This document shows, in pieces, positions 1 to 64,000 of a DNA stretch of 64,000 bases. Where the stretch lies: IMG/VR virus record IMGVR_UViG_3300048881_000780, one strand, 5' to 3'. This DNA is from a virus. Lineage: Duplodnaviria > Caudoviricetes. The notes beneath the pieces are model-generated. The model saw only the letters and a program-made list of their open reading frames with translations, was not told where the DNA came from and made no database searches. Positions within the stretch are counted from its first letter, which is position 1. Each line of letters starts with the position of its first letter. The position numbers and the translations under genes were made by a program.

Positions 1-89
1 ACTACTTACTCTCTATCTACCTGAATTTACAAAATTGAACTGGCACATCTCTTGCTCTTAAATAGGTATCAATAACTCGAGGGGGACTT

Positions 90-578
90 GTGGAAAATAG
101 AATTGATATTTATGATTTTTTAAAATTCTGCTTAACTATTATTGTAGCTTATGTAACAACTAACTTCTTTACTGATGAGCTTGGTTTACAAATATTTCTC
201 GGATTAGTTCTATATAAAGTCTTCGAGCATATTGCACTATTTTCAATCCTGCCAATTATTCTAACAGTAAACTATTTAAAGGCCGTCTTTTCTATTGAAT
301 CAGAACTGCACAAATCATTAACTACATTAGAAGAGATCAAATTACTTTGTGTTAGTAAGAATGTAGATATAATTGTCGACAATTTTGCGGAATCAATAAA
401 GAGTAATCCAGGCTTAGTTTCAAAATTAAATGATGAGTCTAGGTCTCCTATTCTAGCTCAAGTAATTCTCTACCAAGTAGAAGAATATATGAAAAATGGT
501 ATGGATATAAGTCATACCGAATTTCAATTTATTGATTACAAAATTAAAACACACATCTTTAGAGATATGGTGGCCTAA
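90..578 (+). CDS. hypothetical membrane protein
   Basis: GTG start after GGGGGA RBS; N-terminal hydrophobic segments. Confidence 0.6.
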   Translation: MENRIDIYDFLKFCLTIIVAYVTTNFFTDELGLQIFLGLVLYKVFEHIALFSILPIILTVNYLKAVFSIESELHKSLTTLEEIKLLCVSKNVDIIVDNFAESIKSNPGLVSKLNDESRSPILAQVILYQVEEYMKNGMDISHTEFQFIDYKIKTHIFRDMVA

Positions 579-588
579 GGAAGTAGTT

Positions 589-954
589 ATGAAGTACTTT
601 ATATTAATAACAATATTCATCACTACTTCCTGTGCAACACCAAAGAGAAGAAGTATTAGTAATTCAAAGACACCTAAAAGTATATATTGGGCCAAGGGAA
701 ATAAAAAGTGTATGAAATCCAGCTTAGAAAACTTAAGAGTTTTCTTTCATAGTATCGGTCAATTTGAAGTTAATGAAGTATATGATGAAAATATGTATGA
801 GACAATGAATGAAGTTAGTGAAATTGTACCTAACTATAAACCAAACATTCTCTTGAAGGTCGAATTTTACAACAACACTCCAACTCAACTTCTATTCACT
901 TCAAAAGAGCACTGTGTAAATTTTGTATCTCTTATTAAAAAGTATCGCAAATAA
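589..954 (+). CDS. putative lipoprotein
   Basis: start moved to ATG 589 after AAGGAAG; MKYFILITIFITTSC lipobox-like signal. Confidence 0.6.
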   Translation: MKYFILITIFITTSCATPKRRSISNSKTPKSIYWAKGNKKCMKSSLENLRVFFHSIGQFEVNEVYDENMYETMNEVSEIVPNYKPNILLKVEFYNNTPTQLLFTSKEHCVNFVSLIKKYRK

Positions 955-1055
955 CCTCAATCACTAAAAATTCTTACACTCGTCGAAGGTGTATAATATA
1001 TGTAACAAAATAACGGTATTTTGTTGCATGTGTAATACATTTCAAGGCGTAAACG

Positions 1056-1427
1056 ATGAAAAGCTCGGCAATCTTATCACTTACAACAGAGAGAGAAATT
1101 AAGAAATTGGCATCAAATATAAGAATAGCCAGAAAAAGAAGAAGTATTTCTATTTCGGAAATGGCCAAGAGATTAAATGTATCTAGACAAACTATCTATA
1201 GATTAGAAGATGGTAATTTAAACGTAAGTCTTGGTCTATATTTAGAGACCTTGAATCAATTGAATTTGCTAAAAGGGTTAAGTGTGGCCACTGATCCAAA
1301 TTTGGATATTGAGGCAATTGAATTAGAAGTAACAAGAGCTAGAAAGAAAAAGAGAGTTAAAGCTTCAATTGCAAAAGATATTAATCTTAATTTTTACATA
1401 AAAAAAGAGGAGCAAAAGCTCCTCTAA
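1056..1427 (+). CDS. XRE-family HTH protein (HipB-like)
   Basis: IRIARKRRSISISEMAKRLNVSRQTIYRLEDG is a typical XRE helix-turn-helix. Confidence 0.8.
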   Translation: MKSSAILSLTTEREIKKLASNIRIARKRRSISISEMAKRLNVSRQTIYRLEDGNLNVSLGLYLETLNQLNLLKGLSVATDPNLDIEAIELEVTRARKKKRVKASIAKDINLNFYIKKEEQKLL

Positions 1428-1526
1428 TCAATAACTTAAATATCTTTTTCTATATTCTATTTAACATAAAAAGATGTCCCTTTTACAAGCAATAAGGCCT
1501 TAAGATTACATTAATCTTTTGACAAC

Positions 1527-1550
1527 TAAAAAAGGGGCTTTCGCCCCTTT
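1527..1550 (-). terminator. intrinsic terminator downstream of ssb
   Basis: minus strand AAAGGGGC-GAAA-GCCCCTTTTTTT. Confidence 0.8.
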
Positions 1551-1683
1551 AATATTATCGTTTTGAATTTATTGGAATCAGTTATTTAACGATACTGAAG
1601 ATGTCCCGACTAGAATGGATCTAAGTACATCTTTTGTTAAATAAACGCCTCAACTCACTGTTTTTGCGTTTTGACACAGCGCA

Positions 1684-2118
1684 TCAAAATGGAATATCAT
1701 CACTTGTGAAATTTGAATCTGTTGCAATTTCATAATCCTGTGAGAACTCTTCATTAGAAGGACCACTTTGTTTTGAATTATTGCTTTTACTTGCTCCACC
1801 TAGAAATTGAATATTTCTGGCATTGATTTCAGTAGTATATCTCTTCGTTCCATCTTGTCCTTCCCAAGATCTAGTCTGTAGAGATCCCTCAATAAAGGCC
1901 TGACGTCCTTTAACTAAGTACTGATTACAGAGTTCTGCCAGTTTTCCCCAAACAACAATTCTGTGCCATTCGGTCTTTTCTTGCTTTTGACCACTCTTAT
2001 CATTCCACGATTCACTCGTTGCCACAGAGAAATTACAAACAGCCACTCCACTTGGCGTATACTTAAGTTCTGGATCAGTGCCAAGTCTTCCTAATATCAC
2101 TACTTTGTTTACAGACAT
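1684..2118 (-). CDS. ssb: single-stranded DNA-binding protein
   Basis: [17 protein letters not shown] fold, [10 protein letters not shown]-terminal DDIPF. Confidence 0.97.
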
Positions 2119-2175
2119 TCCGTACTCCTTATCAATACTTTATTACCTCATTGCCATTATACACTATATTAATAT

Positions 2176-2192
2176 TTAACACAAATCGTTAA
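2176..2192. promoter_or_regulatory. 17-bp palindromic operator-like site (representative of about 29 copies)
   Basis: TTAAC-ACAAATC-GTTAA between divergent ssb and the 2246 gene. Confidence 0.75.
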
Positions 2193-2245
2193 CTTTACAA
2201 AGTATGTGCACCTGTAATATCATTAATTCAACAAAGGAAAAGCAA

Positions 2246-2875
2246 ATGGATTCAATACTAATTGAAATAAAGACATATCTGGTATCACTCCTTGGCACCA
2301 ATAGTTCAGTGTTTTGTGTATTATTAGTATGCGTAACATTATTCTGCTTGGGTTATTTAAAAATAGTCGAAAAAAAATCAGAATATATAGCACTTCCCTT
2401 TTCCATTGTGATAACCTTTTGTGTTATTTTGGCTCATTTTTTCTATTCATCATCTGTTCCCTTAAAAAAGGGTATTTGCCTTACTATAAAAACAAACACT
2501 CTACCTAACTACAAACGCCTAATTAGCAAGCTGGCACTACTGAACGATGAGATTGACGAACATAAGTCGCTTAAGTCAAGTTGGATAAAAGCTTTAAACT
2601 TGAACCATAAAAGAGTTTCTCAACTTAAAGAAAGAGAGAGAATAATTAGAGAGTTAGAGTCTATGAAGTCTAAGCCGTATACATTCGTAGTCTTAGATAA
2701 CTTTAAATCCAAAGGTCTCTACTATATTACTCATAAAAATATGTACACCACTGAGATACCCGAGCTTGGTAATTACTTTATACAAAAGTGCAAAAAAAGT
2801 GATCAAGAAATAATAAAGAAATATTCTAATAACAAAGAAGAAACTTTAGCTAGAGTCAAATTTGTATCTAATTAG
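2246..2875 (+). CDS. membrane protein, tandem paralog 1 of 3
   Basis: two TM segments, coiled coil, shared KKGxCL..LDNFK..YSxNKE..FVS motifs. Confidence 0.75.
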   Translation: MDSILIEIKTYLVSLLGTNSSVFCVLLVCVTLFCLGYLKIVEKKSEYIALPFSIVITFCVILAHFFYSSSVPLKKGICLTIKTNTLPNYKRLISKLALLNDEIDEHKSLKSSWIKALNLNHKRVSQLKERERIIRELESMKSKPYTFVVLDNFKSKGLYYITHKNMYTTEIPELGNYFIQKCKKSDQEIIKKYSNNKEETLARVKFVSN

Positions 2876-2894
2876 AAGCTAAGGAGAAATAATT

Positions 2895-3518
2895 ATGAAT
2901 TCTATGGCTGGAACACATGTAACTTCCTCAATAATAGGTCTACTATCATTAGGAATCCCCTCTCTTATTATGATAACGTTTTATCATATTTCAAACTTAG
3001 ATGATAAGTCACCTTTATCATTAATATCTAACCCCCTCATAATTTTTAATATAGCTTACTTGTCTATTCTTGTTTTAATAGTAAATATTACTAAGCTTCC
3101 ACCAAAGATTGGAACTTGTATCACGACTAGACCGCACTACGAATTTCCCGAATATAAAAAAACAAAAAAACAGCTTAAAGAAATTGATGAAAAACTAGAA
3201 AAGTTTAAGTCATTTCGATCAAGCTGGAGTGAACTACCAAGTATCAAACTAAGAAAAGATGAATTACTTAAAGAAAAGAAAGACGTAGAAGGAAAATTAA
3301 AAGCTTTAATGGATAAAAAAGTTAAACTCATTGTTTTAGATAATTTCAAAGGTCACACTTTATATTACTCTTCATCTACAGATACATATACAACAGAAGT
3401 AACAAAACAAAAGAACTACTTTACCGAAAGATGTAGCAATAGTGATCAAGAAATTTTAAAGAACTATTCTAGCAATAAAGAAGAAATTTTAAATAATATT
3501 AAATTTGTTTCAAAATAA
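2895..3518 (+). CDS. membrane protein, tandem paralog 2 of 3
   Basis: same motifs (KIGTCI, LDNFK, YSSNKEE, KFVSK); AAGGAG RBS. Confidence 0.75.
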   Translation: MNSMAGTHVTSSIIGLLSLGIPSLIMITFYHISNLDDKSPLSLISNPLIIFNIAYLSILVLIVNITKLPPKIGTCITTRPHYEFPEYKKTKKQLKEIDEKLEKFKSFRSSWSELPSIKLRKDELLKEKKDVEGKLKALMDKKVKLIVLDNFKGHTLYYSSSTDTYTTEVTKQKNYFTERCSNSDQEILKNYSSNKEEILNNIKFVSK

Positions 3519-3531
3519 AAAAGGAGAGATT

Positions 3532-4158
3532 ATGGAATTCTTATATTCAATATTAACGTCAATGAAAATGTTTACAATTCAAGTGCTTGGAACTAATAAT
3601 TCCGACCCAATAATGTACATGATCGCCTTAATGTTAATTCCAGCATTGGCATCGTTTCTACACGGACTAGATAAAGAGAATGAAACCGCTGGTCTCTTCT
3701 TAATCGCTTTTATTGTAATGGGATCATTTAACTACCTTAGATTTTCAACATCTATTCATTTAAAAAAGGGTACTTGTTTAATTACAAAATCTCAAAAGCA
3801 TTCTAATAGATTAAATAGTTTATACGTTCTAGAAAACAACTTAAAGAAGTACCCAGGTCTTAAATCCGACTGGAGTGGAGTCCTACAAAAAGAAAAACGC
3901 TTACTCGTAAACAAAATAAAGAATTTAAAATCGGAGATTAAAACTCTAGAAAAAAGAGAGTCTAAATATATTGTCTTGGATAACTTTAAAGATAAGGGAC
4001 TCTACTACATGAGAAATAAAGAGAGTTATACAATCAATAGACCTACTGATGAAGTATATTTTAAAACTAAATGCAATACAAGTGATCACAGTATTATTGA
4101 GATGTACTCCAAGAATAAAGAGAGTATTTTAAATAACTTAAAAGTTGTATCTAACTAG
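3532..4158 (+). CDS. membrane protein, tandem paralog 3 of 3
   Basis: same motifs (KKGTCL, LDNFK, YSKNKE, KVVSN); AAGGAG RBS before ATG 3532. Confidence 0.75.
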   Translation: MEFLYSILTSMKMFTIQVLGTNNSDPIMYMIALMLIPALASFLHGLDKENETAGLFLIAFIVMGSFNYLRFSTSIHLKKGTCLITKSQKHSNRLNSLYVLENNLKKYPGLKSDWSGVLQKEKRLLVNKIKNLKSEIKTLEKRESKYIVLDNFKDKGLYYMRNKESYTINRPTDEVYFKTKCNTSDHSIIEMYSKNKESILNNLKVVSN

Positions 4159-4259
4159 AGATATAAGATAAAAGGTTTAACATATAAAACGAGAGAAACA
4201 CTAGAGGAAGAATGGATATAATACTTAAAAATAATTTCAGCAGATTGTAGAAATTTTAG

Positions 4260-4706
4260 ATGTATTTTTATAAAAATATAAATTTGGAAAATTACCGTTC
4301 ATCATACTGTACATACTATAATATGTTAACAAACTATGCGAACTATGAAGAGTCGAGAGCAACAATAGAATCTGATATATTTAAAAAGAAATACAAAGAT
4401 GAAAGAAGCTTTAAAGTACTAACTAAGAATATCTCAAACCTCTATCCAGATCTTTTAACGCTTCACGATGATATATTTATATGGCCATATAATTATGCAA
4501 GTGAGTCTCATCTAATGAATGCAACCATCACAATTGCAAGAGACCCCAGATCAGGAGTTTCAGTAGTTATAGATGGAACTCACCGACTTAACTTACTAAG
4601 AACTTATTTTTCTCACAGATTATTGACAATAAAGGAAGTAATTTGCTTTGTCCCATTTCAAATAAAGGCACAAATTAATAGAAAAGAAACTCCCCTCTCT
4701 AGATAG
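4260..4706 (+). CDS. ParB/Srx N-terminal-like domain protein
   Basis: VVIDGTHRL resembles the ParB/sulfiredoxin DGxHR motif; start uncertain. Confidence 0.45.
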   Translation: MYFYKNINLENYRSSYCTYYNMLTNYANYEESRATIESDIFKKKYKDERSFKVLTKNISNLYPDLLTLHDDIFIWPYNYASESHLMNATITIARDPRSGVSVVIDGTHRLNLLRTYFSHRLLTIKEVICFVPFQIKAQINRKETPLSR

Positions 4707-4712
4707 AGAGGG
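4693..4712. terminator. hairpin between convergent genes
   Basis: CCCTCTCT-AGAT-AGAGAGGG. Confidence 0.5.
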
Positions 4713-4720
4713 TGTAATAA

Positions 4721-5365
4721 TTAATCGTAGTGATATCTTCTGATTAACTCAGCAACTTCCTCTACAAATTCGTCTTGATCTTCTTGAGAAGCGAATTTTA
4801 AGTATTCAAATACTCTTCCAATATAACTTCCAGAGACATCTTGAAGATCATATCTAACGCCACTTCTTGGAGAGAGAGAAATTCTTCTAACTCCTTGCTT
4901 ATCGATCTCGTCTTCTAGTTTTTGAACTTTCTTATCCACATTTTCAATAAAATCAACATTATCTTCAAGTTCTCTACCTAAAGTATCACATTGCTTTGCT
5001 GAAAGCGCCAATCCATTCATTTTCTTATTCTTAATACCTTTTTTTATTTCAGAGTTTCTAACTCCTAATTTCTTGGCCTTATCCTCTATATCTTTGATTT
5101 TCTTTTGAAGATCCTTTCTAATACTAGTCTTTCTATCAAATTCCAGTTTATCCTCTTCGTTAATTAATCTCTCATATACTCTAATAGGATATCCTTCCAT
5201 AACCCAGTCTAAGACGTGAACAGGTCTAACACTCATTTTAGAACCTTTAGTAATTATCTCTCCCGTAGAAGGAATCTGGACTGGTTGAGGCACTTTAGCA
5301 TGAAAGTGCGATGAAGATGCTCTCGTTATAATGATCTCTTCTTTATTCTTTGTTCTTGCGTTCAT
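4721..5365 (-). CDS. hypothetical coiled-coil protein
   Basis: 214-aa ORF with AAGGAG RBS; central K/E-rich heptads. Confidence 0.65.
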   Translation of the reverse strand: MNARTKNKEEIIITRASSSHFHAKVPQPVQIPSTGEIITKGSKMSVRPVHVLDWVMEGYPIRVYERLINEEDKLEFDRKTSIRKDLQKKIKDIEDKAKKLGVRNSEIKKGIKNKKMNGLALSAKQCDTLGRELEDNVDFIENVDKKVQKLEDEIDKQGVRRISLSPRSGVRYDLQDVSGSYIGRVFEYLKFASQEDQDEFVEEVAELIRRYHYD

Positions 5366-5428
5366 AAATATCTCCTTTCATTTATCTAAGATTAGGATAA
5401 CTCAAGGTTTTTATATTTCAAGCTTTTT

Positions 5429-5445
5429 TTGACATTTTATGTCAA
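5429..5445. promoter_or_regulatory. 17-bp palindromic operator-like site
   Basis: TTGAC-ATTTTAT-GTCAA in a divergent intergenic region. Confidence 0.7.
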
Positions 5446-5524
5446 GTCTTAACAAATTTCGGTAAATAGCACTCCTTCCTGCGATATAATTAGAAGTAAA
5501 GATAAACCAAAAACGGACAAAGAT

Positions 5525-6223
5525 ATGAAAAAAATCGCTGCATTATTAGTAATATTTGGAATTATGGGATTCGTATCCTCAACCACAAATAATGAAAAAA
5601 AGACCAAGAAGATAGTTGAAAGAAGACCCGCTTCAATAAAGAGAGAAGCTCCTAGGTTACACAATATCATAAAAATTGATAAATCTAAGATCTGGAATAA
5701 TAGACTTAAAATAAAGGCCATGAGGAACTTAAACTTAGAATTTAGAAATGGCGATGGAAAGAAAGTTAGCAGGGATTCTTATACTGTTAACACTTCAGCT
5801 ACAGACTTCTTTGCTAAGGGCGACTACTCTAGCTGGAAAATCGCCGATACTGGAAATGTTGAATATCTAGAGATTGGAAAATGGGGAATTCAAGGAGAGT
5901 TAGGAGATGACTTCACCTTGTATATATTCACTCTGCTAGATTACAAAGGTAGAAAGAGAGAGATTTCCATTAGAAGAGTTTCAAATGAAATTAAATTCCA
6001 AGTAACACTAGATGTTGATTATGAAGACGTATTAAAAACACAAATAAATTTAACAGATGAAGATAGTAGAACGAAATGTACAATAGAAAAGGACTCTGTT
6101 GCTTATTGCTCTCTCGACTATTATGGCAAGAATAATGAGAAAGAAATCACTGCTAAAGTAGCTTATCGATCTGACGATGGAGAAATCAAGGAGTCCATTT
6201 TTTCTCATTTTATAGCATTTTAA
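5525..6223 (+). CDS. secreted or membrane-anchored protein with RRPAS motif
   Basis: signal-like N-terminus followed by ERRPAS; beta-rich remainder. Confidence 0.65.
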   Translation: MKKIAALLVIFGIMGFVSSTTNNEKKTKKIVERRPASIKREAPRLHNIIKIDKSKIWNNRLKIKAMRNLNLEFRNGDGKKVSRDSYTVNTSATDFFAKGDYSSWKIADTGNVEYLEIGKWGIQGELGDDFTLYIFTLLDYKGRKREISIRRVSNEIKFQVTLDVDYEDVLKTQINLTDEDSRTKCTIEKDSVAYCSLDYYGKNNEKEITAKVAYRSDDGEIKESIFSHFIAF

Positions 6224-6249
6224 ACTTAAAATAGAAGGGAGGTAATATA

Positions 6250-6654
6250 ATGTTTTCAGCTTTAATTCTCCCTATGGTTTTTGTTGCGCCAAATGCGGTC
6301 TACAATCAAGATATACAAGAGATATCTATAAAAGAAGATGATTACATCCTAGTTAAAGAGTTTTCGCCGAAAGAGATGTCTGGAAAGTGGAAGGCTAAGA
6401 TAAATTTCAAAAATAATTCTCTAAAGAGTAAGAAAGATAAAATCAAGTACAAGTACTACTTCTCCCCTGCTGATTCCAATTATAAGCGAGAGGTTTTTAA
6501 TAACTCCGTTATTATGTCAGATCTAGACTGTCATATCCCAAAAGACTGTAAATTTTATGGAAAATTATTCATAAAGAGAAAATCATCTAATTCAAGACTT
6601 AAGTCTGGCGAATATACAGAAAAAATCAGAGTAACTTTTTCAAGTGAGAGATAA
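6250..6654 (+). CDS. hypothetical protein, possible pilin/spore-coat-U-like beta fold
   Basis: GGAGG RBS; C-terminal LKSGEYTEKIRVTF resembles the last strand of chaperone-usher subunits (weak). Confidence 0.45.
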   Translation: MFSALILPMVFVAPNAVYNQDIQEISIKEDDYILVKEFSPKEMSGKWKAKINFKNNSLKSKKDKIKYKYYFSPADSNYKREVFNNSVIMSDLDCHIPKDCKFYGKLFIKRKSSNSRLKSGEYTEKIRVTFSSER

Positions 6655-6657
6655 CCC

Positions 6658-6984
6658 ATGAGAAATATAGATTTAATAGCAAAGTCATACCTACAATACT
6701 GTCTAAAAGGACTTAATTTACCGGGAGGATTCACGCTTACTGAAGGTATTTTAGAGGCCATAAAAGAAGAGCTAAGATGCCTACTCCTTAGAATAGAGAG
6801 TCTTGAAGTTATCCTCGATGATGATGAGTTTGCACACCAATTATATAATTGTAGAAACTTAGACAATCACACTAATTGTAAGAACTCAAAGCTGTGTCAC
6901 TTCTTTAAGAGAGTTGGCCCTCAAAAGCTATATCTTGGAAAAGATAATAAGGTTTACCTAACTGATATTTGTGACTTCAAATAG
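6658..6984 (+). CDS. hypothetical Cys/His-containing protein
   Basis: 3 nt after previous stop; C..H..C..CH cluster. Confidence 0.55.
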   Translation: MRNIDLIAKSYLQYCLKGLNLPGGFTLTEGILEAIKEELRCLLLRIESLEVILDDDEFAHQLYNCRNLDNHTNCKNSKLCHFFKRVGPQKLYLGKDNKVYLTDICDFK

Positions 6985-6996
6985 AAATTATACTTA

Positions 6997-8394
6997 TTAA
7001 CAAATCTTTTTAAATCTCTTAGCAGTTGTCTTCTTGTTGTGGAAATTTTCAATTACTTCATGAAACTTCTTAAAATTTGATCTCTTCCACTTTGAATCAG
7101 TTGCAATTTCTTTTACAATATCTAAGAATCCTCTTCCTAGAATTAACTGACTAGATATATAGTTACACATGATCATTAAAGAAGTTGTAAAACTCATTCT
7201 AACGGCCTTGTTACCAGTTGGGTAACCTGTTCCATCTGGCATTTCATGGTGATTTTTGATCATATCACAAACCTGGTCGCAGAATATCCCTTTATCTAGA
7301 TTCCTAGCAACTCTCTCACTTAAGTGAGGGTGATTCTTTATGATCTTCATGTCATCTTCATCATAAGTCTTAGAAAGCTCCACAGGGTGGCGACATTCGT
7401 TCTTCTTATCTTCAGTTAAGTCTTCTCTTTGCATTACGCTATAAGATACATCTTTTAGCATAGAAGCAAGACTAAGTTTTTTAATAATACTTTTTTTAAT
7501 CTCTGAGTTAACATCAATCTTATCAAGTAGCCATATTCCAATTGAGAGAGTTGCTACTGCGTGAGTTAAATTCTCTCTATTTTCCTTACTGAATACCTTC
7601 CCAAGCATCTTAGATGCCTTCTTATCCTGCAAAAGAGTATTCATCGTCATTTCAATAGATGAAACAACTTGTTTTTGCACCTGATCTTCACCTAGGATAT
7701 CTTTGCTTAAGTTACCAATTGTTCCAACCAGAAAGTTAACTTTATCTGTTTCAGATTGAATTAAACCAACAGACTTACTAGACTCAACCTGACCTAATGC
7801 TCTATGAACTAAATCATCATAAATAGATTTATAGTAGAATTTCTCAACTCCATTATCCATATATCTAACAATTTGATCATTACAAAAAGAACAATTATCA
7901 TCATTCTCATTTAAGATTTTAAGAAAGCGCTTACCTACTTTACAATAGAAATCTACTGGAAATTTATCCACTTCAAGAAGCTTAGTTAATTCAACAGAAC
8001 TATGCTTATTATTCTGAAGAGTAGTCTCTCTTTCTAGAAATAGATCCAACATTTCTGAAGACTGATAGTAATGTTCATCAAACTTAGAAAAATCCGTGGA
8101 TCCATCTTTTAAGTTCTTATAAACATATAAACCTTTCCTGTAGCTTCTATCCCCAACTAAACTCTCCGTTGAGACAATAACATCAGGCATAAAGACTAGA
8201 GCATCTTTAACTTTGTTAATATTTTCAACAAATACACTTTTTCCAAATTTAGAACAAACCTGGGCCAATTCTCTTTCAAAAGGATTGAAATCATTTGGAT
8301 TTATATCTCTTAACTTATTACTCTTTGGCCCATCCTGAGTGTTTGGACAATAATCATAAGTTACAAATAGGATGCTTAATACTTTCTTATTCAC
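6997..8394 (-). CDS. HD-GYP domain protein with degenerate HD motif
   Basis: NHHEMPDGTGYP and KNHPHLS motifs; LKDVS where LHDIG is expected. Confidence 0.8.
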   Translation of the reverse strand: MNKKVLSILFVTYDYCPNTQDGPKSNKLRDINPNDFNPFERELAQVCSKFGKSVFVENINKVKDALVFMPDVIVSTESLVGDRSYRKGLYVYKNLKDGSTDFSKFDEHYYQSSEMLDLFLERETTLQNNKHSSVELTKLLEVDKFPVDFYCKVGKRFLKILNENDDNCSFCNDQIVRYMDNGVEKFYYKSIYDDLVHRALGQVESSKSVGLIQSETDKVNFLVGTIGNLSKDILGEDQVQKQVVSSIEMTMNTLLQDKKASKMLGKVFSKENRENLTHAVATLSIGIWLLDKIDVNSEIKKSIIKKLSLASMLKDVSYSVMQREDLTEDKKNECRHPVELSKTYDEDDMKIIKNHPHLSERVARNLDKGIFCDQVCDMIKNHHEMPDGTGYPTGNKAVRMSFTTSLMIMCNYISSQLILGRGFLDIVKEIATDSKWKRSNFKKFHEVIENFHNKKTTAKRFKKIC

Positions 8395-8395
8395 A

Positions 8396-9103
8396 CTAAG
8401 ACACCTTGAAAATATTTGGATATAACTTTAAAAGCTTTTGGATTATTTTATCTTTACTAAGCTTTGATAGATTGTTTCTTGCGATTAAAGCTGAAACTAG
8501 AGCTGTAGCAAAAGAGCTATCAATTATACTTGTATCTGGATCTACCCATATGTCTGCCTTAACTGTCAGACAGTTGTAGTAAGTTTTAATATAATTACCA
8601 ACGAGAATTGTTCTATTTGAATTAATCGACCTTGGAATAGATCTAAAATCCTTACACTCATTTGGAGTAGCTGAAACTAATAATGTTCCTGAATTAAATA
8701 AACTTGTATAGGCCTTTACTACATTACTAGAAAAATAGGTAGACATGTCAGAGTCATATATACTCAGGTTTAAAATATCCACATTCAATTTTGAAACACT
8801 TTCAATTTCACTATAAAATTTTTCATTATCAGAAACAGTCGAACTTTTCATAACTTTAATAGTGCTAGTTGCTAGTTTCGAAATTACAGACTGAACTCTT
8901 TTGGCGTGATTAATTCTCTCTGAATCTAAAATATGTAGAGTCTCTTTTTGAACTTTATTGAAATTTGACTTAACAATTTTTTTTAATAACTTATTACTAA
9001 AATCATTTCTAATTTCATAACCATTAACATACTCGCGCGACTCAACACTTGTTATTCCAATCATTAATAGCGCTATAAATATACTCTTCATTAAAGTATT
9101 CAT
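8396..9103 (-). CDS. secreted hypothetical protein
   Basis: signal peptide MKSIFIALLMIGITSVES. Confidence 0.6.
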   Translation of the reverse strand: MNTLMKSIFIALLMIGITSVESREYVNGYEIRNDFSNKLLKKIVKSNFNKVQKETLHILDSERINHAKRVQSVISKLATSTIKVMKSSTVSDNEKFYSEIESVSKLNVDILNLSIYDSDMSTYFSSNVVKAYTSLFNSGTLLVSATPNECKDFRSIPRSINSNRTILVGNYIKTYYNCLTVKADIWVDPDTSIIDSSFATALVSALIARNNLSKLSKDKIIQKLLKLYPNIFKVS

Positions 9104-9220
9104 ATTACTATTTTAAGTGGAAAAGGAGTGGTATTGATAACTATCAGCATATTTAGACTTCTCAACATAGATGATAGATAGACAGAGCCTATTTGCTGAC
9201 ACCTTGTGTCAAAAAATACA

Positions 9221-11146
9221 TTATATTCTCTTGTCAAAGTTTAATAAGTAATTGATTCCACTATTTAAATCTTGAATATAAAGTCTCTTTTGACCTGGGT
9301 TCCAATAGATATTCCCTAACTCCTTCAAATCAGGTAAAATGACTTCTCCCCCTGAACTTCTCTCCCCATTTGGGTTTTGAACTCTAGAATCATAGAAAAC
9401 TAAATCATAACTTAACTGATTCCCAACGATCTGATCCCAAATTAGAATGTCTCCACTGTGAGATTCTGCTGCGATGATCTTGTCATCCATTTGAGTAATT
9501 CGAATATTCTTAAAACTAATGCCATTATCCTTATAGGAATCTCCAATAAGTGACGGAGAATCCTCGCTAACTTGTCCAAGAGATAGTGAACTTTGACATC
9601 TCGGTTCCGTATAGAAGTTACTCAATGTTCCAAGACCAGGGTTTGAAATAAAACAAGCTGGAAACGATCCTGATATAGGAATGGTTTCCCACATTTGAAT
9701 TCGATGCTCAAGTAGAGATACTTTATCAGCTATCGGCTGGGAGAATTCTTCATTACAAAGTGCAAAGAATCTTCCACTATTTAAAAAACCAATTTGAGTT
9801 GGAGAGCTACAAATTTTGGATAACATCCCACTTGGAGAAAAAGAGTTTGTTGCAATATCGTAATTCATTTTTGCAGGATCGATATCGTCAAGAGAAAGTC
9901 TATCTTGTAACGAATAGTTTTCAAATGCGCTTGCTTGACCTAGAACATTATCAAATCTACATTTAGATGTTCCCCATGTGGTAAAAAGACATTCAAACTT
10001 TGCCCCTTGAGAAACAAAAACATTCTTTGCTATAACAATTCGGTTATTACACTTTTCAGAGATATATAAATCATTATCTCTGGCCGCTAGTCCAGTAGCG
10101 CAAAATAGTGCGCGATCTCCATGCGTATCAATTGAGTAAGTACTATTATCTGAAAAATCTGCCTTACCAATAACTCGATCTTGTTCACATTCATAATCGG
10201 TTAGTCTTCCGGTCTCATTAGATAGATGCCTACATCCATACCGAGGTAAGGAATCATAGATTCTTACTCCATCATCAGTGGCAACAACGAGTGATCCATT
10301 ATGCACTAGGATATCTCTAGGTGATGTTAAACACTCTCTTTCATTTAGGGTGTTTTCAGGGTCCTGGCATGAATACGAAGAACTTAGCGATGCTTGTCCC
10401 AATACAGCAACAGGTGACAGTGGAAAGTTTCTAACTGAATCTAAGCAAAACTCACGCAGATCACCTTCAAACTGAAAACAAGATAATGCCTGCGAATTTT
10501 CAAGTATTATAATTCGATTTCTAAAAGTATCAGCATAATAGGCCCTAAAACCATCGTCAGTAAAGGCCATTGCAGAGTTCTGATCACTTAGAATTGAATC
10601 TGTATATCTAGTATTAACAAAGATCGTATCATTTTGTTCTTTAGCAAAGTCTTGATATTTAATATGAGTCCAAAAGTCCATCGTTCTTGGAATCTCGCTC
10701 ACTAGCTCGTAACTATCTACATTCACTGTTGATGTTACTTTATCTGACCATTTTTCATTTAATTCAATATACCCATAGTATGTATAAACACTACCTCTAG
10801 GAAGTATTTTTAAATCACTAAATGACGTATCAGAACCTTCACCTATCTTACTTAAGTAAGCAGACGAATAAGGTTCCGCCGGATCTGGCAACTGGTAATC
10901 AACTCCGTCACCACTCACTCTGTAAATATGAACTTTATAATCCTGCCCCTTATAAAGAGCTGGGATTCGATAGGTAATATCAACCCCACCAATATCGTTT
11001 AAAGACGCATTAAAATCTATTAAATTGAATAAGTAGCCTCCAGGTCGATCACTTGGAGCATCGGGATCAAAGATATTCACGTCCTCTTTCTTTGATTGAG
11101 AACAAGAAATTAATAACATGGAGAGTATGATAATTAAGTACTTCAT
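9221..11146 (-). CDS. large lipoprotein with NHL-like/beta-propeller repeats
   Basis: lipobox LISC; repeated VLGQ/VIGK and YADTFRNRI, YISEKCNNRI motifs. Confidence 0.7.
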   Translation of the reverse strand: MKYLIIILSMLLISCSQSKKEDVNIFDPDAPSDRPGGYLFNLIDFNASLNDIGGVDITYRIPALYKGQDYKVHIYRVSGDGVDYQLPDPAEPYSSAYLSKIGEGSDTSFSDLKILPRGSVYTYYGYIELNEKWSDKVTSTVNVDSYELVSEIPRTMDFWTHIKYQDFAKEQNDTIFVNTRYTDSILSDQNSAMAFTDDGFRAYYADTFRNRIIILENSQALSCFQFEGDLREFCLDSVRNFPLSPVAVLGQASLSSSYSCQDPENTLNERECLTSPRDILVHNGSLVVATDDGVRIYDSLPRYGCRHLSNETGRLTDYECEQDRVIGKADFSDNSTYSIDTHGDRALFCATGLAARDNDLYISEKCNNRIVIAKNVFVSQGAKFECLFTTWGTSKCRFDNVLGQASAFENYSLQDRLSLDDIDPAKMNYDIATNSFSPSGMLSKICSSPTQIGFLNSGRFFALCNEEFSQPIADKVSLLEHRIQMWETIPISGSFPACFISNPGLGTLSNFYTEPRCQSSLSLGQVSEDSPSLIGDSYKDNGISFKNIRITQMDDKIIAAESHSGDILIWDQIVGNQLSYDLVFYDSRVQNPNGERSSGGEVILPDLKELGNIYWNPGQKRLYIQDLNSGINYLLNFDKRI

Positions 11147-11179
11147 AACTCTATTTTAAATTATTTGAAGTACTCTAAA

Positions 11180-11512
11180 TTAATACCTATGAGAGAGCTT
11201 TAATTGGATGGCCATATCTTCATGAACCTCTCTAAGTATAAGAAAATTAACTTTAGTATTCTTTTTTAGCTCACTTAAAATGTCTGAGCAAATATCCAAT
11301 TTATCACACTTAAGCTCTCTACCATTCTTTGTTACAATATGGACAAAATCACTATCAATCATGTGAACAAATCCATTACAAATTAAATCTTCATCATTTT
11401 TATCAAAACTTTTATAAATGGAGTAAGCCGAAGAATCATACTTTAATGAGTTTTCCTCTCTTATTAAAAATACACAATCGGTCTTCCAGTCTCTTACTTT
11501 ATAATAATTCAT
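11180..11512 (-). CDS. hypothetical protein
   Basis: AAGGGAG RBS; 110 aa. Confidence 0.55.
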   Translation of the reverse strand: MNYYKVRDWKTDCVFLIREENSLKYDSSAYSIYKSFDKNDEDLICNGFVHMIDSDFVHIVTKNGRELKCDKLDICSDILSELKKNTKVNFLILREVHEDMAIQLKLSHRY

Positions 11513-11535
11513 GCGTGGACTCCCTTACATTCTAT

Positions 11536-11931
11536 CTAAGATGCTCTTTCAATTTCAAAACCTGTAGACTCTTCAATGGCCTCTGCCACCCTGTTATAAT
11601 CTTCACGATCTTCTTTATTGATCATTGCTATCTTTAAACTGTGTATAAAATCTAAACTAGGATCGATAGACTCCCCTTGTTTATTAGTTTTGCAAATCAC
11701 TGCTTTCCCAACTAGAGGATTTTGATAATGCTCCTTAATCATAAAGAATCCAACTTGCAAATCTCTATTTAACAAACCTTCGTCTGCAACATATAAAGTA
11801 TGATCTTCATCAAGTCTTATAGCTGTAATCATTCCACCAATAAAACCTCTAATAAACTTATAAGAATCGTCATTTTCAACATTCATCATTTTCAGTGTTT
11901 TAGTCTCTGGATTTATAGTAAAGAACATCAT
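11536..11931 (-). CDS. DUF3846-like phage/plasmid protein
   Basis: FIGGMI..LYVADEGLL..LVGKAVI pattern. Confidence 0.6.
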   Translation of the reverse strand: MMFFTINPETKTLKMMNVENDDSYKFIRGFIGGMITAIRLDEDHTLYVADEGLLNRDLQVGFFMIKEHYQNPLVGKAVICKTNKQGESIDPSLDFIHSLKIAMINKEDREDYNRVAEAIEESTGFEIERAS

Positions 11932-12040
11932 TTTTAACTCCTATTTATTAACCTAATACACTTATCGTAATATCATTAGGCAATATTAATACTTGACAAG
12001 ACTAACGCAACACGTTAACATATATAAAAAAGGAGTTTCT

Positions 12041-12223
12041 ATGGACTACTATCTAATGATCTATATGGTTTTCTTTATTATTACCTTTTCTCTTTGTTGG
12101 AAATATCTAGAAAGTAAATCTCATAAAAACTCAAAAAAGGACAATCTTAACAAAATTGAAGATTTAAAAATTGAATTTGACCTAATGTTAAATGGTAAAT
12201 TATCAAGGAAGTTCTTTGAATAA
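12041..12223 (+). CDS. small membrane protein
   Basis: AAGGAG RBS, ATG 12041, single TM. Confidence 0.55.
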   Translation: MDYYLMIYMVFFIITFSLCWKYLESKSHKNSKKDNLNKIEDLKIEFDLMLNGKLSRKFFE

Positions 12224-12527
12224 GTTAGATCGATTAAAAAGACAAATTTCCAACCGTCTTAAACTAAATACTACTATTAATACAAGAGATACTAAGAAGA
12301 AGTATAATCATGCTTTCTCTATAGCTTTTTCTGTCAATACAGACAATGAAGGAAAAAGTGTTACAGAGGAAGAACTTCTCTGTGCGCTAGTCGGTAGAAT
12401 TAAGGATATCTCCGAGGGAAAGGACTGTGAAATGATTGAGGCATGTGGCCTTCCTCATGATACTTACTTAAATGATGAAAATGAGTCCTCCAAGTCGGAG
12501 AACCCTTGGTTAGCATCTCTTAAGTAA
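12216..12527 (+). CDS. hypothetical protein ending in NPWLASLK tag
   Basis: likely TTG start after AAGGAAG; C-terminal motif shared with BspA paralogs. Confidence 0.6.
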   Translation: MNKLDRLKRQISNRLKLNTTINTRDTKKKYNHAFSIAFSVNTDNEGKSVTEEELLCALVGRIKDISEGKDCEMIEACGLPHDTYLNDENESSKSENPWLASLK

Positions 12528-14670
12528 CTGAACACCTCTTCATTTTTTTAACGGCCTTAGCTTTAATTATTTTTTGAATAACTTTTCTTATGCCACGGCC
12601 ACCCATTTCAGAAATCTCTAAATCTGATATTTTCTCTAATTCCTTTTCAATGGTTAATTTTACAGTGATTCCTTTTTTCTTTAATTCACTTTTTAACATT
12701 TCATATTCATAGTTAGCTATTTTTAAAGCTATCTCTCTGTCCATAGAGTTAAAAGAAATAACCTCATCTAATCTATTTAAAAATTCTGGAGCAAAGCTTA
12801 ATGACAGCTCTTTCTCAACAGCTCCTTTATTAGAATATGATCCCCCAAGGGAGATATTCTTCTTTCTCTCAACAACGGCACCTACATTTGAAGTAAATAT
12901 AATTATTGAGTTGTTAAAATCAACTTTCATTCCTCTTGAATCTGTCAATTGCCCGTAATCCATGACTTGTAAAAGCGTCTGATGAATCTTTGGGTGTGCT
13001 TTTTCAATTTCGTCAAAAACAATAATAGATTGAGGATACTTCTTAATTTCTTCAGTAAGTCGACCACCCTCTTCGTACCCAACATAACCTGGTTCTGAAC
13101 CAATTAATTTAGAGAGACTTTCACTCTTACTATATTCAGACATATCAAATCTTGAAACTTTGTATCCAAGGTATTTTGCAATCTGAAGACAGAGTTCTGT
13201 CTTACCAACTCCAGTTGGGCCTCTAAAAAATAATTTAGCAAGTGGCCCTTTATTTCTTATTCCTAAGAATGATTCTTGTAACTTTTCGATAGTATGATCA
13301 ATAGCGTGATCTTGACCAAAAATTACGCTCTTAACTTGATTTCTAACACTCTCTAGAACGATAATTTCAGAGTCTCTACTTATCTTTCGACCTAACTGAA
13401 TCTCTAAATTCTCGTGAATATCATCAATGCTAGCTACCTTCTTAGATTTTATTTTCAATAAAACCCCTAGAGTATCGACAAAGTCTACCATTTTATCAGG
13501 AAAGTTCCTCTCCCTTTGGTGTTTATCTAAAAGATCATAAATTTGTTCATGTAACTTAGCTGGTAGCTCGAATTGGTGAAACTCTTCGTAGAGAGGTACT
13601 CTTTGTTCAGTAAGGAGTAGTACTTCTTTTTTATCCATAAGAGGAATATTTACTTTTGTAACTCTTCTTTTGATTGGGGATGATTTTTCAAAGAATTGAT
13701 TATATTCTTTAAAAGTAGTTGCTCCCAAGAACTTAAGCTTAGGATTTTCTAAGTATGGCTTTAAAATCGATGCTAAGTCATTGCTCTCAGAAGATCCACC
13801 AAGGCCAAAGATTGAATGCATCTCATCGATAAAGACAATCACTTTATTTCCCATCTTTAATAGATAGAATATCTCATCCATACAACCTTTAAATCTCTTT
13901 TCAAACTCTCCTCTATGAATTGATCCGGCCAACATTGAATGAATGTCTAGAGAAATCACCATGGAGTCGAATAGAGACTCATGAGAAGTTTTATTTATAA
14001 TTCTTTCAGTAAGAGAGTAAACTAAACTAGTTTTGCCACAACCGGACTCACCCACAAGTAGTGGATTGGCCTTTTCTTTTTTTAGTAAAACCTTTTCAAT
14101 ATTATCTATTACATCTACCCTCTCGTACATATTAGAGCGAATACCATTACTGATCTCTTTATTGATAACCGAAGAATAGTGATACAGATTTTCGCACTCA
14201 CTAAGGTGATCCTTTTTTAAAGGAGTTATTTCATTTTCTTTCGTTGCTATACTACTTAGTATTTTATTTACTTCTTCTTTAGAAAAAACATTGAATTCGT
14301 TATTATCTACAATATTTTCAAACAACACCATAACACTAGTTTCATCATAACTTAGAGATAGTGCGTCCTTTCGGGCCTTACAGAAAACTTCTTCTAAAGT
14401 AACATCTACCTTAACTCCAACGGCCTGACTCTTTAAGCGATCTGGAAAGAGTGATAAATCATATAGGTTCTTATATATACCTTCATAAATGTGAGACTTC
14501 GTTTTTATCTTTTTGTGAACCTTATCTAGATCAATATTATTTTCTTTTAATAAAGATATGATCTCAGGATATTCTAAGATAACCTGATAAATGTGAAATA
14601 TATTCACTCTTTTAATTGGTTGATTCTTAACTTTATCAATACTCTTTTCTATAACTTTATCTAAATTCAT
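12520..14670 (-). CDS. clpA: ClpA-like double AAA+ ATPase
   Basis: Walker A GESGCGKT and GPTGVGKT, Walker B VFIDE and VFDEIEKAH, GYVG pore loop, no M domain. Confidence 0.85.
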   Translation of the reverse strand: MNLDKVIEKSIDKVKNQPIKRVNIFHIYQVILEYPEIISLLKENNIDLDKVHKKIKTKSHIYEGIYKNLYDLSLFPDRLKSQAVGVKVDVTLEEVFCKARKDALSLSYDETSVMVLFENIVDNNEFNVFSKEEVNKILSSIATKENEITPLKKDHLSECENLYHYSSVINKEISNGIRSNMYERVDVIDNIEKVLLKKEKANPLLVGESGCGKTSLVYSLTERIINKTSHESLFDSMVISLDIHSMLAGSIHRGEFEKRFKGCMDEIFYLLKMGNKVIVFIDEMHSIFGLGGSSESNDLASILKPYLENPKLKFLGATTFKEYNQFFEKSSPIKRRVTKVNIPLMDKKEVLLLTEQRVPLYEEFHQFELPAKLHEQIYDLLDKHQRERNFPDKMVDFVDTLGVLLKIKSKKVASIDDIHENLEIQLGRKISRDSEIIVLESVRNQVKSVIFGQDHAIDHTIEKLQESFLGIRNKGPLAKLFFRGPTGVGKTELCLQIAKYLGYKVSRFDMSEYSKSESLSKLIGSEPGYVGYEEGGRLTEEIKKYPQSIIVFDEIEKAHPKIHQTLLQVMDYGQLTDSRGMKVDFNNSIIIFTSNVGAVVERKKNISLGGSYSNKGAVEKELSLSFAPEFLNRLDEVISFNSMDREIALKIANYEYEMLKSELKKKGITVKLTIEKELEKISDLEISEMGGRGIRKVIQKIIKAKAVKKMKRCSVT

Positions 14671-14883
14671 ATTAAATCCTTTTATCCATTTTATTTTTTA
14701 AGTAAGTGAAAAATAAAAAAATCTTTAGTTAAATAAAGTTAAAATAGATAAGAGTCCGTTTAAAAACGGATAATATTCGAGCTAAATAAATATCACTTAA
14801 TTACAATAATTAGTTGGCCCTTATGTGCGCAAAGCATCAAGTGAAAGACTAGACATAAGCAATCAAAATGCTACTATTTAAGG

Positions 14884-15534
14884 GTGTCAAATAATCGCTA
14901 CGAATTCATTATTCCAATCATAGAAGCACTCCTATTTGAGAAGGGAAAAATTCACTACAATGACATAATCAAGGCCATGAATCTTGAGATGACTCCCGAG
15001 ATGAAGGGTAATTTAACGCATATCATAGCTACCGATATTATTCCAAAAATGGTTAACTCATATCAATCACCGACTCATGGGATTGAAATACTGCACTTAG
15101 TTGAATTTCAAACACTAGAATTTGTAAGTAAGTCTAGATACTCTAGATTCTTAAGTCTAGATAAGACTACAATTGAGATGACTGATCGAACCAGAACAGT
15201 GTTGGCCTGCATTATCTTCAAAGGTCCAATTACAATGGGAGAGTTAACTAAGTATGTTGGTGAATGCTCTCACTTTGTTAGAATTCTCTGTCAGTTAAAT
15301 TATGTGAACTTTAAGTTAAATGGTAAGTGTAATTATATTTATTCCATTTCATCTAAATGTTTAGAGCTATTTAATGCTAATAGTACTAAACATCTAAAGG
15401 AAATGTTACTTGGGTTATCAAATGAAGTACCCTCTGATTATACTAGTAAAGACAGAGAAATCAAAAGCTTAAGTCGTATCAGCTCTAAGCTTAGAGACAA
15501 AAGAAGCAATATAAACATTAACACTATACGTTAA
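14884..15534 (+). CDS. scpB: ScpB-like winged-helix protein
   Basis: IIEALLF and VLACIIFKGPITMGEL match the two ScpB wHTH signatures. Confidence 0.6.
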   Translation: MSNNRYEFIIPIIEALLFEKGKIHYNDIIKAMNLEMTPEMKGNLTHIIATDIIPKMVNSYQSPTHGIEILHLVEFQTLEFVSKSRYSRFLSLDKTTIEMTDRTRTVLACIIFKGPITMGELTKYVGECSHFVRILCQLNYVNFKLNGKCNYIYSISSKCLELFNANSTKHLKEMLLGLSNEVPSDYTSKDREIKSLSRISSKLRDKRSNININTIR

Positions 15535-15766
15535 TATATACATATGATCTCATTATATGGGTATAAAAATACAGAAAAACCCTTTAAATTCAATTAGATA
15601 ATAAAACGGCCTTCGAGAATCCCTTGTGAGCCACTTTCCCCTCTACTCGAATCGATACTCCAATATTTAGTTTAAGAGGCCCATTTCCCCTTATCTGGCC
15701 TCGAGCATGTTCATTTATAACACCTCGTGTTATAATATATTACACAACACTAGGAGTTGCATAGAT

Positions 15767-16000
15767 ATGAAAACATTTTTAGGATTTTGCGGAGCAACCT
15801 TTTTGGTTTCTTTTGGTTTTGTATTATATACGTCGTTTACAATCGTACAAACCTCAGATTTAGAGAATGGGGTTATAAAAATTGATGATTATAAGAGCTA
15901 TGAGTGTAAACTCACTGCAAGTAGTGAAAGAAAGATAAAATTAAAAGAGGATCTTGATAGATTAATAAAAAAAGATAAACTTAAAAAAAGTAGGCTTTAA
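15767..16000 (+). CDS. small membrane-anchored protein
   Basis: TAGGAG RBS, N-terminal TM. Confidence 0.55.
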   Translation: MKTFLGFCGATFLVSFGFVLYTSFTIVQTSDLENGVIKIDDYKSYECKLTASSERKIKLKEDLDRLIKKDKLKKSRL

Positions 16001-16251
16001 GAGGCACTACTTATTAAGTTATTAGTTTTATTGATGATTCTTAGTTCTCCATCCTTACTCTCAGTAAAAATAGTCCCATCTCTTTTCGCGAAAACGAGTA
16101 CCGTTTCATCTTCTTTATTTCTTTTTAAATGAAAGGCAGGCCATTTTTCTAGAGGCATATCTACTTCAAAAATATTTGAGACATGGTAGATGCTATAGTC
16201 TCTAATACATGTTTCTCTAAATTCCGTAATGTAATCAAGTCTTGATTTCAT
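15997..16251 (-). CDS. hypothetical protein
   Basis: AAGGAAGG RBS, 84 aa. Confidence 0.55.
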   Translation of the reverse strand: MKSRLDYITEFRETCIRDYSIYHVSNIFEVDMPLEKWPAFHLKRNKEDETVLVFAKRDGTIFTESKDGELRIINKTNNLISSAS

Positions 16252-16378
16252 AATTCCTTCCTTGTGTAATTATTTTTAACAGTCCGTGTTAAATTAAATG
16301 ATACTAAAACACTCGGGCATAGCGTGAGGGGTTTCTTTATTTAAGTTTGATTTTACAACTTTTTCAGATACTTGAGAG

Positions 16379-16954
16379 TTATCTCTTCATTGCAAACTTA
16401 GGATGTTTCTTTAGAAATTTAGATTTTTTATAACTAAGAGAGAAGTGTTTTCTTAAAATTCTTCTTTTTGAGAGAAATCTATTTGGATAAAATATGGCCT
16501 TACTGATCACTTGATTCTTTTTCTTGAGCCTTCTATAGGCGGTTGGCCCCTGGTTGTACATCATTAAAGATTCAAGTAGATCGTTTGTGTAATTTTTTTG
16601 TAAGTACTTTAAGTAATAGGTTCCCAAAATGATATTTAGTCTTGGTTTTTTCCAAGGGCACATTTTCTTTCCAAGATTCTTTTCACATAATTCCACAGCT
16701 GTTCTTGGCATAATTTGAGTTAAACCATAGGCCCCAACATTAGATTTAGCATTCTTCTTAAAACCTGACTCAATCCAAATTAAGCTCGCTATATCATATG
16801 GATCTAATTTAAACTTGATGGCCGCTTCAAAGATATACTTTTCATATAAGAATAGGCCTTCAACAACACTGGAAGGTAATTCTTTCTGTAGTTCGTTATT
16901 GGCAAAAGAACTTTTCAAATTAATCAATAATAGTAATGCTATAAGTATTTTCAT
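16379..16954 (-). CDS. lytic transglycosylase (SLT family)
   Basis: signal peptide; IES catalytic Glu, GAYGLTQIMP, YNQG motifs. Confidence 0.9.
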   Translation of the reverse strand: MKILIALLLLINLKSSFANNELQKELPSSVVEGLFLYEKYIFEAAIKFKLDPYDIASLIWIESGFKKNAKSNVGAYGLTQIMPRTAVELCEKNLGKKMCPWKKPRLNIILGTYYLKYLQKNYTNDLLESLMMYNQGPTAYRRLKKKNQVISKAIFYPNRFLSKRRILRKHFSLSYKKSKFLKKHPKFAMKR

Positions 16955-17357
16955 GGTTATATTTTAATAATTAAAAAGTGGTTTCAATATTTCCAAAATT
17001 AATTTTAAAGTGCCTAATTATATCTTCTCTAGTTAATTTAGACTCTGCTCTTCTTTTCTTGTTTTTTCGTCTTGCTCTATTTTTAAATTTCTCTTTATTT
17101 TCTTTTCTACAGAGAGACTCTTTTTCGTTAAATTCTTTTCTCTGCTTTTTACTTTTAAACTTTTTACAATGATTCAAAGTAACCTCCATTGATAATATTA
17201 TAAATAAATATAACATCTAGTGTCAAGACGTAACAAACAGAACCACGTAATTCCAGAAGCTTATCCACTTTTAAACTTTTTTCTATTTTATATTTTGACA
17301 AAGTACGACAATATTTATAACCTAAAACTAACACACTGCAACACACAGTAGGAATTT

Positions 17358-18086
17358 ATGAAATTAATAGTTTTAATAACGCTTCTTGGAACAATTGTTT
17401 CATGTGGGCAACAAGTAAAGGTAAATAAAAGATTTAGTCTTCCAAAGACCGACGAAGTGTTTTCGACATATCTAGAAACCTATTCGGATAATTACGCTCA
17501 GACCTATGGTCAAGCTCCAAGCTTACATAATATCCATATCGTATTTGCAGAGTTCTCAAAAGAGGACTCTCAGTATGCAGGAATCTGTTACACCATCGAA
17601 AATCAGGTTGCCCGGCTCATTGAGATAAACCCAGAACATTGGGCAAAGTACTCAGAGGCCAAGAGGGAAAGTTTAATCTTTCACGAACTAGGACATTGTC
17701 ACCTTAATTTAAAGCATGTGAATGAACATAGAACATACTTTGATCAAACTGATGACTCTCGAGTTAGTAATATCATGTACCCATACATCAACTCTAACTG
17801 GGGCATTAGTCACGAAGTCGTTGATGAAGAAAAGAGAGATTTGGCCCTGGAGATGCTATTTGATCTCGACTTAAATCCAGAAGATAGCGTCTTTATTAGC
17901 TATTTTGAATATTACAATCTTCCTGTTCCGGTAAGCAATATCGGCGTTATGAATGCATTAATGATTAATGAGGAAGATGACTGCGAAAGAGATATTGAGA
18001 ACTCATTAAATAGTTATGAGATCGAAGAAGATACATATACACACGAACATGAAACAGAAGGAGACTCTCATGGAATCGAAAGTTAA
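17358..18086 (+). CDS. lipoprotein metzincin-type zinc metalloprotease
   Basis: lipobox IVSC; HELGHCHLNLKH zinc motif and SNIMYP Met-turn. Confidence 0.8.
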   Translation: MKLIVLITLLGTIVSCGQQVKVNKRFSLPKTDEVFSTYLETYSDNYAQTYGQAPSLHNIHIVFAEFSKEDSQYAGICYTIENQVARLIEINPEHWAKYSEAKRESLIFHELGHCHLNLKHVNEHRTYFDQTDDSRVSNIMYPYINSNWGISHEVVDEEKRDLALEMLFDLDLNPEDSVFISYFEYYNLPVPVSNIGVMNALMINEEDDCERDIENSLNSYEIEEDTYTHEHETEGDSHGIES

Positions 18087-18390
18087 TAACGAAGATACAA
18101 TTATGGATTCAACTAATAAAGTCCCGGCGATGACTTCAACTAAAGAAGTTCCAACCTTGAATATTCTAAAATATGATAGTAATCGTAAACTCTACAATAG
18201 AGATCAAGCTGTCTACACGAATATCGAAAAAATTGCCAAAGCACTTATGGATAATCCTCATGTGAATCTTAAAATTGAAGATCAAGATAAGAAAGATATT
18301 TCAAAAGATGTTGTATACGCATGTTTGAAATATAAACTAGCAGATGAAAGTCTTACTACAGAAATGTTACTAGAGCTTTTTAAGGCATAA
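18070..18390 (+). CDS. PhaR-like (PHA regulator N-terminal DNA-binding domain) protein
   Basis: ILKYDSNRKLYN..YTNIEKIA..DISKDV resembles PhaR IKKYANRRLYN..YVTLEDLA..DIT. Confidence 0.65.
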   Translation: MESKVNNEDTIMDSTNKVPAMTSTKEVPTLNILKYDSNRKLYNRDQAVYTNIEKIAKALMDNPHVNLKIEDQDKKDISKDVVYACLKYKLADESLTTEMLLELFKA

Positions 18391-18391
18391 T

Positions 18392-18482
18392 AAAAAAAGG
18401 ACTCTTACGAGTCCTTTTTTACACACACATACACACACACATAAGGAGTAGGAGATTTGATCTAGAGATGATCGTTCCTACA
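18392..18482 (-). ncRNA. candidate sRNA, copy A
   Basis: TTGACG-N17-TATTAT promoter (18516..18488), 5' stem-loop, CUCCUACUCCUU, (UG)n tract, terminator with GUAA loop; paralog at 44878. Confidence 0.75.
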
Positions 18483-18577
18483 AATTCATAATATCGGCCA
18501 TAACGCAGGCCGTCAAGATATTTATTAATAAAAATTAAAAAATATTAAACCTTATAATATTTGAAATGAGAATTTAT

Positions 18578-18883
18578 ATGAAATTATTTACTTCAATATT
18601 ATTAGTAATGTTATCTATCTCCTCTTATGGAGATGATCATGTTGACATGAACTCTAAAATATTAAAGGCCTTGACTAAAACTAAGTCAGTGAAAAGAATA
18701 AAGAAACCTTTAAAAAGAAAGTTCAAAAGTATCCCAGTAGTAGGACAGGCGTACCCTACTCTTGGTCTTGCCATGATTGGAGTTACTAAGAAAGTTAAAG
18801 GAAAATTTGTTATCTTAGGTAATGATCTACGATATGAAGTAGGTCTTAAGAAAGTAAAAATCGAATATAAAATACAATTTTAA
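18578..18883 (+). CDS. secreted hypothetical protein
   Basis: signal peptide MKLFTSILLVMLSISSYG. Confidence 0.55.
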   Translation: MKLFTSILLVMLSISSYGDDHVDMNSKILKALTKTKSVKRIKKPLKRKFKSIPVVGQAYPTLGLAMIGVTKKVKGKFVILGNDLRYEVGLKKVKIEYKIQF

Positions 18884-19374
18884 GATGAAACTGGTATTTT
18901 TAGATTGTGAATGTTGAGTTCATCAAAGTTAAATAATTCAAAAGTTTTCTGAGCACATTTTAAGGCCTCATTATTTAATTTCAAGGAAATTAAGTTAGAG
19001 AATTGAGCACGGTATGGAGATAACAAGAAGTCAATCTCACCTTCAAGAGAGAGTTCGTCTCCCTTATTTAAAGATACCATTCCTTCTTTTTCTCGGTCTT
19101 TATATATGCAATAGAATCCGTCCTTTTGAGACGCTGTTTCGTGACTATAGTATGAGACTGTATACATAGTTATTTTATTAACAGCACAAAAAAGTTTTAA
19201 ATATGTTTCGGCCATAATGAATCGATCTGGACAATCTATTGATAAAACTTTGAAGACCTCATTTCCCTCTTCATCAATCGCTAAGAATAGCAACTTATCT
19301 TCGAGATCTAATTCGTGGGCCTCTCCAATTCTTAGAGAAATATTTCTATGAATTTCTTTTTTTACTGATTCCAC
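18880..19374 (-). CDS. hypothetical protein
   Basis: GAGG RBS with GTG start; 164 aa. Confidence 0.55.
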   Translation of the reverse strand: MESVKKEIHRNISLRIGEAHELDLEDKLLFLAIDEEGNEVFKVLSIDCPDRFIMAETYLKLFCAVNKITMYTVSYYSHETASQKDGFYCIYKDREKEGMVSLNKGDELSLEGEIDFLLSPYRAQFSNLISLKLNNEALKCAQKTFELFNFDELNIHNLKIPVSS

Positions 19375-19497
19375 AATGCCTCATTTTTTAATTCTACTTA
19401 GATACTCTAACATGGCGCCCCATCCTATTCAATTTATTTTTTAACGCTTTGTGAAATATTATTGAAGCATATGTTAAAATCAACAATAGAGGTACTT

Positions 19498-20124
19498 ATG
19501 AAGTTAGTTTTCCTATCTGACACACATTCAAAACACCGAGCTGTGGAAAATATTTCCGGAGATATCGTTATTCACTGTGGGGACTTTACAAGAAGAGGGA
19601 AAAACTCTGAAATTATTGAGTTTTTAGACTGGTTCTCATCTCTTGATTTTAAGTATCACATTCTGGTTGCAGGAAATCATGACTTTGGATTAGAGGATTC
19701 AGGGGTATTTGATTACAGTAAAATACTCAAAGATAAAGGTGTTATATACTTAGAAGATTCCGGTGTTAACATAAATGGTCTAAATTTTTGGGGATCTCCC
19801 TATCAACCAGAGTTTAATAATTGGGCATTTAACTTAAAGAGAGGAGAGGAGCTTAAAAAACATTGGGATATGATTCCAGATGATACCGATATTCTAATTA
19901 CACATGGACCGCCACATAAGATTTTAGATCTATGTCCAAGTGGAAATGTAGGTTGTGAGGAATTACTTAAGAGAGTTAGTAGTTTAAATTTAAAAATTCA
20001 TGCTTTTGGACATATTCACGAAGGGTATGGATCTAGAGATATTGATGGAACTTACTTTATTAATTGTTCCATTTTAGATGAATATTACCGAATTAAAAAT
20101 AAACCTGTTGTTATCGAATTGTAG
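19498..20124 (+). CDS. calcineurin-like metallophosphoesterase
   Basis: SDTH, CGDF, GNHD, THGPP, GHIHE motifs; GAGG RBS before ATG 19498. Confidence 0.9.
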   Translation: MKLVFLSDTHSKHRAVENISGDIVIHCGDFTRRGKNSEIIEFLDWFSSLDFKYHILVAGNHDFGLEDSGVFDYSKILKDKGVIYLEDSGVNINGLNFWGSPYQPEFNNWAFNLKRGEELKKHWDMIPDDTDILITHGPPHKILDLCPSGNVGCEELLKRVSSLNLKIHAFGHIHEGYGSRDIDGTYFINCSILDEYYRIKNKPVVIEL

Positions 20125-20132
20125 TGTTAGGT

Positions 20133-21851
20133 CTAAGCACTTTTTGAGTATGATCTGACTTCCTTAGAAAATGACTTTTTAAGTTTTTCAGTTAAATTAT
20201 TTTCTCTGGCAAATCTGTAAAATTTAGCGTTATTACCTTTAGTGAATTCAGACCAACTGGAACACTTTAAAAGGGCCTCTAGTGTAGTTTCTTCGTTAAC
20301 GACTATATTCATATGTTCGCAAACAATATCAAGCCAATTCATTCTTTGAGCACGTTTGTAATAACTTGAGTGGATACTATTCTTAAACTCTCCTCTCTTT
20401 TTATATAACTTTGCTTTCTCTATACAATCTTCGATAGTTCTTCCCTTTTTATTCGATAGAGATACGATATTTGCCATTTTAAAAACTCTCTCAAGTTCAC
20501 CTCTATCTTGAGCTATTTTATAGAATTTCTTTCCGGTTGGACAATCACGCATGTCGATTCTCTTTTTATATCTTTTAGCGACTTCAACTATTTGATCTAT
20601 TGAGATGAATTCTTTCTCGCTATAGTAGGCACTTTTAATCTCACTTAGAGACGTCATTACGTACTCACCATTCTTACTTTCATTTATTCTTTTAAATACA
20701 TCAAGATCAAATTCAAGAGGAATGGAATTTTTACTCTTATAGCAATTAAGACCTCTGATAATATTCTTATTCATTGCTACTTTAAATTGAGAACTACCTT
20801 CGTAGCTTAAGTAGTATTCTTTTATTATTAATGAGCACGCCACTGACATGGCCGCGTAATAGATTGATAATCTTGAGTCGTCGCAAACTTTTATAAACTT
20901 CTTACCAGTTAATCCCAACCTGGTAACTCTATTAATTGCCTGGTATAGAAAATCTACATTCATACTTCCTGAAAAATCTATGATATATCGAAGTGAATTT
21001 AGATCGTAACCAAGAACTCCCCTTCTAACTACGAGTAAAACTTTTTCTTTGCTTGATTTAAAGTTGGATAGATTTTCTGATTTCTTGTCCGTTTTATAAT
21101 TTGTAATTAATGAAGAGATACCCATTTTACTTAATGCTTTTTGACACTGTCTCTGATGAGCAACATCATTACATATGATCATTGTTTTAGATCTAAAACA
21201 ATTTTGATGTTCTTTGAGTACCTTTCTAATAAACTTGTCTTCAAAAATAGTATCCTGTCTTACAAAGTCATTTCGGGTATAATCACTATCTTTTAAGTCC
21301 CAATTAAATTTTGATATTGTAATCTTGGGATTACAGATTACTTTATTAGCAAGTAATTCTTCGGTTGAAATACTCACTATTGGGTATTCAGTGTTTCTAA
21401 TAAAACCACTTATAGATCCAGTCATAGGTAGTACGTACTTTGGTTTTATATCTTTTAATATTGTTTGAACCATATTTTCAAAAAAGAAGTGATGGGCCTC
21501 ATCGATAACAATTAAATCAAACTTAAACTTCTTGAGCTTTCTATAGGACTGAGGAAGTGAAATGCAAATATCATCACTATTTTTGTATTCATCAATGTAT
21601 TTAACACTTAGCTTTTTATTTAAACCTAGTTTAGTGAATCTAGAGTAAAATTGCTCTTTTAAAATATTTTGTCCATGGGTAAGAACTAGAATTTTTTTAA
21701 TTAACTTCTTTTGTTTCATCTTCTTTATTAGAGAGATAGATATATTTGTCTTACCAGAAGCAGGCGCCGCTCCAAGGACTACAAACTTGTTGTTCTTAAA
21801 AAGGTTTATGCATTCGTTTACTTTTTTATCTTGATAACTGTAGTCGGGAAT
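20133..21851 (-). CDS. SF2 DEAH-box helicase (ResIII-like) with C-terminal repeats; probable ATT start
   Basis: Walker A GAAPASGKT lies upstream of the track ATG in the same open frame; DEAHH, MTGS, QAINRVTR. Confidence 0.8.
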   Translation of the reverse strand: MPDYSYQDKKVNECINLFKNNKFVVLGAAPASGKTNISISLIKKMKQKKLIKKILVLTHGQNILKEQFYSRFTKLGLNKKLSVKYIDEYKNSDDICISLPQSYRKLKKFKFDLIVIDEAHHFFFENMVQTILKDIKPKYVLPMTGSISGFIRNTEYPIVSISTEELLANKVICNPKITISKFNWDLKDSDYTRNDFVRQDTIFEDKFIRKVLKEHQNCFRSKTMIICNDVAHQRQCQKALSKMGISSLITNYKTDKKSENLSNFKSSKEKVLLVVRRGVLGYDLNSLRYIIDFSGSMNVDFLYQAINRVTRLGLTGKKFIKVCDDSRLSIYYAAMSVACSLIIKEYYLSYEGSSQFKVAMNKNIIRGLNCYKSKNSIPLEFDLDVFKRINESKNGEYVMTSLSEIKSAYYSEKEFISIDQIVEVAKRYKKRIDMRDCPTGKKFYKIAQDRGELERVFKMANIVSLSNKKGRTIEDCIEKAKLYKKRGEFKNSIHSSYYKRAQRMNWLDIVCEHMNIVVNEETTLEALLKCSSWSEFTKGNNAKFYRFARENNLTEKLKKSFSKEVRSYSKSA

Positions 21852-21956
21852 TTATGTTCCTTAAGTTGTGTAGAACAATATTAACATACCTCCTTTCTTG
21901 ACACAAGCCGTTAACTTATCTTTTTATTGGCGCTACAAAAAGTCTTATAATGTAAG

Positions 21957-22059
21957 CATAGGATCTTTGATCCTGGAAAACCCATGAGGGAGGTGATCTT
22001 AAATCTCGAAGGTAAATTTTATTTACTGGGACTTAGACCCTCTGATTAGAGGGTTTTTT
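21957..22059 (+). ncRNA. candidate small RNA (or 21-aa peptide gene) carrying GGAGGUGAUC
   Basis: TATAAT at 21946, three short hairpins, terminator ACCCTCT-GATT-AGAGGGTTTTTT. Confidence 0.4.
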
Positions 22060-22076
22060 ATTCTAAGGACATTGTT

Positions 22077-22751
22077 TTGAATAAGTTAGTTATAGGATTA
22101 GTCGGATATAAGGGTGCTGGAAAATCAACTTTTGCATCATTTGTAAAGTCGATAGTATCAGACGCAGAGGAAATTAGAATCGCTGATAAAATCAAACTAA
22201 CTTGTGCCCAATTACTTAATGTAGATGTCTCAAAGTTTGAAGATCTTAATTTTAAAGAAACTCCATTTGATCACCCACATAAGTTATCAATAACAGATAT
22301 TAAGTACTTACTAGAAGCTTACGACGTTCCCGATTATTTACACAATAAAATCATATCTCGACATAGAGGAGTTTTACTAGAAACTCCTAGGAAGTTTATA
22401 GTTTATCTTGCCACAAATATCCTAAGAGATGAAATAGACCAAGATATACATTTAATTGAGTTAAACAAGAGAATTGAAAATTCTAAATCTAATACATTGA
22501 TTATTTCTGACATTAGGTTTGTAAATGAATTTGAGTTCTTGGCAGAGAGCTTTGGATTAAACTTTAAAGGCATTTACCTTAAAAACGTTAAAGCATATTC
22601 CAATATGATTAAAAATGGCGAAATTGAAAAAAGTGAGTCATTTGTTCCTGAATTAGGTAGAAGGTGTCAGCTAAAAATCAATAATAATTCAACTATCGAA
22701 TCTTTTAAAAAGCGCTCTAAATCAGCACTAGAACCGTTAATAGCACTCTAA
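22077..22751 (+). CDS. phage-type deoxynucleoside monophosphate kinase
   Basis: IGLVGYKGAGKST P-loop, ADKIK, TPRK, IISDIRFVNE. Confidence 0.8.
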   Translation: MNKLVIGLVGYKGAGKSTFASFVKSIVSDAEEIRIADKIKLTCAQLLNVDVSKFEDLNFKETPFDHPHKLSITDIKYLLEAYDVPDYLHNKIISRHRGVLLETPRKFIVYLATNILRDEIDQDIHLIELNKRIENSKSNTLIISDIRFVNEFEFLAESFGLNFKGIYLKNVKAYSNMIKNGEIEKSESFVPELGRRCQLKINNNSTIESFKKRSKSALEPLIAL

Positions 22752-22791
22752 ATAACGTTATAATAAATAAAAGTTATTTAACGAGGAAATC

Positions 22792-23946
22792 ATGAAGAAT
22801 CTAAGAGTAGGTGTATTTTTTAGCGGAATTGACGGTGGCGGAAGCAAGTTAAAAGATAATTATCAAGTAGTCTTTTTAAGTGAAAAAGAAGAGTCCATTC
22901 AAAATTTATTAAAGCTAAATTATAAAGACTGTCCCATTGCTGGAGACTTGAACTCTTTGAAGGTCAAGGATCTGCCAGAGATGGATATTGCGATCATGTC
23001 TCCCCCTTGTCAACCCTACTCCAGTCAGGGAAAACAAAAGGGAAGAGGGGAATCTAAAGGTAGGGTAGCAGATACTTGTATTAAACTTCTAGCAAAGAAA
23101 AAAGTGAATTTTATACTTCTTGAAAATGTGGATAACTTACTTCGCTTAAATGATGGTTATGATTTTATGTGCCTGGTTAAGGTATTTTATAAATATGGAT
23201 ATAAGATTGATTTTAATTTTATAAACTCATCTCATTATGGATCTAAACAGGCCCGAGTAAGGACGTTCTTAGTAGCTATAAGAGAGGGGTCTCCATTAAA
23301 AAAGAGAAGTGATATCCCTGCTTATAATATTGCATTAAATAAAACTGTAGCTAAGTTGAAATCATCAATGAATAAGAAGTATCTAATAAAAGATGGTCAT
23401 GAAAATTTTTTACAAATGCCCAAGAAGTTTAAGGTTCCAAGTGGAGATTTCTTAAAGTTTAAGGCCTCTAGAGATAAACAAAGTATTATTTTATCACCAA
23501 GTGTTTATCAGATCACAAAACTTAAAATTCCTAAAGAATTAAAGAAAGTATTAATAACTTCGCCAAAGAAAAAAAGAGAGAAGTTCTTTTTAGACTTAAT
23601 TCAAAAAAATGTCTCAGAACAAAAAGATATGAAAATTTTAGCGATTATTCCACATTCTAGATCTACTCGGGCCCATCATATAGACGGCAGAATTAGATTT
23701 GATGGAACATTGAATACGTTTACAACTGGTGTGGGGTGCCAGGGACAATCTACTGGAAATTACGTTGTTTACGAAGATTTGTCAATTAGATTACTTACTC
23801 CTTTAGAAGTAGAGAAGTATATGAGATGGCCTAAGAATTGGGTTCATCACGACAAAACCAGTGAACATTTAAGATATAAGCTCTTGGGTAACGGTATTGA
23901 TGGCGAGTTAATTCCGATGATTCTTAGTATGTTTGAGAGGGTTTAA
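22792..23946 (+). CDS. DNA cytosine-5 methyltransferase
   Basis: motif I FFSGIDG, IV PPCQ, VI ENV, VIII QARVR, IX RLLTPLE, X LGNG. Confidence 0.9.
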   Translation: MKNLRVGVFFSGIDGGGSKLKDNYQVVFLSEKEESIQNLLKLNYKDCPIAGDLNSLKVKDLPEMDIAIMSPPCQPYSSQGKQKGRGESKGRVADTCIKLLAKKKVNFILLENVDNLLRLNDGYDFMCLVKVFYKYGYKIDFNFINSSHYGSKQARVRTFLVAIREGSPLKKRSDIPAYNIALNKTVAKLKSSMNKKYLIKDGHENFLQMPKKFKVPSGDFLKFKASRDKQSIILSPSVYQITKLKIPKELKKVLITSPKKKREKFFLDLIQKNVSEQKDMKILAIIPHSRSTRAHHIDGRIRFDGTLNTFTTGVGCQGQSTGNYVVYEDLSIRLLTPLEVEKYMRWPKNWVHHDKTSEHLRYKLLGNGIDGELIPMILSMFERV

Positions 23947-24012
23947 GTGTCTAGAAATATTTCAATATATTAAATAATTTAAAGCTATGGGTAAAAAATA
24001 CCGATTTACTTG

Positions 24013-24041
24013 TTGACACGTCGTGTTAACTAATATACCCT
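24013..24041 (+). promoter_or_regulatory. sigma70 promoter with palindromic operator starting at the -35 box
   Basis: TTGACA-N17-TACCCT; TTGAC-ACGTCGT-GTTAA. Confidence 0.7.
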
Positions 24042-24114
24042 TTAATTACACAGCACCAAAGAGTTCACACCTCTTTAGCATATATTGAGTAGTTAATGAA
24101 AATGGAGATTTCCT

Positions 24115-24495
24115 ATGCAAAAAGGTACAAAGGCCAACGAAAAGACCGTTGAAAGAGTTGATAAAGTTTCAAGTACAATCACGGAAGCAAGACATTCTAT
24201 TAATTTAAAGAGACATGATTTTTACGACAATATTGAAAGAGTTTTGTTAACTTTGAATTTAATTTACTTAAAATCTAAAACTAGAGTTGAATGTGAAATC
24301 GATTCTCTTGAAGAAATGATTGAAGAGTTAGTTCCAATTCTTAAACCAATGAAGTGCGAGTATGAGGTGGAGTTTCTCTATGAGAGATGTGAAGAGCTAC
24401 AACTTGATCCAGAGTGCGTAGAGCCAATTGCTAGCACCATCTTTAGAGTTGAAGTTGAAGAAGAGAGCGAAGATGAAGAATTAGTGGCCGCATAA
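24115..24495 (+). CDS. hypothetical acidic protein
   Basis: GGAG RBS; 126 aa. Confidence 0.6.
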   Translation: MQKGTKANEKTVERVDKVSSTITEARHSINLKRHDFYDNIERVLLTLNLIYLKSKTRVECEIDSLEEMIEELVPILKPMKCEYEVEFLYERCEELQLDPECVEPIASTIFRVEVEEESEDEELVAA

Positions 24496-24510
24496 AGGCC
24501 AGGAGTAGTA

Positions 24511-25074
24511 ATGAACGAGCTTATATATAATTTTAAAAATGAAGTATTTAAATTACCCTACCCTATTACAGCTATTGTGTCTGCCGTTATGTTATTATTT
24601 TTTGTGGGCCTTTTTTGTTACATTTTATGGCACTTATTTACTCGTCCAAAGAAAGAAAATGTAGAGACATTGGGGAGTGTTCAATCTTTAGACTTTTTTA
24701 AAAGTAATGAGATTGATTTTCTAAAAAAAGAAGTTGTCCAGCTAATCAAAGATAAAATTAAAGTTGAAGAGCTGTTGAGTACTCTTTGTGATCAGGGTAA
24801 ATATTGCTATTTCTCATATCATTATCACTCTACTCAGACAAAGGCCGATACTTATGGCGATGGATATTTCTTTCATGAAAAGTATATATCGGTAGAGGGA
24901 ATAAAAGGCTATTTAAAAGATTCAATAAGTGATTGCAGGGATCTTGTTATTCTAAATTTACATGAGTTAGATCGCGACTCTTATGTCGTTTGTATGAATG
25001 ATAGATTATTTCAATTAAAAAATAATATCAAAGAAAAAGAAGATAAGATATTAGAACTTAAAAATGCTGGATAA
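24511..25074 (+). CDS. hypothetical membrane-anchored protein
   Basis: AGGAG RBS, one TM. Confidence 0.6.
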   Translation: MNELIYNFKNEVFKLPYPITAIVSAVMLLFFVGLFCYILWHLFTRPKKENVETLGSVQSLDFFKSNEIDFLKKEVVQLIKDKIKVEELLSTLCDQGKYCYFSYHYHSTQTKADTYGDGYFFHEKYISVEGIKGYLKDSISDCRDLVILNLHELDRDSYVVCMNDRLFQLKNNIKEKEDKILELKNAG

Positions 25075-25075
25075 A

Positions 25076-25258
25076 TTACTTATTCCAGCTCTTCATTTCA
25101 TCAGTAACCATATCTAAGATTTTAAATCGGCAAGTAGTTCCAACATTTATTTTTCTCTTTAAAATAAGATCTCTAATTTCATTAGGTTTTACGGGTTTTC
25201 CTTTATAGAGCTCAAATGCAATATCTTTAATAATCGTTGAAATATTCGAATTTCTCAT
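25076..25258 (-). CDS. small hypothetical protein
   Basis: GGAGG RBS, 60 aa. Confidence 0.55.
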   Translation of the reverse strand: MRNSNISTIIKDIAFELYKGKPVKPNEIRDLILKRKINVGTTCRFKILDMVTDEMKSWNK

Positions 25259-25301
25259 AAATCCTCCATTTCTTATATTTTACCACCTCTTTAAGTGGTT
25301 C

Positions 25302-26384
25302 TTAAGAAATTAACTTGGTGTCTTGGTCGTTTGATTTAAGGGCCGGATTTATAGACATTGATCTTCCAGCTTGCTCTCCTAGATTTCGAGAGTGGGTATT
25401 GTTACCACTTTTAGATACTGAGGACTTTATTTTAGAAAAGGCACTATCGATTAAATCTTGTTGAATCTTATCTATTTGCTTTTGCGAGAGAACTAAATCT
25501 GTAGAGTTATTGATAGTCTCTGGAGACATTTTTTTAGTAAATCCGTCAGCTAGGCCACGAAAGAATGAGTTTTTAGCCGAAATTCCTTTGAGTTTCTGTT
25601 CTTTTTTTGTTTTTAACCACAGTCTATCAAGCTCGTGATCAAGAAAACTTGTAATATATTTGGCCATCTCCATTTCTTCTCTATCCTTTACCACTACAAG
25701 TAATTCATTGTACTTAAGTCCACTTGAAAATATTGGAGCAATGAATGGAAACGATTTTAAAATAAAGTAAATTGCTGAAGTCTTTGAATTTCTTCTACTG
25801 CTAGAAATTACAACGTCTGAATAGACTTGCTCATTACTTACTTTCTCTACACTTTCTAGGTGGTATTTACAAATTAGATCATTTGCTTTTTTTAGTGCCA
25901 CTTGAGATTCATTAATATTAGAACTATCTGCCATGGCGAGAAGTTTCTTTACTTTTTTAAATACTTTTAGCTCTGGGTTTGAACTCTCATCAGTTTTAAG
26001 CTTCATTTTAGACTTGGCCTCTGATTGCCAATTATATCTCTTGGCGATGGCCTTAAATTCAGTGCCGTGAGATTTAACATTATCTCCATTCTCAAGATAA
26101 TTTACCAGGTGAATTATTTCATGCCTAATTACTTCTATTAAATCTTCATGAGCAAATTGGTAAGAAAATTGTTTATTTATCCCAATAGAGAATCTATTTG
26201 GATCAAAATGACCTAGGGTTTTAGAGCTTTCAATGATTTCAACAGATAACTTCGTATAGCGATTATTAAAGAGAATGTATTGCTTGGATCTATTTACATT
26301 CAATCCGACACTTTCCATCTCAGAGAATATTAAATTCAGAACCTTAATCGAAAAAATAGACATTGCTTCGCTATGTATTCTCAT
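25302..26384 (-). CDS. SprT-like metalloprotease fused to DUF2786-like domain
   Basis: HEIIH..HG..FK SprT motif, then KVKKLLAMA.S.N..E...A..KA..L..KY. Confidence 0.75.
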   Translation of the reverse strand: MRIHSEAMSIFSIKVLNLIFSEMESVGLNVNRSKQYILFNNRYTKLSVEIIESSKTLGHFDPNRFSIGINKQFSYQFAHEDLIEVIRHEIIHLVNYLENGDNVKSHGTEFKAIAKRYNWQSEAKSKMKLKTDESSNPELKVFKKVKKLLAMADSSNINESQVALKKANDLICKYHLESVEKVSNEQVYSDVVISSSRRNSKTSAIYFILKSFPFIAPIFSSGLKYNELLVVVKDREEMEMAKYITSFLDHELDRLWLKTKKEQKLKGISAKNSFFRGLADGFTKKMSPETINNSTDLVLSQKQIDKIQQDLIDSAFSKIKSSVSKSGNNTHSRNLGEQAGRSMSINPALKSNDQDTKLIS

Positions 26385-26416
26385 GACCCCTCCTCACTTT
26401 GATTATTTTAGCACAA

Positions 26417-26453
26417 AAGACACGCTACGTCAAAACTTAACACGATTCGTTAA
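26417..26453. promoter_or_regulatory. tandem pair of palindromic operator-like sites
   Basis: AAGAC-ACGCTAC-GTCAA and TTAAC-ACGATTC-GTTAA, starts 20 bp apart, between divergent genes. Confidence 0.7.
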
Positions 26454-26508
26454 ATTATAGATTACAAAGTCAACAACAGGTATTATAATACTACTAAATG
26501 GAGATATT

Positions 26509-26883
26509 ATGAAAAATGAAGAGTTTAAGATTGCATTTGAAGAGTTTAGAAAGAATCTACCAAGCGGTGAATGCCCTATTTGTAGTGATCTTTATCGTGG
26601 ATTCGTTGCTGGCTTCAATAGAAATCTTAGGCTAATTGAAAAAATGCATACAGAAAATAGTGAATTAAAAGAATGGATAGTCGAAAGCAAGAAGGAAGAT
26701 CTTTTTAGAAATCGAATTCACAAGATTGATAAACTAAAAAGAGATATCGATTCATTAAGTGAAAGAATAATTGTAGCAACCGATATTATGAAAATTGTTT
26801 GTGCTGATGACTCAAGTAAGAAAAAAGTAGTCGATGATTTTCTAGAGTGCCCCGTTATCAAAGAAGTAAGAGGATTAAAATGA
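26509..26883 (+). CDS. hypothetical coiled-coil protein
   Basis: GGAG RBS; CPIC motif. Confidence 0.55.
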   Translation: MKNEEFKIAFEEFRKNLPSGECPICSDLYRGFVAGFNRNLRLIEKMHTENSELKEWIVESKKEDLFRNRIHKIDKLKRDIDSLSERIIVATDIMKIVCADDSSKKKVVDDFLECPVIKEVRGLK

Positions 26884-27377
26884 AGAAAATTTTATTAATA
26901 GTAACCTTAGTGTTATCTCATTCAGTTCTATCTTGTTCTAAATCTTACTGGAAGAAAGCTCAATTTCAGGATGATCTAACAGAGTCAAAATACCGAAGAG
27001 TTGGTAAGTCAATAGCCCAACTTGTAGATAACAATGCTTACGGTATAAAAGAAAAGGATTTAAACTTTGTTAAAAGAAGGTTTATTTCCCTTTTAAAAGA
27101 CAAGGAAGAGGCAAGACTTCAAATCAGAAAGACTATAAATATGTGGTCTCACTTAAGAAGTAATTGCACTGGAAAGAATAGACGAAATGCCAAGAAAGCT
27201 CATATAAGACTTAAAAACTATAGATCCAGGGTAACTAGAGTTATCAATGAGAATACTAAAAAAGTAGAAACTTTAATTAAGAGAGCAGAGAAAAAAAGAA
27301 TAGAAAAATTAAATAATCAAGAAGGTAGTAATTCTAAAAGTAATTCATCCTCAGTCTGGGAGGAAATACAGTGGTAA
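26880..27377 (+). CDS. secreted or lipoprotein helical protein
   Basis: ATGA overlap with upstream gene; MKKILLIVTLVLSHSVLSC signal. Confidence 0.6.
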   Translation: MKKILLIVTLVLSHSVLSCSKSYWKKAQFQDDLTESKYRRVGKSIAQLVDNNAYGIKEKDLNFVKRRFISLLKDKEEARLQIRKTINMWSHLRSNCTGKNRRNAKKAHIRLKNYRSRVTRVINENTKKVETLIKRAEKKRIEKLNNQEGSNSKSNSSSVWEEIQW

Positions 27378-27787
27378 GTTGTAAAAAGTGCCTAGAAACT
27401 GTTAGAAATAAAAAACCTTCTCCTATCGGAGTGATGATTAGTGAAATGGGTTTTTGTAGTATGTATTGCTTGGGTTCCAAAGGAATGAAATCAATATTTA
27501 AAAAATTTGATAAAAATAAAGAAATTGAGGAAAAGAGTATGAAGGCCAATAATCGAGCATTTATTAGAAGAGATACAGAAGTTACAAATAAATTAAAATC
27601 CTTAGTTAAAAGTAACATGATTATTCTGAATCCAGATTGCTACTTTAATCAGGAAAAGTGGTTATTTGAAAGCGGAGAATCTTTTCATGTATATAGTGAT
27701 GGGGTAAAGGTAACCTTTTTAGATAATCGCCTCCCTAGGTTTTCACTTTGTATCAAACTCGTTGAATTAGAGTTTGAGGAAAAATAG
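27371..27787 (+). CDS. hypothetical zinc-finger-like protein
   Basis: CKKC and FCSMYC; GGAGG RBS. Confidence 0.55.
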   Translation: MVSCKKCLETVRNKKPSPIGVMISEMGFCSMYCLGSKGMKSIFKKFDKNKEIEEKSMKANNRAFIRRDTEVTNKLKSLVKSNMIILNPDCYFNQEKWLFESGESFHVYSDGVKVTFLDNRLPRFSLCIKLVELEFEEK

Positions 27788-28078
27788 ATGAATTTGTCCC
27801 CACCATTAAATATTGGACAGAGATATAGGATCGAAAGACCTTCAAAGGGAAACAAAAAGAGAGTTCTCTCTGGGATTTATGAGGTGTCAGCTGTTTATGC
27901 CCAGGTTACCTGGTCAAAAAAAGGTCTTCGGGAACCAAAAGATTATCTTGTTGAATTCTCTATGATCGATGAGAATGATATTACATATACTCTCACTGCG
28001 AGATGGAGGAGTGGGGCCTTTTACCACCCTTATAATCATAAGGAATTACTGAATTGGAGAATTTCTAAGATCCAGTAG
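27788..28078 (+). CDS. hypothetical protein
   Basis: abuts upstream stop; GAGG RBS. Confidence 0.55.
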   Translation: MNLSPPLNIGQRYRIERPSKGNKKRVLSGIYEVSAVYAQVTWSKKGLREPKDYLVEFSMIDENDITYTLTARWRSGAFYHPYNHKELLNWRISKIQ

Positions 28079-28176
28079 CTTTAAGGATTAAATATTGAAT
28101 CAATATAGATCTACGTAACTAAATTCTTCCATTAATTTATAAGAAAGTTTTCAATGTATAATTTCATTTTTGACAA

Positions 28177-28467
28177 CTAATGTATTTTATATATGTCTAT
28201 TTGTTGATCATTTTTTATTATCTTACAAGGAATACCTTTTACTTTTAATTGAATTTCATTTCCTTTGTTTAATTCTTCTTTGATATAACTTTTAAGGGTA
28301 ATATCATTTTTAAATTCTTCAGCCGTCACTTTGATAGTTAATTTATCTGTAATAATAGAAGATAATTTTAACTTCTCTTTTTTTATCATAAACTTTATTA
28401 ATATATATACTCCAACAAGGGCGACACTCATTAGAAAAATCATTGAAAAAGTATCTAAGCTAAACAT
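28177..28467 (-). CDS. small membrane-anchored protein
   Basis: N-terminal TM; AAGGAG upstream. Confidence 0.55.
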   Translation of the reverse strand: MFSLDTFSMIFLMSVALVGVYILIKFMIKKEKLKLSSIITDKLTIKVTAEEFKNDITLKSYIKEELNKGNEIQLKVKGIPCKIIKNDQQIDIYKIH

Positions 28468-28569
28468 TTTTAAACATACTCCTTTTTAAGTTCCTGTTAT
28501 TACGTACATTATAATTTTTCCACTTGAGTTTTTAACACAATGTGTTAAGATACTTTTACTGGAGTTTTC

Positions 28570-29034
28570 TTGAAAGATGAATTTGTTACCATTTATAGTG
28601 ATGCTTCTTTTTGTCCAAATCAAAAAATTATGGGTTGGGCCTTCTATTCTAGGTGTTCAAGTGGGAAAATGAAGAAGTATGGTTTATTAAACGAAAAGAC
28701 AAATTGCTCAACAACTGCTGAAATGGAAGCTATTTTAATCGCAGTTAAGAGAACTATCCGTAGATGGCCTCACTTAAAGGGTGTATTTGTTAATTGTGAC
28801 TCTTTAACGAGTTGTGAGCTACTTTGGCCTTCAAACTTAAAAGAAACTGATCACTATAATTTACCAAGAGCTCAAAAAATCAAAGATGAAATTATTAGCT
28901 TGTTAGAAAGTAAAGGTATGTGGCTGAGAGTGAAACATGTAAAAGGGCATCAAGTTAGTGATAATGTGAGAAGTTATTTAAATAACTTTTGCGACAAGAA
29001 GGCCAAAGAAAAACTTCTAAAGGCCTCCTCTTAA
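28570..29034 (+). CDS. rnhA: ribonuclease H1-like protein
   Basis: IYSDAS, AEMEA, CDS, HVKGH, NNFCD give the D-E-D-D catalytic set. Confidence 0.85.
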   Translation: MKDEFVTIYSDASFCPNQKIMGWAFYSRCSSGKMKKYGLLNEKTNCSTTAEMEAILIAVKRTIRRWPHLKGVFVNCDSLTSCELLWPSNLKETDHYNLPRAQKIKDEIISLLESKGMWLRVKHVKGHQVSDNVRSYLNNFCDKKAKEKLLKASS

Positions 29035-29036
29035 TA

Positions 29037-29663
29037 TTAGGCCACTGCTTTATTCCCAGTACAACTACTACATATTCCATCAGTCATAGAACTCTCCAAT
29101 CCCTTAGTATTGCACTCGTCACACTCTGAAACCCTTCTCTCTCCAATTATTTTCAAACAATCTCCACTGAAATCAAAGCAAACATAGATATTACCTAGTG
29201 TTTTATGAAAACTGTGATGAACTGGATATCTCTTTACCAGCGAGTGTAGCACAGATACGATCTCAGTATTTTCAGTAATAGTGTACAATCCTTCATCATT
29301 ATCTAATACTTTTGAGATACTATAAGAGAATTCAGATAGCGCTGAGTCTCCATCTAAAACTTTTTGACATGCATCAATAATTTTTTCACCCTTTTCTAGT
29401 TCATGACTAATTTCGCACATCTCTCTGGCGCTTGAAATTAGCCCCTGGAGTACTTCTAACTTAGTTCCATCTAAGATATCACTATCATCGATTTGAACCT
29501 CGTAAACGCTCTTTGTTGCATACTCATAAGCAAGTAGCCAGTTAGAAGTTAGATAGATCCCCTCACCTTCAACTCTTTTGAGTGTTTCCACTCTTTCGCA
29601 ATATTCTGCCTTGTAAACCAACTTTTTTAATCCAGATTTACTGGATCCATGAAAAACTTCCAT
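29037..29663 (-). CDS. putative ADP-ribosyltransferase-fold protein with C-terminal zinc ribbon
   Basis: start moved to MEVFHGS (GGAGG RBS); GEGIYLT..AYEYA; CDEC..CSSC. Confidence 0.5.
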   Translation of the reverse strand: MEVFHGSSKSGLKKLVYKAEYCERVETLKRVEGEGIYLTSNWLLAYEYATKSVYEVQIDDSDILDGTKLEVLQGLISSAREMCEISHELEKGEKIIDACQKVLDGDSALSEFSYSISKVLDNDEGLYTITENTEIVSVLHSLVKRYPVHHSFHKTLGNIYVCFDFSGDCLKIIGERRVSECDECNTKGLESSMTDGICSSCTGNKAVA

Positions 29664-29743
29664 AATTACCTCCAAAATACATATCGTAAATATCCAATAA
29701 AAGGGGAAAATATGAAAAAATGAGCACTTAGTTAAAATATTTA

Positions 29744-29772
29744 TTGACATGACACGTTAACTAATATATTAT
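29744..29772 (+). promoter_or_regulatory. sigma70 promoter with palindromic operator
   Basis: TTGACA-N17-TATTAT; TTGAC-ATGACAC-GTTAA. Confidence 0.75.
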
Positions 29773-29778
29773 TTAATT

Positions 29779-30070
29779 AACAAAGGGTTCAACTCTAACC
29801 GCCAAGATGGCCAGCTTAGGAATCCAACTGTTAATATTCCAAATAGCTTCTAAGTATTAGAGGTAATGTTCAGGAAGAACGACTAGGAAGGAATAATTAA
29901 GAGGGAAAGTTTGTGATTAAATTAGACTTCTTTTAGAACTTTAATTTGTCAAAAACAAATCATTACATTAAGTGATGTCTCGCGTTTGAAAATTTGCTAA
30001 TGTCTCAACATCTCCTCGCTTCGTTTGAGCATATGACAATTGAATAACTAAAGATTTTCCTCTTGTTTTT
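29779..30070 (+). ncRNA. candidate structured ncRNA
   Basis: strong promoter, no ORF, several hairpins, long-range stem 29899/30064 followed by a U-tract. Confidence 0.35.
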
Positions 30071-31828
30071 TTATCTAAATACCATCTTACATTCTGTTAT
30101 TTTTATTTCAGCTGAAGTGTAGGCCCCTTCTGCGGCCCATCCACCTGTGTGAATGTAGAAGTAAATCCCCCAGTTCTTCGAGTCTAGTTGCCTTATAATC
30201 GAGTGAGTTGGCCAACTTCTTCCAACTGGATGTTGAGGAATGACTGATCCTCCCATAATGCATTTTTGCTGATGAACATGGGCCGTCTCCGTCATATTTG
30301 AGTAAATCCAGTTATGTGTCCACACCTGATCTAATATCGTGATATTCTCTGCCGAATCAAACTTGTAATTGTATATTCTTCCAGCATGAGGTTGACACTC
30401 ATCACCACTACAGGTTGGTTGAGCAACGTAACCTGAGTAGGTAACTCTTTTTTGATTTTCTTTTATGTAAAATATTAAAGAATTTCCGTCTCTACCCATT
30501 TCATCAACAGCTGTAACTTTAATCTCTATTTTTTCAGAGGGATATCTTCTGCGACAAAATCTAGATGTTGAAGTTGAGTACTCTCCCGTTATTTGACCAT
30601 CGTTATCAATAATAGGTAGTCCTAAGCAATTATCTAATGGTGTCGCTAGTTTAAATTCGGAATTTCCATCTTCAAAATGTTTGACGTGATCAATTCTAAC
30701 AGTAGCACCTGGAGTGAGAGTAAATTCCGGTAAATAGAAGTACTGACCACTTGGTGATTCGAATGCGGCGCCTTCACTATCTAGAGAATACAATTTATTC
30801 ACTGTTGTACTGGCATTGTGAGAGAGCTTTATTTCCGCGGGAGTGACTCCCGAATTAAACCATTCATTACATACATTGGAGTGACCCTTTTCTAGAAGAT
30901 CATCTTCAGAAACTCTAATTACCTGATCAAAGTATGACCCAGAGTCTCTTAGTACTAATTCTCCTATTGAAAGCTCTTCATCTGAATAAAAGTCTGTACA
31001 TAGATTTTCATCACAAGTGAAATTACTTGGTCCTTTTGAGTGTACAAACTCCAGACCTGTGGTAGAAAAATTTTCAAAGCTATATCCAGTATATGTTGGA
31101 GACAATGACGCTCCCTCCATAGATGTTTTTTCATATATACCTGAACAACACTGTCTAGATCTGTGAAAGAATCTACAATTAATTTCTTTAGTCCTCTTTA
31201 TGCACATCCTTTGCCTAAGCTCTCCTCCACACTTTCTTCTTGAAGGATTTCTGGTAACATTGAACGTTGTATCATCTGTCTCAACGTACCCGAAGGGACA
31301 GCTAAATTTATTCGCTTCTAACCATAGAGAATCATCATCATTACAGACATCTCTACCAGTTGAGTTAAAATAGTTTCTAGCATCCTCTCCGTAAACGCCA
31401 CTTGAAAAATTTTGAGCGCAAATATCGGAACTATTCTTTCCAGGTACTCTTTGTAATCCCGACATCTTAATATCGACATTCTTGAGTATATTTGAAATCA
31501 GAGTAAAGCTGGATGCATCCTCATTTACTTTTGTCGGTGAGAAATCAACAGAAATATTTATATCATTATCAGCTGAGTAGAGCTTTGTTCTAAGGTTTGT
31601 TTTATAAGATTCTGGTAGCATCTTAAAGAAAATATTCTTATCTTCTCCCTCCATATTACCTGATATCGTGGCCGTAAAATTGCTACCATTATTTGAAATA
31701 TTTGGAGTATAGTCGTAAGGATAGTAACAAAATACTCCTTCGCAATTCACTTCAATTTCAATAGGAGGACTCTCCTCTTGGGCGAAAATATTCAACTGTA
31801 ATAATATTAATAAGATAACAATTCTCAT
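30071..31828 (-). CDS. secreted cysteine-rich protein
   Basis: signal peptide; many paired Cys; 585 aa. Confidence 0.65.
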   Translation of the reverse strand: MRIVILLILLQLNIFAQEESPPIEIEVNCEGVFCYYPYDYTPNISNNGSNFTATISGNMEGEDKNIFFKMLPESYKTNLRTKLYSADNDINISVDFSPTKVNEDASSFTLISNILKNVDIKMSGLQRVPGKNSSDICAQNFSSGVYGEDARNYFNSTGRDVCNDDDSLWLEANKFSCPFGYVETDDTTFNVTRNPSRRKCGGELRQRMCIKRTKEINCRFFHRSRQCCSGIYEKTSMEGASLSPTYTGYSFENFSTTGLEFVHSKGPSNFTCDENLCTDFYSDEELSIGELVLRDSGSYFDQVIRVSEDDLLEKGHSNVCNEWFNSGVTPAEIKLSHNASTTVNKLYSLDSEGAAFESPSGQYFYLPEFTLTPGATVRIDHVKHFEDGNSEFKLATPLDNCLGLPIIDNDGQITGEYSTSTSRFCRRRYPSEKIEIKVTAVDEMGRDGNSLIFYIKENQKRVTYSGYVAQPTCSGDECQPHAGRIYNYKFDSAENITILDQVWTHNWIYSNMTETAHVHQQKCIMGGSVIPQHPVGRSWPTHSIIRQLDSKNWGIYFYIHTGGWAAEGAYTSAEIKITECKMVFR

Positions 31829-31924
31829 ATAACTATTATAAATCTTCTTTTAGTGATTTATTGAATTTTAAGTCTCTATCACCTAGGCCTAGGATATAAT
31901 AGATTTATCAGAAGTTGAGGTTAT

Positions 31925-32800
31925 ATGAAAGAAGTTGCGTTTGTTGTAAATTTAGAGTCTACTCCTGGCGTTAGTGGGTCTCATTACCTATTGTTTGAAA
32001 TTGATATTATGGATTTAGCAAATATTGAAGAATCTAATAATGTCTGCCATATGAAAATACCTTTAAAGAGAGCAAAGTTTATACAGAGCTCTCCCGGAAT
32101 CGATTATATCTTAAATATATCAAGTAGATCATATATAGCTAAATCTGATTTAGCTTACGAAGACTACCCTGCTAGCTCAGTAGTAAAAGAAGGGTTAGAA
32201 AGTAGTTTCGTTTTAGTTGTTGATCAATTTAACTGCAAAATTGAAGATATTAATAAACCTGGCTTTCCTATTACTCGTCGGTTTTTTACTGGAAATATAA
32301 TTAAATATCTAAATCCTGATAATACTCCTCTTTGTAGTAAATTTGACTTTGGAAAAGCTATGATCCGCTATGGAGAATACGAGGGTTATATTGTAGATAC
32401 CAATGGCTATAATGCTGAAGGTGATTATTATCAAGTACTCTTCTTGAATGACACTACAGAACGTATAAAAAGATCAAATTTGATTAGAGATGACTATCTT
32501 TGCATAATGAATAGAAGTCGATGGATCAAAAGATTTAATTATCTACATGCCCCCAAAAATAATGAGAATGAAGGACCTGGAATCATTCTATATGGAGATC
32601 GAGCTGGCGAAGTTGTTAAAGTGATAGATTCAGGATTCATAAAGAATAACAATATTCAAGAACCTGTGTATATAGTTGAGGACGAGGGAGATACTAACCT
32701 CTTTTATCCTGCTAACTGGATACATATTTGTGATGAATTGAGTTTTTCGACTGAATCGGGCTTTTTCTCTAATGAGATTAATTATGAAAAGGATGATTAG
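31925..32800 (+). CDS. hypothetical protein, possible C-terminal SH3/Tudor-like barrels
   Basis: GAGG RBS; YEGYIVD..YQVLF and GEVVKVI..YIVE patterns. Confidence 0.55.
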   Translation: MKEVAFVVNLESTPGVSGSHYLLFEIDIMDLANIEESNNVCHMKIPLKRAKFIQSSPGIDYILNISSRSYIAKSDLAYEDYPASSVVKEGLESSFVLVVDQFNCKIEDINKPGFPITRRFFTGNIIKYLNPDNTPLCSKFDFGKAMIRYGEYEGYIVDTNGYNAEGDYYQVLFLNDTTERIKRSNLIRDDYLCIMNRSRWIKRFNYLHAPKNNENEGPGIILYGDRAGEVVKVIDSGFIKNNNIQEPVYIVEDEGDTNLFYPANWIHICDELSFSTESGFFSNEINYEKDD

Positions 32801-33134
32801 GGGTATTTTACTATTTCTAATTTCAATTAATCTATATGCTATAGATTGGTCAATTGATATTGCCGTAAATAATAAGAGAGAAAAGAGGGTATCACTTAAA
32901 GATCGAAAGATGTCATTTAAGATAAAGGGAATGCCCTGGAGTTGTGATATTAGCGAAACAACTAAAGAGCAAGAGAATTTGTATGAATTTAAAATACTAA
33001 AGTGTTCAAATGGAGATAGCTCATTCTTTATTGATTTGGTTTGTTTAAAAAAAGAAAACTTCGAAGATATGAGATCTGGCGCAATAAAGTATAAGAATCG
33101 CAAGGTTGTTATGGCCTTGCGATGTGAAAATTGA
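32784..33134 (+). CDS. secreted hypothetical protein
   Basis: signal peptide ending NLYA. Confidence 0.55.
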   Translation: MKRMIRGILLFLISINLYAIDWSIDIAVNNKREKRVSLKDRKMSFKIKGMPWSCDISETTKEQENLYEFKILKCSNGDSSFFIDLVCLKKENFEDMRSGAIKYKNRKVVMALRCEN

Positions 33135-33135
33135 C

Positions 33136-33540
33136 CTATTGTAAAATTGTCACTGGGATTTCATCTTTAGGAGCATCGGCATCATAGGTTGCTTTACCAA
33201 ACCCGCTAGAAAACATTACTCGAAGATGGTCCACCTCTTCATTTGAAGTTAAAACTTCAATCCCTTCAATTGTTCCAGAACCCTCAATGAGAACTTCTTC
33301 AAATCTAATCTCCTCTCCCCCTAATTCTAAGATAACAACGTCCAGAGTCTTGAATTCGACCCCTTCATTTACTTTTAAGTTATCTAAGGTACCTTTAGGT
33401 GCGATAATTTCAATTTCAGAAATTAAAAGATTTACGTCAAATTTAAATACCTCGTTACTATTTTGACACTCAAAAACATCATTTGTTTTCGATTCATCAA
33501 GTTTATAAATGGTACTAATCTTTGCTTTACTTAAGTTCAT
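33136..33540 (-). CDS. hypothetical acidic protein
   Basis: start moved to MNLSKAK after AAGGA RBS and CGATAAG element. Confidence 0.6.
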   Translation of the reverse strand: MNLSKAKISTIYKLDESKTNDVFECQNSNEVFKFDVNLLISEIEIIAPKGTLDNLKVNEGVEFKTLDVVILELGGEEIRFEEVLIEGSGTIEGIEVLTSNEEVDHLRVMFSSGFGKATYDADAPKDEIPVTILQ

Positions 33541-33643
33541 ATTAAATCCTTTATAACTCTTATCGTAACCAAAGCCCTTTAACTCTCTCATCGTCTTAAA
33601 TTAATTTATAATTTAACAAATAGCGTTATTTTTTAATTTAAAA

Positions 33644-33652
33644 GCCGATAAG
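33644..33652 (+). promoter_or_regulatory. sigma28 (FliA)-like -10 element (representative of ten)
   Basis: GCCGATAAG 18 nt upstream of ATG 33671. Confidence 0.6.
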
Positions 33653-33670
33653 ATTAATGATGGAGGATAT

Positions 33671-34105
33671 ATGAAAGTTAAATTTTTTAATGTCATGAAT
33701 ACAGAGGTTATAAAAGAAGGTAAAGTTAGACGTGAGATACTAGAAAATATCTTCAAATTAGGTGATCACAACCTTCTAGAGGATGCAGCGGGCTCTATTG
33801 GTGAGACTCTCATTGTAATGGAAGAAGATAGAGATGAGCATATTAAAAATATCCTATCTAAAGCTAAACTTGATATCGACGTTGATTTTGAAGTTGAATT
33901 GAATATTACGAACTCTTTGGCATCATCTTTTGCGTGTGACTTAAACTATATTGAACTTAGAATTAGTGCTCCAATGGATGATTTAACTATTTACTGTGAT
34001 GAAAAGACAAATAAAGTGCTATTTGATTCAATTTACGATTACTGTAAGGAAATTGCTCTAAATTGTGATGATTTTGCGGATAAATACTCTGAAATGGCAT
34101 CTTAG
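33671..34105 (+). CDS. hypothetical acidic protein
   Basis: GGAGG RBS. Confidence 0.6.
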   Translation: MKVKFFNVMNTEVIKEGKVRREILENIFKLGDHNLLEDAAGSIGETLIVMEEDRDEHIKNILSKAKLDIDVDFEVELNITNSLASSFACDLNYIELRISAPMDDLTIYCDEKTNKVLFDSIYDYCKEIALNCDDFADKYSEMAS

Positions 34106-34638
34106 GTGCCATTGCAGACTTTATTTGTCTCACTTAGCATATTTTTATGAATCTTTAAATTCCACTTCTTTTTAACTGCAATCCATTTTTTCATAAATTT
34201 ACAAGCATAAGACCTGTCTAGTGGTAGCCACTCCCTAGGTGTTCTATCACTTTTTGATCTATTTATTTTAAGGTGAGTAACTACTAGATTATCGGGATCA
34301 TTTGCAAATTGAACCCTTTTCTTCTTGCTCCAGCTCATAGCACCAGTAAGATAGGCTTCTTTTAGAGGTACTACGTGGTCGATATCGATTTTCTTAGCTA
34401 TGTAGATAGTCTTACCATCATAGAAGTCAACCCATTTACCAGTGTTAACCTTACAGCCCTTTTTCATCATTTTTACAGGTACTAGCGATTTGTCGATTAA
34501 TACTTCATGGCGCGTATTTTGACAGTCTTTATCAAAATCTTTCCAGTGACCAAAATGAGTGGATCTCTTGTACTTGGCCTCAACGTGAGTTATAGCAAAT
34601 AATGCTAATATAAGGAGTAATCTTACTAATATTTTCAT
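34102..34638 (-). CDS. secreted HNH-family nuclease (DUF1524-like)
   Basis: signal peptide; IDIDHVVPL, FANDPDNL, NRSKSD, WLP. Confidence 0.85.
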   Translation of the reverse strand: MKILVRLLLILALFAITHVEAKYKRSTHFGHWKDFDKDCQNTRHEVLIDKSLVPVKMMKKGCKVNTGKWVDFYDGKTIYIAKKIDIDHVVPLKEAYLTGAMSWSKKKRVQFANDPDNLVVTHLKINRSKSDRTPREWLPLDRSYACKFMKKWIAVKKKWNLKIHKNMLSETNKVCNGT

Positions 34639-34678
34639 GAACTCGCCTTTGTTGAGTTAATAGTATAGCACCAATAAG

Positions 34679-34924
34679 TTAGATATCTGTAGATAGAATT
34701 GTTGAAATCGATATTCCCAGTGGCCTAGCTAGTGCCGCGGCCACTTCTTTAGTAATGGCAAGCTCACCCGTTTCGTATTTAGATATTAAAGTAGCCTCGA
34801 TTTGAGTTTTCATTTCTAGTGATTTGAGACTTAAATTAAGAGCTTCTCTTCTTGAGCGAATTATATCACCAGGGATTCTGTTGGGTATGAAGTCATTTAT
34901 CATCTCTTTCCAATTTTCACTCAT
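34679..34924 (-). CDS. XRE-family HTH regulator
   Basis: PGDIIRSRREALNLS..ISKYETG..AAALARPLG. Confidence 0.8.
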   Translation of the reverse strand: MSENWKEMINDFIPNRIPGDIIRSRREALNLSLKSLEMKTQIEATLISKYETGELAITKEVAAALARPLGISISTILSTDI

Positions 34925-34939
34925 TTTAAAACCTTGGGA

Positions 34940-35182
34940 TTACTTAAAATCAACTTCCGTCATGTTAGCAACAGACTTCACTAATAGATATGCCTTCTCA
35001 TCGTCAAACTCATTAAAGGTTTGATCTCTCTTTTCTTTAGATTCGAAACAAGGAGAGACTCCACCAGAGAATCCTTCAAAGTAGGCAACCATATTGATTT
35101 TATACATACCGTCTTCCATTTCTTTAAAGAATAAGACTTCAACCTTATCTTCGCCGACAGTGAAAGTTTTAATATTTTTCAT
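34940..35182 (-). CDS. hypothetical protein
   Basis: AAGGA RBS, 80 aa. Confidence 0.55.
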   Translation of the reverse strand: MKNIKTFTVGEDKVEVLFFKEMEDGMYKINMVAYFEGFSGGVSPCFESKEKRDQTFNEFDDEKAYLLVKSVANMTEVDFK

Positions 35183-35312
35183 TTCTTCTTCCTTTATTTG
35201 TTTTAATAGGAATTGGCACTAATTGAGGTTTTTTAAATGATTTAATTAGAGAATCTACTCCATCTCGGACTTCTTTAATAAATTCTCTAATTTTATTCTT
35301 TAAGTTCTTCAT
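35169..35312 (-). CDS. 47-aa small protein not in ORF track
   Basis: GAGGTG RBS; MKNLKNKIREFIKEVRDGVDSLIKSFKKPQLVPIPIKTNKGRRNEKY; overlaps next start. Confidence 0.6.
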   Translation of the reverse strand: MKNLKNKIREFIKEVRDGVDSLIKSFKKPQLVPIPIKTNKGRRNEKY

Positions 35313-35359
35313 ATGTACCCACCTCAAGAATAACACACTTACCGCATCGTGTCAAAATA

Positions 35360-35689
35360 TTAAATAAACTCTCTCTCAGTTGCATTACTATCTTTAATAA
35401 AATCAGCAGTATCATTAATTAGATTAAATGCTCTTCTGACCCAATCTTTAGACCCTTGAATTCCTATATATGAAGCATAGGCCTCTTCATTTCTCTTTTG
35501 ACCGTTGTACATGGTGCCAGTAATGGGGTTAGAGCCTGTAACAAGGTAATTACCTTCCTCACCTTCAAAAATGAAACCACAGGCATCCTCATCTCTTCTG
35601 GGAGTATTTCCAAGCTCAAGAATAGAGAGAATCATTAGAAAATCCTCTTTACTTTTAAAATCAGTTAAATCAAATCCTGCTTCGTACAT
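35360..35689 (-). CDS. hypothetical protein
   Basis: AAGGA RBS, operator-like site upstream. Confidence 0.6.
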   Translation of the reverse strand: MYEAGFDLTDFKSKEDFLMILSILELGNTPRRDEDACGFIFEGEEGNYLVTGSNPITGTMYNGQKRNEEAYASYIGIQGSKDWVRRAFNLINDTADFIKDSNATEREFI

Positions 35690-35808
35690 ATTTAATCCTT
35701 TTTCTTAACACTATACGTTATTTTGTTAAAGTTTATCTATCTTTCTTCCGTTATTAGTTATAAGCTCTGTGGTTTAGGGACTTATCACTTTTTTCTACCT
35801 CGAGGGAA

Positions 35809-36246
35809 TTAGCTCTCGAGGTAGTTTTTAAAAAAGACCAGTTCTTCATAATTTCTATGATCAAGCTTGGCCTCATTAACTAGATCTGAAATAGATTCAT
35901 TGAATCTCTTCTTCATTTGAGTGAAATCTTGAGGACTTAAGATATTCTCATTCCCTCTAATGATAGATGCCATATCTTTACAGATGTCACAGTACATAGT
36001 TTTCCCGTAATCATGAGTTTGATCTATTATTTCAGATAGTTTTTCAGATTCATTTTCAAGTTTGTAGGATAAGTTTACTCGCTCTTTTCGGAGATCTACG
36101 AGCTCCTCAATTAGAAAGTGATTCCCAATCATTGGAGAACCTTTCTTTTTTAAAGTATTATCTACTCGTTGCTTTTCTTCATGTAGCTCTTTAGAAGTTT
36201 GAATATTCTCTGCCACTTTCTTAATTAGTGCTCGTAGTTTTTCCAC
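35809..36246 (-). CDS. hypothetical helical protein
   Basis: AGGAG RBS with GTG start. Confidence 0.55.
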   Translation of the reverse strand: MEKLRALIKKVAENIQTSKELHEEKQRVDNTLKKKGSPMIGNHFLIEELVDLRKERVNLSYKLENESEKLSEIIDQTHDYGKTMYCDICKDMASIIRGNENILSPQDFTQMKKRFNESISDLVNEAKLDHRNYEELVFFKNYLES

Positions 36247-36255
36247 AGGACTCTC

Positions 36256-36687
36256 CTATTGAAATTTCTTTAAGTTATTACTCTTTTCAACGACTTCATT
36301 AAGTGGTTTTAGTGCGACGTAATCGTGACAAGCTTCTTCAACTTTAACTAGTCCTGACATTGCGTTTTGAAACTCTCTTTGATTCTTTCTAAGTTCATTA
36401 ATATTTGAAATATCAATTTCTTTAACCATAGCTCCATGTAAATCCTTCATTGCTTCCAAGTAGATTTGTCTAGGATCATTTGTTCCATTCTCAATGCTGG
36501 ACTCAAGACTAATTACAAATTCTGCGAAATCTCTAGCTAAATCCTTTTTTTCAGCAAGAAGTTGGCCTAGAGTTGAATGAGTTGCTCCAAGTTGCATTTT
36601 ATTTTTTCTCAGTGCGTAAACCTCGCTCATTTCATTCATTAAATCCACAACGTCGTTTAAAACTGCACACATTTTTTCAATATTCAT
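36256..36687 (-). CDS. hypothetical helical protein
   Basis: GGGAG RBS; CGATAAG element and palindrome upstream. Confidence 0.6.
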   Translation of the reverse strand: MNIEKMCAVLNDVVDLMNEMSEVYALRKNKMQLGATHSTLGQLLAEKKDLARDFAEFVISLESSIENGTNDPRQIYLEAMKDLHGAMVKEIDISNINELRKNQREFQNAMSGLVKVEEACHDYVALKPLNEVVEKSNNLKKFQ

Positions 36688-36808
36688 AATATCTCCCTTT
36701 TTATCACTTATCGTAATCTTAACACAATGCGGTAAAATATAAACTAGTCCGAGTTTTCAAGGGGTTATATTGTAATGAGATTAAAAAAATGCCTAAAAGA
36801 CAAGGCAA

Positions 36809-37489
36809 TTAATGATTTTCAATGATATTAAAAATATCTTCTTTGCCTATATATGGCATTATTCCAATTTTTGAAATATCGTGCTTTAGATAGTCATCCA
36901 ATAATTCTTTATCTCGAGATGTTGCAGACTCTAGTAGGTAGATATTCTTATCTCTTTCTGAGTCTTCTTGAGCTAATTCATCTACTCTTTGAAAAACTTT
37001 TGTTTTAATACTCAAATAATCTTTTAAAAGTTCTGATAAATTAGCTAATCGTTTAGCAGTTTTCTCGCCACTAAAGCATATTTGATCGAGAGATATATAA
37101 GAAGACCTGGAGAGCTTATCTAGTCCAATAGAATATAGAGTATGCGCAGGAAGTGAGATTCTGTGAGTAAATTTTAAAGTCTTAGTGCCATTTGATGATC
37201 TCTTCGAGAAATCTTTAGTTTGTGATACAAAGGGCCAACTCTGTGTCGGAGATAGACCTAATTTCATCCTCAAGGCCAGAGAGTAACAATCTATAATACA
37301 ACTCATTCTATCATCTTCATATTTTTTTGAGGACTTTGCCTTTTTAAAAATATCTGCATTTAAATTAACTTTTATGTTTAATACCCAGTCTAGAGGAGTT
37401 GCACAGTAAGCACTATCTGGACTCAAGGAACCAGAAAGAGTTAAGTCATCAGTGCTAATAGAGAAGTCTTTACTACCAAAAGTCATCAT
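36809..37489 (-). CDS. hypothetical protein
   Basis: 226 aa; TAAA-N15-AACGATAA upstream. Confidence 0.6.
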   Translation of the reverse strand: MMTFGSKDFSISTDDLTLSGSLSPDSAYCATPLDWVLNIKVNLNADIFKKAKSSKKYEDDRMSCIIDCYSLALRMKLGLSPTQSWPFVSQTKDFSKRSSNGTKTLKFTHRISLPAHTLYSIGLDKLSRSSYISLDQICFSGEKTAKRLANLSELLKDYLSIKTKVFQRVDELAQEDSERDKNIYLLESATSRDKELLDDYLKHDISKIGIMPYIGKEDIFNIIENH

Positions 37490-37578
37490 ATAATCATCCT
37501 TTAATTACTTATCGTTAAAACTTTACAAATATTTACAAAGTAAACACAAAGCGTTAAAATATATCTAAGGAGATTTCA

Positions 37579-37785
37579 ATGAAAAAACACTTTGTCGTTT
37601 CAGACAGAAAGAATGGAAAGAGGATGTTTATTACTCCAAAAGGTCGAAGATCTCTCGATATAAAGAAGGCGCGTACCTTTAACAGTAGAGATGAGTGTCA
37701 CATTATAAGTAGTGAATTGAAGCTAAAATTGGTCAAAGTTCAATGTGTTGACAAGGATTTTAGGCCACTCGATATGAATTCATAA
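37579..37785 (+). CDS. small basic hypothetical protein
   Basis: AAGGAG RBS, palindrome upstream. Confidence 0.55.
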   Translation: MKKHFVVSDRKNGKRMFITPKGRRSLDIKKARTFNSRDECHIISSELKLKLVKVQCVDKDFRPLDMNS

Positions 37786-37998
37786 ATTTTATAAATAAAA
37801 TAAATTAACAGAGATAGTTAAGAATTAAATAAAATCAATTAAGAAATATAAAGATTTCTTTAGTTAAGACGCCAAGCTTAATAATTTTTATTTCCAGACT
37901 TGGGTCATACCCATCGCCCAAATCGCTATTTATCACTAATCTATACAATATTTAGACATTTCTTTGCATTTTAATAATTTCTCTCTTAAAGTTATCTT

Positions 37999-38664
37999 AT
38001 GGAGAGAATTTTATTTATTGATGATAACCAAGATGATCTAGATTATTACTATGATTTTCTTTGCGATCACTACTTAGTTGACCTTGAGAGAGAAGCTGCC
38101 TGCTTTGAGGACTACCTAAGGGAAAATATTTATCAGGCCATAATTATTGATGTTCACAATGGAATAATGAGTGGTTTTGAAGTGAGAGAAGATATTCTCT
38201 CTTCTAATTATTATAACGACTGCCCCATTATATTTAAAACATCTTATGATAGTGACGAGAATATTGAAAAGGGTCTGAGCTCTAATTGTGAATATATCAC
38301 ACCAGAAATGAAACCAGATCAAATTAGATTAAGAATAAAAAATCAAATTGATTCCCATCCTGTTAAATACTTTGGTGGGCTTAGATTTGATGTTCTAAGA
38401 AATGAGTTTAATTTCACAAAGAAAGAAATGAAGTTAACTCCCACCGAATTTAATATTATTAGACTTCTTTTTATGAATAGCTTTTCAATCTCTAAGGAAC
38501 TTCTTATTGAATCGATTTGGCCCAATGATAAAAATATAACTGAAGACCGAGTTCACACTCACGTCTCAAACACTAGAAATAAAATTGATAAATTCAATAT
38601 TCAAATAAAGTCCAATAAAGAAGAGGGGTATTATCTTGAACTTATTCAAGACGGGAAAAACTGA
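37999..38664 (+). CDS. OmpR-type response regulator
   Basis: ILFIDDN, IIIDV receiver domain; LTPTEF..ISKELL..IW..HVSNTRNKI winged helix. Confidence 0.9.
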   Translation: MERILFIDDNQDDLDYYYDFLCDHYLVDLEREAACFEDYLRENIYQAIIIDVHNGIMSGFEVREDILSSNYYNDCPIIFKTSYDSDENIEKGLSSNCEYITPEMKPDQIRLRIKNQIDSHPVKYFGGLRFDVLRNEFNFTKKEMKLTPTEFNIIRLLFMNSFSISKELLIESIWPNDKNITEDRVHTHVSNTRNKIDKFNIQIKSNKEEGYYLELIQDGKN

Positions 38665-39802
38665 TTACGAGAAAATGGTTCAATTAGTCCAGATTAACGG
38701 ATTAATGATCTTACTTACTATCTTCTTAGACTATTACAAACTCCAGGTTGTTAATAATTTATTTCACCATGTATTAATTAAACTGGCATTTATATCACTC
38801 CCTTTTATAGCTCTGCAATTTTATAGATTTGAAAAGATTAAAGACTGGGTTCCTCTTCTTTTATATATTTGTGTATTCAGTTATTCGTCTTTCTTTGTTT
38901 TAAATTATCACTTCTCTTATTATATGGCATTTCTTCACTATCTAATTGTTACGCCAATTTTTATCAATATAAAGAAGAAGCCGTTTTTATATGCAAATGT
39001 GATAGCTTTGATTATCGTCGTGGTTACAAGTATTAATATTCCAAATGTAGATATAACTGGTCGAGAGATATCAGCAGAAATTATAAATAGCTATGCTCTC
39101 TTATTCTTTGTTGTCGTTATTTGGTACATGGGTGTACTAACTCAGAGACAAAAAGAAGAAGATAATAATAAAGTGTTTTCCGAGCTAGGAAAGGTGTCAT
39201 CATTTCTTTTACATGAGTTAAGTAGCCCTGTTTCGAGATTGGCCAATAAAGCATCAAATAGTGAAGAACACTCCCGTGAGATCGATCAAATTAAAAACCT
39301 TCTTCAACTAACTAAAGCAATTTCACAAAAACGATCGGAAATTAAAAAAGATGAATTTAAACTATCCACTCTTTCTAACTACTATATCGATGAATACTCT
39401 AGGACAATTGATAGACTTGATATAGAGGTGGATGTCGAAGAGAGGAATCGAGTAGTTAATTCTAACGCTACTTTTGTTGATATCATTGTTAAAAATATTA
39501 TTAAAAATGCAATTGAACATTTAAAGACATTAGAAAGTAATAATAAAAAAATTGTTATTAGAGAAATTAGTGACGAAAAGAAAGAAGTCTTACGTATTTC
39601 CAATACAGCTGAGAAAAAATCTAAGAAAGAAATAAATGAAATGTTCAGTCCACTCTATTCAACCAAGAAAACAAAGTATGGGTCTAATCAAGGAATAGGC
39701 CTTTTTATATCTAAGAGAATGGCCGAGGGATTGGGGATTAATATCAATTGTTTTTGTAAAGATGATCTCATTCATTTTGATGTAGAATTTCCACTAAGCT
39801 AG
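38636..39802 (+). CDS. membrane sensor histidine kinase
   Basis: multiple TM; HELSSP H-box, KNAIEH N-box, FSPLYSTK, GIGLFIS. Confidence 0.85.
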   Translation: MNLFKTGKTDYEKMVQLVQINGLMILLTIFLDYYKLQVVNNLFHHVLIKLAFISLPFIALQFYRFEKIKDWVPLLLYICVFSYSSFFVLNYHFSYYMAFLHYLIVTPIFINIKKKPFLYANVIALIIVVVTSINIPNVDITGREISAEIINSYALLFFVVVIWYMGVLTQRQKEEDNNKVFSELGKVSSFLLHELSSPVSRLANKASNSEEHSREIDQIKNLLQLTKAISQKRSEIKKDEFKLSTLSNYYIDEYSRTIDRLDIEVDVEERNRVVNSNATFVDIIVKNIIKNAIEHLKTLESNNKKIVIREISDEKKEVLRISNTAEKKSKKEINEMFSPLYSTKKTKYGSNQGIGLFISKRMAEGLGININCFCKDDLIHFDVEFPLS

Positions 39803-39845
39803 ACTCCATAAAACTTATAATATGAGTACTAATGGTGGTATTTAT

Positions 39846-40313
39846 ATGAAATATTTTGCGGGAATAGGCAGTAGAAAAACTCCTAATCATATTCTAGAGA
39901 TTATGGAGCAGATATCTGAAAAATTTACAAGTAAAGAATATACCCTTCGCTCTGGAGGGGCCTTGGGTGCGGATCAAGCATTTGAAAGAGGATCGTCTCT
40001 TAAGGAAATATTTTTAGCTAAAGACGCTACTCAAGAGTCAATTGATCTAGCTCTAGAGTATCATCCAAACCCTGGGGCCCTTAGAAATATGGGGAAATAT
40101 GCTGTTGGCCTGGCCGGTAGAAATATGCAAATAGTTTTAGGTCTAAACCTTGATAAACCTGTGGAGTTTATAATTTGTTACACAAAAGATGGTGAATTAA
40201 CAGGAGGAACTGCTCATGCTATCAGACTGTGTCTTGATAGGGGTATTCCAGTTTTTAATCTTGGAATACCTGGAGAGCTTGAAAAGTTAAGACTACTCTA
40301 TTTAAACTTATAG
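39846..40313 (+). CDS. phage-type SLOG/DprA-like nucleotide-binding protein
   Basis: YFAGIGSRKTP, LRSGGALGAD, RN..VLG, GGTAHA, IPVFNL. Confidence 0.75.
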   Translation: MKYFAGIGSRKTPNHILEIMEQISEKFTSKEYTLRSGGALGADQAFERGSSLKEIFLAKDATQESIDLALEYHPNPGALRNMGKYAVGLAGRNMQIVLGLNLDKPVEFIICYTKDGELTGGTAHAIRLCLDRGIPVFNLGIPGELEKLRLLYLNL

Positions 40314-40532
40314 AATTTCTAATGATTGCAACCAAAGATTATTCTTCTTTTTTAATTTTGGATACCTAGTTTGAAAAGTCTTTTTATTTCTTTTAATCAA
40401 TTCTCTTTTTATTAGCAGAATAGACTCCTCTGTTTTTTCTTTAAACTCCAGAGAGTCTCCATTTTTTGCTTTAATTAAAAAATCTAAGAGTATCTTTAAT
40501 TCATATGTTGTCATCTTTAATAATTCTTTCAT
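40308..40532 (-). CDS. small protein ending in NLWLQSLEIL tag
   Basis: 74 aa; C-terminal motif shared with BspA paralogs. Confidence 0.5.
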   Translation of the reverse strand: MKELLKMTTYELKILLDFLIKAKNGDSLEFKEKTEESILLIKRELIKRNKKTFQTRYPKLKKKNNLWLQSLEIL

Positions 40533-40582
40533 TAGCTACATTTTAATTGATTTTACGATAAGTTATAGTAGGAGTAATAAAA

Positions 40583-41119
40583 ATGAACTTATCAAAGAGG
40601 ATTTTTAAAATACTGAACGAAATTAGAGACTTTTCAAAAAATGAACGTATGGATAATTTTGTCGAAATCGAAGGATTGAATCCATTAGATATTATTGGTA
40701 ATTATTTTGAAAATTTAATGGATGAGTTTGAGTATCTTAGTTTGGATGCTTATAATCAGACCTCTTTTGATAAATTTTTAAATGAGCTATCTAAACATGA
40801 CGATGTGGAGAGTTTGATATTTTTAAAAGAAGAAGAAATAATTAGAAGAATACTTATCCCTCAAATAGACTCTAATGAAATACATGTAGATTCACACCAA
40901 GCTGTTCTCGATTTGTATGAAAACTCTATACGATTAAATTTGGCATTTAATGAACTTCTAACCAGTGGGGTCCATAGTGATTCTCTAGAGGAGCAATTAC
41001 TCTCAAAGATAGTTGGGCTTATATCTGACGGTTACGATTTTCTTGATGCTATAAATGAAGTAGAGGGACAAACTGGAATATCATCTCATATTTTAAAAGA
41101 AATCTATGATAATAATTAA
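40583..41119 (+). CDS. hypothetical acidic protein
   Basis: AGGAG RBS and CGATAAG element. Confidence 0.6.
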   Translation: MNLSKRIFKILNEIRDFSKNERMDNFVEIEGLNPLDIIGNYFENLMDEFEYLSLDAYNQTSFDKFLNELSKHDDVESLIFLKEEEIIRRILIPQIDSNEIHVDSHQAVLDLYENSIRLNLAFNELLTSGVHSDSLEEQLLSKIVGLISDGYDFLDAINEVEGQTGISSHILKEIYDNN

Positions 41120-41121
41120 AT

Positions 41122-41286
41122 TTATATCGATAGAGTTGAGGTAAGCAATAAAATAGAAGATCCTATAAAGAACATCACCTTATGCGCCATCATTAAATCA
41201 GGCAGACCGCTATCCATCATTTTAAATATAAATAATGAAAATGATAAAAAAGTAGAAAACAATAGTAACCTAATTAGATTATTCAT
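41122..41286 (-). CDS. 54-aa two-TM small protein not in ORF track
   Basis: MNNLIRLLLFSTFLSFSLFIF..VMFFIGSSILLLTSTLSI fills the gap. Confidence 0.4.
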   Translation of the reverse strand: MNNLIRLLLFSTFLSFSLFIFKMMDSGLPDLMMAHKVMFFIGSSILLLTSTLSI

Positions 41287-41329
41287 ATTTCTATTTTAAC
41301 AGAGAAGTCAGTGCTGGAGAGGTATTCTA

Positions 41330-41608
41330 TCAATTATAGAAATCGCTTTTAGTAAAGCTGGTGCCAAAGGCCTCATTTATAATATCTAACATTTCATTAG
41401 ATGACCTTGGATATACTTTCCAATTGGCCGTTTCAATAAGATTTTTGACATCTATATCTAATATCTCTGTTTCACCTGTAGATATGTCTGATCTAAATCT
41501 AATACCTTCAAATAATTCCCAGTATGGACGATCATTGATAATAGTAATAATTTGACCTTCATCTTCCAGAATTAAGAATTCACGATCTTTGTATTTAAAA
41601 TAATTCAT
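41330..41608 (-). CDS. hypothetical protein
   Basis: GAGGTG RBS, CGATAAG element. Confidence 0.55.
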   Translation of the reverse strand: MNYFKYKDREFLILEDEGQIITIINDRPYWELFEGIRFRSDISTGETEILDIDVKNLIETANWKVYPRSSNEMLDIINEAFGTSFTKSDFYN

Positions 41609-41635
41609 TATCACCTCTGTATAGATAACTTATCG

Positions 41636-42211
41636 TTAACTTGAGGCAAATGGTGTTAGAGACAGCTCTGATTGAGGCTGGAGAATGAGAACTTCCCTAT
41701 CTTCTTGTATTTGCTTGGCCCAAGTGGCATCAATATACTTAAAGAAGTTCATTTTACTTAAAATTAAAACCGAGTGAATAATATCATCAAAGTGAAATTC
41801 TTCTTTATTTCTGTCTAAAGTAATTAGATACCCATTAGGATTTTGCATCTGCATGGTTAAAGGTAGCGAAATTTCACTATTAGGATTTGCGTATTTTTTT
41901 GCGATATCTAAATCTTCACTGAATGATATTAAATTATAGTTTTTAAAAGGTGCCAAAGTCTTCTTTTCTTCAGCAAAGATAACTCCTCTATGAATTAGCT
42001 TTGGCATATTTAAGTCCATTTTTATTTGATCAAGTTCTGCCATTAGATTAAATTGATGCTTATTAAAGAACTCCTGTATGTAAGGGTCAAACCCCAGTAA
42101 GACATAGTGAATGAAAAATAGAAGCTCTTCTGAGTGTCGAGAACCCTCTTTAGCTAGGTACCTAGATACAAACTCCTGTGATTTAAATTTAATTATTTCA
42201 TGTAGCACCAT
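41636..42211 (-). CDS. putative R-S-E class ADP-ribosyltransferase
   Basis: LIHRGV, ISFSEDLDIAKKYA, EDREVLI in the expected order. Confidence 0.55.
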   Translation of the reverse strand: MVLHEIIKFKSQEFVSRYLAKEGSRHSEELLFFIHYVLLGFDPYIQEFFNKHQFNLMAELDQIKMDLNMPKLIHRGVIFAEEKKTLAPFKNYNLISFSEDLDIAKKYANPNSEISLPLTMQMQNPNGYLITLDRNKEEFHFDDIIHSVLILSKMNFFKYIDATWAKQIQEDREVLILQPQSELSLTPFASS

Positions 42212-42357
42212 GGTAACCTCTAGTATCTCTTATAGTACAAAATAAATTATATAGACAAGTTTAATTGTAACCTTTTTATATTGTCAGTATTTTGTCTATC
42301 TAGAGAATAACACCTTATGTCAAATTTTCAAGAAATATTAACATTTCATGTTACAAA

Positions 42358-42918
42358 TCAGGAAGTTTTTCGAAACTTAGATAATGATTTTCGGCTTTCC
42401 CATATTTTTAAATATTCATAACTTTCAGATTCTTCGTTATATCTAATCCATGACTTATTTAAAAAGGTAACGATAATATTGTGAAGATGAGAATATATCA
42501 GATAGTAATTAGTACTTTCTACAGTTACCATTTGAACAGAGCGACTTTTAGATAGTTTTACCAGGTATTTAGATTTCTTTGTTTTAATAGAGTCAACAAT
42601 CTTTCTATTTAAAGAGGGGGTTAGCAGTACTCCATGCCTCTCCATTAATCTCTCTTTGGCGTGCTTGGTTATTTTATAATCAAAAATAGAGTTCTCTAGA
42701 TTCGGTAAGAATTTGATAACCATTTTTGACTTTTTAGAATATACCAATTTAAATGTGTCGTTTTGAATTACTACTTCATAGATACATCTAGTTTTACTTG
42801 CTCTTTGTATCATCTTGGCCTTATTTTCTTGAATGGTTTTAATCATCTCTTGGTGAAGATCAGTAGTTAACTGATCATCGTAAAATTCTAGAAATGTATT
42901 TATGGCCAAAGTTTTCAT
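42358..42918 (-). CDS. hypothetical protein with two RelE/DUF4258-like repeats
   Basis: ITKHAKERLMERH..YLIYS..IVTF, with an upstream degenerate copy FKLVYSK..VIKF. Confidence 0.45.
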   Translation of the reverse strand: MKTLAINTFLEFYDDQLTTDLHQEMIKTIQENKAKMIQRASKTRCIYEVVIQNDTFKLVYSKKSKMVIKFLPNLENSIFDYKITKHAKERLMERHGVLLTPSLNRKIVDSIKTKKSKYLVKLSKSRSVQMVTVESTNYYLIYSHLHNIIVTFLNKSWIRYNEESESYEYLKIWESRKSLSKFRKTS

Positions 42919-43140
42919 TTAATCGATAAGGTCTTCTAGATCTCCAATATTGCTCTCAATAATATCAAAGAACTCCTCTATAGTACTCTCACTTAAATTG
43001 CTGAGATTTTTATTGTTAGCAATATTCTTTATGTAGAACTCTCTTAAAGAGAATATACATATTGCCATGTCTGTATTTTTTAGGACTCGATTAACTTCTT
43101 TTTTATCTTTCTTGTCATCAAGCTCTATAGTTATTTTCAT
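42919..43140 (-). CDS. small hypothetical protein
   Basis: tightly packed in a minus-strand operon. Confidence 0.55.
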   Translation of the reverse strand: MKITIELDDKKDKKEVNRVLKNTDMAICIFSLREFYIKNIANNKNLSNLSESTIEEFFDIIESNIGDLEDLID

Positions 43141-43141
43141 C

Positions 43142-43768
43142 TTAAGTACCTTTATTTAAGTTGAAGTGCGAGAGTAGCTTATTATAAATTCTCGCGGTAT
43201 TATAAGCGTCACATAGAGCATTGTGGGATGACAGGAGTCTTTCTTCATATCTTAAATGTAAGAACTGAAAATTATCCTTCTTGATGACCCCCATCTTTGC
43301 CATTGACTTTGAAAGACCTGATCTAGGTTTCATGTCATTAACAATAGCAAAATTTTGATACAACTTTTTAACATCAATTGGAAAAGAGAATCCATAATCT
43401 CTAACTTTAACGCCTTTAAAGAGTGCTTTAGTGTCACCACTACCCCACTCAATAATTGCATCTTCTGTTTGATATTTTTCTTTAAGCTCTCTCATTTTCT
43501 CTCGAGCATCGTTAATCGTGAAGGGGCTATTATTGCAATCCTCATCTTTAATATTTGTTAATTTCTTTATAAAATGTGAAATTTTATATTTGTAATTAAT
43601 ATTCATTTCAACATTTTCTAAGATATTTATGTCTCCATTAAAATTTAATTCAAAGACCGTTAAACCAACTTGAATAATTGTGGCCTCCTTTACCTTTGAG
43701 TCTCTAGTTTGAGGTTTTGTGTTTGGTTGCTCTAGTTCTAAATCAAGAGATATAAATCTTTTATTCAT
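43142..43768 (-). CDS. DEDDh 3'-5' exonuclease
   Basis: SLDLE, WGSGD, IDVK, HNALCDA. Confidence 0.8.
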   Translation of the reverse strand: MNKRFISLDLELEQPNTKPQTRDSKVKEATIIQVGLTVFELNFNGDINILENVEMNINYKYKISHFIKKLTNIKDEDCNNSPFTINDAREKMRELKEKYQTEDAIIEWGSGDTKALFKGVKVRDYGFSFPIDVKKLYQNFAIVNDMKPRSGLSKSMAKMGVIKKDNFQFLHLRYEERLLSSHNALCDAYNTARIYNKLLSHFNLNKGT

Positions 43769-44297
43769 TAATTAATTCCTTTTTTTGAATTCCTGCTTCT
43801 ACACCACTAGCAAAGGGAAGTGTTTCGCGGTAAATGCTCAATACGTACTCTCTAAAATCTTTTTTGTAATTCTTTGCATATTTATGAAAAGCAGAACTAA
43901 TTAATTTATATTTCATTGTATGCTTTACTCGATCGTAGTAGATACTCTTAAAAGGTGATATCGGTTTATTGGCCGTTATAATATATGAAATGGCAAAGTG
44001 CTCAATAAGACTATGAATCTCAATCTTAAGCTCCTCACAGCCTTCTATTTCATCAATATCTTTAAAGAGAAGTTCTCGACACTTCTTTTTAATTCTAATA
44101 ATTCTTTGAATATTACCCCAAGTTGTATTAAACCTATCCGTTAGATCAATAAAGTTTTCTTCTTCCCTAGTTTTAATTTCAAAATACTTAGTCCAAAAAT
44201 ATGAAGCAAAACCAACGAGAGCTAATATGATACTTAAGATAAAACTTAAAAACTCTGCGTTTGATTTTATATAATCTAGTGTAATAAAACTCACCAT
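43761..44297 (-). CDS. membrane-anchored hypothetical protein
   Basis: N-terminal TM; GGAGG RBS. Confidence 0.55.
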   Translation of the reverse strand: MVSFITLDYIKSNAEFLSFILSIILALVGFASYFWTKYFEIKTREEENFIDLTDRFNTTWGNIQRIIRIKKKCRELLFKDIDEIEGCEELKIEIHSLIEHFAISYIITANKPISPFKSIYYDRVKHTMKYKLISSAFHKYAKNYKKDFREYVLSIYRETLPFASGVEAGIQKKELINE

Positions 44298-44635
44298 TAT
44301 TTTACCTCCACTAATTTGCCTTTAAATATCTTTGAGTAGCTCAAAGCGTTTCCAATGGGCATTGACATACTCTCCATTCCACAAGGATACAGTACTCTGG
44401 CCTGTGGTAAGCGCATGGCCCTAGAGCTTCTTAGAAGTCCTTCGTGATAATAGAAATTTGGGCTCTTGTGAGCAATATAAAGACGAATCTTAAATTTATT
44501 CTCCGAAAATGGAATGATAAGAAATTCAATTAGATGAAATCTTAAAAAGAATATGATCACTAAAGTTATAAATGAAAGAATAAGCATAGAAGCTCCTTTA
44601 AATACCTCCTCTCTTGTAGAGAGGGTCTTGACCAT
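44297..44635 (-). CDS. hypothetical membrane protein
   Basis: one TM; stop overlaps next start. Confidence 0.5.
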   Translation of the reverse strand: MVKTLSTREEVFKGASMLILSFITLVIIFFLRFHLIEFLIIPFSENKFKIRLYIAHKSPNFYYHEGLLRSSRAMRLPQARVLYPCGMESMSMPIGNALSYSKIFKGKLVEVK

Positions 44636-44877
44636 TAATTTCCCATGGCCATTTATATTTATAATCTTTCTAAATCCATTGAAAGTTTGCTAATGATCGA
44701 AGTGTGGTCAATCACTAACAGAACTTAGAATACAACAATTAACACATTGTGTCAAATAACGACTTAACAAGTTTTTATCACATTACTTAAGTGCAAGTAA
44801 TTAAAAGCTTTTTTAAATTAAGGTTTTATTTATAATTTAAATATTGACGACCTGCGTTAAGACCGATATTATAAACT

Positions 44878-44965
44878 TGTAGGAACGACCAATTCTAGGT
44901 CAAATCTCCTACTCCTTATGTGTGTGTATGTGTGTGTAAGAAGAGACTCGAAAGAGTCTCTTTTT
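44878..44965 (+). ncRNA. candidate sRNA, copy B
   Basis: TTGACG-N17-TATTAT promoter at 44844-44872; same architecture as 18392-18482 with compensatory changes. Confidence 0.75.
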
Positions 44966-45022
44966 ATTTTAAGATTTACATTTATAACGCATCATGTTAA
45001 AATAAATTAAAGCGAGGTAGAT

Positions 45023-45157
45023 ATGTCAAATAGAACTATACAAGAAGATTGTTCTCACTCTTTTAACTGTGATGGTTTTTGCGAGTACTGTGGAATATCA
45101 GAGCACGATTACGAATCATCATGCTGTAGCGGCGAGGAGATTGGTCGTTATGAATAA
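45023..45157 (+). CDS. 44-aa Cys-rich zinc-finger-like peptide not in ORF track
   Basis: GAGGT RBS; MSNRTIQEDCSHSFNCDGFCEYCGISEHDYESSCCSGEEIGRYE. Confidence 0.55.
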   Translation: MSNRTIQEDCSHSFNCDGFCEYCGISEHDYESSCCSGEEIGRYE

Positions 45158-46424
45158 GACTTCTCCCTTTATTAGTACATGGAAAATTATAGATAAGAGA
45201 ATTACTTTTCCTTTTAAGAGAAGTGCTAATATTAATTGCACTATCGACTGGGGAGATGGAACGCAATCTCATGTTACTAACTACTTTGATAAGAATAATA
45301 CTCACATCTATAAAGAAAATGGTGAGTATGAAATTAGTATTGTCGGAGATATATTCGAGCTTGATATAAAGCTTGAGGAAAGTGCGAGAATAGTTAAAGT
45401 TTCATCTATGGGTAGATGCTCTTGGAGAGTTTTTAAAGCAATGTTTTGTGAATGTCTGTATCTAAGAGAGTTTAACTCTGGAGACTGTGACTCTTCCTAT
45501 ATAAGCGATATGTATTCTATGTTTAACGGTTGTAAGAGCTTAAAAAAGGTAGTTATTGATTCTTTTGATACTTCAAATGTTTTTGATATGGAATTTATGT
45601 TTGCTAATTGTGAAAACCTAAATTCCTTGCAATTAAAAAACTTTACAAATGAAAGTGTTGTTACAATGCGAGGAATTTTTGAAGGACTCTCAAAGTTAAA
45701 AAGATTAAACTTATCAGACTTTAAGACTCCTAGGGTGCAGATTTTTTCTAGTATGTTTTCGAGTTGTACCAGCTTAAAGAAACTAAACTTAAAATCCTTT
45801 AATACGAGTAATGCTAAATCAATGATTAGTATGTTTAATGCTACTGTATCTCTAGAAAGTCTCGATATCTCTACTTTTCAAACTGGAAACGTTATAGATA
45901 TGCGCTCCATGTTTAATCGCTGCTATGTAAGTGAGCTTAAACTAGATCACTTTGACACGTCATATGTATCATCGATGGAAAATATGTTCAGAGGAATGAT
46001 CAATCTCAAAGAGATAGATATTTCAAATTTTAATATTAAAAATGCTCTATCTCTTCATGGATTATTTAATTCTTGCTCTAGTCTTAAAAAAATAAATTTT
46101 GGAGAAATTAATACCTCAAGAGTTAGAGATTTAAGCTATATGTTTAATAATTGTAGCTCTCTTGAATCCTTGGACTTATCTACCTTTGAGACCTCAAGAG
46201 TTCAATCGATGGATAATATGTTTTACTCTATTCCAGAAAAGTTAAAGGTTGATATAACTCACTTTGATTTTGATAAATTAGAGCAAAATCCGTTCAGGTT
46301 CACTAAAAGTAAGCTTATAATAGATAGTAGGTATAAAAAACACTTTAAAGAGTCTGAAGCTAAAGGTGTAGAATTTGGGGTCAATAAGAGAAGGCATCCC
46401 TGGTTCAAATCATTGTACGCTTAA
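45150..46424 (+). CDS. BspA/DUF285 LRR protein 1
   Basis: GAGGAG RBS, start MNKTSPFISTW; IDWGDG PKD-like domain; FxTSxVxxMxxMF repeats; ends HPWFKSLYA. Confidence 0.9.
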   Translation: MNKTSPFISTWKIIDKRITFPFKRSANINCTIDWGDGTQSHVTNYFDKNNTHIYKENGEYEISIVGDIFELDIKLEESARIVKVSSMGRCSWRVFKAMFCECLYLREFNSGDCDSSYISDMYSMFNGCKSLKKVVIDSFDTSNVFDMEFMFANCENLNSLQLKNFTNESVVTMRGIFEGLSKLKRLNLSDFKTPRVQIFSSMFSSCTSLKKLNLKSFNTSNAKSMISMFNATVSLESLDISTFQTGNVIDMRSMFNRCYVSELKLDHFDTSYVSSMENMFRGMINLKEIDISNFNIKNALSLHGLFNSCSSLKKINFGEINTSRVRDLSYMFNNCSSLESLDLSTFETSRVQSMDNMFYSIPEKLKVDITHFDFDKLEQNPFRFTKSKLIIDSRYKKHFKESEAKGVEFGVNKRRHPWFKSLYA

Positions 46425-46448
46425 GTCTTTTTCACACACGGAGATAGT

Positions 46449-47174
46449 ATGACGGCCTTTGTTAGTAGATGGAATCTTGAGAGAGGATATTTTAAGGCGC
46501 CAGTTATTCGAGATAAGTACACTGAAGTAACTATTGACTGGGGAGATGGCCACAAATCTAATATCTCAGGAGTTGGCAAAGATCAGTATTATCATGAATA
46601 TAAGACTTGCGGTAAATATACTATCAGTATTACTGGAAAAACGAGAGCGATTTCAATTTACCCACGAGATAAACAACTTCTTTTAAGTGTATTATCAATC
46701 GGAGACTTGGGATTAAATACACTACATGGAGCCTTTAAAGATTGTGTAAATATGACTTCATTTACTGGTGAAATTGAAAACTGCATCAGTGATTTATCTT
46801 GGATGTTTGGGTATTGCTTGAAATTATGGTCTGTTGATATAAAAAGTAAGCATGGTAATGCTATAAGAAGCTTTGGAGATATGTTCTATAGTTGTCAATC
46901 TCTAACAAAGGTTAATCTTAGTAAGCTAAATATAGATAATGATAATACTTACTTTTCGAATGTCTTTGGAGGTTGTCTTAAAATTAAGCAAATTACAGCC
47001 CCCTACACTACCGAAGAGAAGAGCGTTTACTTTGGAGACAGTCTTGAGTTGTGTAGAAATAACGTAAAAATTAATGGTGGTGGACTTATAGAGAAATATC
47101 TAAAAGATGAACTTTCAAGAGTCAGTGTAATTCACAATAAGTATGATGGTAATTGTGGGGTTGGACATGGGTAA
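46449..47174 (+). CDS. BspA/DUF285 LRR protein 2 (short, no C-terminal tag)
   Basis: FVSRW, IDWGDG, few degenerate repeats. Confidence 0.8.
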   Translation: MTAFVSRWNLERGYFKAPVIRDKYTEVTIDWGDGHKSNISGVGKDQYYHEYKTCGKYTISITGKTRAISIYPRDKQLLLSVLSIGDLGLNTLHGAFKDCVNMTSFTGEIENCISDLSWMFGYCLKLWSVDIKSKHGNAIRSFGDMFYSCQSLTKVNLSKLNIDNDNTYFSNVFGGCLKIKQITAPYTTEEKSVYFGDSLELCRNNVKINGGGLIEKYLKDELSRVSVIHNKYDGNCGVGHG

Positions 47175-48546
47175 GAAAAAAAATAAGGAAAGTTGCCCTC
47201 TTACTAGATTTAGAAAAGTTTATGGAAATTACAATAGTGAAAGTATTTTAAAGGCCTGTGAAAAAGGTGACTTTAAAATGTTATTAGATATAGTCACAAG
47301 TGAAGAACTTGAAGGTATGCCAAAAGGATATGTACTAATGTCCATTCCTAAATTTGACAAAGAGCGTATCTACTATGATTTTATAAATAACTTTCAAGAT
47401 AGCGACTCCCCCTATTTAAGAGAAGCGTGCGTAAAAGCTCTCTATGAATATTTAGATACTGAAAACTCTAAAGAAGTTGATTCTTTTAAACTTAAAATCA
47501 CTAATATTAGATATAACTCTAAAGACTTCCCTGGTGTCGTCAAGAGAATTGATTCTATATTTAAGTGGCTTGGGTCAAGTGAAGATCAAGATAAACTAGA
47601 ACTTGCTAAAGATACCATTAGGTATTTACTTAAATATATTGTCGAAAAAGATGAAGAACATCACGATTATTCAAAGAGTAGCGTTGATAATCATCAACTC
47701 TATAGTGAAGTTGAAAAGGAAAGAATTTCAACATTTTTAATGAATAATAGAAAATTTAATACGACAACCAGAGATTTATTTAGAAGCTTGTATCAGGATC
47801 ACTATGTTGATCTTAATTTTGTAACACTTGAGAAGATATTTGGAAATCTGGATAGCTTTAGAAGTAACTTAAAGAAAAAGAGTTTACTTGTCCGAGGATG
47901 TGACTATAGTGACAAAGAGGATAGTTTAAGAATTCAAACAACATTTGATAATCTAGAGAGAAAGCTTAGAGAACATCACGGTATAAAATTCTCTTTTAAA
48001 TCTATCTGCATGGAAGAAGTCGATACAGTTGATCTCATAATGAAGCTCACTAGAAATAGAATGAGAGGACTTTTAGACTTAGAGTACTTTTTTTTAGAAG
48101 AGCTTGAAATCTGCAAATCTCTAATGATTGATGGCCTTGAAATATTAGAGAGTGCCAATAGAGGTTATCACGGCAATGGGGAGAATATCCCTTATGGAGT
48201 ATTTTTAGCTAAGTCTTTTCCAAAGCACTGGAAACTTCCAACTGAGATGACAATGAATTTAACAACTCGGGACACAGTTAGCTCTATTTATCACAAAAGT
48301 GATAATCCAATAGTTGACTCCTTGAAGGATAAATTCAAAGAAGATGACGTAAATGCCATAAAGGAGTTCTTAAGAACCCAGATTGATGACTTTGATAAGA
48401 AGTTAGCAAATAGTCACCCGGCGCTTGAGAGTAATTATCAACTGCTGGCCCATAGACTTAGAGATTTTTGTAATTACTACGATATTGAATATACCAGGGC
48501 CATAGAATCATTTTTTAAAGGCCCTGAGAGTTTTAGGGAGTACTAA
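47167..48546 (+). CDS. hypothetical protein, possible N-terminal HEAT-like repeat
   Basis: FQDSDSPYLREACVKAL; long helical ORF. Confidence 0.55.
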   Translation: MGKKKNKESCPLTRFRKVYGNYNSESILKACEKGDFKMLLDIVTSEELEGMPKGYVLMSIPKFDKERIYYDFINNFQDSDSPYLREACVKALYEYLDTENSKEVDSFKLKITNIRYNSKDFPGVVKRIDSIFKWLGSSEDQDKLELAKDTIRYLLKYIVEKDEEHHDYSKSSVDNHQLYSEVEKERISTFLMNNRKFNTTTRDLFRSLYQDHYVDLNFVTLEKIFGNLDSFRSNLKKKSLLVRGCDYSDKEDSLRIQTTFDNLERKLREHHGIKFSFKSICMEEVDTVDLIMKLTRNRMRGLLDLEYFFLEELEICKSLMIDGLEILESANRGYHGNGENIPYGVFLAKSFPKHWKLPTEMTMNLTTRDTVSSIYHKSDNPIVDSLKDKFKEDDVNAIKEFLRTQIDDFDKKLANSHPALESNYQLLAHRLRDFCNYYDIEYTRAIESFFKGPESFREY

Positions 48547-49523
48547 TGAAGATTTACGAGAGAATTAATGCTACTCACCTATTCTTTTATGGCGGGATTT
48601 TCTCTCAGTGGTACACGCAGGCACCATTTTATGATCAAGAACTAAATTTAAGATTCAGCTCTGGTGAGCAATACATGATGTATCGAAAGGCCCTCTTATT
48701 TAAAGATAGAGACGCTATGGCCAAAATAATGAGTACAACCTCACCAAAAGAAGTGAAAGATCTAGGAAGAGATGTTTCAGGCTTTAAACAAGATATCTGG
48801 GATGCTCATAAATTAGATATTATTGTAAGAGCTAATTTTCTTAAATTTTCGCAAAACGAAGCCCTCTTAAATAAAATGAGAAAGTATGCTCATTTAAAGT
48901 TAGTGGAGGCCTCTCCTGTCGATACTATATATGGAATAGGACTTAAATCCACTGACTCTAGAGTATTGGATGAAAGTAAGTGGAGAGGAGAGAATCTTCT
49001 CGGTGTGGCCTTAATGAGAGCGAGAGATTTAATTTTAAATCAAAACATTTCTCCTCATATTGTCATGAGAAACGCTAGCATTATTAATGCTAGTGAAAAT
49101 ATTATTGCGCATGGGTGCAATACTCAAGGGGCCAGTGGAGCAGGAATTGCGAAGTATATGGCCTTAAAATTTCCCCTATCAGATCGAGAGTATAAAAAAA
49201 GATGTAGAAATGGCGATTTTATACTTGGAGATATTCTCTTTTATCGGGAAAACTCTAAAATAATAGCCAATTGTGCCACTCAGGAGTACTACGGTCGAAG
49301 ACTTAAGATGGATAAGGATTCTGTAGAAAATAGATATCAGGCCATAAGACAATGCTTAACAAGGATTTATGTCAACGCAAAAAGAGAGCAAATGAGCGTG
49401 GCCATTCCAAAACTTGGGTGTGGTAGAGCACGCCTGGATTGGAGTAGAGTATTAAATATAATAAAAGAAGTATTTCACGATTATCCAATTACGATATATT
49501 ATATAGAAGATAAATATTGTTAG
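48546..49523 (+). CDS. NADAR + macrodomain fusion (ADP-ribose hydrolase)
   Basis: FSQWY, EQYMMYRKA, KFSQN, LVEASP..YGIG, WRGENLLG (NADAR); IAHGCN..GAGIA, IPKLGCG..LDW (macro). Confidence 0.92.
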   Translation: MKIYERINATHLFFYGGIFSQWYTQAPFYDQELNLRFSSGEQYMMYRKALLFKDRDAMAKIMSTTSPKEVKDLGRDVSGFKQDIWDAHKLDIIVRANFLKFSQNEALLNKMRKYAHLKLVEASPVDTIYGIGLKSTDSRVLDESKWRGENLLGVALMRARDLILNQNISPHIVMRNASIINASENIIAHGCNTQGASGAGIAKYMALKFPLSDREYKKRCRNGDFILGDILFYRENSKIIANCATQEYYGRRLKMDKDSVENRYQAIRQCLTRIYVNAKREQMSVAIPKLGCGRARLDWSRVLNIIKEVFHDYPITIYYIEDKYC

Positions 49524-49532
49524 GGATTAAAA

Positions 49533-49769
49533 ATGAATGACGATTTAAATAATATCATCAATGACGTCTGGGAAAAAATTAGTAATAGAAGATATCAGCT
49601 AAAGGGTATCATCGAAAAGTACCAACTAGACTACGTAGACTATAAGAACAATCCTGAGGGATCTCCATATAAGAAACAGTATCTACTAGTTAAAGAGTCT
49701 ATGGAAGAGTTGGCGGAACTTGAGTTATTTTCAAAGAATTTAAAGTCTATTGATCCGTATCAAGAGTAG
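49533..49769 (+). CDS. small hypothetical protein
   Basis: follows operon, 78 aa. Confidence 0.5.
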   Translation: MNDDLNNIINDVWEKISNRRYQLKGIIEKYQLDYVDYKNNPEGSPYKKQYLLVKESMEELAELELFSKNLKSIDPYQE

Positions 49770-49784
49770 AAGTAAAAATCCTAA

Positions 49785-50153
49785 CTATTTAGTCCATTTA
49801 ATATTCAAGATAGTGTCTAATGCTTGAGATAGGGTCTGACTAGAGCGCAACCTTAATTCTTCAGAGGCAATAAATTCGTCACTATTTTCTCGGTATTGCC
49901 CCTTGTAGACTGATTGATTTAATAGCAAGTAGTCAACTCCTGAACACTTAGATCTTTCACTATATACCCCACAAGAAAATACTTCTTTCATTGTTTTTTT
50001 CTTTATATTTTCATAGAGGAAATTTACGATATAAGACTTCTTATATTGATTGTGACGAGATGAAGTCCATTTTATAAACTCTTTAAGTTTCACTTTAGTG
50101 ACTTTATCTACAACTGTTACCTTGAATTCATTGCTTTTTACTAGCTTTGTCAT
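49785..50153 (-). CDS. hypothetical protein
   Basis: 122 aa ORF. Confidence 0.5.
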   Translation of the reverse strand: MTKLVKSNEFKVTVVDKVTKVKLKEFIKWTSSRHNQYKKSYIVNFLYENIKKKTMKEVFSCGVYSERSKCSGVDYLLLNQSVYKGQYRENSDEFIASEELRLRSSQTLSQALDTILNIKWTK

Positions 50154-50157
50154 TTTG

Positions 50158-50298
50158 TTACCAATCTAATTTTGAATCTTGCTCGTCATTATCAAAATCA
50201 GCACTAAGCCAGGTATTATCACCGATTGACTCAAAGAAGGCTTCTTTAAGCTTCTCTTTTTGTTCATTTGTTAGTTTCTCATTACTTTTTTTATTCAT
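50158..50298 (-). CDS. 46-aa small protein with internal NTWLSA motif, not in ORF track
   Basis: MNKKSNEKLTNEQKEKLKEAFFESIGDNTWLSADFDNDEQDSKLDW fills the gap in a minus-strand run. Confidence 0.55.
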   Translation of the reverse strand: MNKKSNEKLTNEQKEKLKEAFFESIGDNTWLSADFDNDEQDSKLDW

Positions 50299-50314
50299 AT
50301 CTTAGCTACCACAG

Positions 50315-50533
50315 TTAACCAAACCATTTACGATAAAGTATTGTGGCATCTCTCGTATCCCTTTCAGTTTCTCCAAACTGAGAGGTGTAATCCGAACCAA
50401 ACATTGAAATTTGATCTCTCAGATAGGACATAAAATCCCTCTTAGATTTACTAGCTGAATCACCACTTATAAAAAGAGCGATCATTTGAATAATGAATTC
50501 TTCATCAATATAGTGATCTACTCTAACTCTCAC
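50315..50533 (-). CDS. small hypothetical protein
   Basis: GTG start overlapping upstream stop. Confidence 0.5.
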   Translation of the reverse strand: MRVRVDHYIDEEFIIQMIALFISGDSASKSKRDFMSYLRDQISMFGSDYTSQFGETERDTRDATILYRKWFG

Positions 50534-50778
50534 TAGGATACCTTTTTAAAGTTGTTGATCATGCGAATACCAAAACTCTCATCATGGGGAGTTTTAAATT
50601 TAACAGCAGTTTTACCGCTCTCCCATGGTAAAATGTCGATAACTTCTAGGTGAGTCTGTTCTTTTACTTCTTTTTGGTAATATCCTTCATCTTTATTATT
50701 TTTTAAAATAACGATATCCCCGATCTCAATAGCATCGGAAGATCCCATCTCTAATGAAGTAACCCATGAGTTTGACAT
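50533..50778 (-). CDS. small SH3-like protein starting MSNSWVTSL
   Basis: GGAG RBS at ATG 50778; IEIGDIVIL. Confidence 0.55.
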   Translation of the reverse strand: MSNSWVTSLEMGSSDAIEIGDIVILKNNKDEGYYQKEVKEQTHLEVIDILPWESGKTAVKFKTPHDESFGIRMINNFKKVS

Positions 50779-50835
50779 ATATTCTCCAGAGATATTAATA
50801 ATAACACTGTTAACGCAACATGTCAATATACATTT

Positions 50836-51264
50836 TCAAGAAGATAACTTTTGGTCTTGAATTTCTCTTTGAGTCCGGTTTAACCACTTGTTAATTATTG
50901 GATCTTTTGACTTGTCCAGTAGGTTCTTAAATAGCTTATAGTAAGTCTTACATTTATTATCGAAGAATATTTTACGACCGGAATTTAGAAAAACTACTGA
51001 GATGAATGGTTGATATGGATAATCTGACTCAAAATTCACTAAAATATCTTCATGAAAAAACATGAGTGTCAGATTAGACTCTAGTAAATTGTTAATTCTC
51101 TTATTAGCGTTTAGCGAATCTAATGGAGGTTTACTATTAGATTTGATATTAAATTCTTTAACAAGTTCTCCACACTTAACTACATCAAGAATTTGCTTTT
51201 CATCTTTATAGGATTTGTACCTTCTTTTTAGATAAGTTATGAATCTATTCACCTTGATATCCAC
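50836..51264 (-). CDS. hypothetical protein
   Basis: overlaps upstream gene end. Confidence 0.5.
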   Translation of the reverse strand: MDIKVNRFITYLKRRYKSYKDEKQILDVVKCGELVKEFNIKSNSKPPLDSLNANKRINNLLESNLTLMFFHEDILVNFESDYPYQPFISVVFLNSGRKIFFDNKCKTYYKLFKNLLDKSKDPIINKWLNRTQREIQDQKLSS

Positions 51265-51805
51265 CTGTCCATTTTTTAATTGATGATATTTTTATTTTTG
51301 AGAACGGAATTTTGTTTTTTAAATTTAATAAGGCCTTTCTTCTTGCGCTGAACTTATCTTTTAAATCATCTTTCTCGAGTTCATGGAGGGATTTATTGGA
51401 GTTACCTGGAATAAACAAATTATCGAACCCAAAACCAATTAACTCTCTATCTGGATCAATTAAACCAGAAGTGCCACCTCTGAAAATATAGATATACTCT
51501 CCATCTGAATATGCAATAGAGGTGATCCAAACAGCAGGAGATTTTTTCTTTAACTCTTTTAATTTAAATTTAATATCTACAACCTCATCCCACTTCTTAC
51601 TTGATCTATCAAAAATCTCTAATACAGTATCTTCAACAAGGTGAAATTCGCGACCAAGTTCAAGTACTTTATGGATAATCACTTCATCTTTATCACCCCT
51701 GACTTCTTTTAAGTCTGGCCCTTTTGATGCCGTAAGATTTGGAAGAATTCTCTTAAATTCTTTAAGTTTATCTTTATTAGATGTAAGTAATGTAAATTTC
51801 TCCAT
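51245..51805 (-). CDS. Ham1/ITPase-family non-canonical purine NTP pyrophosphatase
   Basis: TSNKDKLKEF, VEDT, FGFDNLFIP, SARRKAL. Confidence 0.85.
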   Translation of the reverse strand: MEKFTLLTSNKDKLKEFKRILPNLTASKGPDLKEVRGDKDEVIIHKVLELGREFHLVEDTVLEIFDRSSKKWDEVVDIKFKLKELKKKSPAVWITSIAYSDGEYIYIFRGGTSGLIDPDRELIGFGFDNLFIPGNSNKSLHELEKDDLKDKFSARRKALLNLKNKIPFSKIKISSIKKWTGGYQGE

Positions 51806-51814
51806 ATTTAAACC

Positions 51815-52834
51815 CTACGCCAATGCCTCTAACCAGGTATTAATGGGTTTGCTCTCACTGGCCCCATCAAATCCTTTAATAAACCTAAGAGACTTGGAAT
51901 TAAACGTAATATTACTTTTACACTGGTACAAAAAAGACTTTCTCTTAATATCATCAGAGATCGTAAATCCTGAGAAATTTACCTTTGGGGCCACAAAACC
52001 ATTAAACATATCTGCGATAGTGATTGCGGAATTGGATTTAAATCCACGTAGATCTAAATTTCTTTCAAGCGAACACCTTGAGAACATTTCTATAAAGTTT
52101 TGAGCTTTTTCAGTTTTAAAATTTGATAGATTAAGATTTTTAAAACTAGAATCCTGAAACATTCTCTCCATGGTTTTACAATTTCTAGTATTGAAATTTG
52201 AAAGGTCTAAATAATCTAAGTTAAGTTGAGAAAACATCGCAGTCATACAAAGAACTTTTTCTGTGTTAAATGATTTGATGTTCAGCGATTCGAGACTGTG
52301 CATCTCAGAAAACATATGTCCCATATAGAGAACATTAGCTGTGTTAAATGAACTTAAATCTAACCTTTCTAGAGAATAGAGTTCACTAAAGGTACCTGAC
52401 ATATCGTTTACATTTGAGGTGTCAATATTGAGAGTTAATTCCTTAATATTATGACATCTAATAAACATTTCAGAGATACTACTAACATTACTAGTATTAC
52501 AAGTTCCAGAGTTAAATTTTTTGAGATCGAAACAATTTGCAAAGCTATACCATAGATTTTCCCATTCGCAATCGCCAAGATTTTTTACCTCTATAAGGGT
52601 GGCACCTTCAACATTTGAAGATACCCAACTCTTTAAGTTTCCAGCTATTGAAATGGTATAAATACCAGCTGTCTTATAGGTGTGGGTTGCCTTGACGTTA
52701 CCAGTAATATTTTCTAAGTCAGATCCGTCTCCCCAGTCTATTAGTAAGTTGACATCTATTCCATTATTAGTGGGGAGAGTGATCTTATTGTCGCTACCAA
52801 TAGTTTGCCAGCAACTTACAAATGATTCTTTCAT
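51815..52834 (-). CDS. BspA/DUF285 LRR protein 3
   Basis: start MKESFVSCW after AAGGAAG; IDWGDG; repeats; ends NTWLEALA. Confidence 0.9.
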   Translation of the reverse strand: MKESFVSCWQTIGSDNKITLPTNNGIDVNLLIDWGDGSDLENITGNVKATHTYKTAGIYTISIAGNLKSWVSSNVEGATLIEVKNLGDCEWENLWYSFANCFDLKKFNSGTCNTSNVSSISEMFIRCHNIKELTLNIDTSNVNDMSGTFSELYSLERLDLSSFNTANVLYMGHMFSEMHSLESLNIKSFNTEKVLCMTAMFSQLNLDYLDLSNFNTRNCKTMERMFQDSSFKNLNLSNFKTEKAQNFIEMFSRCSLERNLDLRGFKSNSAITIADMFNGFVAPKVNFSGFTISDDIKRKSFLYQCKSNITFNSKSLRFIKGFDGASESKPINTWLEALA

Positions 52835-52857
52835 TATTAACTTCCTTGTTGTGCTTA

Positions 52858-53967
52858 TCATGAAATAGACTCCAGCCAAGTGTTTTTAGTATCCTCTTGG
52901 TTTTGGTCTGTTGTGAATTGACTTCCTTCCTTGAAGTAATCTATATTTTTCTTATATCTCGTTTTTATTTTTACATTTGCTTTACTCTTATAGTGAACAA
53001 AGTTATGAAAGTTTGCGACAGCGCTAAATCTAAAATTTGATAAATCTATCTCTTTTAAATTATCTGAATAGAAAAATATTGCACCAAAATCTACGACATT
53101 AGATGTTTTAAATGATCCTAGATTTACTTCCTTTAAATTATCACAACATTTAAACATTGCTCTCATATCAGTGACACATTCAGTATTAAAGCTCGATAGA
53201 TCTAGCGACACTAGGCCCCTGCACTTTTCAAACATTCCCTGCATATCAAGGGCGCTATCAGTTCGCATGTGATCTAGATTTAAATTCTGTAAATTATAGC
53301 AATTTTTAAACATTCCTCTGAAACTTAAAACACTACCAGCATCAAATCTCTCTAAATCTAGAGAGAGTAAGTTATTCATGCCAGAGAACATTCGAGACAT
53401 TGTTGTAACATTAAAAACATCTAAGTTCCTTAAGTCGAGATGATTTATTCCGGATTTTCTAAACATAACTTTCATATTTTCAACAAATGAAGTATTCAAA
53501 TTATCAATATTTAAATTATTTAAATTAATAGTTTTGTGAAATAATCCTTCCATATTAATAACAGAGCTCGAGTCAAAGGTGGAGAGATCTATATCTGTAA
53601 GATTCTTACACCCATGAAACATATTTTTCATAGATGTAACATTTGAAGTATTACAGCTGCCACTGTTAAATTTTGTCAATGATTTACAGTTTTCAAAGGA
53701 TCCTGCGAAAGTTATCCAATCGCAATCACCAAGATCAAAAACTTTTACTACTTGTATGGATGGATAATCTAAAATATGCATGGCCTGAATCTTACCATAG
53801 AAGCAAATGGTATACTCTCCATTTTCTTCGTAGGTATGATCTAGCTCATTACTGGAAATGATTCCATCACCCCAATCTATAGCGAACTCTACGTCTGTTC
53901 TATGAAACTTAAGAGGGAGAGTTACACTACCCTTTTTCACACGCCAACTGGCCCTAAATGGTTTCAT
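52858..53967 (-). CDS. BspA/DUF285 LRR protein 4
   Basis: MKPFRASW; IDWGDG; repeats; ends NTWLESIS. Confidence 0.9.
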   Translation of the reverse strand: MKPFRASWRVKKGSVTLPLKFHRTDVEFAIDWGDGIISSNELDHTYEENGEYTICFYGKIQAMHILDYPSIQVVKVFDLGDCDWITFAGSFENCKSLTKFNSGSCNTSNVTSMKNMFHGCKNLTDIDLSTFDSSSVINMEGLFHKTINLNNLNIDNLNTSFVENMKVMFRKSGINHLDLRNLDVFNVTTMSRMFSGMNNLLSLDLERFDAGSVLSFRGMFKNCYNLQNLNLDHMRTDSALDMQGMFEKCRGLVSLDLSSFNTECVTDMRAMFKCCDNLKEVNLGSFKTSNVVDFGAIFFYSDNLKEIDLSNFRFSAVANFHNFVHYKSKANVKIKTRYKKNIDYFKEGSQFTTDQNQEDTKNTWLESIS

Positions 53968-54070
53968 TTTATCTATATTAATAACAAGCCTCTCTAGATT
54001 TGATATTAACATATTTTTTATTTTCTAACAAGTTGCGTTAAAAACAATCAATAATTAGACATAGTTAGAA

Positions 54071-54481
54071 TTAATCTTGATAGGTTTCTGATTTTGTTAG
54101 AACCTCGGTACCAGTGTACTTAAAGTCTGGCAATAGATCCTCAACATCTTCTATCTTTCTAGAAGGAATCCAGAGAGAATTCTCCCCATTTTTTAAGAAG
54201 ATTTCTAAAAACTTATAATCCAGACTATTGAATATTAAACTACCATCCGACATTAAGGAAAATTGATATTCTTTATTTAACTCTTCAATATAGTAATTAA
54301 TATCACTTTCTTTCTTCTTAACTAAGTCTACAACGGATTCACTATCATCAAATTTTGACATTTCTTCTTTATAGTTATCTAGGAATTCTTTCTTTGAGTC
54401 TATGTCTACTTCTATTTTTTGGAAAATATCAACTTCCGTAACCCGCTCTATTACACTAGTTTTATATATAGTCTTCTTCAT
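54071..54481 (-). CDS. hypothetical acidic protein
   Basis: AAGGAG RBS, CGATAAG element. Confidence 0.6.
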   Translation of the reverse strand: MKKTIYKTSVIERVTEVDIFQKIEVDIDSKKEFLDNYKEEMSKFDDSESVVDLVKKKESDINYYIEELNKEYQFSLMSDGSLIFNSLDYKFLEIFLKNGENSLWIPSRKIEDVEDLLPDFKYTGTEVLTKSETYQD

Positions 54482-54512
54482 TGCTACTCCTTTAAGTACT
54501 TATCGTAGAATG

Positions 54513-55454
54513 TCACTCTAGAGATTCTAGCCAGGTATTTCTTATTGATCCTGAGATTGCATTTGGAATATCGTGAAAATACAATTTCCCATTCTTTACT
54601 GGTAATAGTATTTTACAGAGGACATCACAAAATATACCAATATTAGATCCAGAAAAGTCAAAAGAGTATAACTTAAGTTTTTTAAGAGAGCTACACCCTC
54701 TAAACATATAATCCATATCATTTGCATTGCTAGTATCAAAGAAATCTACGTTTAATCTTAAAAGAGAATTGCAATGAGTGAACATATTTCTAAATGATTC
54801 TACACTGTAAGTCTTAAAGTGGTTTAGATCTAGAGACTCTAGACTGTGGCAATCTTTAAACATCTTCTCCATTGATTCAACTTTTGAAGTATTAAAATTT
54901 GATATATCTAAGAAGTTAAGAGCACTAGCTCCTTCAAACATCGACTTCATTGATTTAGTGTTTTTGGTACAAAATGAAGATAAGTCTAGATATTTAAGCC
55001 TTTTACAATTGGAAAAAAGATGCCTCATATTCTTTACATTATATGTATGAGAGTTCGATAAAGAGACTCTCTCTAGAGATTCACACTCATCAAACATAAA
55101 GCTCAAATCTTTTACTGTTTTTGGAATTGCTCCATTATAACTTTCGAGCATTTTACAACCATAGAAGGCATTTGATAAATCCTGCCAATGGCAGTCACCT
55201 AAATGATGAACGGCCAAAAGTTCACACGATGAGACTTTATAAGATCTCCAAAGTCCTAATTTTCCAGATATTGTTAATGTGTAATTGCCATTAATTTCAT
55301 ATATATGAACGGCGTTTGGGTCATCGTAGGAAGTTATATGATCACTTTTCCCATCGCCCCAGTCGACAGTAAAGTCGTAATCAAACCCCTCAAATAGAGG
55401 GAGAGCTAAAACTCTCTTTTGGACTAGCCAGGTACTAACAAAGTTTTTTGACAT
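54513..55454 (-). CDS. BspA/DUF285 LRR protein 5
   Basis: FVSTW, VDWGDG, repeats; ends NTWLESLE. Confidence 0.9.
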   Translation of the reverse strand: MSKNFVSTWLVQKRVLALPLFEGFDYDFTVDWGDGKSDHITSYDDPNAVHIYEINGNYTLTISGKLGLWRSYKVSSCELLAVHHLGDCHWQDLSNAFYGCKMLESYNGAIPKTVKDLSFMFDECESLERVSLSNSHTYNVKNMRHLFSNCKRLKYLDLSSFCTKNTKSMKSMFEGASALNFLDISNFNTSKVESMEKMFKDCHSLESLDLNHFKTYSVESFRNMFTHCNSLLRLNVDFFDTSNANDMDYMFRGCSSLKKLKLYSFDFSGSNIGIFCDVLCKILLPVKNGKLYFHDIPNAISGSIRNTWLESLE

Positions 55455-55568
55455 AGAATAAATCCTCTATGTCTATTATAAAGGAATACTTAGTGAGATT
55501 TCGTTTTTAACTTTTAAGTAAGAGATGCGTCTATTTCGTTATATTAATGATAGTTAGGCATATAAATT

Positions 55569-56513
55569 TTAGCTAATGGCCCTAAGCCAACTATTACAGT
55601 TTTTATTATCCGTGACGATATTAAGATTTGATGATGCAAACATCTCTAGATACTTCCTCGATACCTTCACTAAAGCATTAGAGTTAGTTATTTTCGATTT
55701 TGCTAGGGACTCATCGAACTCGAAGTTTTTAAGATTAATTTTCTTAAGTTTAGGAGTGTCATAGAACGCCTTTGTAATATCTTTAAGTTTGGAGAACTTT
55801 CTGTGTCCAAAGTTGATGGATTCGAGGTTCCTACAGTTAAAAAATGCTCTATTCATATGATTAATTTTATGGGGCCTAAAATTTGATAAATCAAGTTTTC
55901 TTATTCCCGAAGAGCTAAAGACGCACGAAAAGCCAATGAGATTTTCCGTATTAAATTCACTAAGATCGACTTCTCTTAAACTTTTAGTACCGTGAAATGC
56001 TGAAAACATTTGAGTTAAAGAAGATGAATTTATTTTACCAAAATCAACATTTTCTAACTTTTCGCAGCCACGAAACAAGCTAGACATAATTTTAACATTA
56101 GAAAAATCAAAGGTTGATAAATCTGCGGTTTCAAGTTTTTCACATTCTGAAAATAAACCGTTTAAATTCTTTATTTTGATCGTATCACAATTGCCTGCGA
56201 CAAACTTTTTAAGGTTAATACAGTCACTAAATAAAGATCCGACATTATACCAATTTAGATCACCAAATTGAAGAACCTCAATCAACTTAGCTTTATCTCT
56301 TAGCTTTATAAATAGTCCTCTGTGAATTGACCCTGATACTCTTATTGTGTAAATTCCAGGTTCTTTATACTTATGAACAGCTGAGTTCTTGCTATTTTGA
56401 TCAATACTCCCATCACCCCAATCAATTGTAAGCCCTGAGGCATCTTGTAAGAAAAAAAGCGTCTCATTACTATTGGTAATTTGCCATCGACTAATAAAAT
56501 CAAAGTTACTCAT
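55569..56513 (-). CDS. BspA/DUF285 LRR protein 6
   Basis: FISRW, IDWGDG, repeats; ends NSWLRAIS. Confidence 0.9.
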   Translation of the reverse strand: MSNFDFISRWQITNSNETLFFLQDASGLTIDWGDGSIDQNSKNSAVHKYKEPGIYTIRVSGSIHRGLFIKLRDKAKLIEVLQFGDLNWYNVGSLFSDCINLKKFVAGNCDTIKIKNLNGLFSECEKLETADLSTFDFSNVKIMSSLFRGCEKLENVDFGKINSSSLTQMFSAFHGTKSLREVDLSEFNTENLIGFSCVFSSSGIRKLDLSNFRPHKINHMNRAFFNCRNLESINFGHRKFSKLKDITKAFYDTPKLKKINLKNFEFDESLAKSKITNSNALVKVSRKYLEMFASSNLNIVTDNKNCNSWLRAIS

Positions 56514-56649
56514 TTTAAATTCTCTTTCTTCTTATTGGCAATTATGATGTGACCACTACTTGAATAGTGATAGCTTGGAACTGGGAGCTTTTTAAATAAG
56601 CTCATTATTTTAAAATTCCTTAAAAATTTAAAGAGTTTCATAGTTATCC

Positions 56650-56862
56650 TTAGATTTGATAATCAGTAAGAATTTTAAGAGGGAGATAGAACCATCCCAT
56701 AAGAAAAGACCCTATCGTCTTTAAAAACAATTCTAAGAGATTACTGGCCTCATCTAGCTGACTGAACATATAGACACCACTAAATAACATATAAAGAAAT
56801 ACCCATAATTGTTCATGGGTTTCACTTTGACTTACTTTGTATGAATTTAGTTGCTTCTTCAA
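56650..56862 (-). CDS. small membrane protein, tandem paralog B
   Basis: shares LY..YM..L..S.L.E..GW.Y.PL..L with 56877 gene. Confidence 0.6.
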   Translation of the reverse strand: MKKQLNSYKVSQSETHEQLWVFLYMLFSGVYMFSQLDEASNLLELFLKTIGSFLMGWFYLPLKILTDYQI

Positions 56863-56876
56863 ATCTTCATCCTTAA

Positions 56877-57086
56877 TTAAAATATTGCATTATATAACAG
56901 ATTTAGTGGCATATATAACCAACCAGTAAAGTAACAAGATATAAAGAGAGCTAAAGATTCTATTAAGCTCGATTGCGACTCTAAGTTTTGGTACATATAG
57001 TGACATCCAATTATTTTATATAATGTTATGGCAACATCTAGCTTACTCTCTCTAAACTGAAATTCTTTTGATGCGATACTTGTCAT
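56877..57086 (-). CDS. small membrane protein, tandem paralog A
   Basis: GAGG RBS; GWLYMPLNLL. Confidence 0.6.
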   Translation of the reverse strand: MTSIASKEFQFRESKLDVAITLYKIIGCHYMYQNLESQSSLIESLALFISCYFTGWLYMPLNLLYNAIF

Positions 57087-57164
57087 ATTAACCTCTGTAC
57101 TAAGTTCTATCTATATTTTATAATATTTAACATATTATGTCAAAAAATAAACTATGGATACAGT

Positions 57165-57365
57165 ATGGTTTTTGAAATATTAATAATATGGATACTCCTT
57201 GGGTCACTTTCTTGTAATATTGCTTGGATGTTACAAATGAGGGCAGCTAGTTCTGTAGATATGCGCTATAGTCCCTATTTATTGGGCATTATGTTGTTTT
57301 TAGTGTTCGGTCCATTCTCGCTACTGATTAGTAAAATATTTAAAAGGATTAAAAATGCAAAATAG
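57165..57365 (+). CDS. small two-TM protein
   Basis: hydrophobic, ends in GPFSL plus basic tail. Confidence 0.55.
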   Translation: MVFEILIIWILLGSLSCNIAWMLQMRAASSVDMRYSPYLLGIMLFLVFGPFSLLISKIFKRIKNAK

Positions 57366-57729
57366 AGTTTCAAGTATTACAGAAGCTAGAGATATAATTG
57401 ATAAATTTCACGCTCGAAAAATAATGATTCATAATGGGAAAAGGTGGAGTGTTGCCTCAGTGAAAAGAATTATCCCTATGATTAGTAATTACCCAAAAGG
57501 GCCAATAGATGATATTGAAATCCTAATTAATAAAGAAAAGAATCACTACTTTTCAGCACTCTGTTTATTTGGAAAAAGATCATGGGTTAAAGATATTAGG
57601 ATTTGTGATGATTATAATAGAAATTCCCTAAAGATGGTAGCAATTCATCCTACTCCTAAAAATGATGAGATGATCATTAGAGTGGCCAGATTTATTAAAT
57701 TAATTTACTTAAAACAAAAGACGAAATGA
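57355..57729 (+). CDS. hypothetical protein
   Basis: overlapping start/stop in operon. Confidence 0.55.
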   Translation: MQNRVSSITEARDIIDKFHARKIMIHNGKRWSVASVKRIIPMISNYPKGPIDDIEILINKEKNHYFSALCLFGKRSWVKDIRICDDYNRNSLKMVAIHPTPKNDEMIIRVARFIKLIYLKQKTK

Positions 57730-58574
57730 GTTCTTTTAGATTTGTAATAAATATTCCCAATGATGATACAGTCGTAAGTATGAGAGTTTATGAAGAGTAT
57801 CGTTATAGTTTTAAAGTTAATTGGGGAGATGAATGCTTTGGTAGTTACACTTATCGAAACAAGAGTCGCAACATAATACATCATACTTTTGAAAAAGCTG
57901 GAGAATATACTATTGTAATGAGTGGCAGGATTGGCAAAATCAGAGCGGAGGAAACTTTATTTAAATATATAACTGAGGTTATAGATTTAGGAGATTGTAA
58001 GTGGCAGGATTTATCATTCATGTTCGCTGAATGTAATAATATGGTTAGATTTAAAGGTGGCATTACTTCTGATGTTAAATCAATGGATCATATGTTCACA
58101 GATTGCAAGAAACTGAGTTTTTTAGATATTTCTAGTTTTGACACTTACAATGTAACTAATATGAGAGGTATGTTTACAGGACTCTCCAAACTCAGTCATA
58201 TTGACGTTAGTCACTTCAACACCTTCAATGTTACGGATATGTCGCATATGTTTAGAGGTATGAAATCACTTAGACATTTAAGCATATCTAACTTTCGATT
58301 TAAAGGCCCTGTCAATATGGGCCTTAGTTTTGATGATTTGAACTCCTGTGAGGTATTGGATCTAAGACACTTAGATTTTAGTAAGATAGATCTATACTTA
58401 ATTAATGATGTTAGAAGTTATCAGAACTGTTTTAAGTATGGACCAAAGAAGGTAATTGTTAAGCTAGAGGATTTTTGTAAGTACTTTAAGGGTAATCCGC
58501 GCGTTTACGGATTAGTTGAAGATAGAAGAAAGAATAGCTGGTTAAACTCGCTAGATATCGAGGATTTCAAATGA
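57726..58574 (+). CDS. BspA/DUF285 LRR protein 7
   Basis: VNWGD, FDTYNVTNMRGMF repeats; ends NSWLNSLDIEDFK. Confidence 0.88.
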   Translation: MSSFRFVINIPNDDTVVSMRVYEEYRYSFKVNWGDECFGSYTYRNKSRNIIHHTFEKAGEYTIVMSGRIGKIRAEETLFKYITEVIDLGDCKWQDLSFMFAECNNMVRFKGGITSDVKSMDHMFTDCKKLSFLDISSFDTYNVTNMRGMFTGLSKLSHIDVSHFNTFNVTDMSHMFRGMKSLRHLSISNFRFKGPVNMGLSFDDLNSCEVLDLRHLDFSKIDLYLINDVRSYQNCFKYGPKKVIVKLEDFCKYFKGNPRVYGLVEDRRKNSWLNSLDIEDFK

Positions 58575-58894
58575 AAAAGCAAATTATAAAACTTAATTCC
58601 CACCTAATACCAAAAGTAAAGAGTGCTAGAAAAATGGCCACTACTAGACTTGGAATAAAGAGTAAGTATCATGTGGGCCCATTTGTAATTGAAGATGCGA
58701 GTGATTCCGATAAAATTTATGATTTTTCACTTTATATTTGTAGAATAGAATTAATTCGATTTAAAGAAATTGATATAGATCTCGCGAATGTTGAGGGTTA
58801 CGATTATGTTGATGATTTCAAGGCAGAGTTAGTGAAAATCTACGGAAAGATAAAAGAAAGTGATTTTCTAACGGTGATCTATTTCTCCTCATAA
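58571..58894 (+). CDS. ASCH domain protein
   Basis: VKSARKMATTR and ANVEGY..F..L..IY..VIYF. Confidence 0.8.
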   Translation: MKKQIIKLNSHLIPKVKSARKMATTRLGIKSKYHVGPFVIEDASDSDKIYDFSLYICRIELIRFKEIDIDLANVEGYDYVDDFKAELVKIYGKIKESDFLTVIYFSS

Positions 58895-58899
58895 TTAAA

Positions 58900-59235
58900 T
58901 TACAATATTCTAAAATCCCTATAATCTTCAATATAAACATGAGATATTACACCAAAGTGAAGATCTAGATACTGCTGATACATTGGATAGTCTTCATTTA
59001 CAACTATATCACTATCAACCTGGAAAAAAGGAGTTTTTTCAGATGGCCCCTCTTCACTAACAAGAGCTCTTCTAGAGAATAATATTAAAACCTTTGAATC
59101 TACTAGGCCTTGCTCTTTAAGAATATCCGTTTGTTCTTCGATATACTTATGGGCCTTCCCATAGCTTGTAAAGACTCTCCCTAAAGATTTCGTATCGTTA
59201 TTTTCAAATTGCACAACTATTAATCTCTCGTTCAC
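58900..59235 (-). CDS. hypothetical protein
   Basis: AGGAG RBS with GTG start, CGATAAG element. Confidence 0.55.
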   Translation of the reverse strand: MNERLIVVQFENNDTKSLGRVFTSYGKAHKYIEEQTDILKEQGLVDSKVLILFSRRALVSEEGPSEKTPFFQVDSDIVVNEDYPMYQQYLDLHFGVISHVYIEDYRDFRIL

Positions 59236-59465
59236 AAAGACTCCTATTTGTTAACTTATCGTAATTACTATCTCCTAAAGTAATTCGCGATACTATCCAG
59301 TGATCCTCTTACTAATTAAGACCAGGTTGTATTTACGTACAGTACACTCTAAACAGTTGTTTTCTATATGTATTTAAAATTTTAACACATTTCGTTAAAA
59401 AATAAATTAACAAAGTCATCCTTTCAAACTACAATTAATTAACACGCCACACAAGTGAGAAAATT

Positions 59466-60965
59466 ATGACGACCAACGCTATAACGAATGAGTTATTAGT
59501 CCTCTATTTAGATAATGAAGATGTAATCTACAATCAAGTAAGACAGGCCACTTGCAAAAAACTCAGTAGAGCATTTCTTGGTCAAATTAAAAGAAAATTA
59601 TCTCTTGAATTTGACGATGATAATGGATATCGAAAGCACAAGAAGATTGATTTCAATCTAGAGAATGGCTCCTCTATCTATTTATTGCTAATAAAGAAGT
59701 CTATACCTACTCTCGAGTTATATGAGGCCCTTAGAGATGCTCTAAGTCTACCATTTAAGGCCGGTGGAACATATTCATATAATATCTCAAATATCTCAAT
59801 AGAAGACCAAGAGAGGCTAACTAGAGGTGTATATCAACTTGAAGAGCTCTCTAAATTTCAAATACCTACTAAGAGTAAACATACCAGTAAAAAAGCAAAG
59901 GTAGAGATAAACTCTGGCTTCTATACTGACTTAGCGGATCACGAACTCTATGCGCTAAATAAAGAAAGTACTAGTTTAAGTAAGAATGTTAATCAAGCAA
60001 AATTATTTTGCTACTCTCCTGCCAATATTCTAGACGCTAGAAATTATGTAAAGGAAATTGAAAAGCTAATATCTAAGCAAAAAGATGTTGAATACGAATT
60101 CTTTGATTACGAATGGCTTAAGAAAAATGATTACAATCTATTTCTCGCTGTTTCTCAGGCCGATTTAGACCAGGGCGGAGGTATTGTTAAACTTACTTAT
60201 AGACCTTTAATCAAAGACTCTAAAAGTAAAAAGAATAGACCGCTTGCCATTATTGGAAAAGGAATTGTTTACGATACTGGTGGACTTACAATTAAGCCCG
60301 AAATGGAAGGAATGCATAGAGACATGACAGGTTCCGCGGTTGCACTTGGGACATTCTTGTCTCTTGTTTCGATGAAAGTGAATAAGAATCTCAATTGCTA
60401 TCTTCCAATAACTGAAAATAAGATATCGCAATACGCTTATAGACCAAGTGATATTATTGTAACTAAGAATAAAATATCTGTGGAAGTCGTAGATACTGAT
60501 GCCGAAGGAAGAATGTGTCTGGCCGACTCAATTGCAATGGCCCTAGAAGATAAATGTAGCTCTATTTTTGATTTTGCCACACTAACAGGAACAATACCTG
60601 ACTCAGTTGGAAAGAAGACTGCTGGTATAGCTAGTAATGATAAGAAGATTCGATCTCTAATTGAAGACAGTAGCCATATTTCAGGTGAGAACTTTTGGAA
60701 TTTTCCACTACCTAATTACATTATGGATGACCTACAAAGTACTGACATGGCCGACATTAAACAAAGCTTAACTGAAGAAGGTTGTGATCACATTGTGGGA
60801 GCTCAATTTCTACATTATTTTACTGGGGATACTCCTTGGGCCCATCTAGATTTGTCATGTGAATTCTTGGATGGAGGATTAGGCTTATCAAATACTGAAG
60901 TCACTGCTCATGGATTAGTTTTTGGGTATCACTTGATAAACAAATATATTGAGATGGAGTCATAA
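59466..60965 (+). CDS. pepA: M17 leucyl aminopeptidase
   Basis: GKGIVYDTGG..K..DM, DTDAEGR, ATLTG, WAHLD. Confidence 0.9.
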   Translation: MTTNAITNELLVLYLDNEDVIYNQVRQATCKKLSRAFLGQIKRKLSLEFDDDNGYRKHKKIDFNLENGSSIYLLLIKKSIPTLELYEALRDALSLPFKAGGTYSYNISNISIEDQERLTRGVYQLEELSKFQIPTKSKHTSKKAKVEINSGFYTDLADHELYALNKESTSLSKNVNQAKLFCYSPANILDARNYVKEIEKLISKQKDVEYEFFDYEWLKKNDYNLFLAVSQADLDQGGGIVKLTYRPLIKDSKSKKNRPLAIIGKGIVYDTGGLTIKPEMEGMHRDMTGSAVALGTFLSLVSMKVNKNLNCYLPITENKISQYAYRPSDIIVTKNKISVEVVDTDAEGRMCLADSIAMALEDKCSSIFDFATLTGTIPDSVGKKTAGIASNDKKIRSLIEDSSHISGENFWNFPLPNYIMDDLQSTDMADIKQSLTEEGCDHIVGAQFLHYFTGDTPWAHLDLSCEFLDGGLGLSNTEVTAHGLVFGYHLINKYIEMES

Positions 60966-61187
60966 GTGAAGTTATTTGACGATCTTTTTATTCCCGAAAA
61001 AGGAGTATATGAAACTCCTAGGTCGGCCCTCATAATAAAAGTTCTAAAAGTTTTTAATATTAATAAAGCTAAGAAAACGATTGATTTGAGATACAACATT
61101 TTTAGCAAGTCTGGACTGATTCTTACTAATGCCAAAGTAGAGAGAGTCAAATTAGAAAATATTCAAAGTTGGAAAAAGGTTAAATAA
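60966..61187 (+). CDS. small hypothetical protein
   Basis: GGAG RBS with GTG, tightly packed. Confidence 0.5.
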   Translation: MKLFDDLFIPEKGVYETPRSALIIKVLKVFNINKAKKTIDLRYNIFSKSGLILTNAKVERVKLENIQSWKKVK

Positions 61188-61189
61188 TA

Positions 61190-62164
61190 ATGAAAGAGAA
61201 AGAAAAAACAAATAAATTTTCACTCAAGGAAGCTGGAGAAACAATCTCGGCACTTCTAAAAGTTATCATGTTTGGTTTTATTATATTCTCCTTTAGTAAG
61301 GATCTTAAAAAATCCTTTCATACAGGAGTTCAATTCAAATCAATGAATAAAAATATATTAAGTAAGCAAAATAGCTTTTTTAAAAAAATTGGCAGAAGAC
61401 CAAGTTCAACTCCTCTAGAGTCTCCTAGCATGAAAACTTTTGTTATAGACTTTAAAGGAAATATCCCCAAATTTATTAAAGAAGTTGAATTTCTACTCCC
61501 CGCTTTAGATAGAGTAGATACCGTTATTGTAAAGATCGAAAGCCCTGGCGGGTCAGTCGTTGACTACTCACTGGCAACTTATCACCTAGAAAGATTAAAA
61601 ATGACGGGGGTTCATTTAGTGGCCTCTATTGATCGTGTCGCAGCTAGCGGTGGTTATATGATGGCAGTGGTTGCTGATGAAATCTATGCTACCCCACACT
61701 CTATTGTTGGAAGTATTGGCGTTGTGAATTCATTTCCAAATTTCTCTAAGGCCCTATCTAAATTAGGGGTTACTTGGAAGGAATATACCGCTGGAAGTAG
61801 CAAGAGAACCGCTGGAGTATTTAGGAAAATGAGTCCTGAAGATGATAAAAAAATGAAGGAGAAATTAGAGGAAATGCACCTAAGTTTTATTGATCACATT
61901 AAGAATTATAGACGAATTGATGAAAGTAAAGTGGCAACTGGTGATTATTGGTACTCATCTATCTCAATGGATAAGAATTTAAATCTAGTTGATGAAATTA
62001 AATCAAGTTCTGAAGTTATTAGTGAGCACTTAGAATATACCGAAGTTATCGAAGTTGTTACCGTTGAACAGCAGGGTCTATTTGGTGGTGCAACGAGAGC
62101 TATGGTTAAAGCATTTATTGAACAAATTACAATTTCTCTCAATCTCAACAGGGCCTATCTATGA
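61190..62164 (+). CDS. sohB: S49 peptidase SohB-like
   Basis: N-terminal TM; IESPGG, VAASGGYMMA, GSIGVV, VATGDYW. Confidence 0.9.
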   Translation: MKEKEKTNKFSLKEAGETISALLKVIMFGFIIFSFSKDLKKSFHTGVQFKSMNKNILSKQNSFFKKIGRRPSSTPLESPSMKTFVIDFKGNIPKFIKEVEFLLPALDRVDTVIVKIESPGGSVVDYSLATYHLERLKMTGVHLVASIDRVAASGGYMMAVVADEIYATPHSIVGSIGVVNSFPNFSKALSKLGVTWKEYTAGSSKRTAGVFRKMSPEDDKKMKEKLEEMHLSFIDHIKNYRRIDESKVATGDYWYSSISMDKNLNLVDEIKSSSEVISEHLEYTEVIEVVTVEQQGLFGGATRAMVKAFIEQITISLNLNRAYL

Positions 62165-62325
62165 TTTTTATTATTCTATTTGATTTAATTTCTAATTCTA
62201 CTACCTCTGAGAATCTCAGTGATAAAGATGTGAAGATGCTCTATTATATTGGTATTATTGAGCTAATTTTAGAAGTTATGTTTCTTCTTATTTATCTGGC
62301 CCATAGACTCTCAATTTCTCCGTGA
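62161..62325 (+). CDS. 54-aa membrane peptide not in ORF track
   Basis: ATGA overlap with sohB stop; hydrophobic C-terminal half. Confidence 0.4.
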   Translation: MIFIILFDLISNSTTSENLSDKDVKMLYYIGIIELILEVMFLLIYLAHRLSISP

Positions 62326-62360
62326 GAAATACGATAAGTTTATATAAATAGGAGTAAATT

Positions 62361-62846
62361 ATGGCAAAAGAAAATAAGAAGTATATAGATGCGTGTGCAG
62401 ACTATATTCTAAGTCAAGATCACGAATTTAAAAACTATCTAGACACCAAGAGGGAAAATGGTGAAAATCCTCTCATTATTGAAGATTCCCATATCTATAT
62501 TTGTGCCTCGCTACTTAAATTTAAGGTTTATACCGTATTTGATAATATTAGATCAGAGGCCTCAGTAAAGGAAATGATTGAAGCCTATCATCACTATCTG
62601 ATTAATGAGGATGATGAGTTAGGAATTGGCGCCATCTTAGAGGGATATGAGCTAGATGGAATTATCGCTGAAGCAATGGAATATCTCTGTGAAGAAAAGG
62701 GATTTAGCTTTAAGAGTGACAAGGCTGACTATGTACCTACTATAGATGAATTAGATAATTTAAATGGCCTATATGAAGAGACTACTAGACAGGCCATTCA
62801 AATACTTTCTTTTGCAATAAAGAGAAAAAGTGAAGGATTTCTATGA
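62361..62846 (+). CDS. hypothetical acidic protein
   Basis: TCAA-N15-TACGATAA sigma28-like promoter, AGGAG RBS. Confidence 0.6.
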   Translation: MAKENKKYIDACADYILSQDHEFKNYLDTKRENGENPLIIEDSHIYICASLLKFKVYTVFDNIRSEASVKEMIEAYHHYLINEDDELGIGAILEGYELDGIIAEAMEYLCEEKGFSFKSDKADYVPTIDELDNLNGLYEETTRQAIQILSFAIKRKSEGFL

Positions 62847-63130
62847 TTAAATCTAAGAAGAAAATCATTATTGAAACTAAAAACGGTGATCGTTACTTAA
62901 TTTCTGCTCATGAAGTTATTTCCGATCGAGCAACTTATTACAGTGAACGAGATCACGATTGTGATTTTGATGAAGTTTACGAAGAGACTGAAGCTGAAGA
63001 TTTTGAAATGACTGAGTGGCTCAGTAATAATATGGAGTGGGACGAGTGCAAAACCCTTAAAAAACTACCAAGAGAAGAAATTTCTCCAAAAGATGCTTTT
63101 ATTGAAAGTATCGAGGTGGTTAATGACTAA
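62843..63130 (+). CDS. hypothetical phage-like protein
   Basis: ATGA overlap; RATYY..EWLSNNMEWDE. Confidence 0.55.
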   Translation: MIKSKKKIIIETKNGDRYLISAHEVISDRATYYSERDHDCDFDEVYEETEAEDFEMTEWLSNNMEWDECKTLKKLPREEISPKDAFIESIEVVND

Positions 63131-63132
63131 TT

Positions 63133-63507
63133 ATGAAACAAAATAAACTTGAAGTTAAGTTGTCGAGAATTAGTAAATCTCTTAAAGGAATTAAAGAGAA
63201 GTTTAATCTATCTTGGTCAGAACTTCATTCTATGACTCATGTTTCAAAAACCAGCCTAAAAAGATGGATCAAAGAACCACCAAAGAATCCAAATACTCTA
63301 ACTCTTAATAGCTTAAATGCTTTTGTAGTTATGGATAAACTTTTGATGAATATATACTCAAGTCAAAAAGAGCAAGTAGTGTGGTTAGATAGTCCTCACC
63401 CTTATTTTGACAACAAAACTCCTAGAAGCTTATTAAGTGAGTCCCCTGCTAATGTCATTTATCTAAGGGATTACTTAGCAACTGAAAGTAGAATATTAAT
63501 GAGTTAA
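63133..63507 (+). CDS. Xre-HTH + MbcA/ParS-like antitoxin
   Basis: HTH VSKTSLKRW plus WLDSPHPYFDNKTPRSLL..LRDYL. Confidence 0.75.
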   Translation: MKQNKLEVKLSRISKSLKGIKEKFNLSWSELHSMTHVSKTSLKRWIKEPPKNPNTLTLNSLNAFVVMDKLLMNIYSSQKEQVVWLDSPHPYFDNKTPRSLLSESPANVIYLRDYLATESRILMS

Positions 63508-63648
63508 CTTAAGGACTATTTATTCAGGTAATAAGAGAAAAGGCATTTCTTGAGTCTTGGTTGTCACTGAGTTGAAATCTTATTAGAAATAATATATGAA
63601 TATATAAGGTTTTAAACGTAAACATTTTAACACTTATAAAAAAACCTA

Positions 63649-63682
63649 AAAAGAGGAGAATTTTATAGTTCTCCTTTTTTTT
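63649..63682. terminator. bidirectional intrinsic terminator
   Basis: AGGAGAA-TTTTATAG-TTCTCCTTTTTTTT. Confidence 0.65.
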
Positions 63683-63998
63683 ATATCGTTAAATTGAAGT
63701 CCTCTAGAATCTCTTTATACCATGGTTGAAAAGATGCCCAACGATAGTATTGTGGTAGTTCTTTAAACCAGTGGGAAATAGATTGTATCTCTTTTTTAGA
63801 CAATAGGAACTCTAGATGCTTTCTGTTTTTTACAATATATTTTGATTCAATGTGATACTCAGTTATTAAAATATCAGTAACTTTTAAACTACGTGCTCTA
63901 TTATATGTTTTTGGGCTGGTTGATGCCCACTCACTGACTGTAATGTACTTATATTTTTCTAAATGATTTCTAATTTCATTTATTTGTAGTTGCCTTTT
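63681..63998 (-). CDS. partial CDS (3' end) running in from the window edge
   Basis: open frame ..VSEWASTSPKTYNRAR..ISHWFKELPQYYRWA..WYKEIL, resembling the helicase C-terminal repeats. Confidence 0.55.
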   Translation of the reverse strand, partial: KRQLQINEIRNHLEKYKYITVSEWASTSPKTYNRARSLKVTDILITEYHIESKYIVKNRKHLEFLLSKKEIQSISHWFKELPQYYRWASFQPWYKEILEDFNLTI

Positions 63999-64000
63999 GT

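Follow-up and report, generated by a model that had tools for sequence, protein, structure and literature searches.

Why should one 17-bp palindrome, TTRACR-N5-YGTYAA, recur across a plasmid-like, deep-sea element, and what reads it? We analysed 64 kb of this 361-kb element (the window, meaning the whole stretch that was read), in which an original prediction had placed the word at about 29 sites. Exact matches number 14, against 0.05 expected (100 dinucleotide shuffles, maximum 2). A symmetric weight matrix, derived from the window's own sites and applied at thresholds of 14 and 10 bits, returned 28 matches at or above the higher threshold (0.23 expected) and 33 at or above the lower (2.1 expected), giving some 30 sites in the 64 kb, roughly one every 2 kb. 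All 29 predicted starts were recovered, weaker matrix matches included (26417 and 42338 score lowest among them, with 11.9 and 11.8 bits), as was a predicted variant at 1671; the matches at 5449 and 17295 are new. The spacing was said to begin with a purine and end with a pyrimidine, and it does so, at positions 6 and 12, in about 98% of the arms. C is favoured at position 7 and G at position 11, so the ideal word is TTAACAC-N3-GTGTTAA.

Although crude ORF calls assign 90% of the window to coding sequence, no fewer than 24 of the 28 strong matches fall in non-coding DNA or on the edge of a gene (binomial P = 3e-20). This agrees with the original prediction, in which nearly all sites are intergenic or at boundaries. 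When start codons supported by a Shine-Dalgarno sequence are used, 12002, 15717 and 50810 also sit upstream of their genes. Sites are present in 24 of 34 promoter-bearing gaps (~70%) and on 36 of 53 gene-start sides, covering DNA-metabolism genes (ssb, RNase H, SprT-like, helicase), many orphans, DUF285 surface-type proteins and two small-RNA genes. Several finish just 11-26 nt ahead of a start codon, so either the leaders are very short or transcription starts ahead of the site. Close pairs are spaced 20, 20 and 31 bp apart; these distances, about two and three helical turns, are compatible with cooperative binding to one face of the DNA.

We observed two registers relative to the promoter. 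In the -35 register, the left arm TTGAC(A/G) doubles as the -35 hexamer, 16-18 nt (mostly 17) separate it from a TAnnnT -10 box, and the site centre lies near -27. Such use of an arm had been predicted at 18500, 24013, 29744 and 44844; it is confirmed at all four and extends to 12 arms, with the -10 box at site position 24-25. In the spacer/-10 register, a separate -35 hexamer stands 2-3 nt upstream, the last TAA/TAT of the right arm opens the -10 hexamer, the arm's TG occupies the TG place of an extended -10 and the site centre lies near -18. This arrangement, with the -10 box from site position 15 and an independent upstream -35, was found at 12002, 15717, 28532, 37541, 42307 and 44984. About one-third of the sites match neither register cleanly (for example, 2176, 16276, 35705, 36719, 54025 and 59382), and promoter calls at such sites are consensus matches only. 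A TAnnnT box lies 16-18 nt downstream of 12 of 21 TTGAC arms versus 2 of 43 TTAAC arms (Fisher p = 5.7e-6); the R/Y wobble is thus largely accounted for, since the TTGAC arms are those used as -35 boxes. The arms vary independently of one another (covariation p = 0.41 for positions 3/15 and p = 1.0 for positions 6/12), which argues for a protein site with each arm read separately, as by a dimer, and not for a hairpin.

Table 1. Operator matches and candidate regulator genes in the window.
Feature	Position	Strand	Bits	Context
Operator-like site	1671..1687	.	14.7	Convergent gap, HTH gene 1056-1427 / ssb 3' end; left arm is -35 of TTGACA-18-TATCAT promoter-like unit pointing + (antisense to ssb)
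Operator	2176..2192	.	17.7	Divergent gap, ssb (start 2118, -) / gene 2204 (+)
Operator	5429..5445	.	15.9	First of twin 20 bp apart; divergent gap 5365(-)/5525(+)
Operator	5449..5465	.	13.7	Second of twin with 5429
Operator	9196..9212	.	17.9	Upstream of gene 8396-9103 (-)
Operator	12002..12018	+	17.5	Spacer/-10 register: TTGACA, 3 nt, site; -10 TAACAT from site position 15; ATG 12041, 22 nt past site end
Operator	15518..15534	.	18.3	Overlaps stop codon of ScpB-like gene (14884-15534)
Operator	15717..15733	+	15.8	Spacer/-10 register, -10 TATAAT from site position 15; gene start 15767
Operator	16276..16292	-	15.7	Start 16251 (-) 24 nt downstream
Operator	17210..17226	-	14.3	-35 register, TTGACA-18-TATAAT; gene start 17189 (-)
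Weaker operator	17295..17311	+	11.0	-35 register, TTGACA-17-TAACCT; SprT/metallopeptidase-like gene 17358 (+)
Operator	18500..18516	-	14.5	-35 register, TTGACG-17-TATTAT; promoter of small-RNA copy 1 (~18392-18480, -)
Operator	21898..21914	.	17.7	Divergent gap, helicase gene (start 21719, -) / gene 22077 (+)
Operator	24013..24029	+	21.9	-35 register, TTGACA-17-TACCCT; gene 24115 (+)
Operator	26417..26433	-	11.9	-35 register, TTGACG-17-TAAAAT; SprT-like/DUF2786 gene (start 26384, -)
Operator	26437..26453	+	19.5	Twin of 26417, 20 bp apart; upstream of operon from 26509 (+)
Perfect palindrome	28532..28548	+	21.9	Spacer/-10 register, TTGAGT-16-TAAGAT; RNase H gene 28570 (+); divergent gene starts 28467 (-)
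Operator	29744..29760	+	18.0	-35 register, TTGACA-17-TATTAT, directed into ORF-free 29761-30070; overlapped by TTGAAC-18-TATATT promoter of gene 29663 (-)
Operator	33613..33629	.	15.2	Divergent gap 33591(-)/33671(+)
HTH_3 (Xre/HigA-like) gene, 81 aa	34679..34924	-		Inside operon under site 35339
Operator	35339..35355	-	19.1	-35 register, TTGACA-17-TATTCT; operon 35312 to 34102 (-), HTH_3 gene included
Operator	35705..35721	-	15.8	Start 35689 (-) 15 nt downstream
Operator	36719..36735	-	19.1	Start 36687 (-) 31 nt downstream
Operator	37541..37557	+	15.7	Spacer/-10 register, TTTACA-17-TAAAAT; gene 37579 (+), ATG 21 nt after; divergent gene starts 37489 (-)
OmpR-family response regulator (37999-38664) and histidine-kinase-like gene (38636-39802)	37999..39802	+		Degenerate site only, at 37805, on own promoter
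Operator	42307..42323	-	16.2	Spacer/-10 register, TTGAAA-16-TATTCT; upstream of gene 42211 (-)
Weaker operator	42338..42354	.	11.8	Partner of 42307, 31 bp apart
Operator	44739..44755	-	21.9	-35 register, TTGACA-17-TATTCT; operon from 44635 (-)
Operator	44844..44860	+	17.6	-35 register, TTGACG-17-TATTAT; promoter of small-RNA copy 2 (~44880-44965, +)
Operator	44984..45000	+	17.6	Spacer/-10 register, TTTACA-17-TAAAAT; ATG 45023 of 44-aa Cys-rich ORF 22 nt on, DUF285 gene next
Operator	50810..50826	-	20.1	-35 register, TTGACA-17-TATTAT; gene start 50778 (-)
Operator	54025..54041	-	16.7	DUF285 gene start 54012 (-) 12 nt downstream
Operator	57127..57143	.	17.7	-35 register, TTGACA-17-TAAAAT, gene 57086 (-); ATG 57165 (+) 21 nt away
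Operator	59382..59398	+	19.5	M17 peptidase gene 59466 (+) 67 nt downstream, first of co-directional run reaching 63507

The promoters come close to the consensus and have 17-bp spacers (TTGACA-17-TATTAT or TAAAAT); to judge by sequence, they should fire unaided and need a brake, not an activator. That good promoters with such spacers have a site between their -35 and -10 boxes speaks for repression, and the symmetry of the site points to a dimer-type regulator. We think it likely that the palindrome is the operator of one dimeric repressor, probably an HTH protein, and we infer that a protein binds it, that its control is negative and that the element itself encodes the binder. Such a sequence-specific dimer would read two half-sites centred one helical turn apart and, once bound inside a sigma70-type core promoter, would exclude RNA polymerase. 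If this reading is true, loss or inactivation of the repressor would switch on most of the element together.

We next asked where else the word occurs. The window's SSB shares 60-74% identity with SSBs of Bacteriovoracia, and on this one protein we guess that class to be the host. Each of 238 Bacteriovoracia genomes has 0-8 copies of the exact pattern, about 332 sites in total (half of 664 match rows, as each palindromic site is counted on both strands), with no excess over a control, the same pattern read backwards. Matrix matches near Bacteriovoracia ssb genes amount to 6 in 1.11 Mb, and the word is absent from the ssb promoters of these genomes. With a density in the window about 500-fold higher than across the 238 genomes, the word is private to the element as compared with this likely host class. 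The only catalogued relative, plasmid pBdHM1 of Bdellovibrio sp. HM001 (AP029175.1), has 5-6 proteins in common with the window and lacks its word. It carries a palindrome of its own, ATAYC-N6-GRTAT, at 40 sites where 0.4 would be expected; the deposited annotation places about 31 of these between genes. The density of this word on pBdHM1 is 10-40 times that on four related chromosomes, and twin copies precede a 72-aa HTH_3 gene. Both elements thus have one private palindrome that is mostly intergenic and near start codons, whereas pBdHM1 differs in its word, 6-nt spacer, size (161 kb) and G+C content (49%). We found no published account of the pBdHM1 palindrome in the literature.

Several other readings of the sites have to be weighed. 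The palindrome could be a positive promoter element, requiring an activator or a sigma-appropriating factor encoded by the element and making its promoters element-specific; the word does occur on about 70% of promoter regions, and its half-site resembles a -35 hexamer. We regard this as unlikely: measured from the -10 box, the two registers are offset by 9 bp and leave no fixed geometry for activation, and the spacer/-10 register fills the spacer and -10 box, a place taken among activators only by MerR types, with spacers of 17 bp rather than 19-20. The promoters are also already near consensus. Another reading has no specific protein behind the pattern, which would be made of back-to-back -35 boxes or of a hairpin or cruciform acting in RNA or DNA. 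TTGACA is the -35 consensus, 12 arms serve as -35 boxes and several sites lie in divergent gaps, but many sites separate genes that run in one direction or take the spacer/-10 register, where neither arm is the -35 box and a separate hexamer stands 3 nt upstream. The commoner arm, TTAAC, makes a poor -35 box, and positions 6, 7, 11 and 12 are conserved beyond the hexamers; back-to-back boxes, which the original prediction had named as a possible refutation, fail as the sole explanation. Compensatory variation between the arms is absent, and sites in the -35 register are not in the RNA because they lie upstream of the transcription start. This reading is exceedingly improbable.

It is also quite improbable that a global regulator of the host, such as a LexA-, Fur- or CRP-like protein specific to the lineage, reads the sites and is exploited by the element. 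Many targets belong to DNA metabolism (ssb, RNase H, helicase, SprT-like), as in SOS regulons, and LexA motifs differ widely among phyla (PMC8565304). Against this stand the lack of excess in the 238 genomes of the likely host class, the bare ssb promoters there, and pBdHM1 with a different, equally plasmid-private word; moreover, the window's word, not recognised as a LexA site in the original prediction, fits none of the LexA motifs listed in that paper (PMC8565304). Centromere-like sites of ParB/KorB type, silencing nearby promoters by spreading or sliding, would explain a 16-17-bp palindrome dispersed over a large plasmid-like replicon, like the KorB OB sites of IncP-1, and KorB is a global repressor of RP4 jointly with KorA (PMC2665229). 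Yet about one site per 2 kb and strict overlap with the core promoter in two fixed registers fit direct occlusion, such overlap would be superfluous for action at a distance, and no ParB-like protein was found among 100 ORFs of the window scanned against Pfam. We consider this reading very improbable.

Which protein, then, might be the dimeric repressor? The prediction of a single dimeric regulator stands as far as symmetric, dimer-type sites inside core promoters, dozens of units and both small-RNA genes are concerned, and falls short in the three binders it named. The HTH gene at 1056 is without a global site and has a distinct palindrome of its own, AACAAAATA-N4-TATTTTGTT (1004-1025), directly past its -10 box. 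Gene 34679 encodes a small HigA-like Xre protein within a regulated operon, followed by a GmrSD_C/HNH nuclease gene (34102-34638), and is a weak candidate. For the protein encoded at 63133, the sole match is to the toxin-binding domain of MbcA/ParS-type antitoxins, and it falls below the Pfam threshold. The response regulator and kinase pair is a minor candidate. None of the window's HTH proteins is both classically autoregulated and conserved in pBdHM1, and we saw no KorA or KorB homologue in the window.

Among known systems, KorA of IncP-1 plasmids RK2/RP4 is alike in being a small dimeric HTH repressor with one palindrome on several plasmid promoters, in its coordinated, copy-number-sensitive control of the backbone and in operators of graded quality (PMC2665229). 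Its operator OA is 12 bp long (GTTTAGCTAAAC), lies on 7 promoters of a 60-kb plasmid and acts with KorB (PMC2665229), whereas the window's word is 17 bp, of unrelated sequence, and present at ~30 sites in 64 kb, on ~70% of promoter regions. The 15-bp repeated word SPBRE of the Bacillus subtilis prophage SPbeta likewise came to light through sequence analysis, at many intergenic promoter regions in a 134-kb mobile element, and only decades later was it proven to be the site of a master repressor, MrpR (YopR); MrpR differs in binding about 10 promoter regions, in its tyrosine-recombinase fold and in its word (PMC10516654). Lambda-type CI/Cro operators, too, are pseudo-palindromes of 17 bp; their half-sites are separated by one helical turn, and the operators overlap the -35 and -10 boxes. 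Two IMG/VR phages (L115 and L117) use nearly the window's word as operator: TTAACA-N5-TGTTAA stands three times in the region bounded on one side by the gene of an Xre-type repressor, which comes with an ImmA protease, and on the other by a cro-like gene. A Cro/CI-type dimer can therefore read this word; the L115 repressor has no significant similarity to the HTH_3 proteins 1056 and 34679. Unlike in the window, the operators of these phages and of lambda types are limited to one or two switch regions. The P1 operator is asymmetric. The P1 C1 regulon and the stoperators of Cluster A mycobacteriophages resemble the window in having one immunity repressor with genome-wide sites, but those sites are asymmetric and read by monomers or oriented, and stoperators stop elongation inside transcription units, whereas the window's sites are symmetric and on promoters (PMC6550527, PMC9283540). 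The type of control is familiar from plasmids and phages (KorA, MrpR/SPBRE of SPbeta, P1 C1); the word is new.

Exact matches to the 17-bp palindrome TTRACR-N5-YGTYAA number 14 in the 64-kb window, where dinucleotide-preserving shuffles predict 0.05. When up to two mismatches were allowed, 71 matches were found against 40 expected, so the looser matches are mostly chance. A symmetric weight matrix, seeded with the exact sites and then iterated, returned 28 sites scoring at least 14 bits (0.23 expected); lowering the cutoff to 10 bits raised the number to 33 (2.1 expected). It recovered all 29 start positions of the original prediction, as well as the variant at 1671, and added two sites that were absent from that list. 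The purine at position 6 and pyrimidine at position 12 that had been proposed as fixed features hold for about 98% of arms. We also observed a preference for C at position 7 and G at position 11, which makes TTAACAC-N3-GTGTTAA the ideal word.

Crude ORF calling assigned 90% of the window to coding sequence. Of the 28 strong sites, at least 24 nevertheless fall outside coding DNA or on a gene boundary (binomial P = 3e-20), bearing out the predicted intergenic enrichment. Three of the four apparent coding exceptions lie upstream of their genes once starts supported by a Shine-Dalgarno sequence are used, and the fourth overlaps a stop codon. Of 34 intergenic gaps bordered by one or more gene starts, 24 contain a site, or about 70% of promoter regions. 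Sites occur about once every 2 kb. Some form close pairs, with separations of 20, 20 and 31 bp; these correspond to about two and three helical turns, the spacing expected for cooperative binding to a single face of the helix.

We oriented the sites toward their downstream genes and scored the surrounding sigma70-type promoters, which are consensus calls throughout. Two registers recur between site and promoter hexamers. In register A, the left arm, TTGAC(A/G), is the -35 hexamer, and TAnnnT follows after 16-18 nt, mostly 17. In register B, a separate -35 hexamer (TTGACA, TTTACA, TTGAGT or TTGAAA) stands 2-3 nt upstream of the site, and the final TAA/TAT of the right arm begins the -10 hexamer (TAACAT, TAAAAT, TAAGAT, TATAAT or TATTCT) across a spacer of 16-17 nt; the TG of this arm coincides with the TG position of an extended -10 box. 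The start codon comes 21-22 nt past the site in four register B cases, implying very short leaders. About one-third of sites match neither register. The site is centred at about -27 in register A and about -18 in register B, both positions that would fall inside the region RNA polymerase must occupy, and the half-sites, with centres 10 bp apart, overlap the -35/-10 region in both registers.

The purine at position 3 and its mirror pyrimidine at position 15 are not free variation. TAnnnT was found 16-18 nt downstream of 12 of 21 G-form arms versus 2 of 43 A-form arms (Fisher p = 5.7e-6); from this split, the operator proper is TTAAC, with TTGAC only where the arm doubles as a -35 box. The half-site is doubly promoter-like: TTGACA/TTAACA is a -35 look-alike, and its opposite strand reads as the start of an extended -10 box, TGTTAAnnT.

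Coordinates of operator sites, genes, putative transcription units and related loci (window positions unless another replicon or contig is named)
Feature	Position (strand)	Sequence or size
Register A promoters	50810 (-), 29744 (+)	TTGACA-17-TATTAT
Register A promoter	57127 (-)	TTGACA-17-TAAAAT
Register A promoters, both of small RNAs	18500 (-), 44844 (+)	TTGACG-17-TATTAT
Register A promoters	35339 (-), 44739 (-)	TTGACA-17-TATTCT
Register B sites	12002, 37541, 44984, 28532, 15717, 42307	
Sites added by the matrix	5449, 17295	
Site overlapping a stop codon	15518	
ssb gene	1684-2118 (-)	
Promoter-like unit facing ssb	1671-1700 (+)	TTGACA-18-TATCAT
Small-RNA-like units	18380-18530 (-), 44830-44980 (+)	
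Putative ORF-free transcription unit	29744-30070 (+)	TTGACA-17-TATTAT
Gene convergent with this unit	30071-31828	
Cys-rich small ORF	45023-45157 (+)	44 aa
DUF285 gene	45069-46424	
Gene with tryptophan peptide	12192-12527	
Lipoprotein-like gene	9221-11146	641 aa
Palindrome near HTH_3 gene 1056	1004-1025	AACAAAATA-N4-TATTTTGTT
Promoter region of gene 1056	989-1025	
HigA-like HTH_3 gene	34679-34924	81 aa
HTH_3 gene on pBdHM1	81378-81596	72 aa
Second word on pBdHM1, for example	42050, 65971, 80458, 96642, 147954	TCTATWWATAGA
Immunity switch, phage contig L115	1990-2195	
Immunity switch, phage contig L117	1680-1875	

The window has a G+C content of 32% and carries short, densely packed genes in both orientations, most of them without a Pfam match. 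Recognizable genes encode functions in DNA metabolism (SSB, RNase H, two SprT-like proteins, a helicase and a C5 methylase), a ClpB-like ATPase, M17 and S49 peptidases, several DUF285 leucine-rich-repeat proteins, an OmpR-type two-component pair and an ScpB-like protein; tRNA and Rfam scans of the window returned nothing. The stretch is present in two DNA sequencing runs, both vent metagenomes and one of them probably its source; their contigs gave only short identical pieces and no informative variants, and no RNA runs containing the stretch are listed. Its SSB shares 60-74% identity with chromosomal SSBs of Bacteriovoracaceae and Halobacteriovoraceae metagenome-assembled genomes (MAGs) but only 45% with the SSB of pBdHM1, a plasmid of Bdellovibrio sp. 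HM001, which suggests that the ssb gene is a host-derived copy. This SSB identity makes a marine predator of the class Bacteriovoracia the probable host.

We used this probable host class in place of the true host chromosome, with which the original prediction had asked for a comparison, to examine whether the word is private to the element. Around the ssb genes of 80 Bdellovibrionota MAGs (1.11 Mb), the matrix gave six hits at 13 bits or more, none at a conserved position, and the word was absent from ssb promoters of the likely host class; these loci lie on chromosomes and, common families apart, have no further genes in common with the window. The 238 Bacteriovoracia genomes examined contain 0-8 exact matches each (about 332 sites in about 0.75 Gb), overall no more than for the control pattern read backwards, and none of these genomes has an excess. 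With 14 exact sites in 64 kb, the window is about 500 times denser in the pattern than this class. This contrast makes a host regulon such as SOS unlikely. The LexA motifs compiled in PMC8565304 include CTGT-N8-ACAG, TTAC-N3-GTAA, GGTT-N10-AACC, GTTC-N7-GTTC, CTAA-N5-TTAG and GGA-N5-TCC; the word fits none of the motifs given there, and no Peptidase_S24 hit was found in the window.

A protein site rather than an RNA hairpin is indicated by the independence of the two arms, in which complementary pairs at positions 3/15 (p = 0.41) and 6/12 (p = 1.0) occur as independence predicts; register A sites lie upstream of the transcription start and so could not act in RNA. Promoter placement, arm independence and absence from the likely host lineage also dismiss a DNA-uptake sequence, a restriction or methylation target and a terminator. 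Integron attC sites are imperfect palindromes of 57-141 bp at the 3' ends of co-oriented, promoterless cassettes, and the word, only 17 bp long and fused to promoters of genes in both orientations, does not fit these or other recombination sites. The promoters are near consensus with optimal spacers and would thus be expected to fire unaided. The site lies on or between the hexamers, and its two registers differ by 9 bp, which leaves no room for a fixed activator geometry. A MerR-type activator would place its dyad in an over-long spacer of 19-20 bp; spacers here are mostly 17 bp (range, 16-18 bp). Repression by occlusion is the economical reading, with the sign of control inferred from this promoter geometry.

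With respect to the family of the repressor, ParB/KorB proteins bind a small number of parS-type sites and act from a distance; the density of sites and their overlap with promoters argue against this family here, and no ParB was seen in the window. KorA is encoded together with KorB/IncC in an autoregulated operon, and Pfam searches of the window's 100 ORFs found no KorA-type HTH and no KorB/IncC. OmpR-family response regulators normally bind direct repeats, and an OmpR/PhoB box consists of direct hexamer repeats with a periodicity of about 11 bp, whereas the arms here are inverted. The TTAACA hexamer and 5-nt spacer do resemble the half-sites of Bacillus subtilis PhoP and WalR, which is a lead at most. 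The response regulator encoded at 37999 is an ordinary OmpR-family member with an acidic pocket, and only a degenerate site is found at its promoter. We consider it improbable that the binder departs from an ordinary Cro-like repressor and reads promoter elements as such. One element-encoded dimer could then contend with sigma70 for shared bases at most promoters, and giant plasmids of predatory Bdellovibrionota would have this whole-element switch as a trait of their lineage, each with its private word.

None of the three HTH genes put forward as candidate binders gained support. Gene 1056, which encodes a 123-aa HTH_3 protein, lacks the global site. A palindrome of its own with 9-bp arms, AACAAAATA-N4-TATTTTGTT, follows directly on a TG-extended -10 box and bears no relation to the global word; the gene product looks like a local autoregulator. 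Gene 34679 occupies third place in the operon under site 35339, with a GmrSD_C/HNH nuclease gene after it. The nearest solved relative of its HTH_3 product is the antitoxin HigA, at a weak E-value, and no relatives were found in IMG/VR; a role as regulator is possible but unremarkable. The only match of the gene 63133 product, below threshold, is to the toxin-binding domain of MbcA/ParS-type antitoxins. Two ORFs behind twin operators (26509 and 4721) gave no Pfam match and no useful Atlas neighbour.

Several putative transcription units carry the site. The two paralogous small-RNA-like units are 89% identical, and each consists of a register A operator-promoter, a 5' hairpin, an anti-Shine-Dalgarno stretch (CUCCUACUCCU), a (GU)n run and an intrinsic terminator. 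The copies differ by compensatory changes in the 5' hairpin (GATC..GATC versus GACC..GGTC) and likewise in the terminator. The strong promoter at 29744 fires into about 300 nt without an ORF, directed at the 3' end of the convergent gene; a simple scan found no terminator in this unit, and its transcript may be a long non-coding or antisense RNA. The promoter-like unit with an operator-like site at 1671 runs into the 3' end of ssb from the other strand and could serve as an antisense promoter. The Cys-rich small ORF has a Shine-Dalgarno sequence and starts 22 nt past site 44984, just ahead of and overlapping a DUF285 gene, for which the annotated GTG start is probably too early. The protein of 12192-12527 and the unrelated product of this DUF285 gene have a similar tryptophan peptide at the C terminus (ENPWLASLK, HPWFKSLYA).

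We found no near relatives in plasmid and phage collections by DNA or by several proteins. The sole match in the plasmid collection, through the lipoprotein-like gene, is pBdHM1 (AP029175.1, 161 kb), which encodes homologues of five to six window proteins. This plasmid does not carry the window's word; a de novo palindrome search instead identified ATAYC-N6-GRTAT, which scores at least 14 bits at 40 sites where chance predicts 0.4. About 31 of these 40 are intergenic in the deposited annotation, often about 20-30 nt ahead of a start codon. Exact copies number 15 on pBdHM1 (control, 1) compared with 5-20 per chromosome in four related chromosomes of 2.3-3.4 Mb, and the word is private to pBdHM1. 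Four of five shared genes have the respective palindrome in the gene or operon promoter region of both elements, which, given the site densities, weakly supports a common strategy. Twin overlapping copies lie directly 5' of the HTH_3 gene on pBdHM1, as would be classical for a repressor that controls its own gene. The strategy appears to have been kept in the plasmid lineage as the word diverged, and its presence under a different word on the sole relative suggests that the regulatory architecture is conserved in this lineage. Another repeated word of pBdHM1, TCTATWWATAGA, occurs at five sites (0.08 expected), each a few bases ahead of a GGAGG ribosome-binding site, and resembles T4-type late promoters (TATAAATA).

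If one repressor holds most of the promoters of the element, it would form a single master switch, which could be thrown when the element enters a new cell, when the repressor is lost or by a signal, and would explain how a huge and costly replicon stays quiescent in its host. The element seems to be one of predatory Bacteriovoracia from hydrothermal vents, a group whose mobile elements are, to our knowledge, almost unknown. The operator offers a direct handle for capturing the regulator by DNA affinity, and flags promoters and small RNA genes in a genome that consists mostly of orphan genes.

Among known systems, the geometry is that of lambda-type operators: a pseudo-palindrome of about 14-18 bp with half-sites one turn apart that overlaps the core promoter, as is typical of Cro/CI-type proteins, whose own HTH_3 gene adjoins its operators and is regulated through them. 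Scanning IMG/VR for the ideal word yielded mostly single chance matches; only two related phage contigs, L115 and L117, were informative. Each has a textbook immunity switch with a near-identical operator word, in the order integrase, ImmA-like protease, Xre-type repressor, three TTAACA-N5-TGTTAA operators and a cro-like gene. Judging from these phages, a Cro/CI-type dimer could read the window's word. Their repressor is unrelated to the HTH proteins of genes 1056 and 34679, the two that we compared, and the operator word is apparently shared by convergence. The only near-match in the literature is the Mollicutes HsdC repeat GTGTTAA-N4-GTGTTAA, which differs in architecture, being a direct repeat rather than a palindrome. 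KorA of IncP-1 plasmids acts at seven promoters through the 12-bp palindromic operator OA, GTTTAGCTAAAC (PMC2665229), which differs from the 17-bp word TTAACAC-N3-GTGTTAA, and MrpR, the master repressor of SPbeta, is associated with the element SPBRE, repeated in about ten promoter regions (PMC10516654). The regulatory logic is common to KorA, MrpR/SPBRE and the P1 C1 regulon; the differences here are the word, the coverage of about 70% and the systematic reuse of a half-site as -35 box or as the start of the -10 box.

Follow-up and report, generated by a model that had tools for sequence, protein, structure and literature searches.

Eight proteins encoded in the window, i.e. the whole 64 kb stretch of DNA that we analysed, end with nearly the same short peptide, which raises the question of what this peptide does. 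The window belongs to a giant, plasmid-like element (361 kb, 32% GC) from an uncultivated source, a distant relative of the Bdellovibrio plasmid pBdHM1; L001 and L019 are other pieces of the same element. The peptide, hereafter called the tag, has the seven-residue consensus N-x-W-[LI]-x-[SA]-[LI], with [NH]-x-W-[LIF]-x-[SA]-[LI] as its full range including variants. The tag holds up as a real feature that is portable and conserved at the protein level, lies outside the repeat fold of its main carriers and occurs only in proteins devoid of signal peptides. It very probably serves as an element-specific address tag common to otherwise unrelated soluble proteins.

Tagged proteins of the element

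A six-frame scan of the 64 kb with the pattern [NH].W[LFVIM].[SA][LI] retrieved the eight C-terminal tags claimed in the sequence-only reading, all at their places and each in a real ORF, with the stop codon 1 to 6 residues further on. Only two other matches were obtained, one in a junk frame at 45403 and one, NSWVTSL, at 50752-50772, near the N-terminus of an 81-aa protein. With six proteins of L001 and one of L019, the eight C-terminally tagged proteins make 15 verified carriers, i.e. ten DUF285 proteins and five orphans of 74, 111, 132, 172 and 174 aa.

The tagged proteins of the window described as six LRR paralogs are indeed six, and their repeats are more precisely of the DUF285/BspA type, with a PKD-like head (PF03382, E-values for the carriers from 5e-49 to 4e-18). 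The first, at 45147..46424 (+ strand; E = 4.6e-49), ends with HPWFKSLYA (tag at 46395-46415); its alignment used the start at 45147, and the scan used the longer listed ORF from GTG 45069. Four others are on the - strand, at 51815..52834 (NTWLEALA, tag at 51821-51841), 52858..54012 (NTWLESIS, 52864-52884), 54513..55454 (NTWLESLE, 54519-54539) and 55569..56513 (NSWLRAIS, 55575-55595). The last one, at 57726..58574 (+ strand), ends with NSWLNSLDIEDFK and has the longest post-tag tail, with six residues after the tag (58533-58553). A seventh, short paralog of 241 aa (46449..47174, + strand), whose end is overlapped by the ORF at 47143-48546, has no tag.

The two orphans of the window are a 74-aa protein (40308..40532, - strand) ending with NLWLQSLEIL (tag at 40320-40340) and a 111-aa protein without signal peptide (+ strand) ending with NPWLASLK (tag at 12501-12521). 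For the latter, the tag and the gene end at 12527 had been read correctly, but the start has to be moved from 12216 to the ATG at 12192. This orphan has no match in Pfam or PHROG; the DpnD/PcfM fold, like small phage proteins, is a weak structural lead (TM-score by query <0.5).

Two near matches also occur in the window. A 46-aa ORF with no family match (50158..50298, - strand) contains NTWLSA 15 residues before its end, a partial motif that lacks the last position. The 81-aa orphan (50533..50778, - strand) begins with MSNSWVTSL, the motif occupying residues 3-9. Its start is the ATG at 50778, with a GGAG Shine-Dalgarno sequence 6 nt upstream; the alternative TTG start at 50826 was rejected, as it lies inside a TTGACA-17-TATTAT promoter. 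The chance expectation for a tag-like motif at an N-terminus is approximately 0.003, as estimated from the rate of 3.9e-6 per position, and this N-terminal copy is likely to be functional.

At that same rate, chance predicts ~0.004 C-terminal tags (0.0036) for the final 14 residues encoded by 113 genes, and 14 were found, i.e. in about one in eight proteins (Poisson P = 6e-46). When all three-residue patterns at the C-termini were scanned without bias, N-x-W-L ranked first (9 seen versus 0.02 expected). As proposed from the sequence, conservation is at the protein level. The codons of the tag differ synonymously (AAC/AAT for Asn, TTA/TTG/CTA/CTG/CTT for Leu, TCT/TCA/TCG for Ser and GCA/GCC/GCT for Ala), the linkers that precede it do not align between carriers, and the DNA 3' of the stop codons is not conserved. 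Within the tag, the Trp never varies and the Asn hardly does, and only Ser or Ala is found at position 6.

The tag is not part of the repeat fold

The AlphaFold2 model of the 54513..55454 protein has a mean pLDDT of 89.6, with values >90 in the repeat body. The tag is modelled as a free, loose two-turn helix of low confidence (residues 307-312; pLDDT <50 over residues 308-313) that does not pack against the repeat domain. None of the 116 listed DUF285 homologs on other contigs has the tag. An LRR capping element can therefore be ruled out, and chance does not account for the occurrences in non-LRR proteins. The presence of the tag in DUF285 proteins and at least five unrelated orphans bears out the proposal that a short helical peptide serves here as a portable signal for docking or sorting.

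Among the solved folds closest to this model are extracellular receptor LRR domains as well as LRR proteins of bacterial cell surfaces. Lipoprotein signal peptides are found at the start of most cellular homologs that share the DWGDG head. The repeat bodies of the ten DUF285 carriers belong to the same family as the DUF285/PARCEL/BspA-type LRR surface proteins (PF03382; PMC2996958), but the copies of the element have the tag instead of a signal peptide or another sorting domain. The carriers are soluble proteins without transmembrane segments, and none of the 15 has an N-terminal hydrophobic segment. Among the 113 genes, such a segment is predicted for none of the 14 carriers, in contrast with 26 other genes (hypergeometric P = 0.02).

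Secretion genes of the element and its relatives

The element codes for a 1164-aa ATPase of the VirB4/TraC family (hhalign probability 99.0%, E = 4e-18 with F-type TraC), whose gene follows those of a pilin-like protein of 98 aa and a VirB3-like protein of 117 aa. This ATPase also matches the protein in the VirB4 position of the contig L018 (blastp E = 1.5e-95), which itself has a weak P-loop_TraG match. The FtsK-like ATPase of the element (630 aa) has 129 relatives, and in two related contigs its gene is directly followed by genes for pilin-like, VirB3-like and VirB4-like proteins; in L016, one of these two contigs, the run continues with a TrbI/VirB10 gene. One carrier gene, at 13047-13445 of L019, is located ~750 bp upstream of a gene for a 578-aa protein, whose paralog is encoded by the gene after VirB4. 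The gene for the 578-aa protein is followed by one for a 1102-aa protein with hydrophobic stretches. Most carrier genes are 30-150 kb away from the secretion genes, a distance that speaks against a link with secretion. So does the situation in pBdHM1. Among annotated relatives, only this plasmid shares the VirB4-like and FtsK-like genes, and it has neither the tag nor any other enriched C-terminal motif.

A possible recruitment signal for type IV secretion

Two mechanisms had been proposed from the sequence, F-box-like docking of adaptors to a common hub and export. The second is the better fit, based on the lack of signal peptides, the lipoprotein homologs and the set of type IV ATPases. We tentatively propose that the tag might recruit its carriers for export or transfer by the type IV secretion system of the element, a possibility that we hold to be short of probable. 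The tag would form a two-turn amphipathic helix with the Asn as N-cap, the Trp and the two Leu/Ile residues sharing one face and the small Ser/Ala lying beside it. Presented on an unalignable linker at the extreme end of the protein, it would be recognized by a single shared partner, with the substrate-recruiting part of the type IV secretion system of the element as the likeliest one. The FtsK-like ATPase, encoded at the head of the secretion operon in relatives, is the prime candidate receptor. The tag would thus mark the variable DUF285 binding proteins and the small orphans for export from the donor cell.

There are precedents for the recognition of C-terminal signals by FtsK-type and coupling ATPases (PMC6954902, PMC8740702). 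In type VII secretion, the LxxxMxF tail of EsxB fits a pocket on ATPase3 of EccC, an FtsK/SpoIIIE-type secretion ATPase (PMC6954902). Like the tag, it is short and helical, stands at the very end of the protein and has three hydrophobic residues spaced apart, and the sequence that is read varies from system to system. The consensus of the tag is N-x-W-L-x-S-L, however, its carriers are not WXG100 helical hairpins, and the machine here is of the VirB4/TraC type rather than an ESX system, with binding of the tag only a candidate interaction. The XVIPCD of antibacterial type IV effectors, which binds the all-alpha domain of VirD4, is similarly a single conserved C-terminal module found on many unrelated substrates of one type IV system (PMC8740702). 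Nevertheless, with its ~120 residues, several motifs and Gln-rich tail it makes up a whole folded domain, in contrast with the seven residues of the tag, and the candidate receptor of the tag is FtsK-like and not a canonical VirD4.

Other features argue against secretion. The N-terminal copy MSNSWVTSL is unexpected for a signal that acts strictly at the C-terminus, and passage through a type IV channel would demand the unfolding of the repeat solenoids. To our knowledge, type IV signals are fuzzy or whole domains, and none is a crisp 7-mer.

Other possible roles of the tag

Docking on an AAA+ protein, i.e. on the N-domain of a ClpA-like ATPase or on the MoxR/CobT-like vWA pair, appears unlikely. 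The repeat proteins would then deliver substrates as adaptors, or the carriers would themselves be the proteins to be unfolded or degraded. The layout of the carriers resembles that of SspB, in which a folded binding domain is connected by a flexible linker to a conserved C-terminal peptide that docks on the unfoldase ClpX (PMC9963277), but SspB is a single adaptor and not a family of ~30, and the element, where such docking is only a candidate, showed no zinc-binding N-domain of the ClpX type. A helix usable at either end would suit a docking peptide. The two ClpA-like ATPases of the element have unusual N-domains of ~200 residues that are not Clp_N according to Pfam and cannot be aligned to one another. 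One of them, a candidate hub, is a double-AAA+ protein of 716 aa (12520..14670, - strand) with 195 N-terminal residues not recognized as Clp_N. As had been noted, its gene overlaps that of the 111-aa orphan tail to tail; the overlap is 8 nt long, and the two genes are convergent and form no operon. On L001, three repeat genes with the tag run in the same direction as the vWA and MoxR genes and are interspersed with them, although the CobS/CobT-like pairs of related contigs have no tagged neighbours. By tblastn, pBdHM1 has neither the tag nor vWA or MoxR matches, and its weak ClpA-like match is at clpX_2 alone, which is consistent with such a tether. In contrast, both ClpA-like proteins read I-S-L at what we take to be the place of the ClpP-docking I-G-L/F loop, and no ClpP was seen in the ~112 kb read. 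PKD-like and BspA-type modules are typical of surface proteins and not of cytoplasmic adaptors, and we know of no precedent for thirty-odd adaptors of one bacterial unfoldase. As for PepA, it has no tie to the tag other than proximity.

It is improbable that the tag, as a short amphipathic helix, keeps soluble proteins attached to the inner side of the cytoplasmic membrane, as the terminal helices of FtsA, MinD and MreB do. The C-terminal helix of Escherichia coli FtsA (residues 405-420, GSWIKRLNSWLRKEF; PMC9098913) does contain the core of the tag, as NSWL and SWI, and the carriers are soluble and devoid of transmembrane segments. Relative to the FtsA and MinD helices, however, the tag is half as long, with just 7-8 residues, three hydrophobic side chains and polar residues upstream, and it has no consistent basic flanks. 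Membrane-targeting amphipathic helices work at either terminus, which fits the N-terminal copy, but lipid-binding helices conserve amphipathicity and not exact residues. The invariant Trp, the near-invariant Asn and the restriction to Ser/Ala at position 6 rather point to a protein groove. Docking onto a particle or filament made by the element, such as a pilus tip, another surface organelle or, should the element be a huge phage, a capsid, would provide an interchangeable set of binding heads, and a signal peptide is not required for incorporation into a particle in the cytoplasm; it seems very improbable. Phage-type DNA metabolism is represented on the element, for instance by T4_Y16D, a DNMK-like kinase and RuvC, but no capsid, portal, terminase or tail family was found in the ~112 kb read, the window is absent from the viral contig collection, and the backbone is akin to that of a Bdellovibrio plasmid and carries type IV secretion genes. 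The capsid-targeting sequence of phage T4 is likewise one short terminal label on many proteins, but it differs in sequence, is N-terminal and is cleaved. Lastly, the absence of any functional signal, with the tag arising by chance recurrence, as a repeat cap inherited by paralogs or as a translated DNA element such as a terminator or a recombination site, is already contradicted. As ten of the 15 carriers are paralogs, shared descent contributes to the count. Nevertheless, the other five are non-paralogous orphans, and the P value of the enrichment, the synonymous codon variation with unconserved downstream DNA, the 116 untagged homologs and the unpacked tag of the AlphaFold2 model all argue against it.

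If the tag does recruit its carriers to the type IV secretion system, the destination of the tagged proteins would be the surface of the donor, or the recipient or prey cell.

Occurrence and conservation of the tag

Eight real ORFs in the window terminate in [NH]-x-W-[LIF]-x-[SA]-[LI] followed by 1 to 6 residues. Translation of the ten ORFs named by the sequence-only reading and a six-frame scan confirmed all eight of the C-terminal tags that it had claimed. Six of these ORFs code for repeat proteins (stops at 46424, 51815, 52858, 54513, 55569 and 58574), and the remaining two for orphan proteins of 111 residues (stop at 12527) and 74 residues (minus strand, ending at 40308). Besides these carriers, two motif matches were found in 128,000 six-frame residues, one of them in a junk frame. 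The other, NSWVTSL, occupies residues 3-9 of an 81-aa protein and represents an N-terminal copy. The real start of that protein is ATG 50778, with GGAG 6 nt upstream; the TTG upstream of it falls within a TTGACA-17-TATTAT promoter. The latter is located immediately 5' of the gene, at positions 50779-50830 of the window, and includes GTTAACAGTGTTAT.

Database searches placed the window on a 361,129-bp JGI contig, and the same element is present in Logan contigs of run SRR35531919. A 145-kb contig spans the region from -100 kb to +45 kb relative to the window. The element was read from approximately -36.5 kb to +64.6 kb of the window, together with L001, a 10.8-kb piece of the same element, which amounts to roughly 112 kb. 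L001 harbours six further carriers, i.e. four repeat proteins and orphans of 172 and 174 residues. Another carrier of 132 residues, ending in NNSWLKSLI, is encoded ~29 kb upstream of the window, in the part of the 145-kb contig that was read.

In a set of 113 genes, 14 C-terminal matches were observed, while 0.0036 were expected from the residue frequencies of the element itself (P = 6e-46). N-x-W-L also ranks first when every pattern of three residues within the 12 C-terminal positions is counted without bias, with 9 occurrences for 0.02 expected. The codons for Asn, Leu, Ser and Ala of the tag vary freely, and the DNA 3' of the stop codons is unrelated among carriers, which argues that selection acts on the peptide and not on the DNA. 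No shared motif was seen upstream of the carrier genes. The charge of the flanking residues is inconsistent and the conserved part is limited to seven residues; what follows them varies in both sequence and length (K, EIL, YA, A, S, E, DIEDFK and others). The general idea of the earlier reading, a portable terminal signal, thus holds, given the enrichment over chance, the unrelated carriers and the conservation at the protein level. The tag is very probably a portable terminal address read by one partner. A limited search of papers revealed no description of this motif.

Among the best 120 database matches to a repeat protein, the tag was found only on three proteins of the same contig, namely the query and two paralogs, and on none of the listed DUF285 homologs from other contigs. 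It was not found on L010 and L011, the contigs of CobT-like relatives, on L016 and L018, two contigs with FtsK-like relatives, or across the whole of pBdHM1, a Bdellovibrio plasmid distantly related to the element. Searches of viral contigs with the CobT-like and VirB4-like proteins gave no match, nor did a megablast of the repeat cluster against phages. An exact 44-mer from the window had no match in either of two collections, viral_contigs and metagenome_contigs. On L011, an unrelated 277-kb ENA contig found through the CobT-like protein, four small proteins (12210-12533, 12641-12991, 12984-13193 and 16669-16923) end in A-S-x-x-Y-[KR]-x-[LI]-[KRM]-G-[LI]. These may be members of a small paralog family, or the ending may be another terminal tag.

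Carrier proteins

The repeat proteins match the DUF285/BspA-type LRR family PF03382 at E values of 5e-49 to 4e-18, and the six carriers of the window score 65.9-165.6 bits for a cut-off of 25. They share a PKD-like head of ~90 residues with a DWGDG motif. Repeats, which differ in number, and a short cap follow, and a linker of 8-14 residues that cannot be aligned leads to the tag. AlphaFold2 models a repeat protein as an LRR solenoid, and LRR proteins of Bacteroides and Treponema are found among the solved structures closest to it. Bacterial cell-surface LRR proteins and the LRR domains of extracellular receptors are among these closest folds. The pLDDT values of the body are >90, and confidence drops through the linker. 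The tag itself is modelled as a free helix (residues 307-312, pLDDT <50) outside of the body, which contradicts the idea that it serves as a repeat cap.

A seventh, short DUF285 paralog (46449-47174) has no tag. Its 3' end is overlapped by the gene of a 467-aa orphan protein (47143-48546), and it may be a truncated copy.

The orphan carriers belong to no Pfam or PHROG family, and the pairs that were compared share no significant similarity outside of the tag; any paralogy between the two L001 orphans would be very distant (E 0.039). Sub-threshold Atlas leads point to a TPR-like fold for the 172-aa orphan, and to small phage proteins or a DpnD/PcfM fold for the 111-aa orphan.

None of the 14 carriers among the 113 genes has an N-terminal hydrophobic segment, in contrast with 26 non-carriers (P = 0.02 for the lack of overlap), and the fifteenth carrier is likewise devoid of one. 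No Sec, lipoprotein or Tat signal peptide was found in the carriers, so that in 15 of 15 cases the C-terminal tag is borne by a protein without a Sec signal. Most cellular homologs with the DWGDG head start with a lipoprotein signal peptide. The lack here of a signal peptide that is usual in homologs suggests that a normally exported module has lost its Sec signal and gained the tag. Five lipoprotein homologs with the DWGDG head (P0012, P0035, P0043, P0049 and P0116 of the homolog list), one of them named from a Bdellovibrionota MAG, have a conserved C-terminal ending of their own, C-x-Q-G-G-S-P-G-T-G-T-[FL]-F-G-K-T-C-N.

Secretion genes and nature of the element

An upstream cluster codes for a 98-aa pilin-like protein, a 117-aa VirB3-like protein, a 270-aa protein, an 1164-aa ATPase and a 559-aa exported protein. 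The 1164-aa ATPase has no direct Pfam or PDB sequence match. A profile built from it and its pBdHM1 homolog matches F-type TraC with an hhalign probability of 99.0% (E 4.2e-18 over 627 columns), and the protein is similar to the 975-aa protein in the VirB4 position of L018 (blastp E 1.5e-95), which has a weak P-loop_TraG match. The 1164-aa protein therefore represents the VirB4/TraC-family ATPase of a type IV secretion system. Tblastn searches against plasmids identified its homolog on pBdHM1 of Bdellovibrio sp. HM001 (24% identity, E 3e-33) and gave weak matches to TraC genes, and in a word-based search of 5.8 billion proteins it matched only itself. This VirB4/TraC-like ATPase (L004:12389-15880, on another piece of the element) harbours an insertion of ~130 residues (~residues 575-700) in which charged heptads abound and a C-terminal extension of ~140 residues, neither of which aligns to TraC in the profile comparison.

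The 98-aa protein is composed of a signal peptide and two hydrophobic helices. As in the relatives, its gene and that of the 117-aa protein lie 5' of the VirB4-like gene; sequence similarity is weak (E 0.018). Two exported paralogs, of 578 residues (L019:14188-15924, on a further piece of the element) and 559 residues (L004:15825-17504), share a near-identical end consisting of a charged coil and P-x-I-P-x-x-P-x-T-F. The gene of the latter follows the VirB4-like gene, and that of the former precedes the gene of a 1102-aa protein with hydrophobic stretches.

The candidate coupling ATPase is a 630-aa FtsK-like protein. It matches FtsK_SpoIIIE at E 3.8e-5, just below the cut-off, and has no VirD4 or TraG Pfam match. 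An exhaustive search collected 129 relatives, and 24 of the 43 aligned family members reach FtsK_SpoIIIE. FtsK-like homologs head the secretion operon in the related contigs L016, L017 and L018, and in two related contigs the gene lies directly 5' of the pilin-like, VirB3-like and VirB4-like genes. The VirB4-like proteins of these relatives match P-loop_TraG, weakly in L018, and a TrbI/VirB10 gene is found further on in L016. Several members of the FtsK-like family (P0175-P0225) have N-terminal membrane helices, and many have acidic tails with D-F or D-F-[LM]-x-x-F, such as DDDDFMAQF; that of the element (L004:1369-3258) ends in EAPKLDF. These tails recall those of TraD and SSB, whose acidic C-termini bind partner proteins.

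The element has a GC content of 32%. The window codes for an SSB, a lytic transglycosylase, a Dcm methylase, SprT-like proteins, a NADAR-Macro protein, a DUF3846 protein, a GmrSD C-terminal domain, an RNase H, a DprA-like protein, a histidine kinase and its response regulator, an M17 aminopeptidase, an S49 peptidase and a ClpA-like ATPase. Upstream of the window, and close to it, the element has a second SSB gene (at ~2 kb) and a second ClpA-like gene. Positions 1-50000 read like an anti-defence or leading-region island, with the SSB, Dcm, DUF3846, NADAR-Macro, GmrSD and DprA-like proteins, two SprT-like proteins, one also matching a phage metallopeptidase family, and a dNMP-kinase-like protein; the DprA-like protein belongs to SLOG and the NADAR-Macro protein is a fusion.

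No virion families were found in the window or the roughly 112 kb read. pBdHM1 shares with the element the FtsK-like ATPase, the protein encoded after VirB4, a 641-aa lipoprotein, SSB, RuvC and DUF2227. This plasmid relative, together with the divergent secretion genes, indicates that the element is a giant, plasmid-like replicon whose type IV secretion system is divergent. Its host probably belongs to Bdellovibrionota or a similar group.

Candidate partners of the tag

We tentatively favour the secretion system as the partner, with the FtsK-like ATPase as a possible receptor. The carriers are Sec-less proteins that resemble surface or exported modules. The element carries its own secretion machine, and one carrier gene adjoins the secretion genes. 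In addition, there are precedents for the recognition of C-terminal signals by FtsK-type and coupling ATPases, namely of LxxxMxF of EsxB by EccC (PMC6954902) and of XVIPCD by VirD4 (PMC8740702). The tag shares with the known type IV translocation signals its C-terminal position on Sec-less proteins, but it has neither the net basic tail of VirF and VirE2, nor the Glu-rich block of Dot/Icm substrates, nor the size of an XVIPCD domain. Several observations count against secretion: pBdHM1 has the machine and no tag, one copy of the tag is N-terminal, and most carriers are encoded far from the secretion genes. To our knowledge, the motif is also crisper than any type IV signal, which again speaks against this reading. 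A complex prediction for the FtsK-like ATPase (43-row alignment) and the tagged tails (14-row alignment) yielded a score of 0.00, which is no evidence either way.

The earlier reading had proposed a hub centred on the ClpA-like ATPase, with export as the alternative, and the latter fits better. A sharper form of the hub idea, in which the tag would dock the carriers on the two ClpA-like ATPases in the manner of SspB, appears unlikely. It agrees with the anatomy of the carriers, which like SspB have a folded domain, a flexible linker and a conserved terminal peptide, and with the unusual N-domains of the ClpA-like proteins. An ssrA-like degron would have fixed last residues such as LAA, whereas the tails after the tag vary and one copy is N-terminal. 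A membrane-targeting helix like those of FtsA or MinD is quite improbable. The tag resembles the FtsA membrane helix GSWIKRLNSWLRKEF, but the likeness is limited to a local NSWL string; with 7-8 residues, three hydrophobic positions and polar residues upstream, the tag falls short of the ~10-15 residues of such helices, which often contain basic residues. A simple lipid anchor would be longer, and would not require such invariable key positions. Docking to a virion or a pilus is more improbable still. The capsid-targeting sequence of T4 is N-terminal, removed by the prohead protease and encoded alongside virion genes, whereas the tag is C-terminal and virion families were not found in the ~112 kb.

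The two ClpA-like paralogs (window 12520-14670 and L002:4150-6393, the latter on another piece of the element) are 32% identical in their AAA+ rings. Their N-domains of ~200 residues do not align, and neither matches Clp_N of Pfam. Both have I-S-L at what we take to be the position of the ClpP-docking I-G-L of ClpA. In two related contigs, a gene for a single-ring ClpX-like AAA+ ATPase is among those located 3' of the VirB4-like gene (L016:13102-14187 and L018:19925-21079), and pBdHM1 has a second clpX, clpX_2 (98557-99726); the element has two ClpA-like ATPases instead. Secretion systems of this family may regularly be accompanied by a Clp-type unfoldase. A link between the ClpX-like proteins of the relatives and the ClpA-like proteins of the element was rejected, as their similarity is only that of AAA+ proteins in general.

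Potential biological significance

Address tags as short and as well delimited as this are rare, and they are of practical value: they show which of the proteins of an unknown element act together, and they can be moved onto reporters. In the present case, the replicon is giant and very isolated, and the tag unites proteins that otherwise defy annotation as a single functional group. We know of no large adaptor family for a bacterial unfoldase so far, and if the tag tethers clients to the Clp-like ATPases, this would be the first. If a secretion ATPase reads it, the tag would be a minimal, sequence-defined type IV signal and would suggest that the DNA of large conjugative elements travels with a repertoire of binding proteins.

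In its most far-reaching form, the secretion reading pictures a giant conjugative element whose bacterial host is a predator or a parasite. The seven-residue terminal helix would recruit its carriers to an FtsK-type coupling ATPase. Small proteins and repeat binders that diversify would be sent through the type IV channel alongside the DNA, and the transported binders may neutralise the defences of the recipient. That tagged binders are shipped with DNA in this manner is, taken as a whole, rather improbable. If true, it would represent a plasmid counterpart of the capsid targeting of injected proteins in phages, and the known type IV signals would gain a new class with a crisp definition.

Follow-up and report, generated by a model that had tools for sequence, protein, structure and literature searches.

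The DNA analysed here, referred to throughout as the window, is the whole 64,000-nucleotide stretch of a caudoviricete virus record (IMGVR_UViG_3300048881_000780) and belongs to an ORFan-rich contig of 361 kb. The window has a GC content of 32%, contains many ORFans and lacks tRNA genes. Among the genes that can be identified are those for a ClpB-like ATPase, a C5-methylase, SprT-like peptidases, BspA/DUF285 LRR paralogues, an M17 peptidase and a NADAR-Macro protein (Table 1). The nearest relative of the element's helicase is 27-31% identical to it, and no match to the M17 peptidase exceeds 46% identity, its nearest named relatives coming from Bdellovibrionota MAGs at 32-43% identity. The LRR paralogues number six and show mutual identities of about 30%; in their alignment all have an N-terminal DWGDG motif and a C-terminal consensus, NTWLESL, with an invariant Trp.

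Two intergenic regions of the window carry inverted copies of one unit, a promoter followed by a predicted small RNA (sRNA), with copy A on the minus strand and copy B on the plus strand 26.3 kb away. They form the longest repeat within the window. An earlier sequence-only reading had described them as diverged copies of promoter plus RNA some 26 kb apart, and the repeat, the alignment and the covariance-model scores all bear this out. With the promoter included, A and B align at 87% identity over 185 columns, and the RNA part alone reaches 93%. The similarity extends from a few bases 5' of the -35 hexamer to the end of the terminator U-tract; the flanks of the two copies do not align to each other, and no similarity was found between the divergent ORFs beside them (18566-18883 and 44297-44635). 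Scored with a covariance model of A and B, the two copies reach 123 and 115 bits, and the model finds no third diverged copy in the 64-kb window (next best score, 18.8 bits).

Table 1. Positions of the genes, the two sRNA units, the palindromes and the predicted target sites in the window.
Feature	Position	Strand	Remark
ClpB-like double AAA+ ATPase	12520-14670	minus	
NADAR-Macro fusion	48546-49523	plus	ADP-ribose processing
M17 leucyl aminopeptidase	59466-60965	plus	
LRR paralogues	45069-46424, 51815-52879, 52858-54012, 54513-55454, 55569-56513, 57726-58574		
Copy A, whole unit	18392-18516	minus	
Copy A promoter	18488..18516	minus	-35 TTGACG 18516-18511, 17-nt spacer, -10 TATTAT 18493-18488
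Copy A operator-like palindrome	18500-18516		one mismatch
Copy A predicted RNA	18392..18481	minus	90 nt; putative ends
Copy A 5' hairpin	18448..18481	minus	GUAGGA/UCCUAC outer stem, GAUC/GAUC inner stem, 7-nt loop
Copy A single-stranded seed	18421..18447	minus	UCCUUA then (UG)5-UA-(UG)4-U
Copy A intrinsic terminator	18392..18420	minus	12-bp stem, GUAA loop, U7
Copy B, whole unit	44844-44965	plus	
Copy B promoter	44844..44872	plus	TTGACG-17-TATTAT
Copy B palindrome	44844-44860		TTGACGACCTGCGTTAA; perfect TTRAC-N7-GTYAA match
Copy B predicted RNA	44879..44965	plus	87 nt
Copy B hairpin	44879-44912	plus	inner stem GACC/GGUC
Copy B seed	44913-44937	plus	UG tract (UG)4-UA-(UG)4-U
Copy B terminator	44938-44965	plus	GAAA loop
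Palindromes in promoters flanking copy B	44739-44755 and 44984-45000		
Palindrome in promoter of 17358 operon	17295-17311		operon adjoins copy A
Perfect palindrome sites, whole window	2176, 5429, 15518, 16276, 21898, 24013, 26437, 28532, 29744, 37805, 44739, 44844, 50810, 57127, 59382		
Best predicted target site	18029..18069	plus	start region of gene 18070-18390
Second predicted target site	17329..17357	plus	short CA-rich leader (AACACACUGCAACACACAGUAGGA) of gene 17358-18086

The two predicted RNAs share one minimum-energy fold, in which a 5' hairpin of 6 bp plus 4 bp is followed by about 26 unpaired nucleotides, a 12-bp terminator hairpin with a GNRA loop and a U-tract. With energies of -25.0 kcal/mol for A and -27.1 kcal/mol for B, the folds have z-scores of -4.7 and -4.3 against dinucleotide shuffles. 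In both copies the putative +1 is the G that lies 7 nt after the -10 hexamer (G18481 in copy A), from which the lengths of 90 and 87 nt follow. Reading both sequences alongside their folds confirms the GUAGGA/UCCUAC stem that had been proposed for both copies, and the anti-SD segment and (UG)n tract said to follow the hairpin are indeed there and unpaired in both folds. Seen from its 5' end the pairing region reads 5'-UCUCCUA-CUCCUUA-(UG)n-3' and so contains two anti-SD motifs. The first of these (in copy A, UCUCCUAC) lies in the 3' arm of the 5' hairpin and is half buried there, and the second, which belongs to the seed of copy A, is CUCCUUA, the classical anti-SD heptamer of the 16S rRNA 3' end. 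The terminator of copy A is two-way and also ends the convergent gene 18070-18390 on the plus strand. A terminator scan missed the terminator hairpins of both copies, probably as A- and U-runs at their flanks extend the stem and consume the tail.

The differences between the copies are distributed unevenly along the RNA. All 22 base pairs are standard in both A and B, although 7 paired positions differ. Changes on both sides are seen in three pairs, one of them in the inner helix (U-A to C-G) and two in the terminator (G-C to A-U, A-U to G-C), and one further pair in the terminator has gone from A-U to G-U. When the 3' partners were slid by 1-3 columns as a control, 43-55% of cells paired and at most one compensated pair was seen. 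The covariation claimed for the inner helix (GAUC/GAUC in A, GACC/GGUC in B) is thereby upheld by the alignment, as is that of the terminator with its GNRA loop kept (GUAA and GAAA), where there turn out to be two compensated pairs rather than one, in a 12-bp stem. The count comes from two paralogous sequences in one element and not from independent lineages, so its statistics are weak. Of the ten substitutions in the RNA, the other three affect the two loops, and a core of 38 columns, which begins on the hairpin's 3' side and ends with the UG tract, is free of substitutions. If substitutions were uniformly placed, this would have a chance of about 0.006; the sole change within this core is an indel of one TG unit. 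Gene conversion between A and B could also have kept the core identical. An invariant seed, covarying stems and free loops together fit the pattern of a base-pairing sRNA.

Might the unit instead work as DNA, as a cluster of regulator sites with a Z-DNA-prone (TG)n, as a recombination or partition site, or as a small mobile repeat? It does hold the palindrome that recurs across the element, and (TG)n can slip, which is the kind of change that separates A from B. However, two separate hairpins show compensatory changes, which points to structure in the single strand, the palindrome makes up only 17 of the roughly 125 bp, and the edges of the unit have neither terminal inverted repeats nor target duplications. 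I regard a DNA-level role as very improbable. Nor is the unit a terminator-associated repeat. It has the appearance of a family of RNA genes on this element, non-coding, structured and complete in themselves.

Folding is silent on which strand is used, since the opposite strand of A and B folds equally well. The assignment of the sRNA strand depends on the promoter, which is conserved at a fixed distance from the hairpin, and on the U-tract, and is helped by the fact that at copy B the other strand has neither a promoter nor an upstream gene. Judged by its sequence, the A/B unit is not coding on the sRNA strand: the ORFs there start in the UG tract without an SD and read past the terminator, and the compensatory changes are non-synonymous in them. 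A coding reading was rejected, there being no conserved ORF, no SD and no ORF that respects the terminator. On the opposite strand, the SD-like AAGGAGUAGGAG is followed only by ORFs of 2 and 7 codons.

As the RNA carries two anti-SD motifs and then (UG)n, its seed is the antisense of a start region composed of a CA-rich stretch and an SD. It is documented that CA- and ACA-rich sequences serve as enhancers and that GcvB silences them through its GU-rich seed (PMC3879156). A search of GTDB genomes and IMG/VR with the looser pattern CTCCT...(TG)n gave 229 matches, and on the opposite strand of 116 of these there is a (CA)n, an AGGAG, a start codon 3-13 nt further on and an ORF of at least 50 codons. 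Six of the loci (L128, L129, L151, L160, L164 and L204), all on low-GC viral contigs in IMG/VR, have an identical gene start, AACACACACAAACACACACAUAAGGAGAAAUUAUG (for example L129:2028-2087). With its (CA)n enhancer and SD, this gene start would be an almost perfect complement of the sRNA seed.

The same resemblance can be read the other way round, with the opposite strand as the functional one. The unit would then be a duplicated orphan or relic start region, composed of a terminator, a (CA)n enhancer and a strong SD (UAAGGAGUAGGAG), perhaps with a tiny start-stop or 7-codon ORF, and the sRNA promoter would be incidental. That half of the pattern matches elsewhere are true start regions speaks for this, as do the equally good fold of that strand and the presence in both copies of UUG-NNN-UAG and 7-codon ORFs after the SD. 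However, neither copy has an ORF of more than 7 codons, the 7-codon peptide differs between the copies at 4 of 7 positions, the sequence next to the SD is locked in a hairpin, and at copy B that strand has neither a promoter nor an upstream gene. Furthermore, what is conserved is TTGACG-17-TATTAT and its spacing to the hairpin, in the sRNA orientation. I hold a functional opposite strand to be quite improbable.

TTGACG-17-TATTAT was recovered in both copies by a promoter scan, at an equal distance from the hairpin. It had been claimed that this promoter comes with a palindromic operator in A and B, and so it does, the palindrome being perfect in B and one mismatch away in A. The 17-bp palindrome, TTRAC-N7-GTYAA, is not confined to the sRNA genes: the window has 15 perfect sites against 0.42 expected, and 41 sites against 13.5 expected when up to one mismatch is allowed. 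The perfect sites often include a TTGAC that resembles a -35 hexamer. From its sequence and distribution the palindrome looks like an element-wide operator or regulon. Because it sits in the sRNA promoters as well as in the promoters flanking copy B and that of the operon adjoining copy A, the sRNA genes are wired into one presumed regulon together with many of the element's genes.

The strongest predicted targets of the seed lie next to copy A. Genes 17358-18086 and 18070-18390 overlap by 17 nt, form one operon and converge on copy A. The first encodes an SprT-like/phage metallopeptidase. The second probably starts at ATG 18070 rather than at 18016, to judge from the SD AAGGAG 6 nt upstream, and encodes a protein of 106 aa with a sub-threshold Pfam match to the PhaR N-terminal DNA-binding domain; the nearest Atlas clusters hold small, mostly viral PF07879 proteins, and a structure model made from the single sequence is poor (pLDDT 59.6). 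A duplex scan of the whole window (both strands, about 42,600 windows, sRNA genes excluded) places the start region of 18070 first, at -35.9 kcal/mol against a background mean of -9.7 (sd 4.1) kcal/mol. The duplex has about 29 bp, among them 15 uninterrupted pairs formed with the UG tract, and fully covers the SD AAGGAGA; in full-length co-folding it needs the 5' hairpin opened. The leader of 17358 ranks fifth in the scan. It pairs with the single-stranded seed alone, both sRNA hairpins remaining intact, and nearly the whole leader is covered, including its AGGA. Rank two (27973-28017) is not a start region. Full-length co-folding of the 17358 and 18070 sites gives a ddG of -23 to -26 kcal/mol with either copy, and a search of the window without the sRNA genes for the complement of the UG tract (up to 3 mismatches) has a sole match, at 18029-18044.

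When the 80 start regions alone are considered, the five best energies are stronger than those of 198-200 out of 200 dinucleotide-shuffled seeds and the reversed seed reaches only -26.1, target statistics that are partly driven by composition and motif, since an anti-SD pairs with any SD and (UG)n is promiscuous through G-U pairing. The site at 12041 may lie upstream of its own transcription start. The sequence-only reading had further made the RNA a multi-target repressor, and this part of it fared poorly within the window: strong pairing is limited to about three start regions, of which two belong to the operon adjoining copy A, and the enrichment of CA-rich motifs upstream of starts is mild (8 of 80 genes against a background of 3-4%, part of it being operator sequence). 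On complementarity, operon 17358-18390 may be the main target of the sRNA, a proposal that I put forward tentatively and at somewhat less than even confidence.

The RNA could also be real and have its main targets elsewhere, either (CA)n+SD starts in the remaining ~300 kb of the contig, in the host or in competing phages and plasmids, or it might sequester an RNA-binding protein with a preference for UG repeats. The seed comes close to an ideal antisense of a start layout that is widespread (the conserved phage gene start at L129 is one example), there are several copies per element, and co-folding found no strongly complementary neighbour for copy B. Set against this, the two best start-region matches in the window belong to one operon, the one adjoining copy A, and no UG-binding protein was identified. 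I consider targets elsewhere, or such sequestration, rather unlikely.

The proximity of the copies to genes raises a further possibility, namely that each RNA acts on its adjacent gene alone, as a cis leader or attenuator or as the antisense RNA of a toxin-antitoxin-like pair. Copy B is 58 nt upstream of a Cys-rich peptide and LRR operon, and copy A converges on 18070-18390 and has its terminator in common with that gene. Yet copy A has no downstream gene on the same strand, a promoter and operator belonging to the LRR operon itself lie between the terminator of copy B and the gene, and the overlap of copy A with the convergent gene is the terminator hairpin only. A and B have unrelated genes on their flanks, with no small hydrophobic toxin ORF in common. 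More generally, features of cis-antisense RNAs or type I toxin-antitoxin systems were not seen at A or B, where there is neither an extended overlap nor a conserved adjacent small toxin or target gene, whereas the copies have the general features of trans-acting sRNAs: their own promoter and intrinsic terminator, and no coding potential. An effect limited to the adjacent gene is highly unlikely. The Cys-rich short ORF downstream of copy B (45023-45150, plus) begins with ATG 45023 after an SD, GAGG, and precedes the first LRR gene.

Does the RNA belong to a known family? In Rfam 15 no family reached its gathering score anywhere in the window. At E<=10, copy A picked up ncr1015 at 24 bits (threshold 60) and Atu_C8 at 22.6 bits (threshold 50), and copy B matched nothing; this covariance search thus returned sub-threshold noise and no known family. 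A search of the window and of the pattern loci with the A/B covariance model found no homologue outside the element, the best score among the looser-pattern loci being 34 bits. Exact core patterns were absent from IMG/VR and from GTDB genomes, and the single JGI metagenome match of the core pattern (L002) was discarded as unrelated and due to chance. blastn of the unit against phage and plasmid collections gave nothing relevant, its one phage match being a 38-nt chance hit, and an 8-kb flank had no match in the phage collection. Two loci reached through the M17 peptidase (L004 and L006) have neither the RNA nor the operator.

Comparison with known systems suggests relationships of design rather than of descent. 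GcvB is an enterobacterial, Hfq-dependent sRNA with a G/U-rich R1 seed. This seed is single-stranded and pairs with C/A-rich enhancers just upstream of the SD, which blocks translation (PMC3879156). The A/B RNAs resemble it in having a G/U-rich unpaired seed, predicted to pair with the CA-rich start regions of 18070 and 17358, and an intrinsic terminator at the end, a resemblance that is functional only: GcvB is absent from the Rfam matches, both at the gathering score and at E<=10. Unlike in GcvB, the A/B seed joins two anti-SD motifs to a strict dinucleotide repeat, and the gene occurs in more than one copy, on a mobile element, with no gcvA-like gene divergent from it.

The streptococcal csRNAs (which are controlled by CiaR), Listeria LhrC1-5 and RsaE/RoxS are sibling anti-SD sRNAs of Firmicutes, about 90-150 nt long and present in several near-identical copies. 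In these families a pyrimidine-rich anti-SD lies unpaired between a 5' hairpin and the terminator and represses translation initiation; each copy has its own promoter with a regulator site, the seeds are UCCC or CCUCC and the genes are chromosomal. The A/B unit shares with csRNA/LhrC-type RNAs the several copies and the unpaired anti-SD between 5' hairpin and terminator, a likeness of architecture only, and neither copy matches these families in Rfam at the gathering score or at E<=10. It differs from the csRNAs in that its promoter contains the palindrome TTGAC-N7-GTTAA/T and not the CiaR direct repeat TTTAAG-N5-TTTAAG, and from csRNA, LhrC and RsaE alike in that its seed is extended by a UG repeat and that it is carried on a giant mobile element.

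FinP and other antisense RNAs of plasmids and phages are cis-encoded, fully complementary to their target and occlude its RBS. Like FinP, the A/B RNA is a small two-hairpin RNA of a transfer-capable element and is predicted here to cover the RBS of a regulator gene. In contrast to FinP, copy A has no more than the shared terminator in common with its neighbour, and the pairing is predicted to take place in trans and to be imperfect, at 29 bp with loops. Most likely, as far as sequence comparison can tell, A and B represent a previously undescribed family of sibling sRNAs that would be GcvB- and csRNA/LhrC-like in action and a member of none of these families.

Taken together, I think it reasonably probable that A and B encode a real sRNA that is transcribed independently and, by base pairing, occludes ribosome-binding sites. 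That the RNA is transcribed, its strand and ends, its repressive effect and what it targets I infer from sequence. Each copy would be its own transcription unit, with a sigma70-type promoter, a stabilising 5' hairpin, an unpaired seed and an intrinsic terminator, and with the -35 hexamer inside the recurring 17-bp palindromic operator. Were the regulator bound there to leave the promoter, the RNA would be made and would pair with mRNAs in which a CA-rich stretch immediately precedes the SD; pairing would block 30S binding and possibly trigger decay. The best candidate target would be the bicistronic operon 17358-18390, in which both start regions are complementary to the seed. A more elaborate version, which I consider unlikely, has the sRNA as the post-transcriptional arm of the operator regulon, switched on with replication and repair genes and silencing the SprT-like/PhaR-N operon as feedback on the element's regulator; alternatively or in addition it would be an 'anti-start-region' weapon against the host or rival phages.

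If the unit is transcribed, it represents a new sRNA family, present in several copies on a mobile element that is very large and almost wholly uncharacterised, with a seed that is unusually easily read as the exact antisense of the widespread layout of CA enhancer plus SD. It would then offer a simple case of a giant element that couples a DNA-level regulon, built on a palindromic operator, to translational control, and a compact natural tool against CA-enhanced start regions. If it is not transcribed, the unit is merely a duplicated intergenic repeat.

Two smaller observations concern the surroundings of copy B. Transcribed from an operator-bearing promoter at 44755, the leader of gene 44635-44297 (44689-44719, minus) forms a 13-bp hairpin with a CCACACU loop. 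A divergent partner RNA with a CA loop, facing each sRNA, was nevertheless considered and rejected, given that co-folding of this leader with the sRNA at copy B yields only -3.7 kcal/mol and that nothing of the kind is present at copy A. Finally, the Logan contigs of run SRR35531919 are letter-for-letter identical to the window, beyond which the sequence goes on for 947 nt and ends inside a repeat gene, and they cross copy A unbroken; two of them break inside copy B, where one stops at 44892 and the other starts at 44910. This break suggests that further copies elsewhere share long exact words with copy B.
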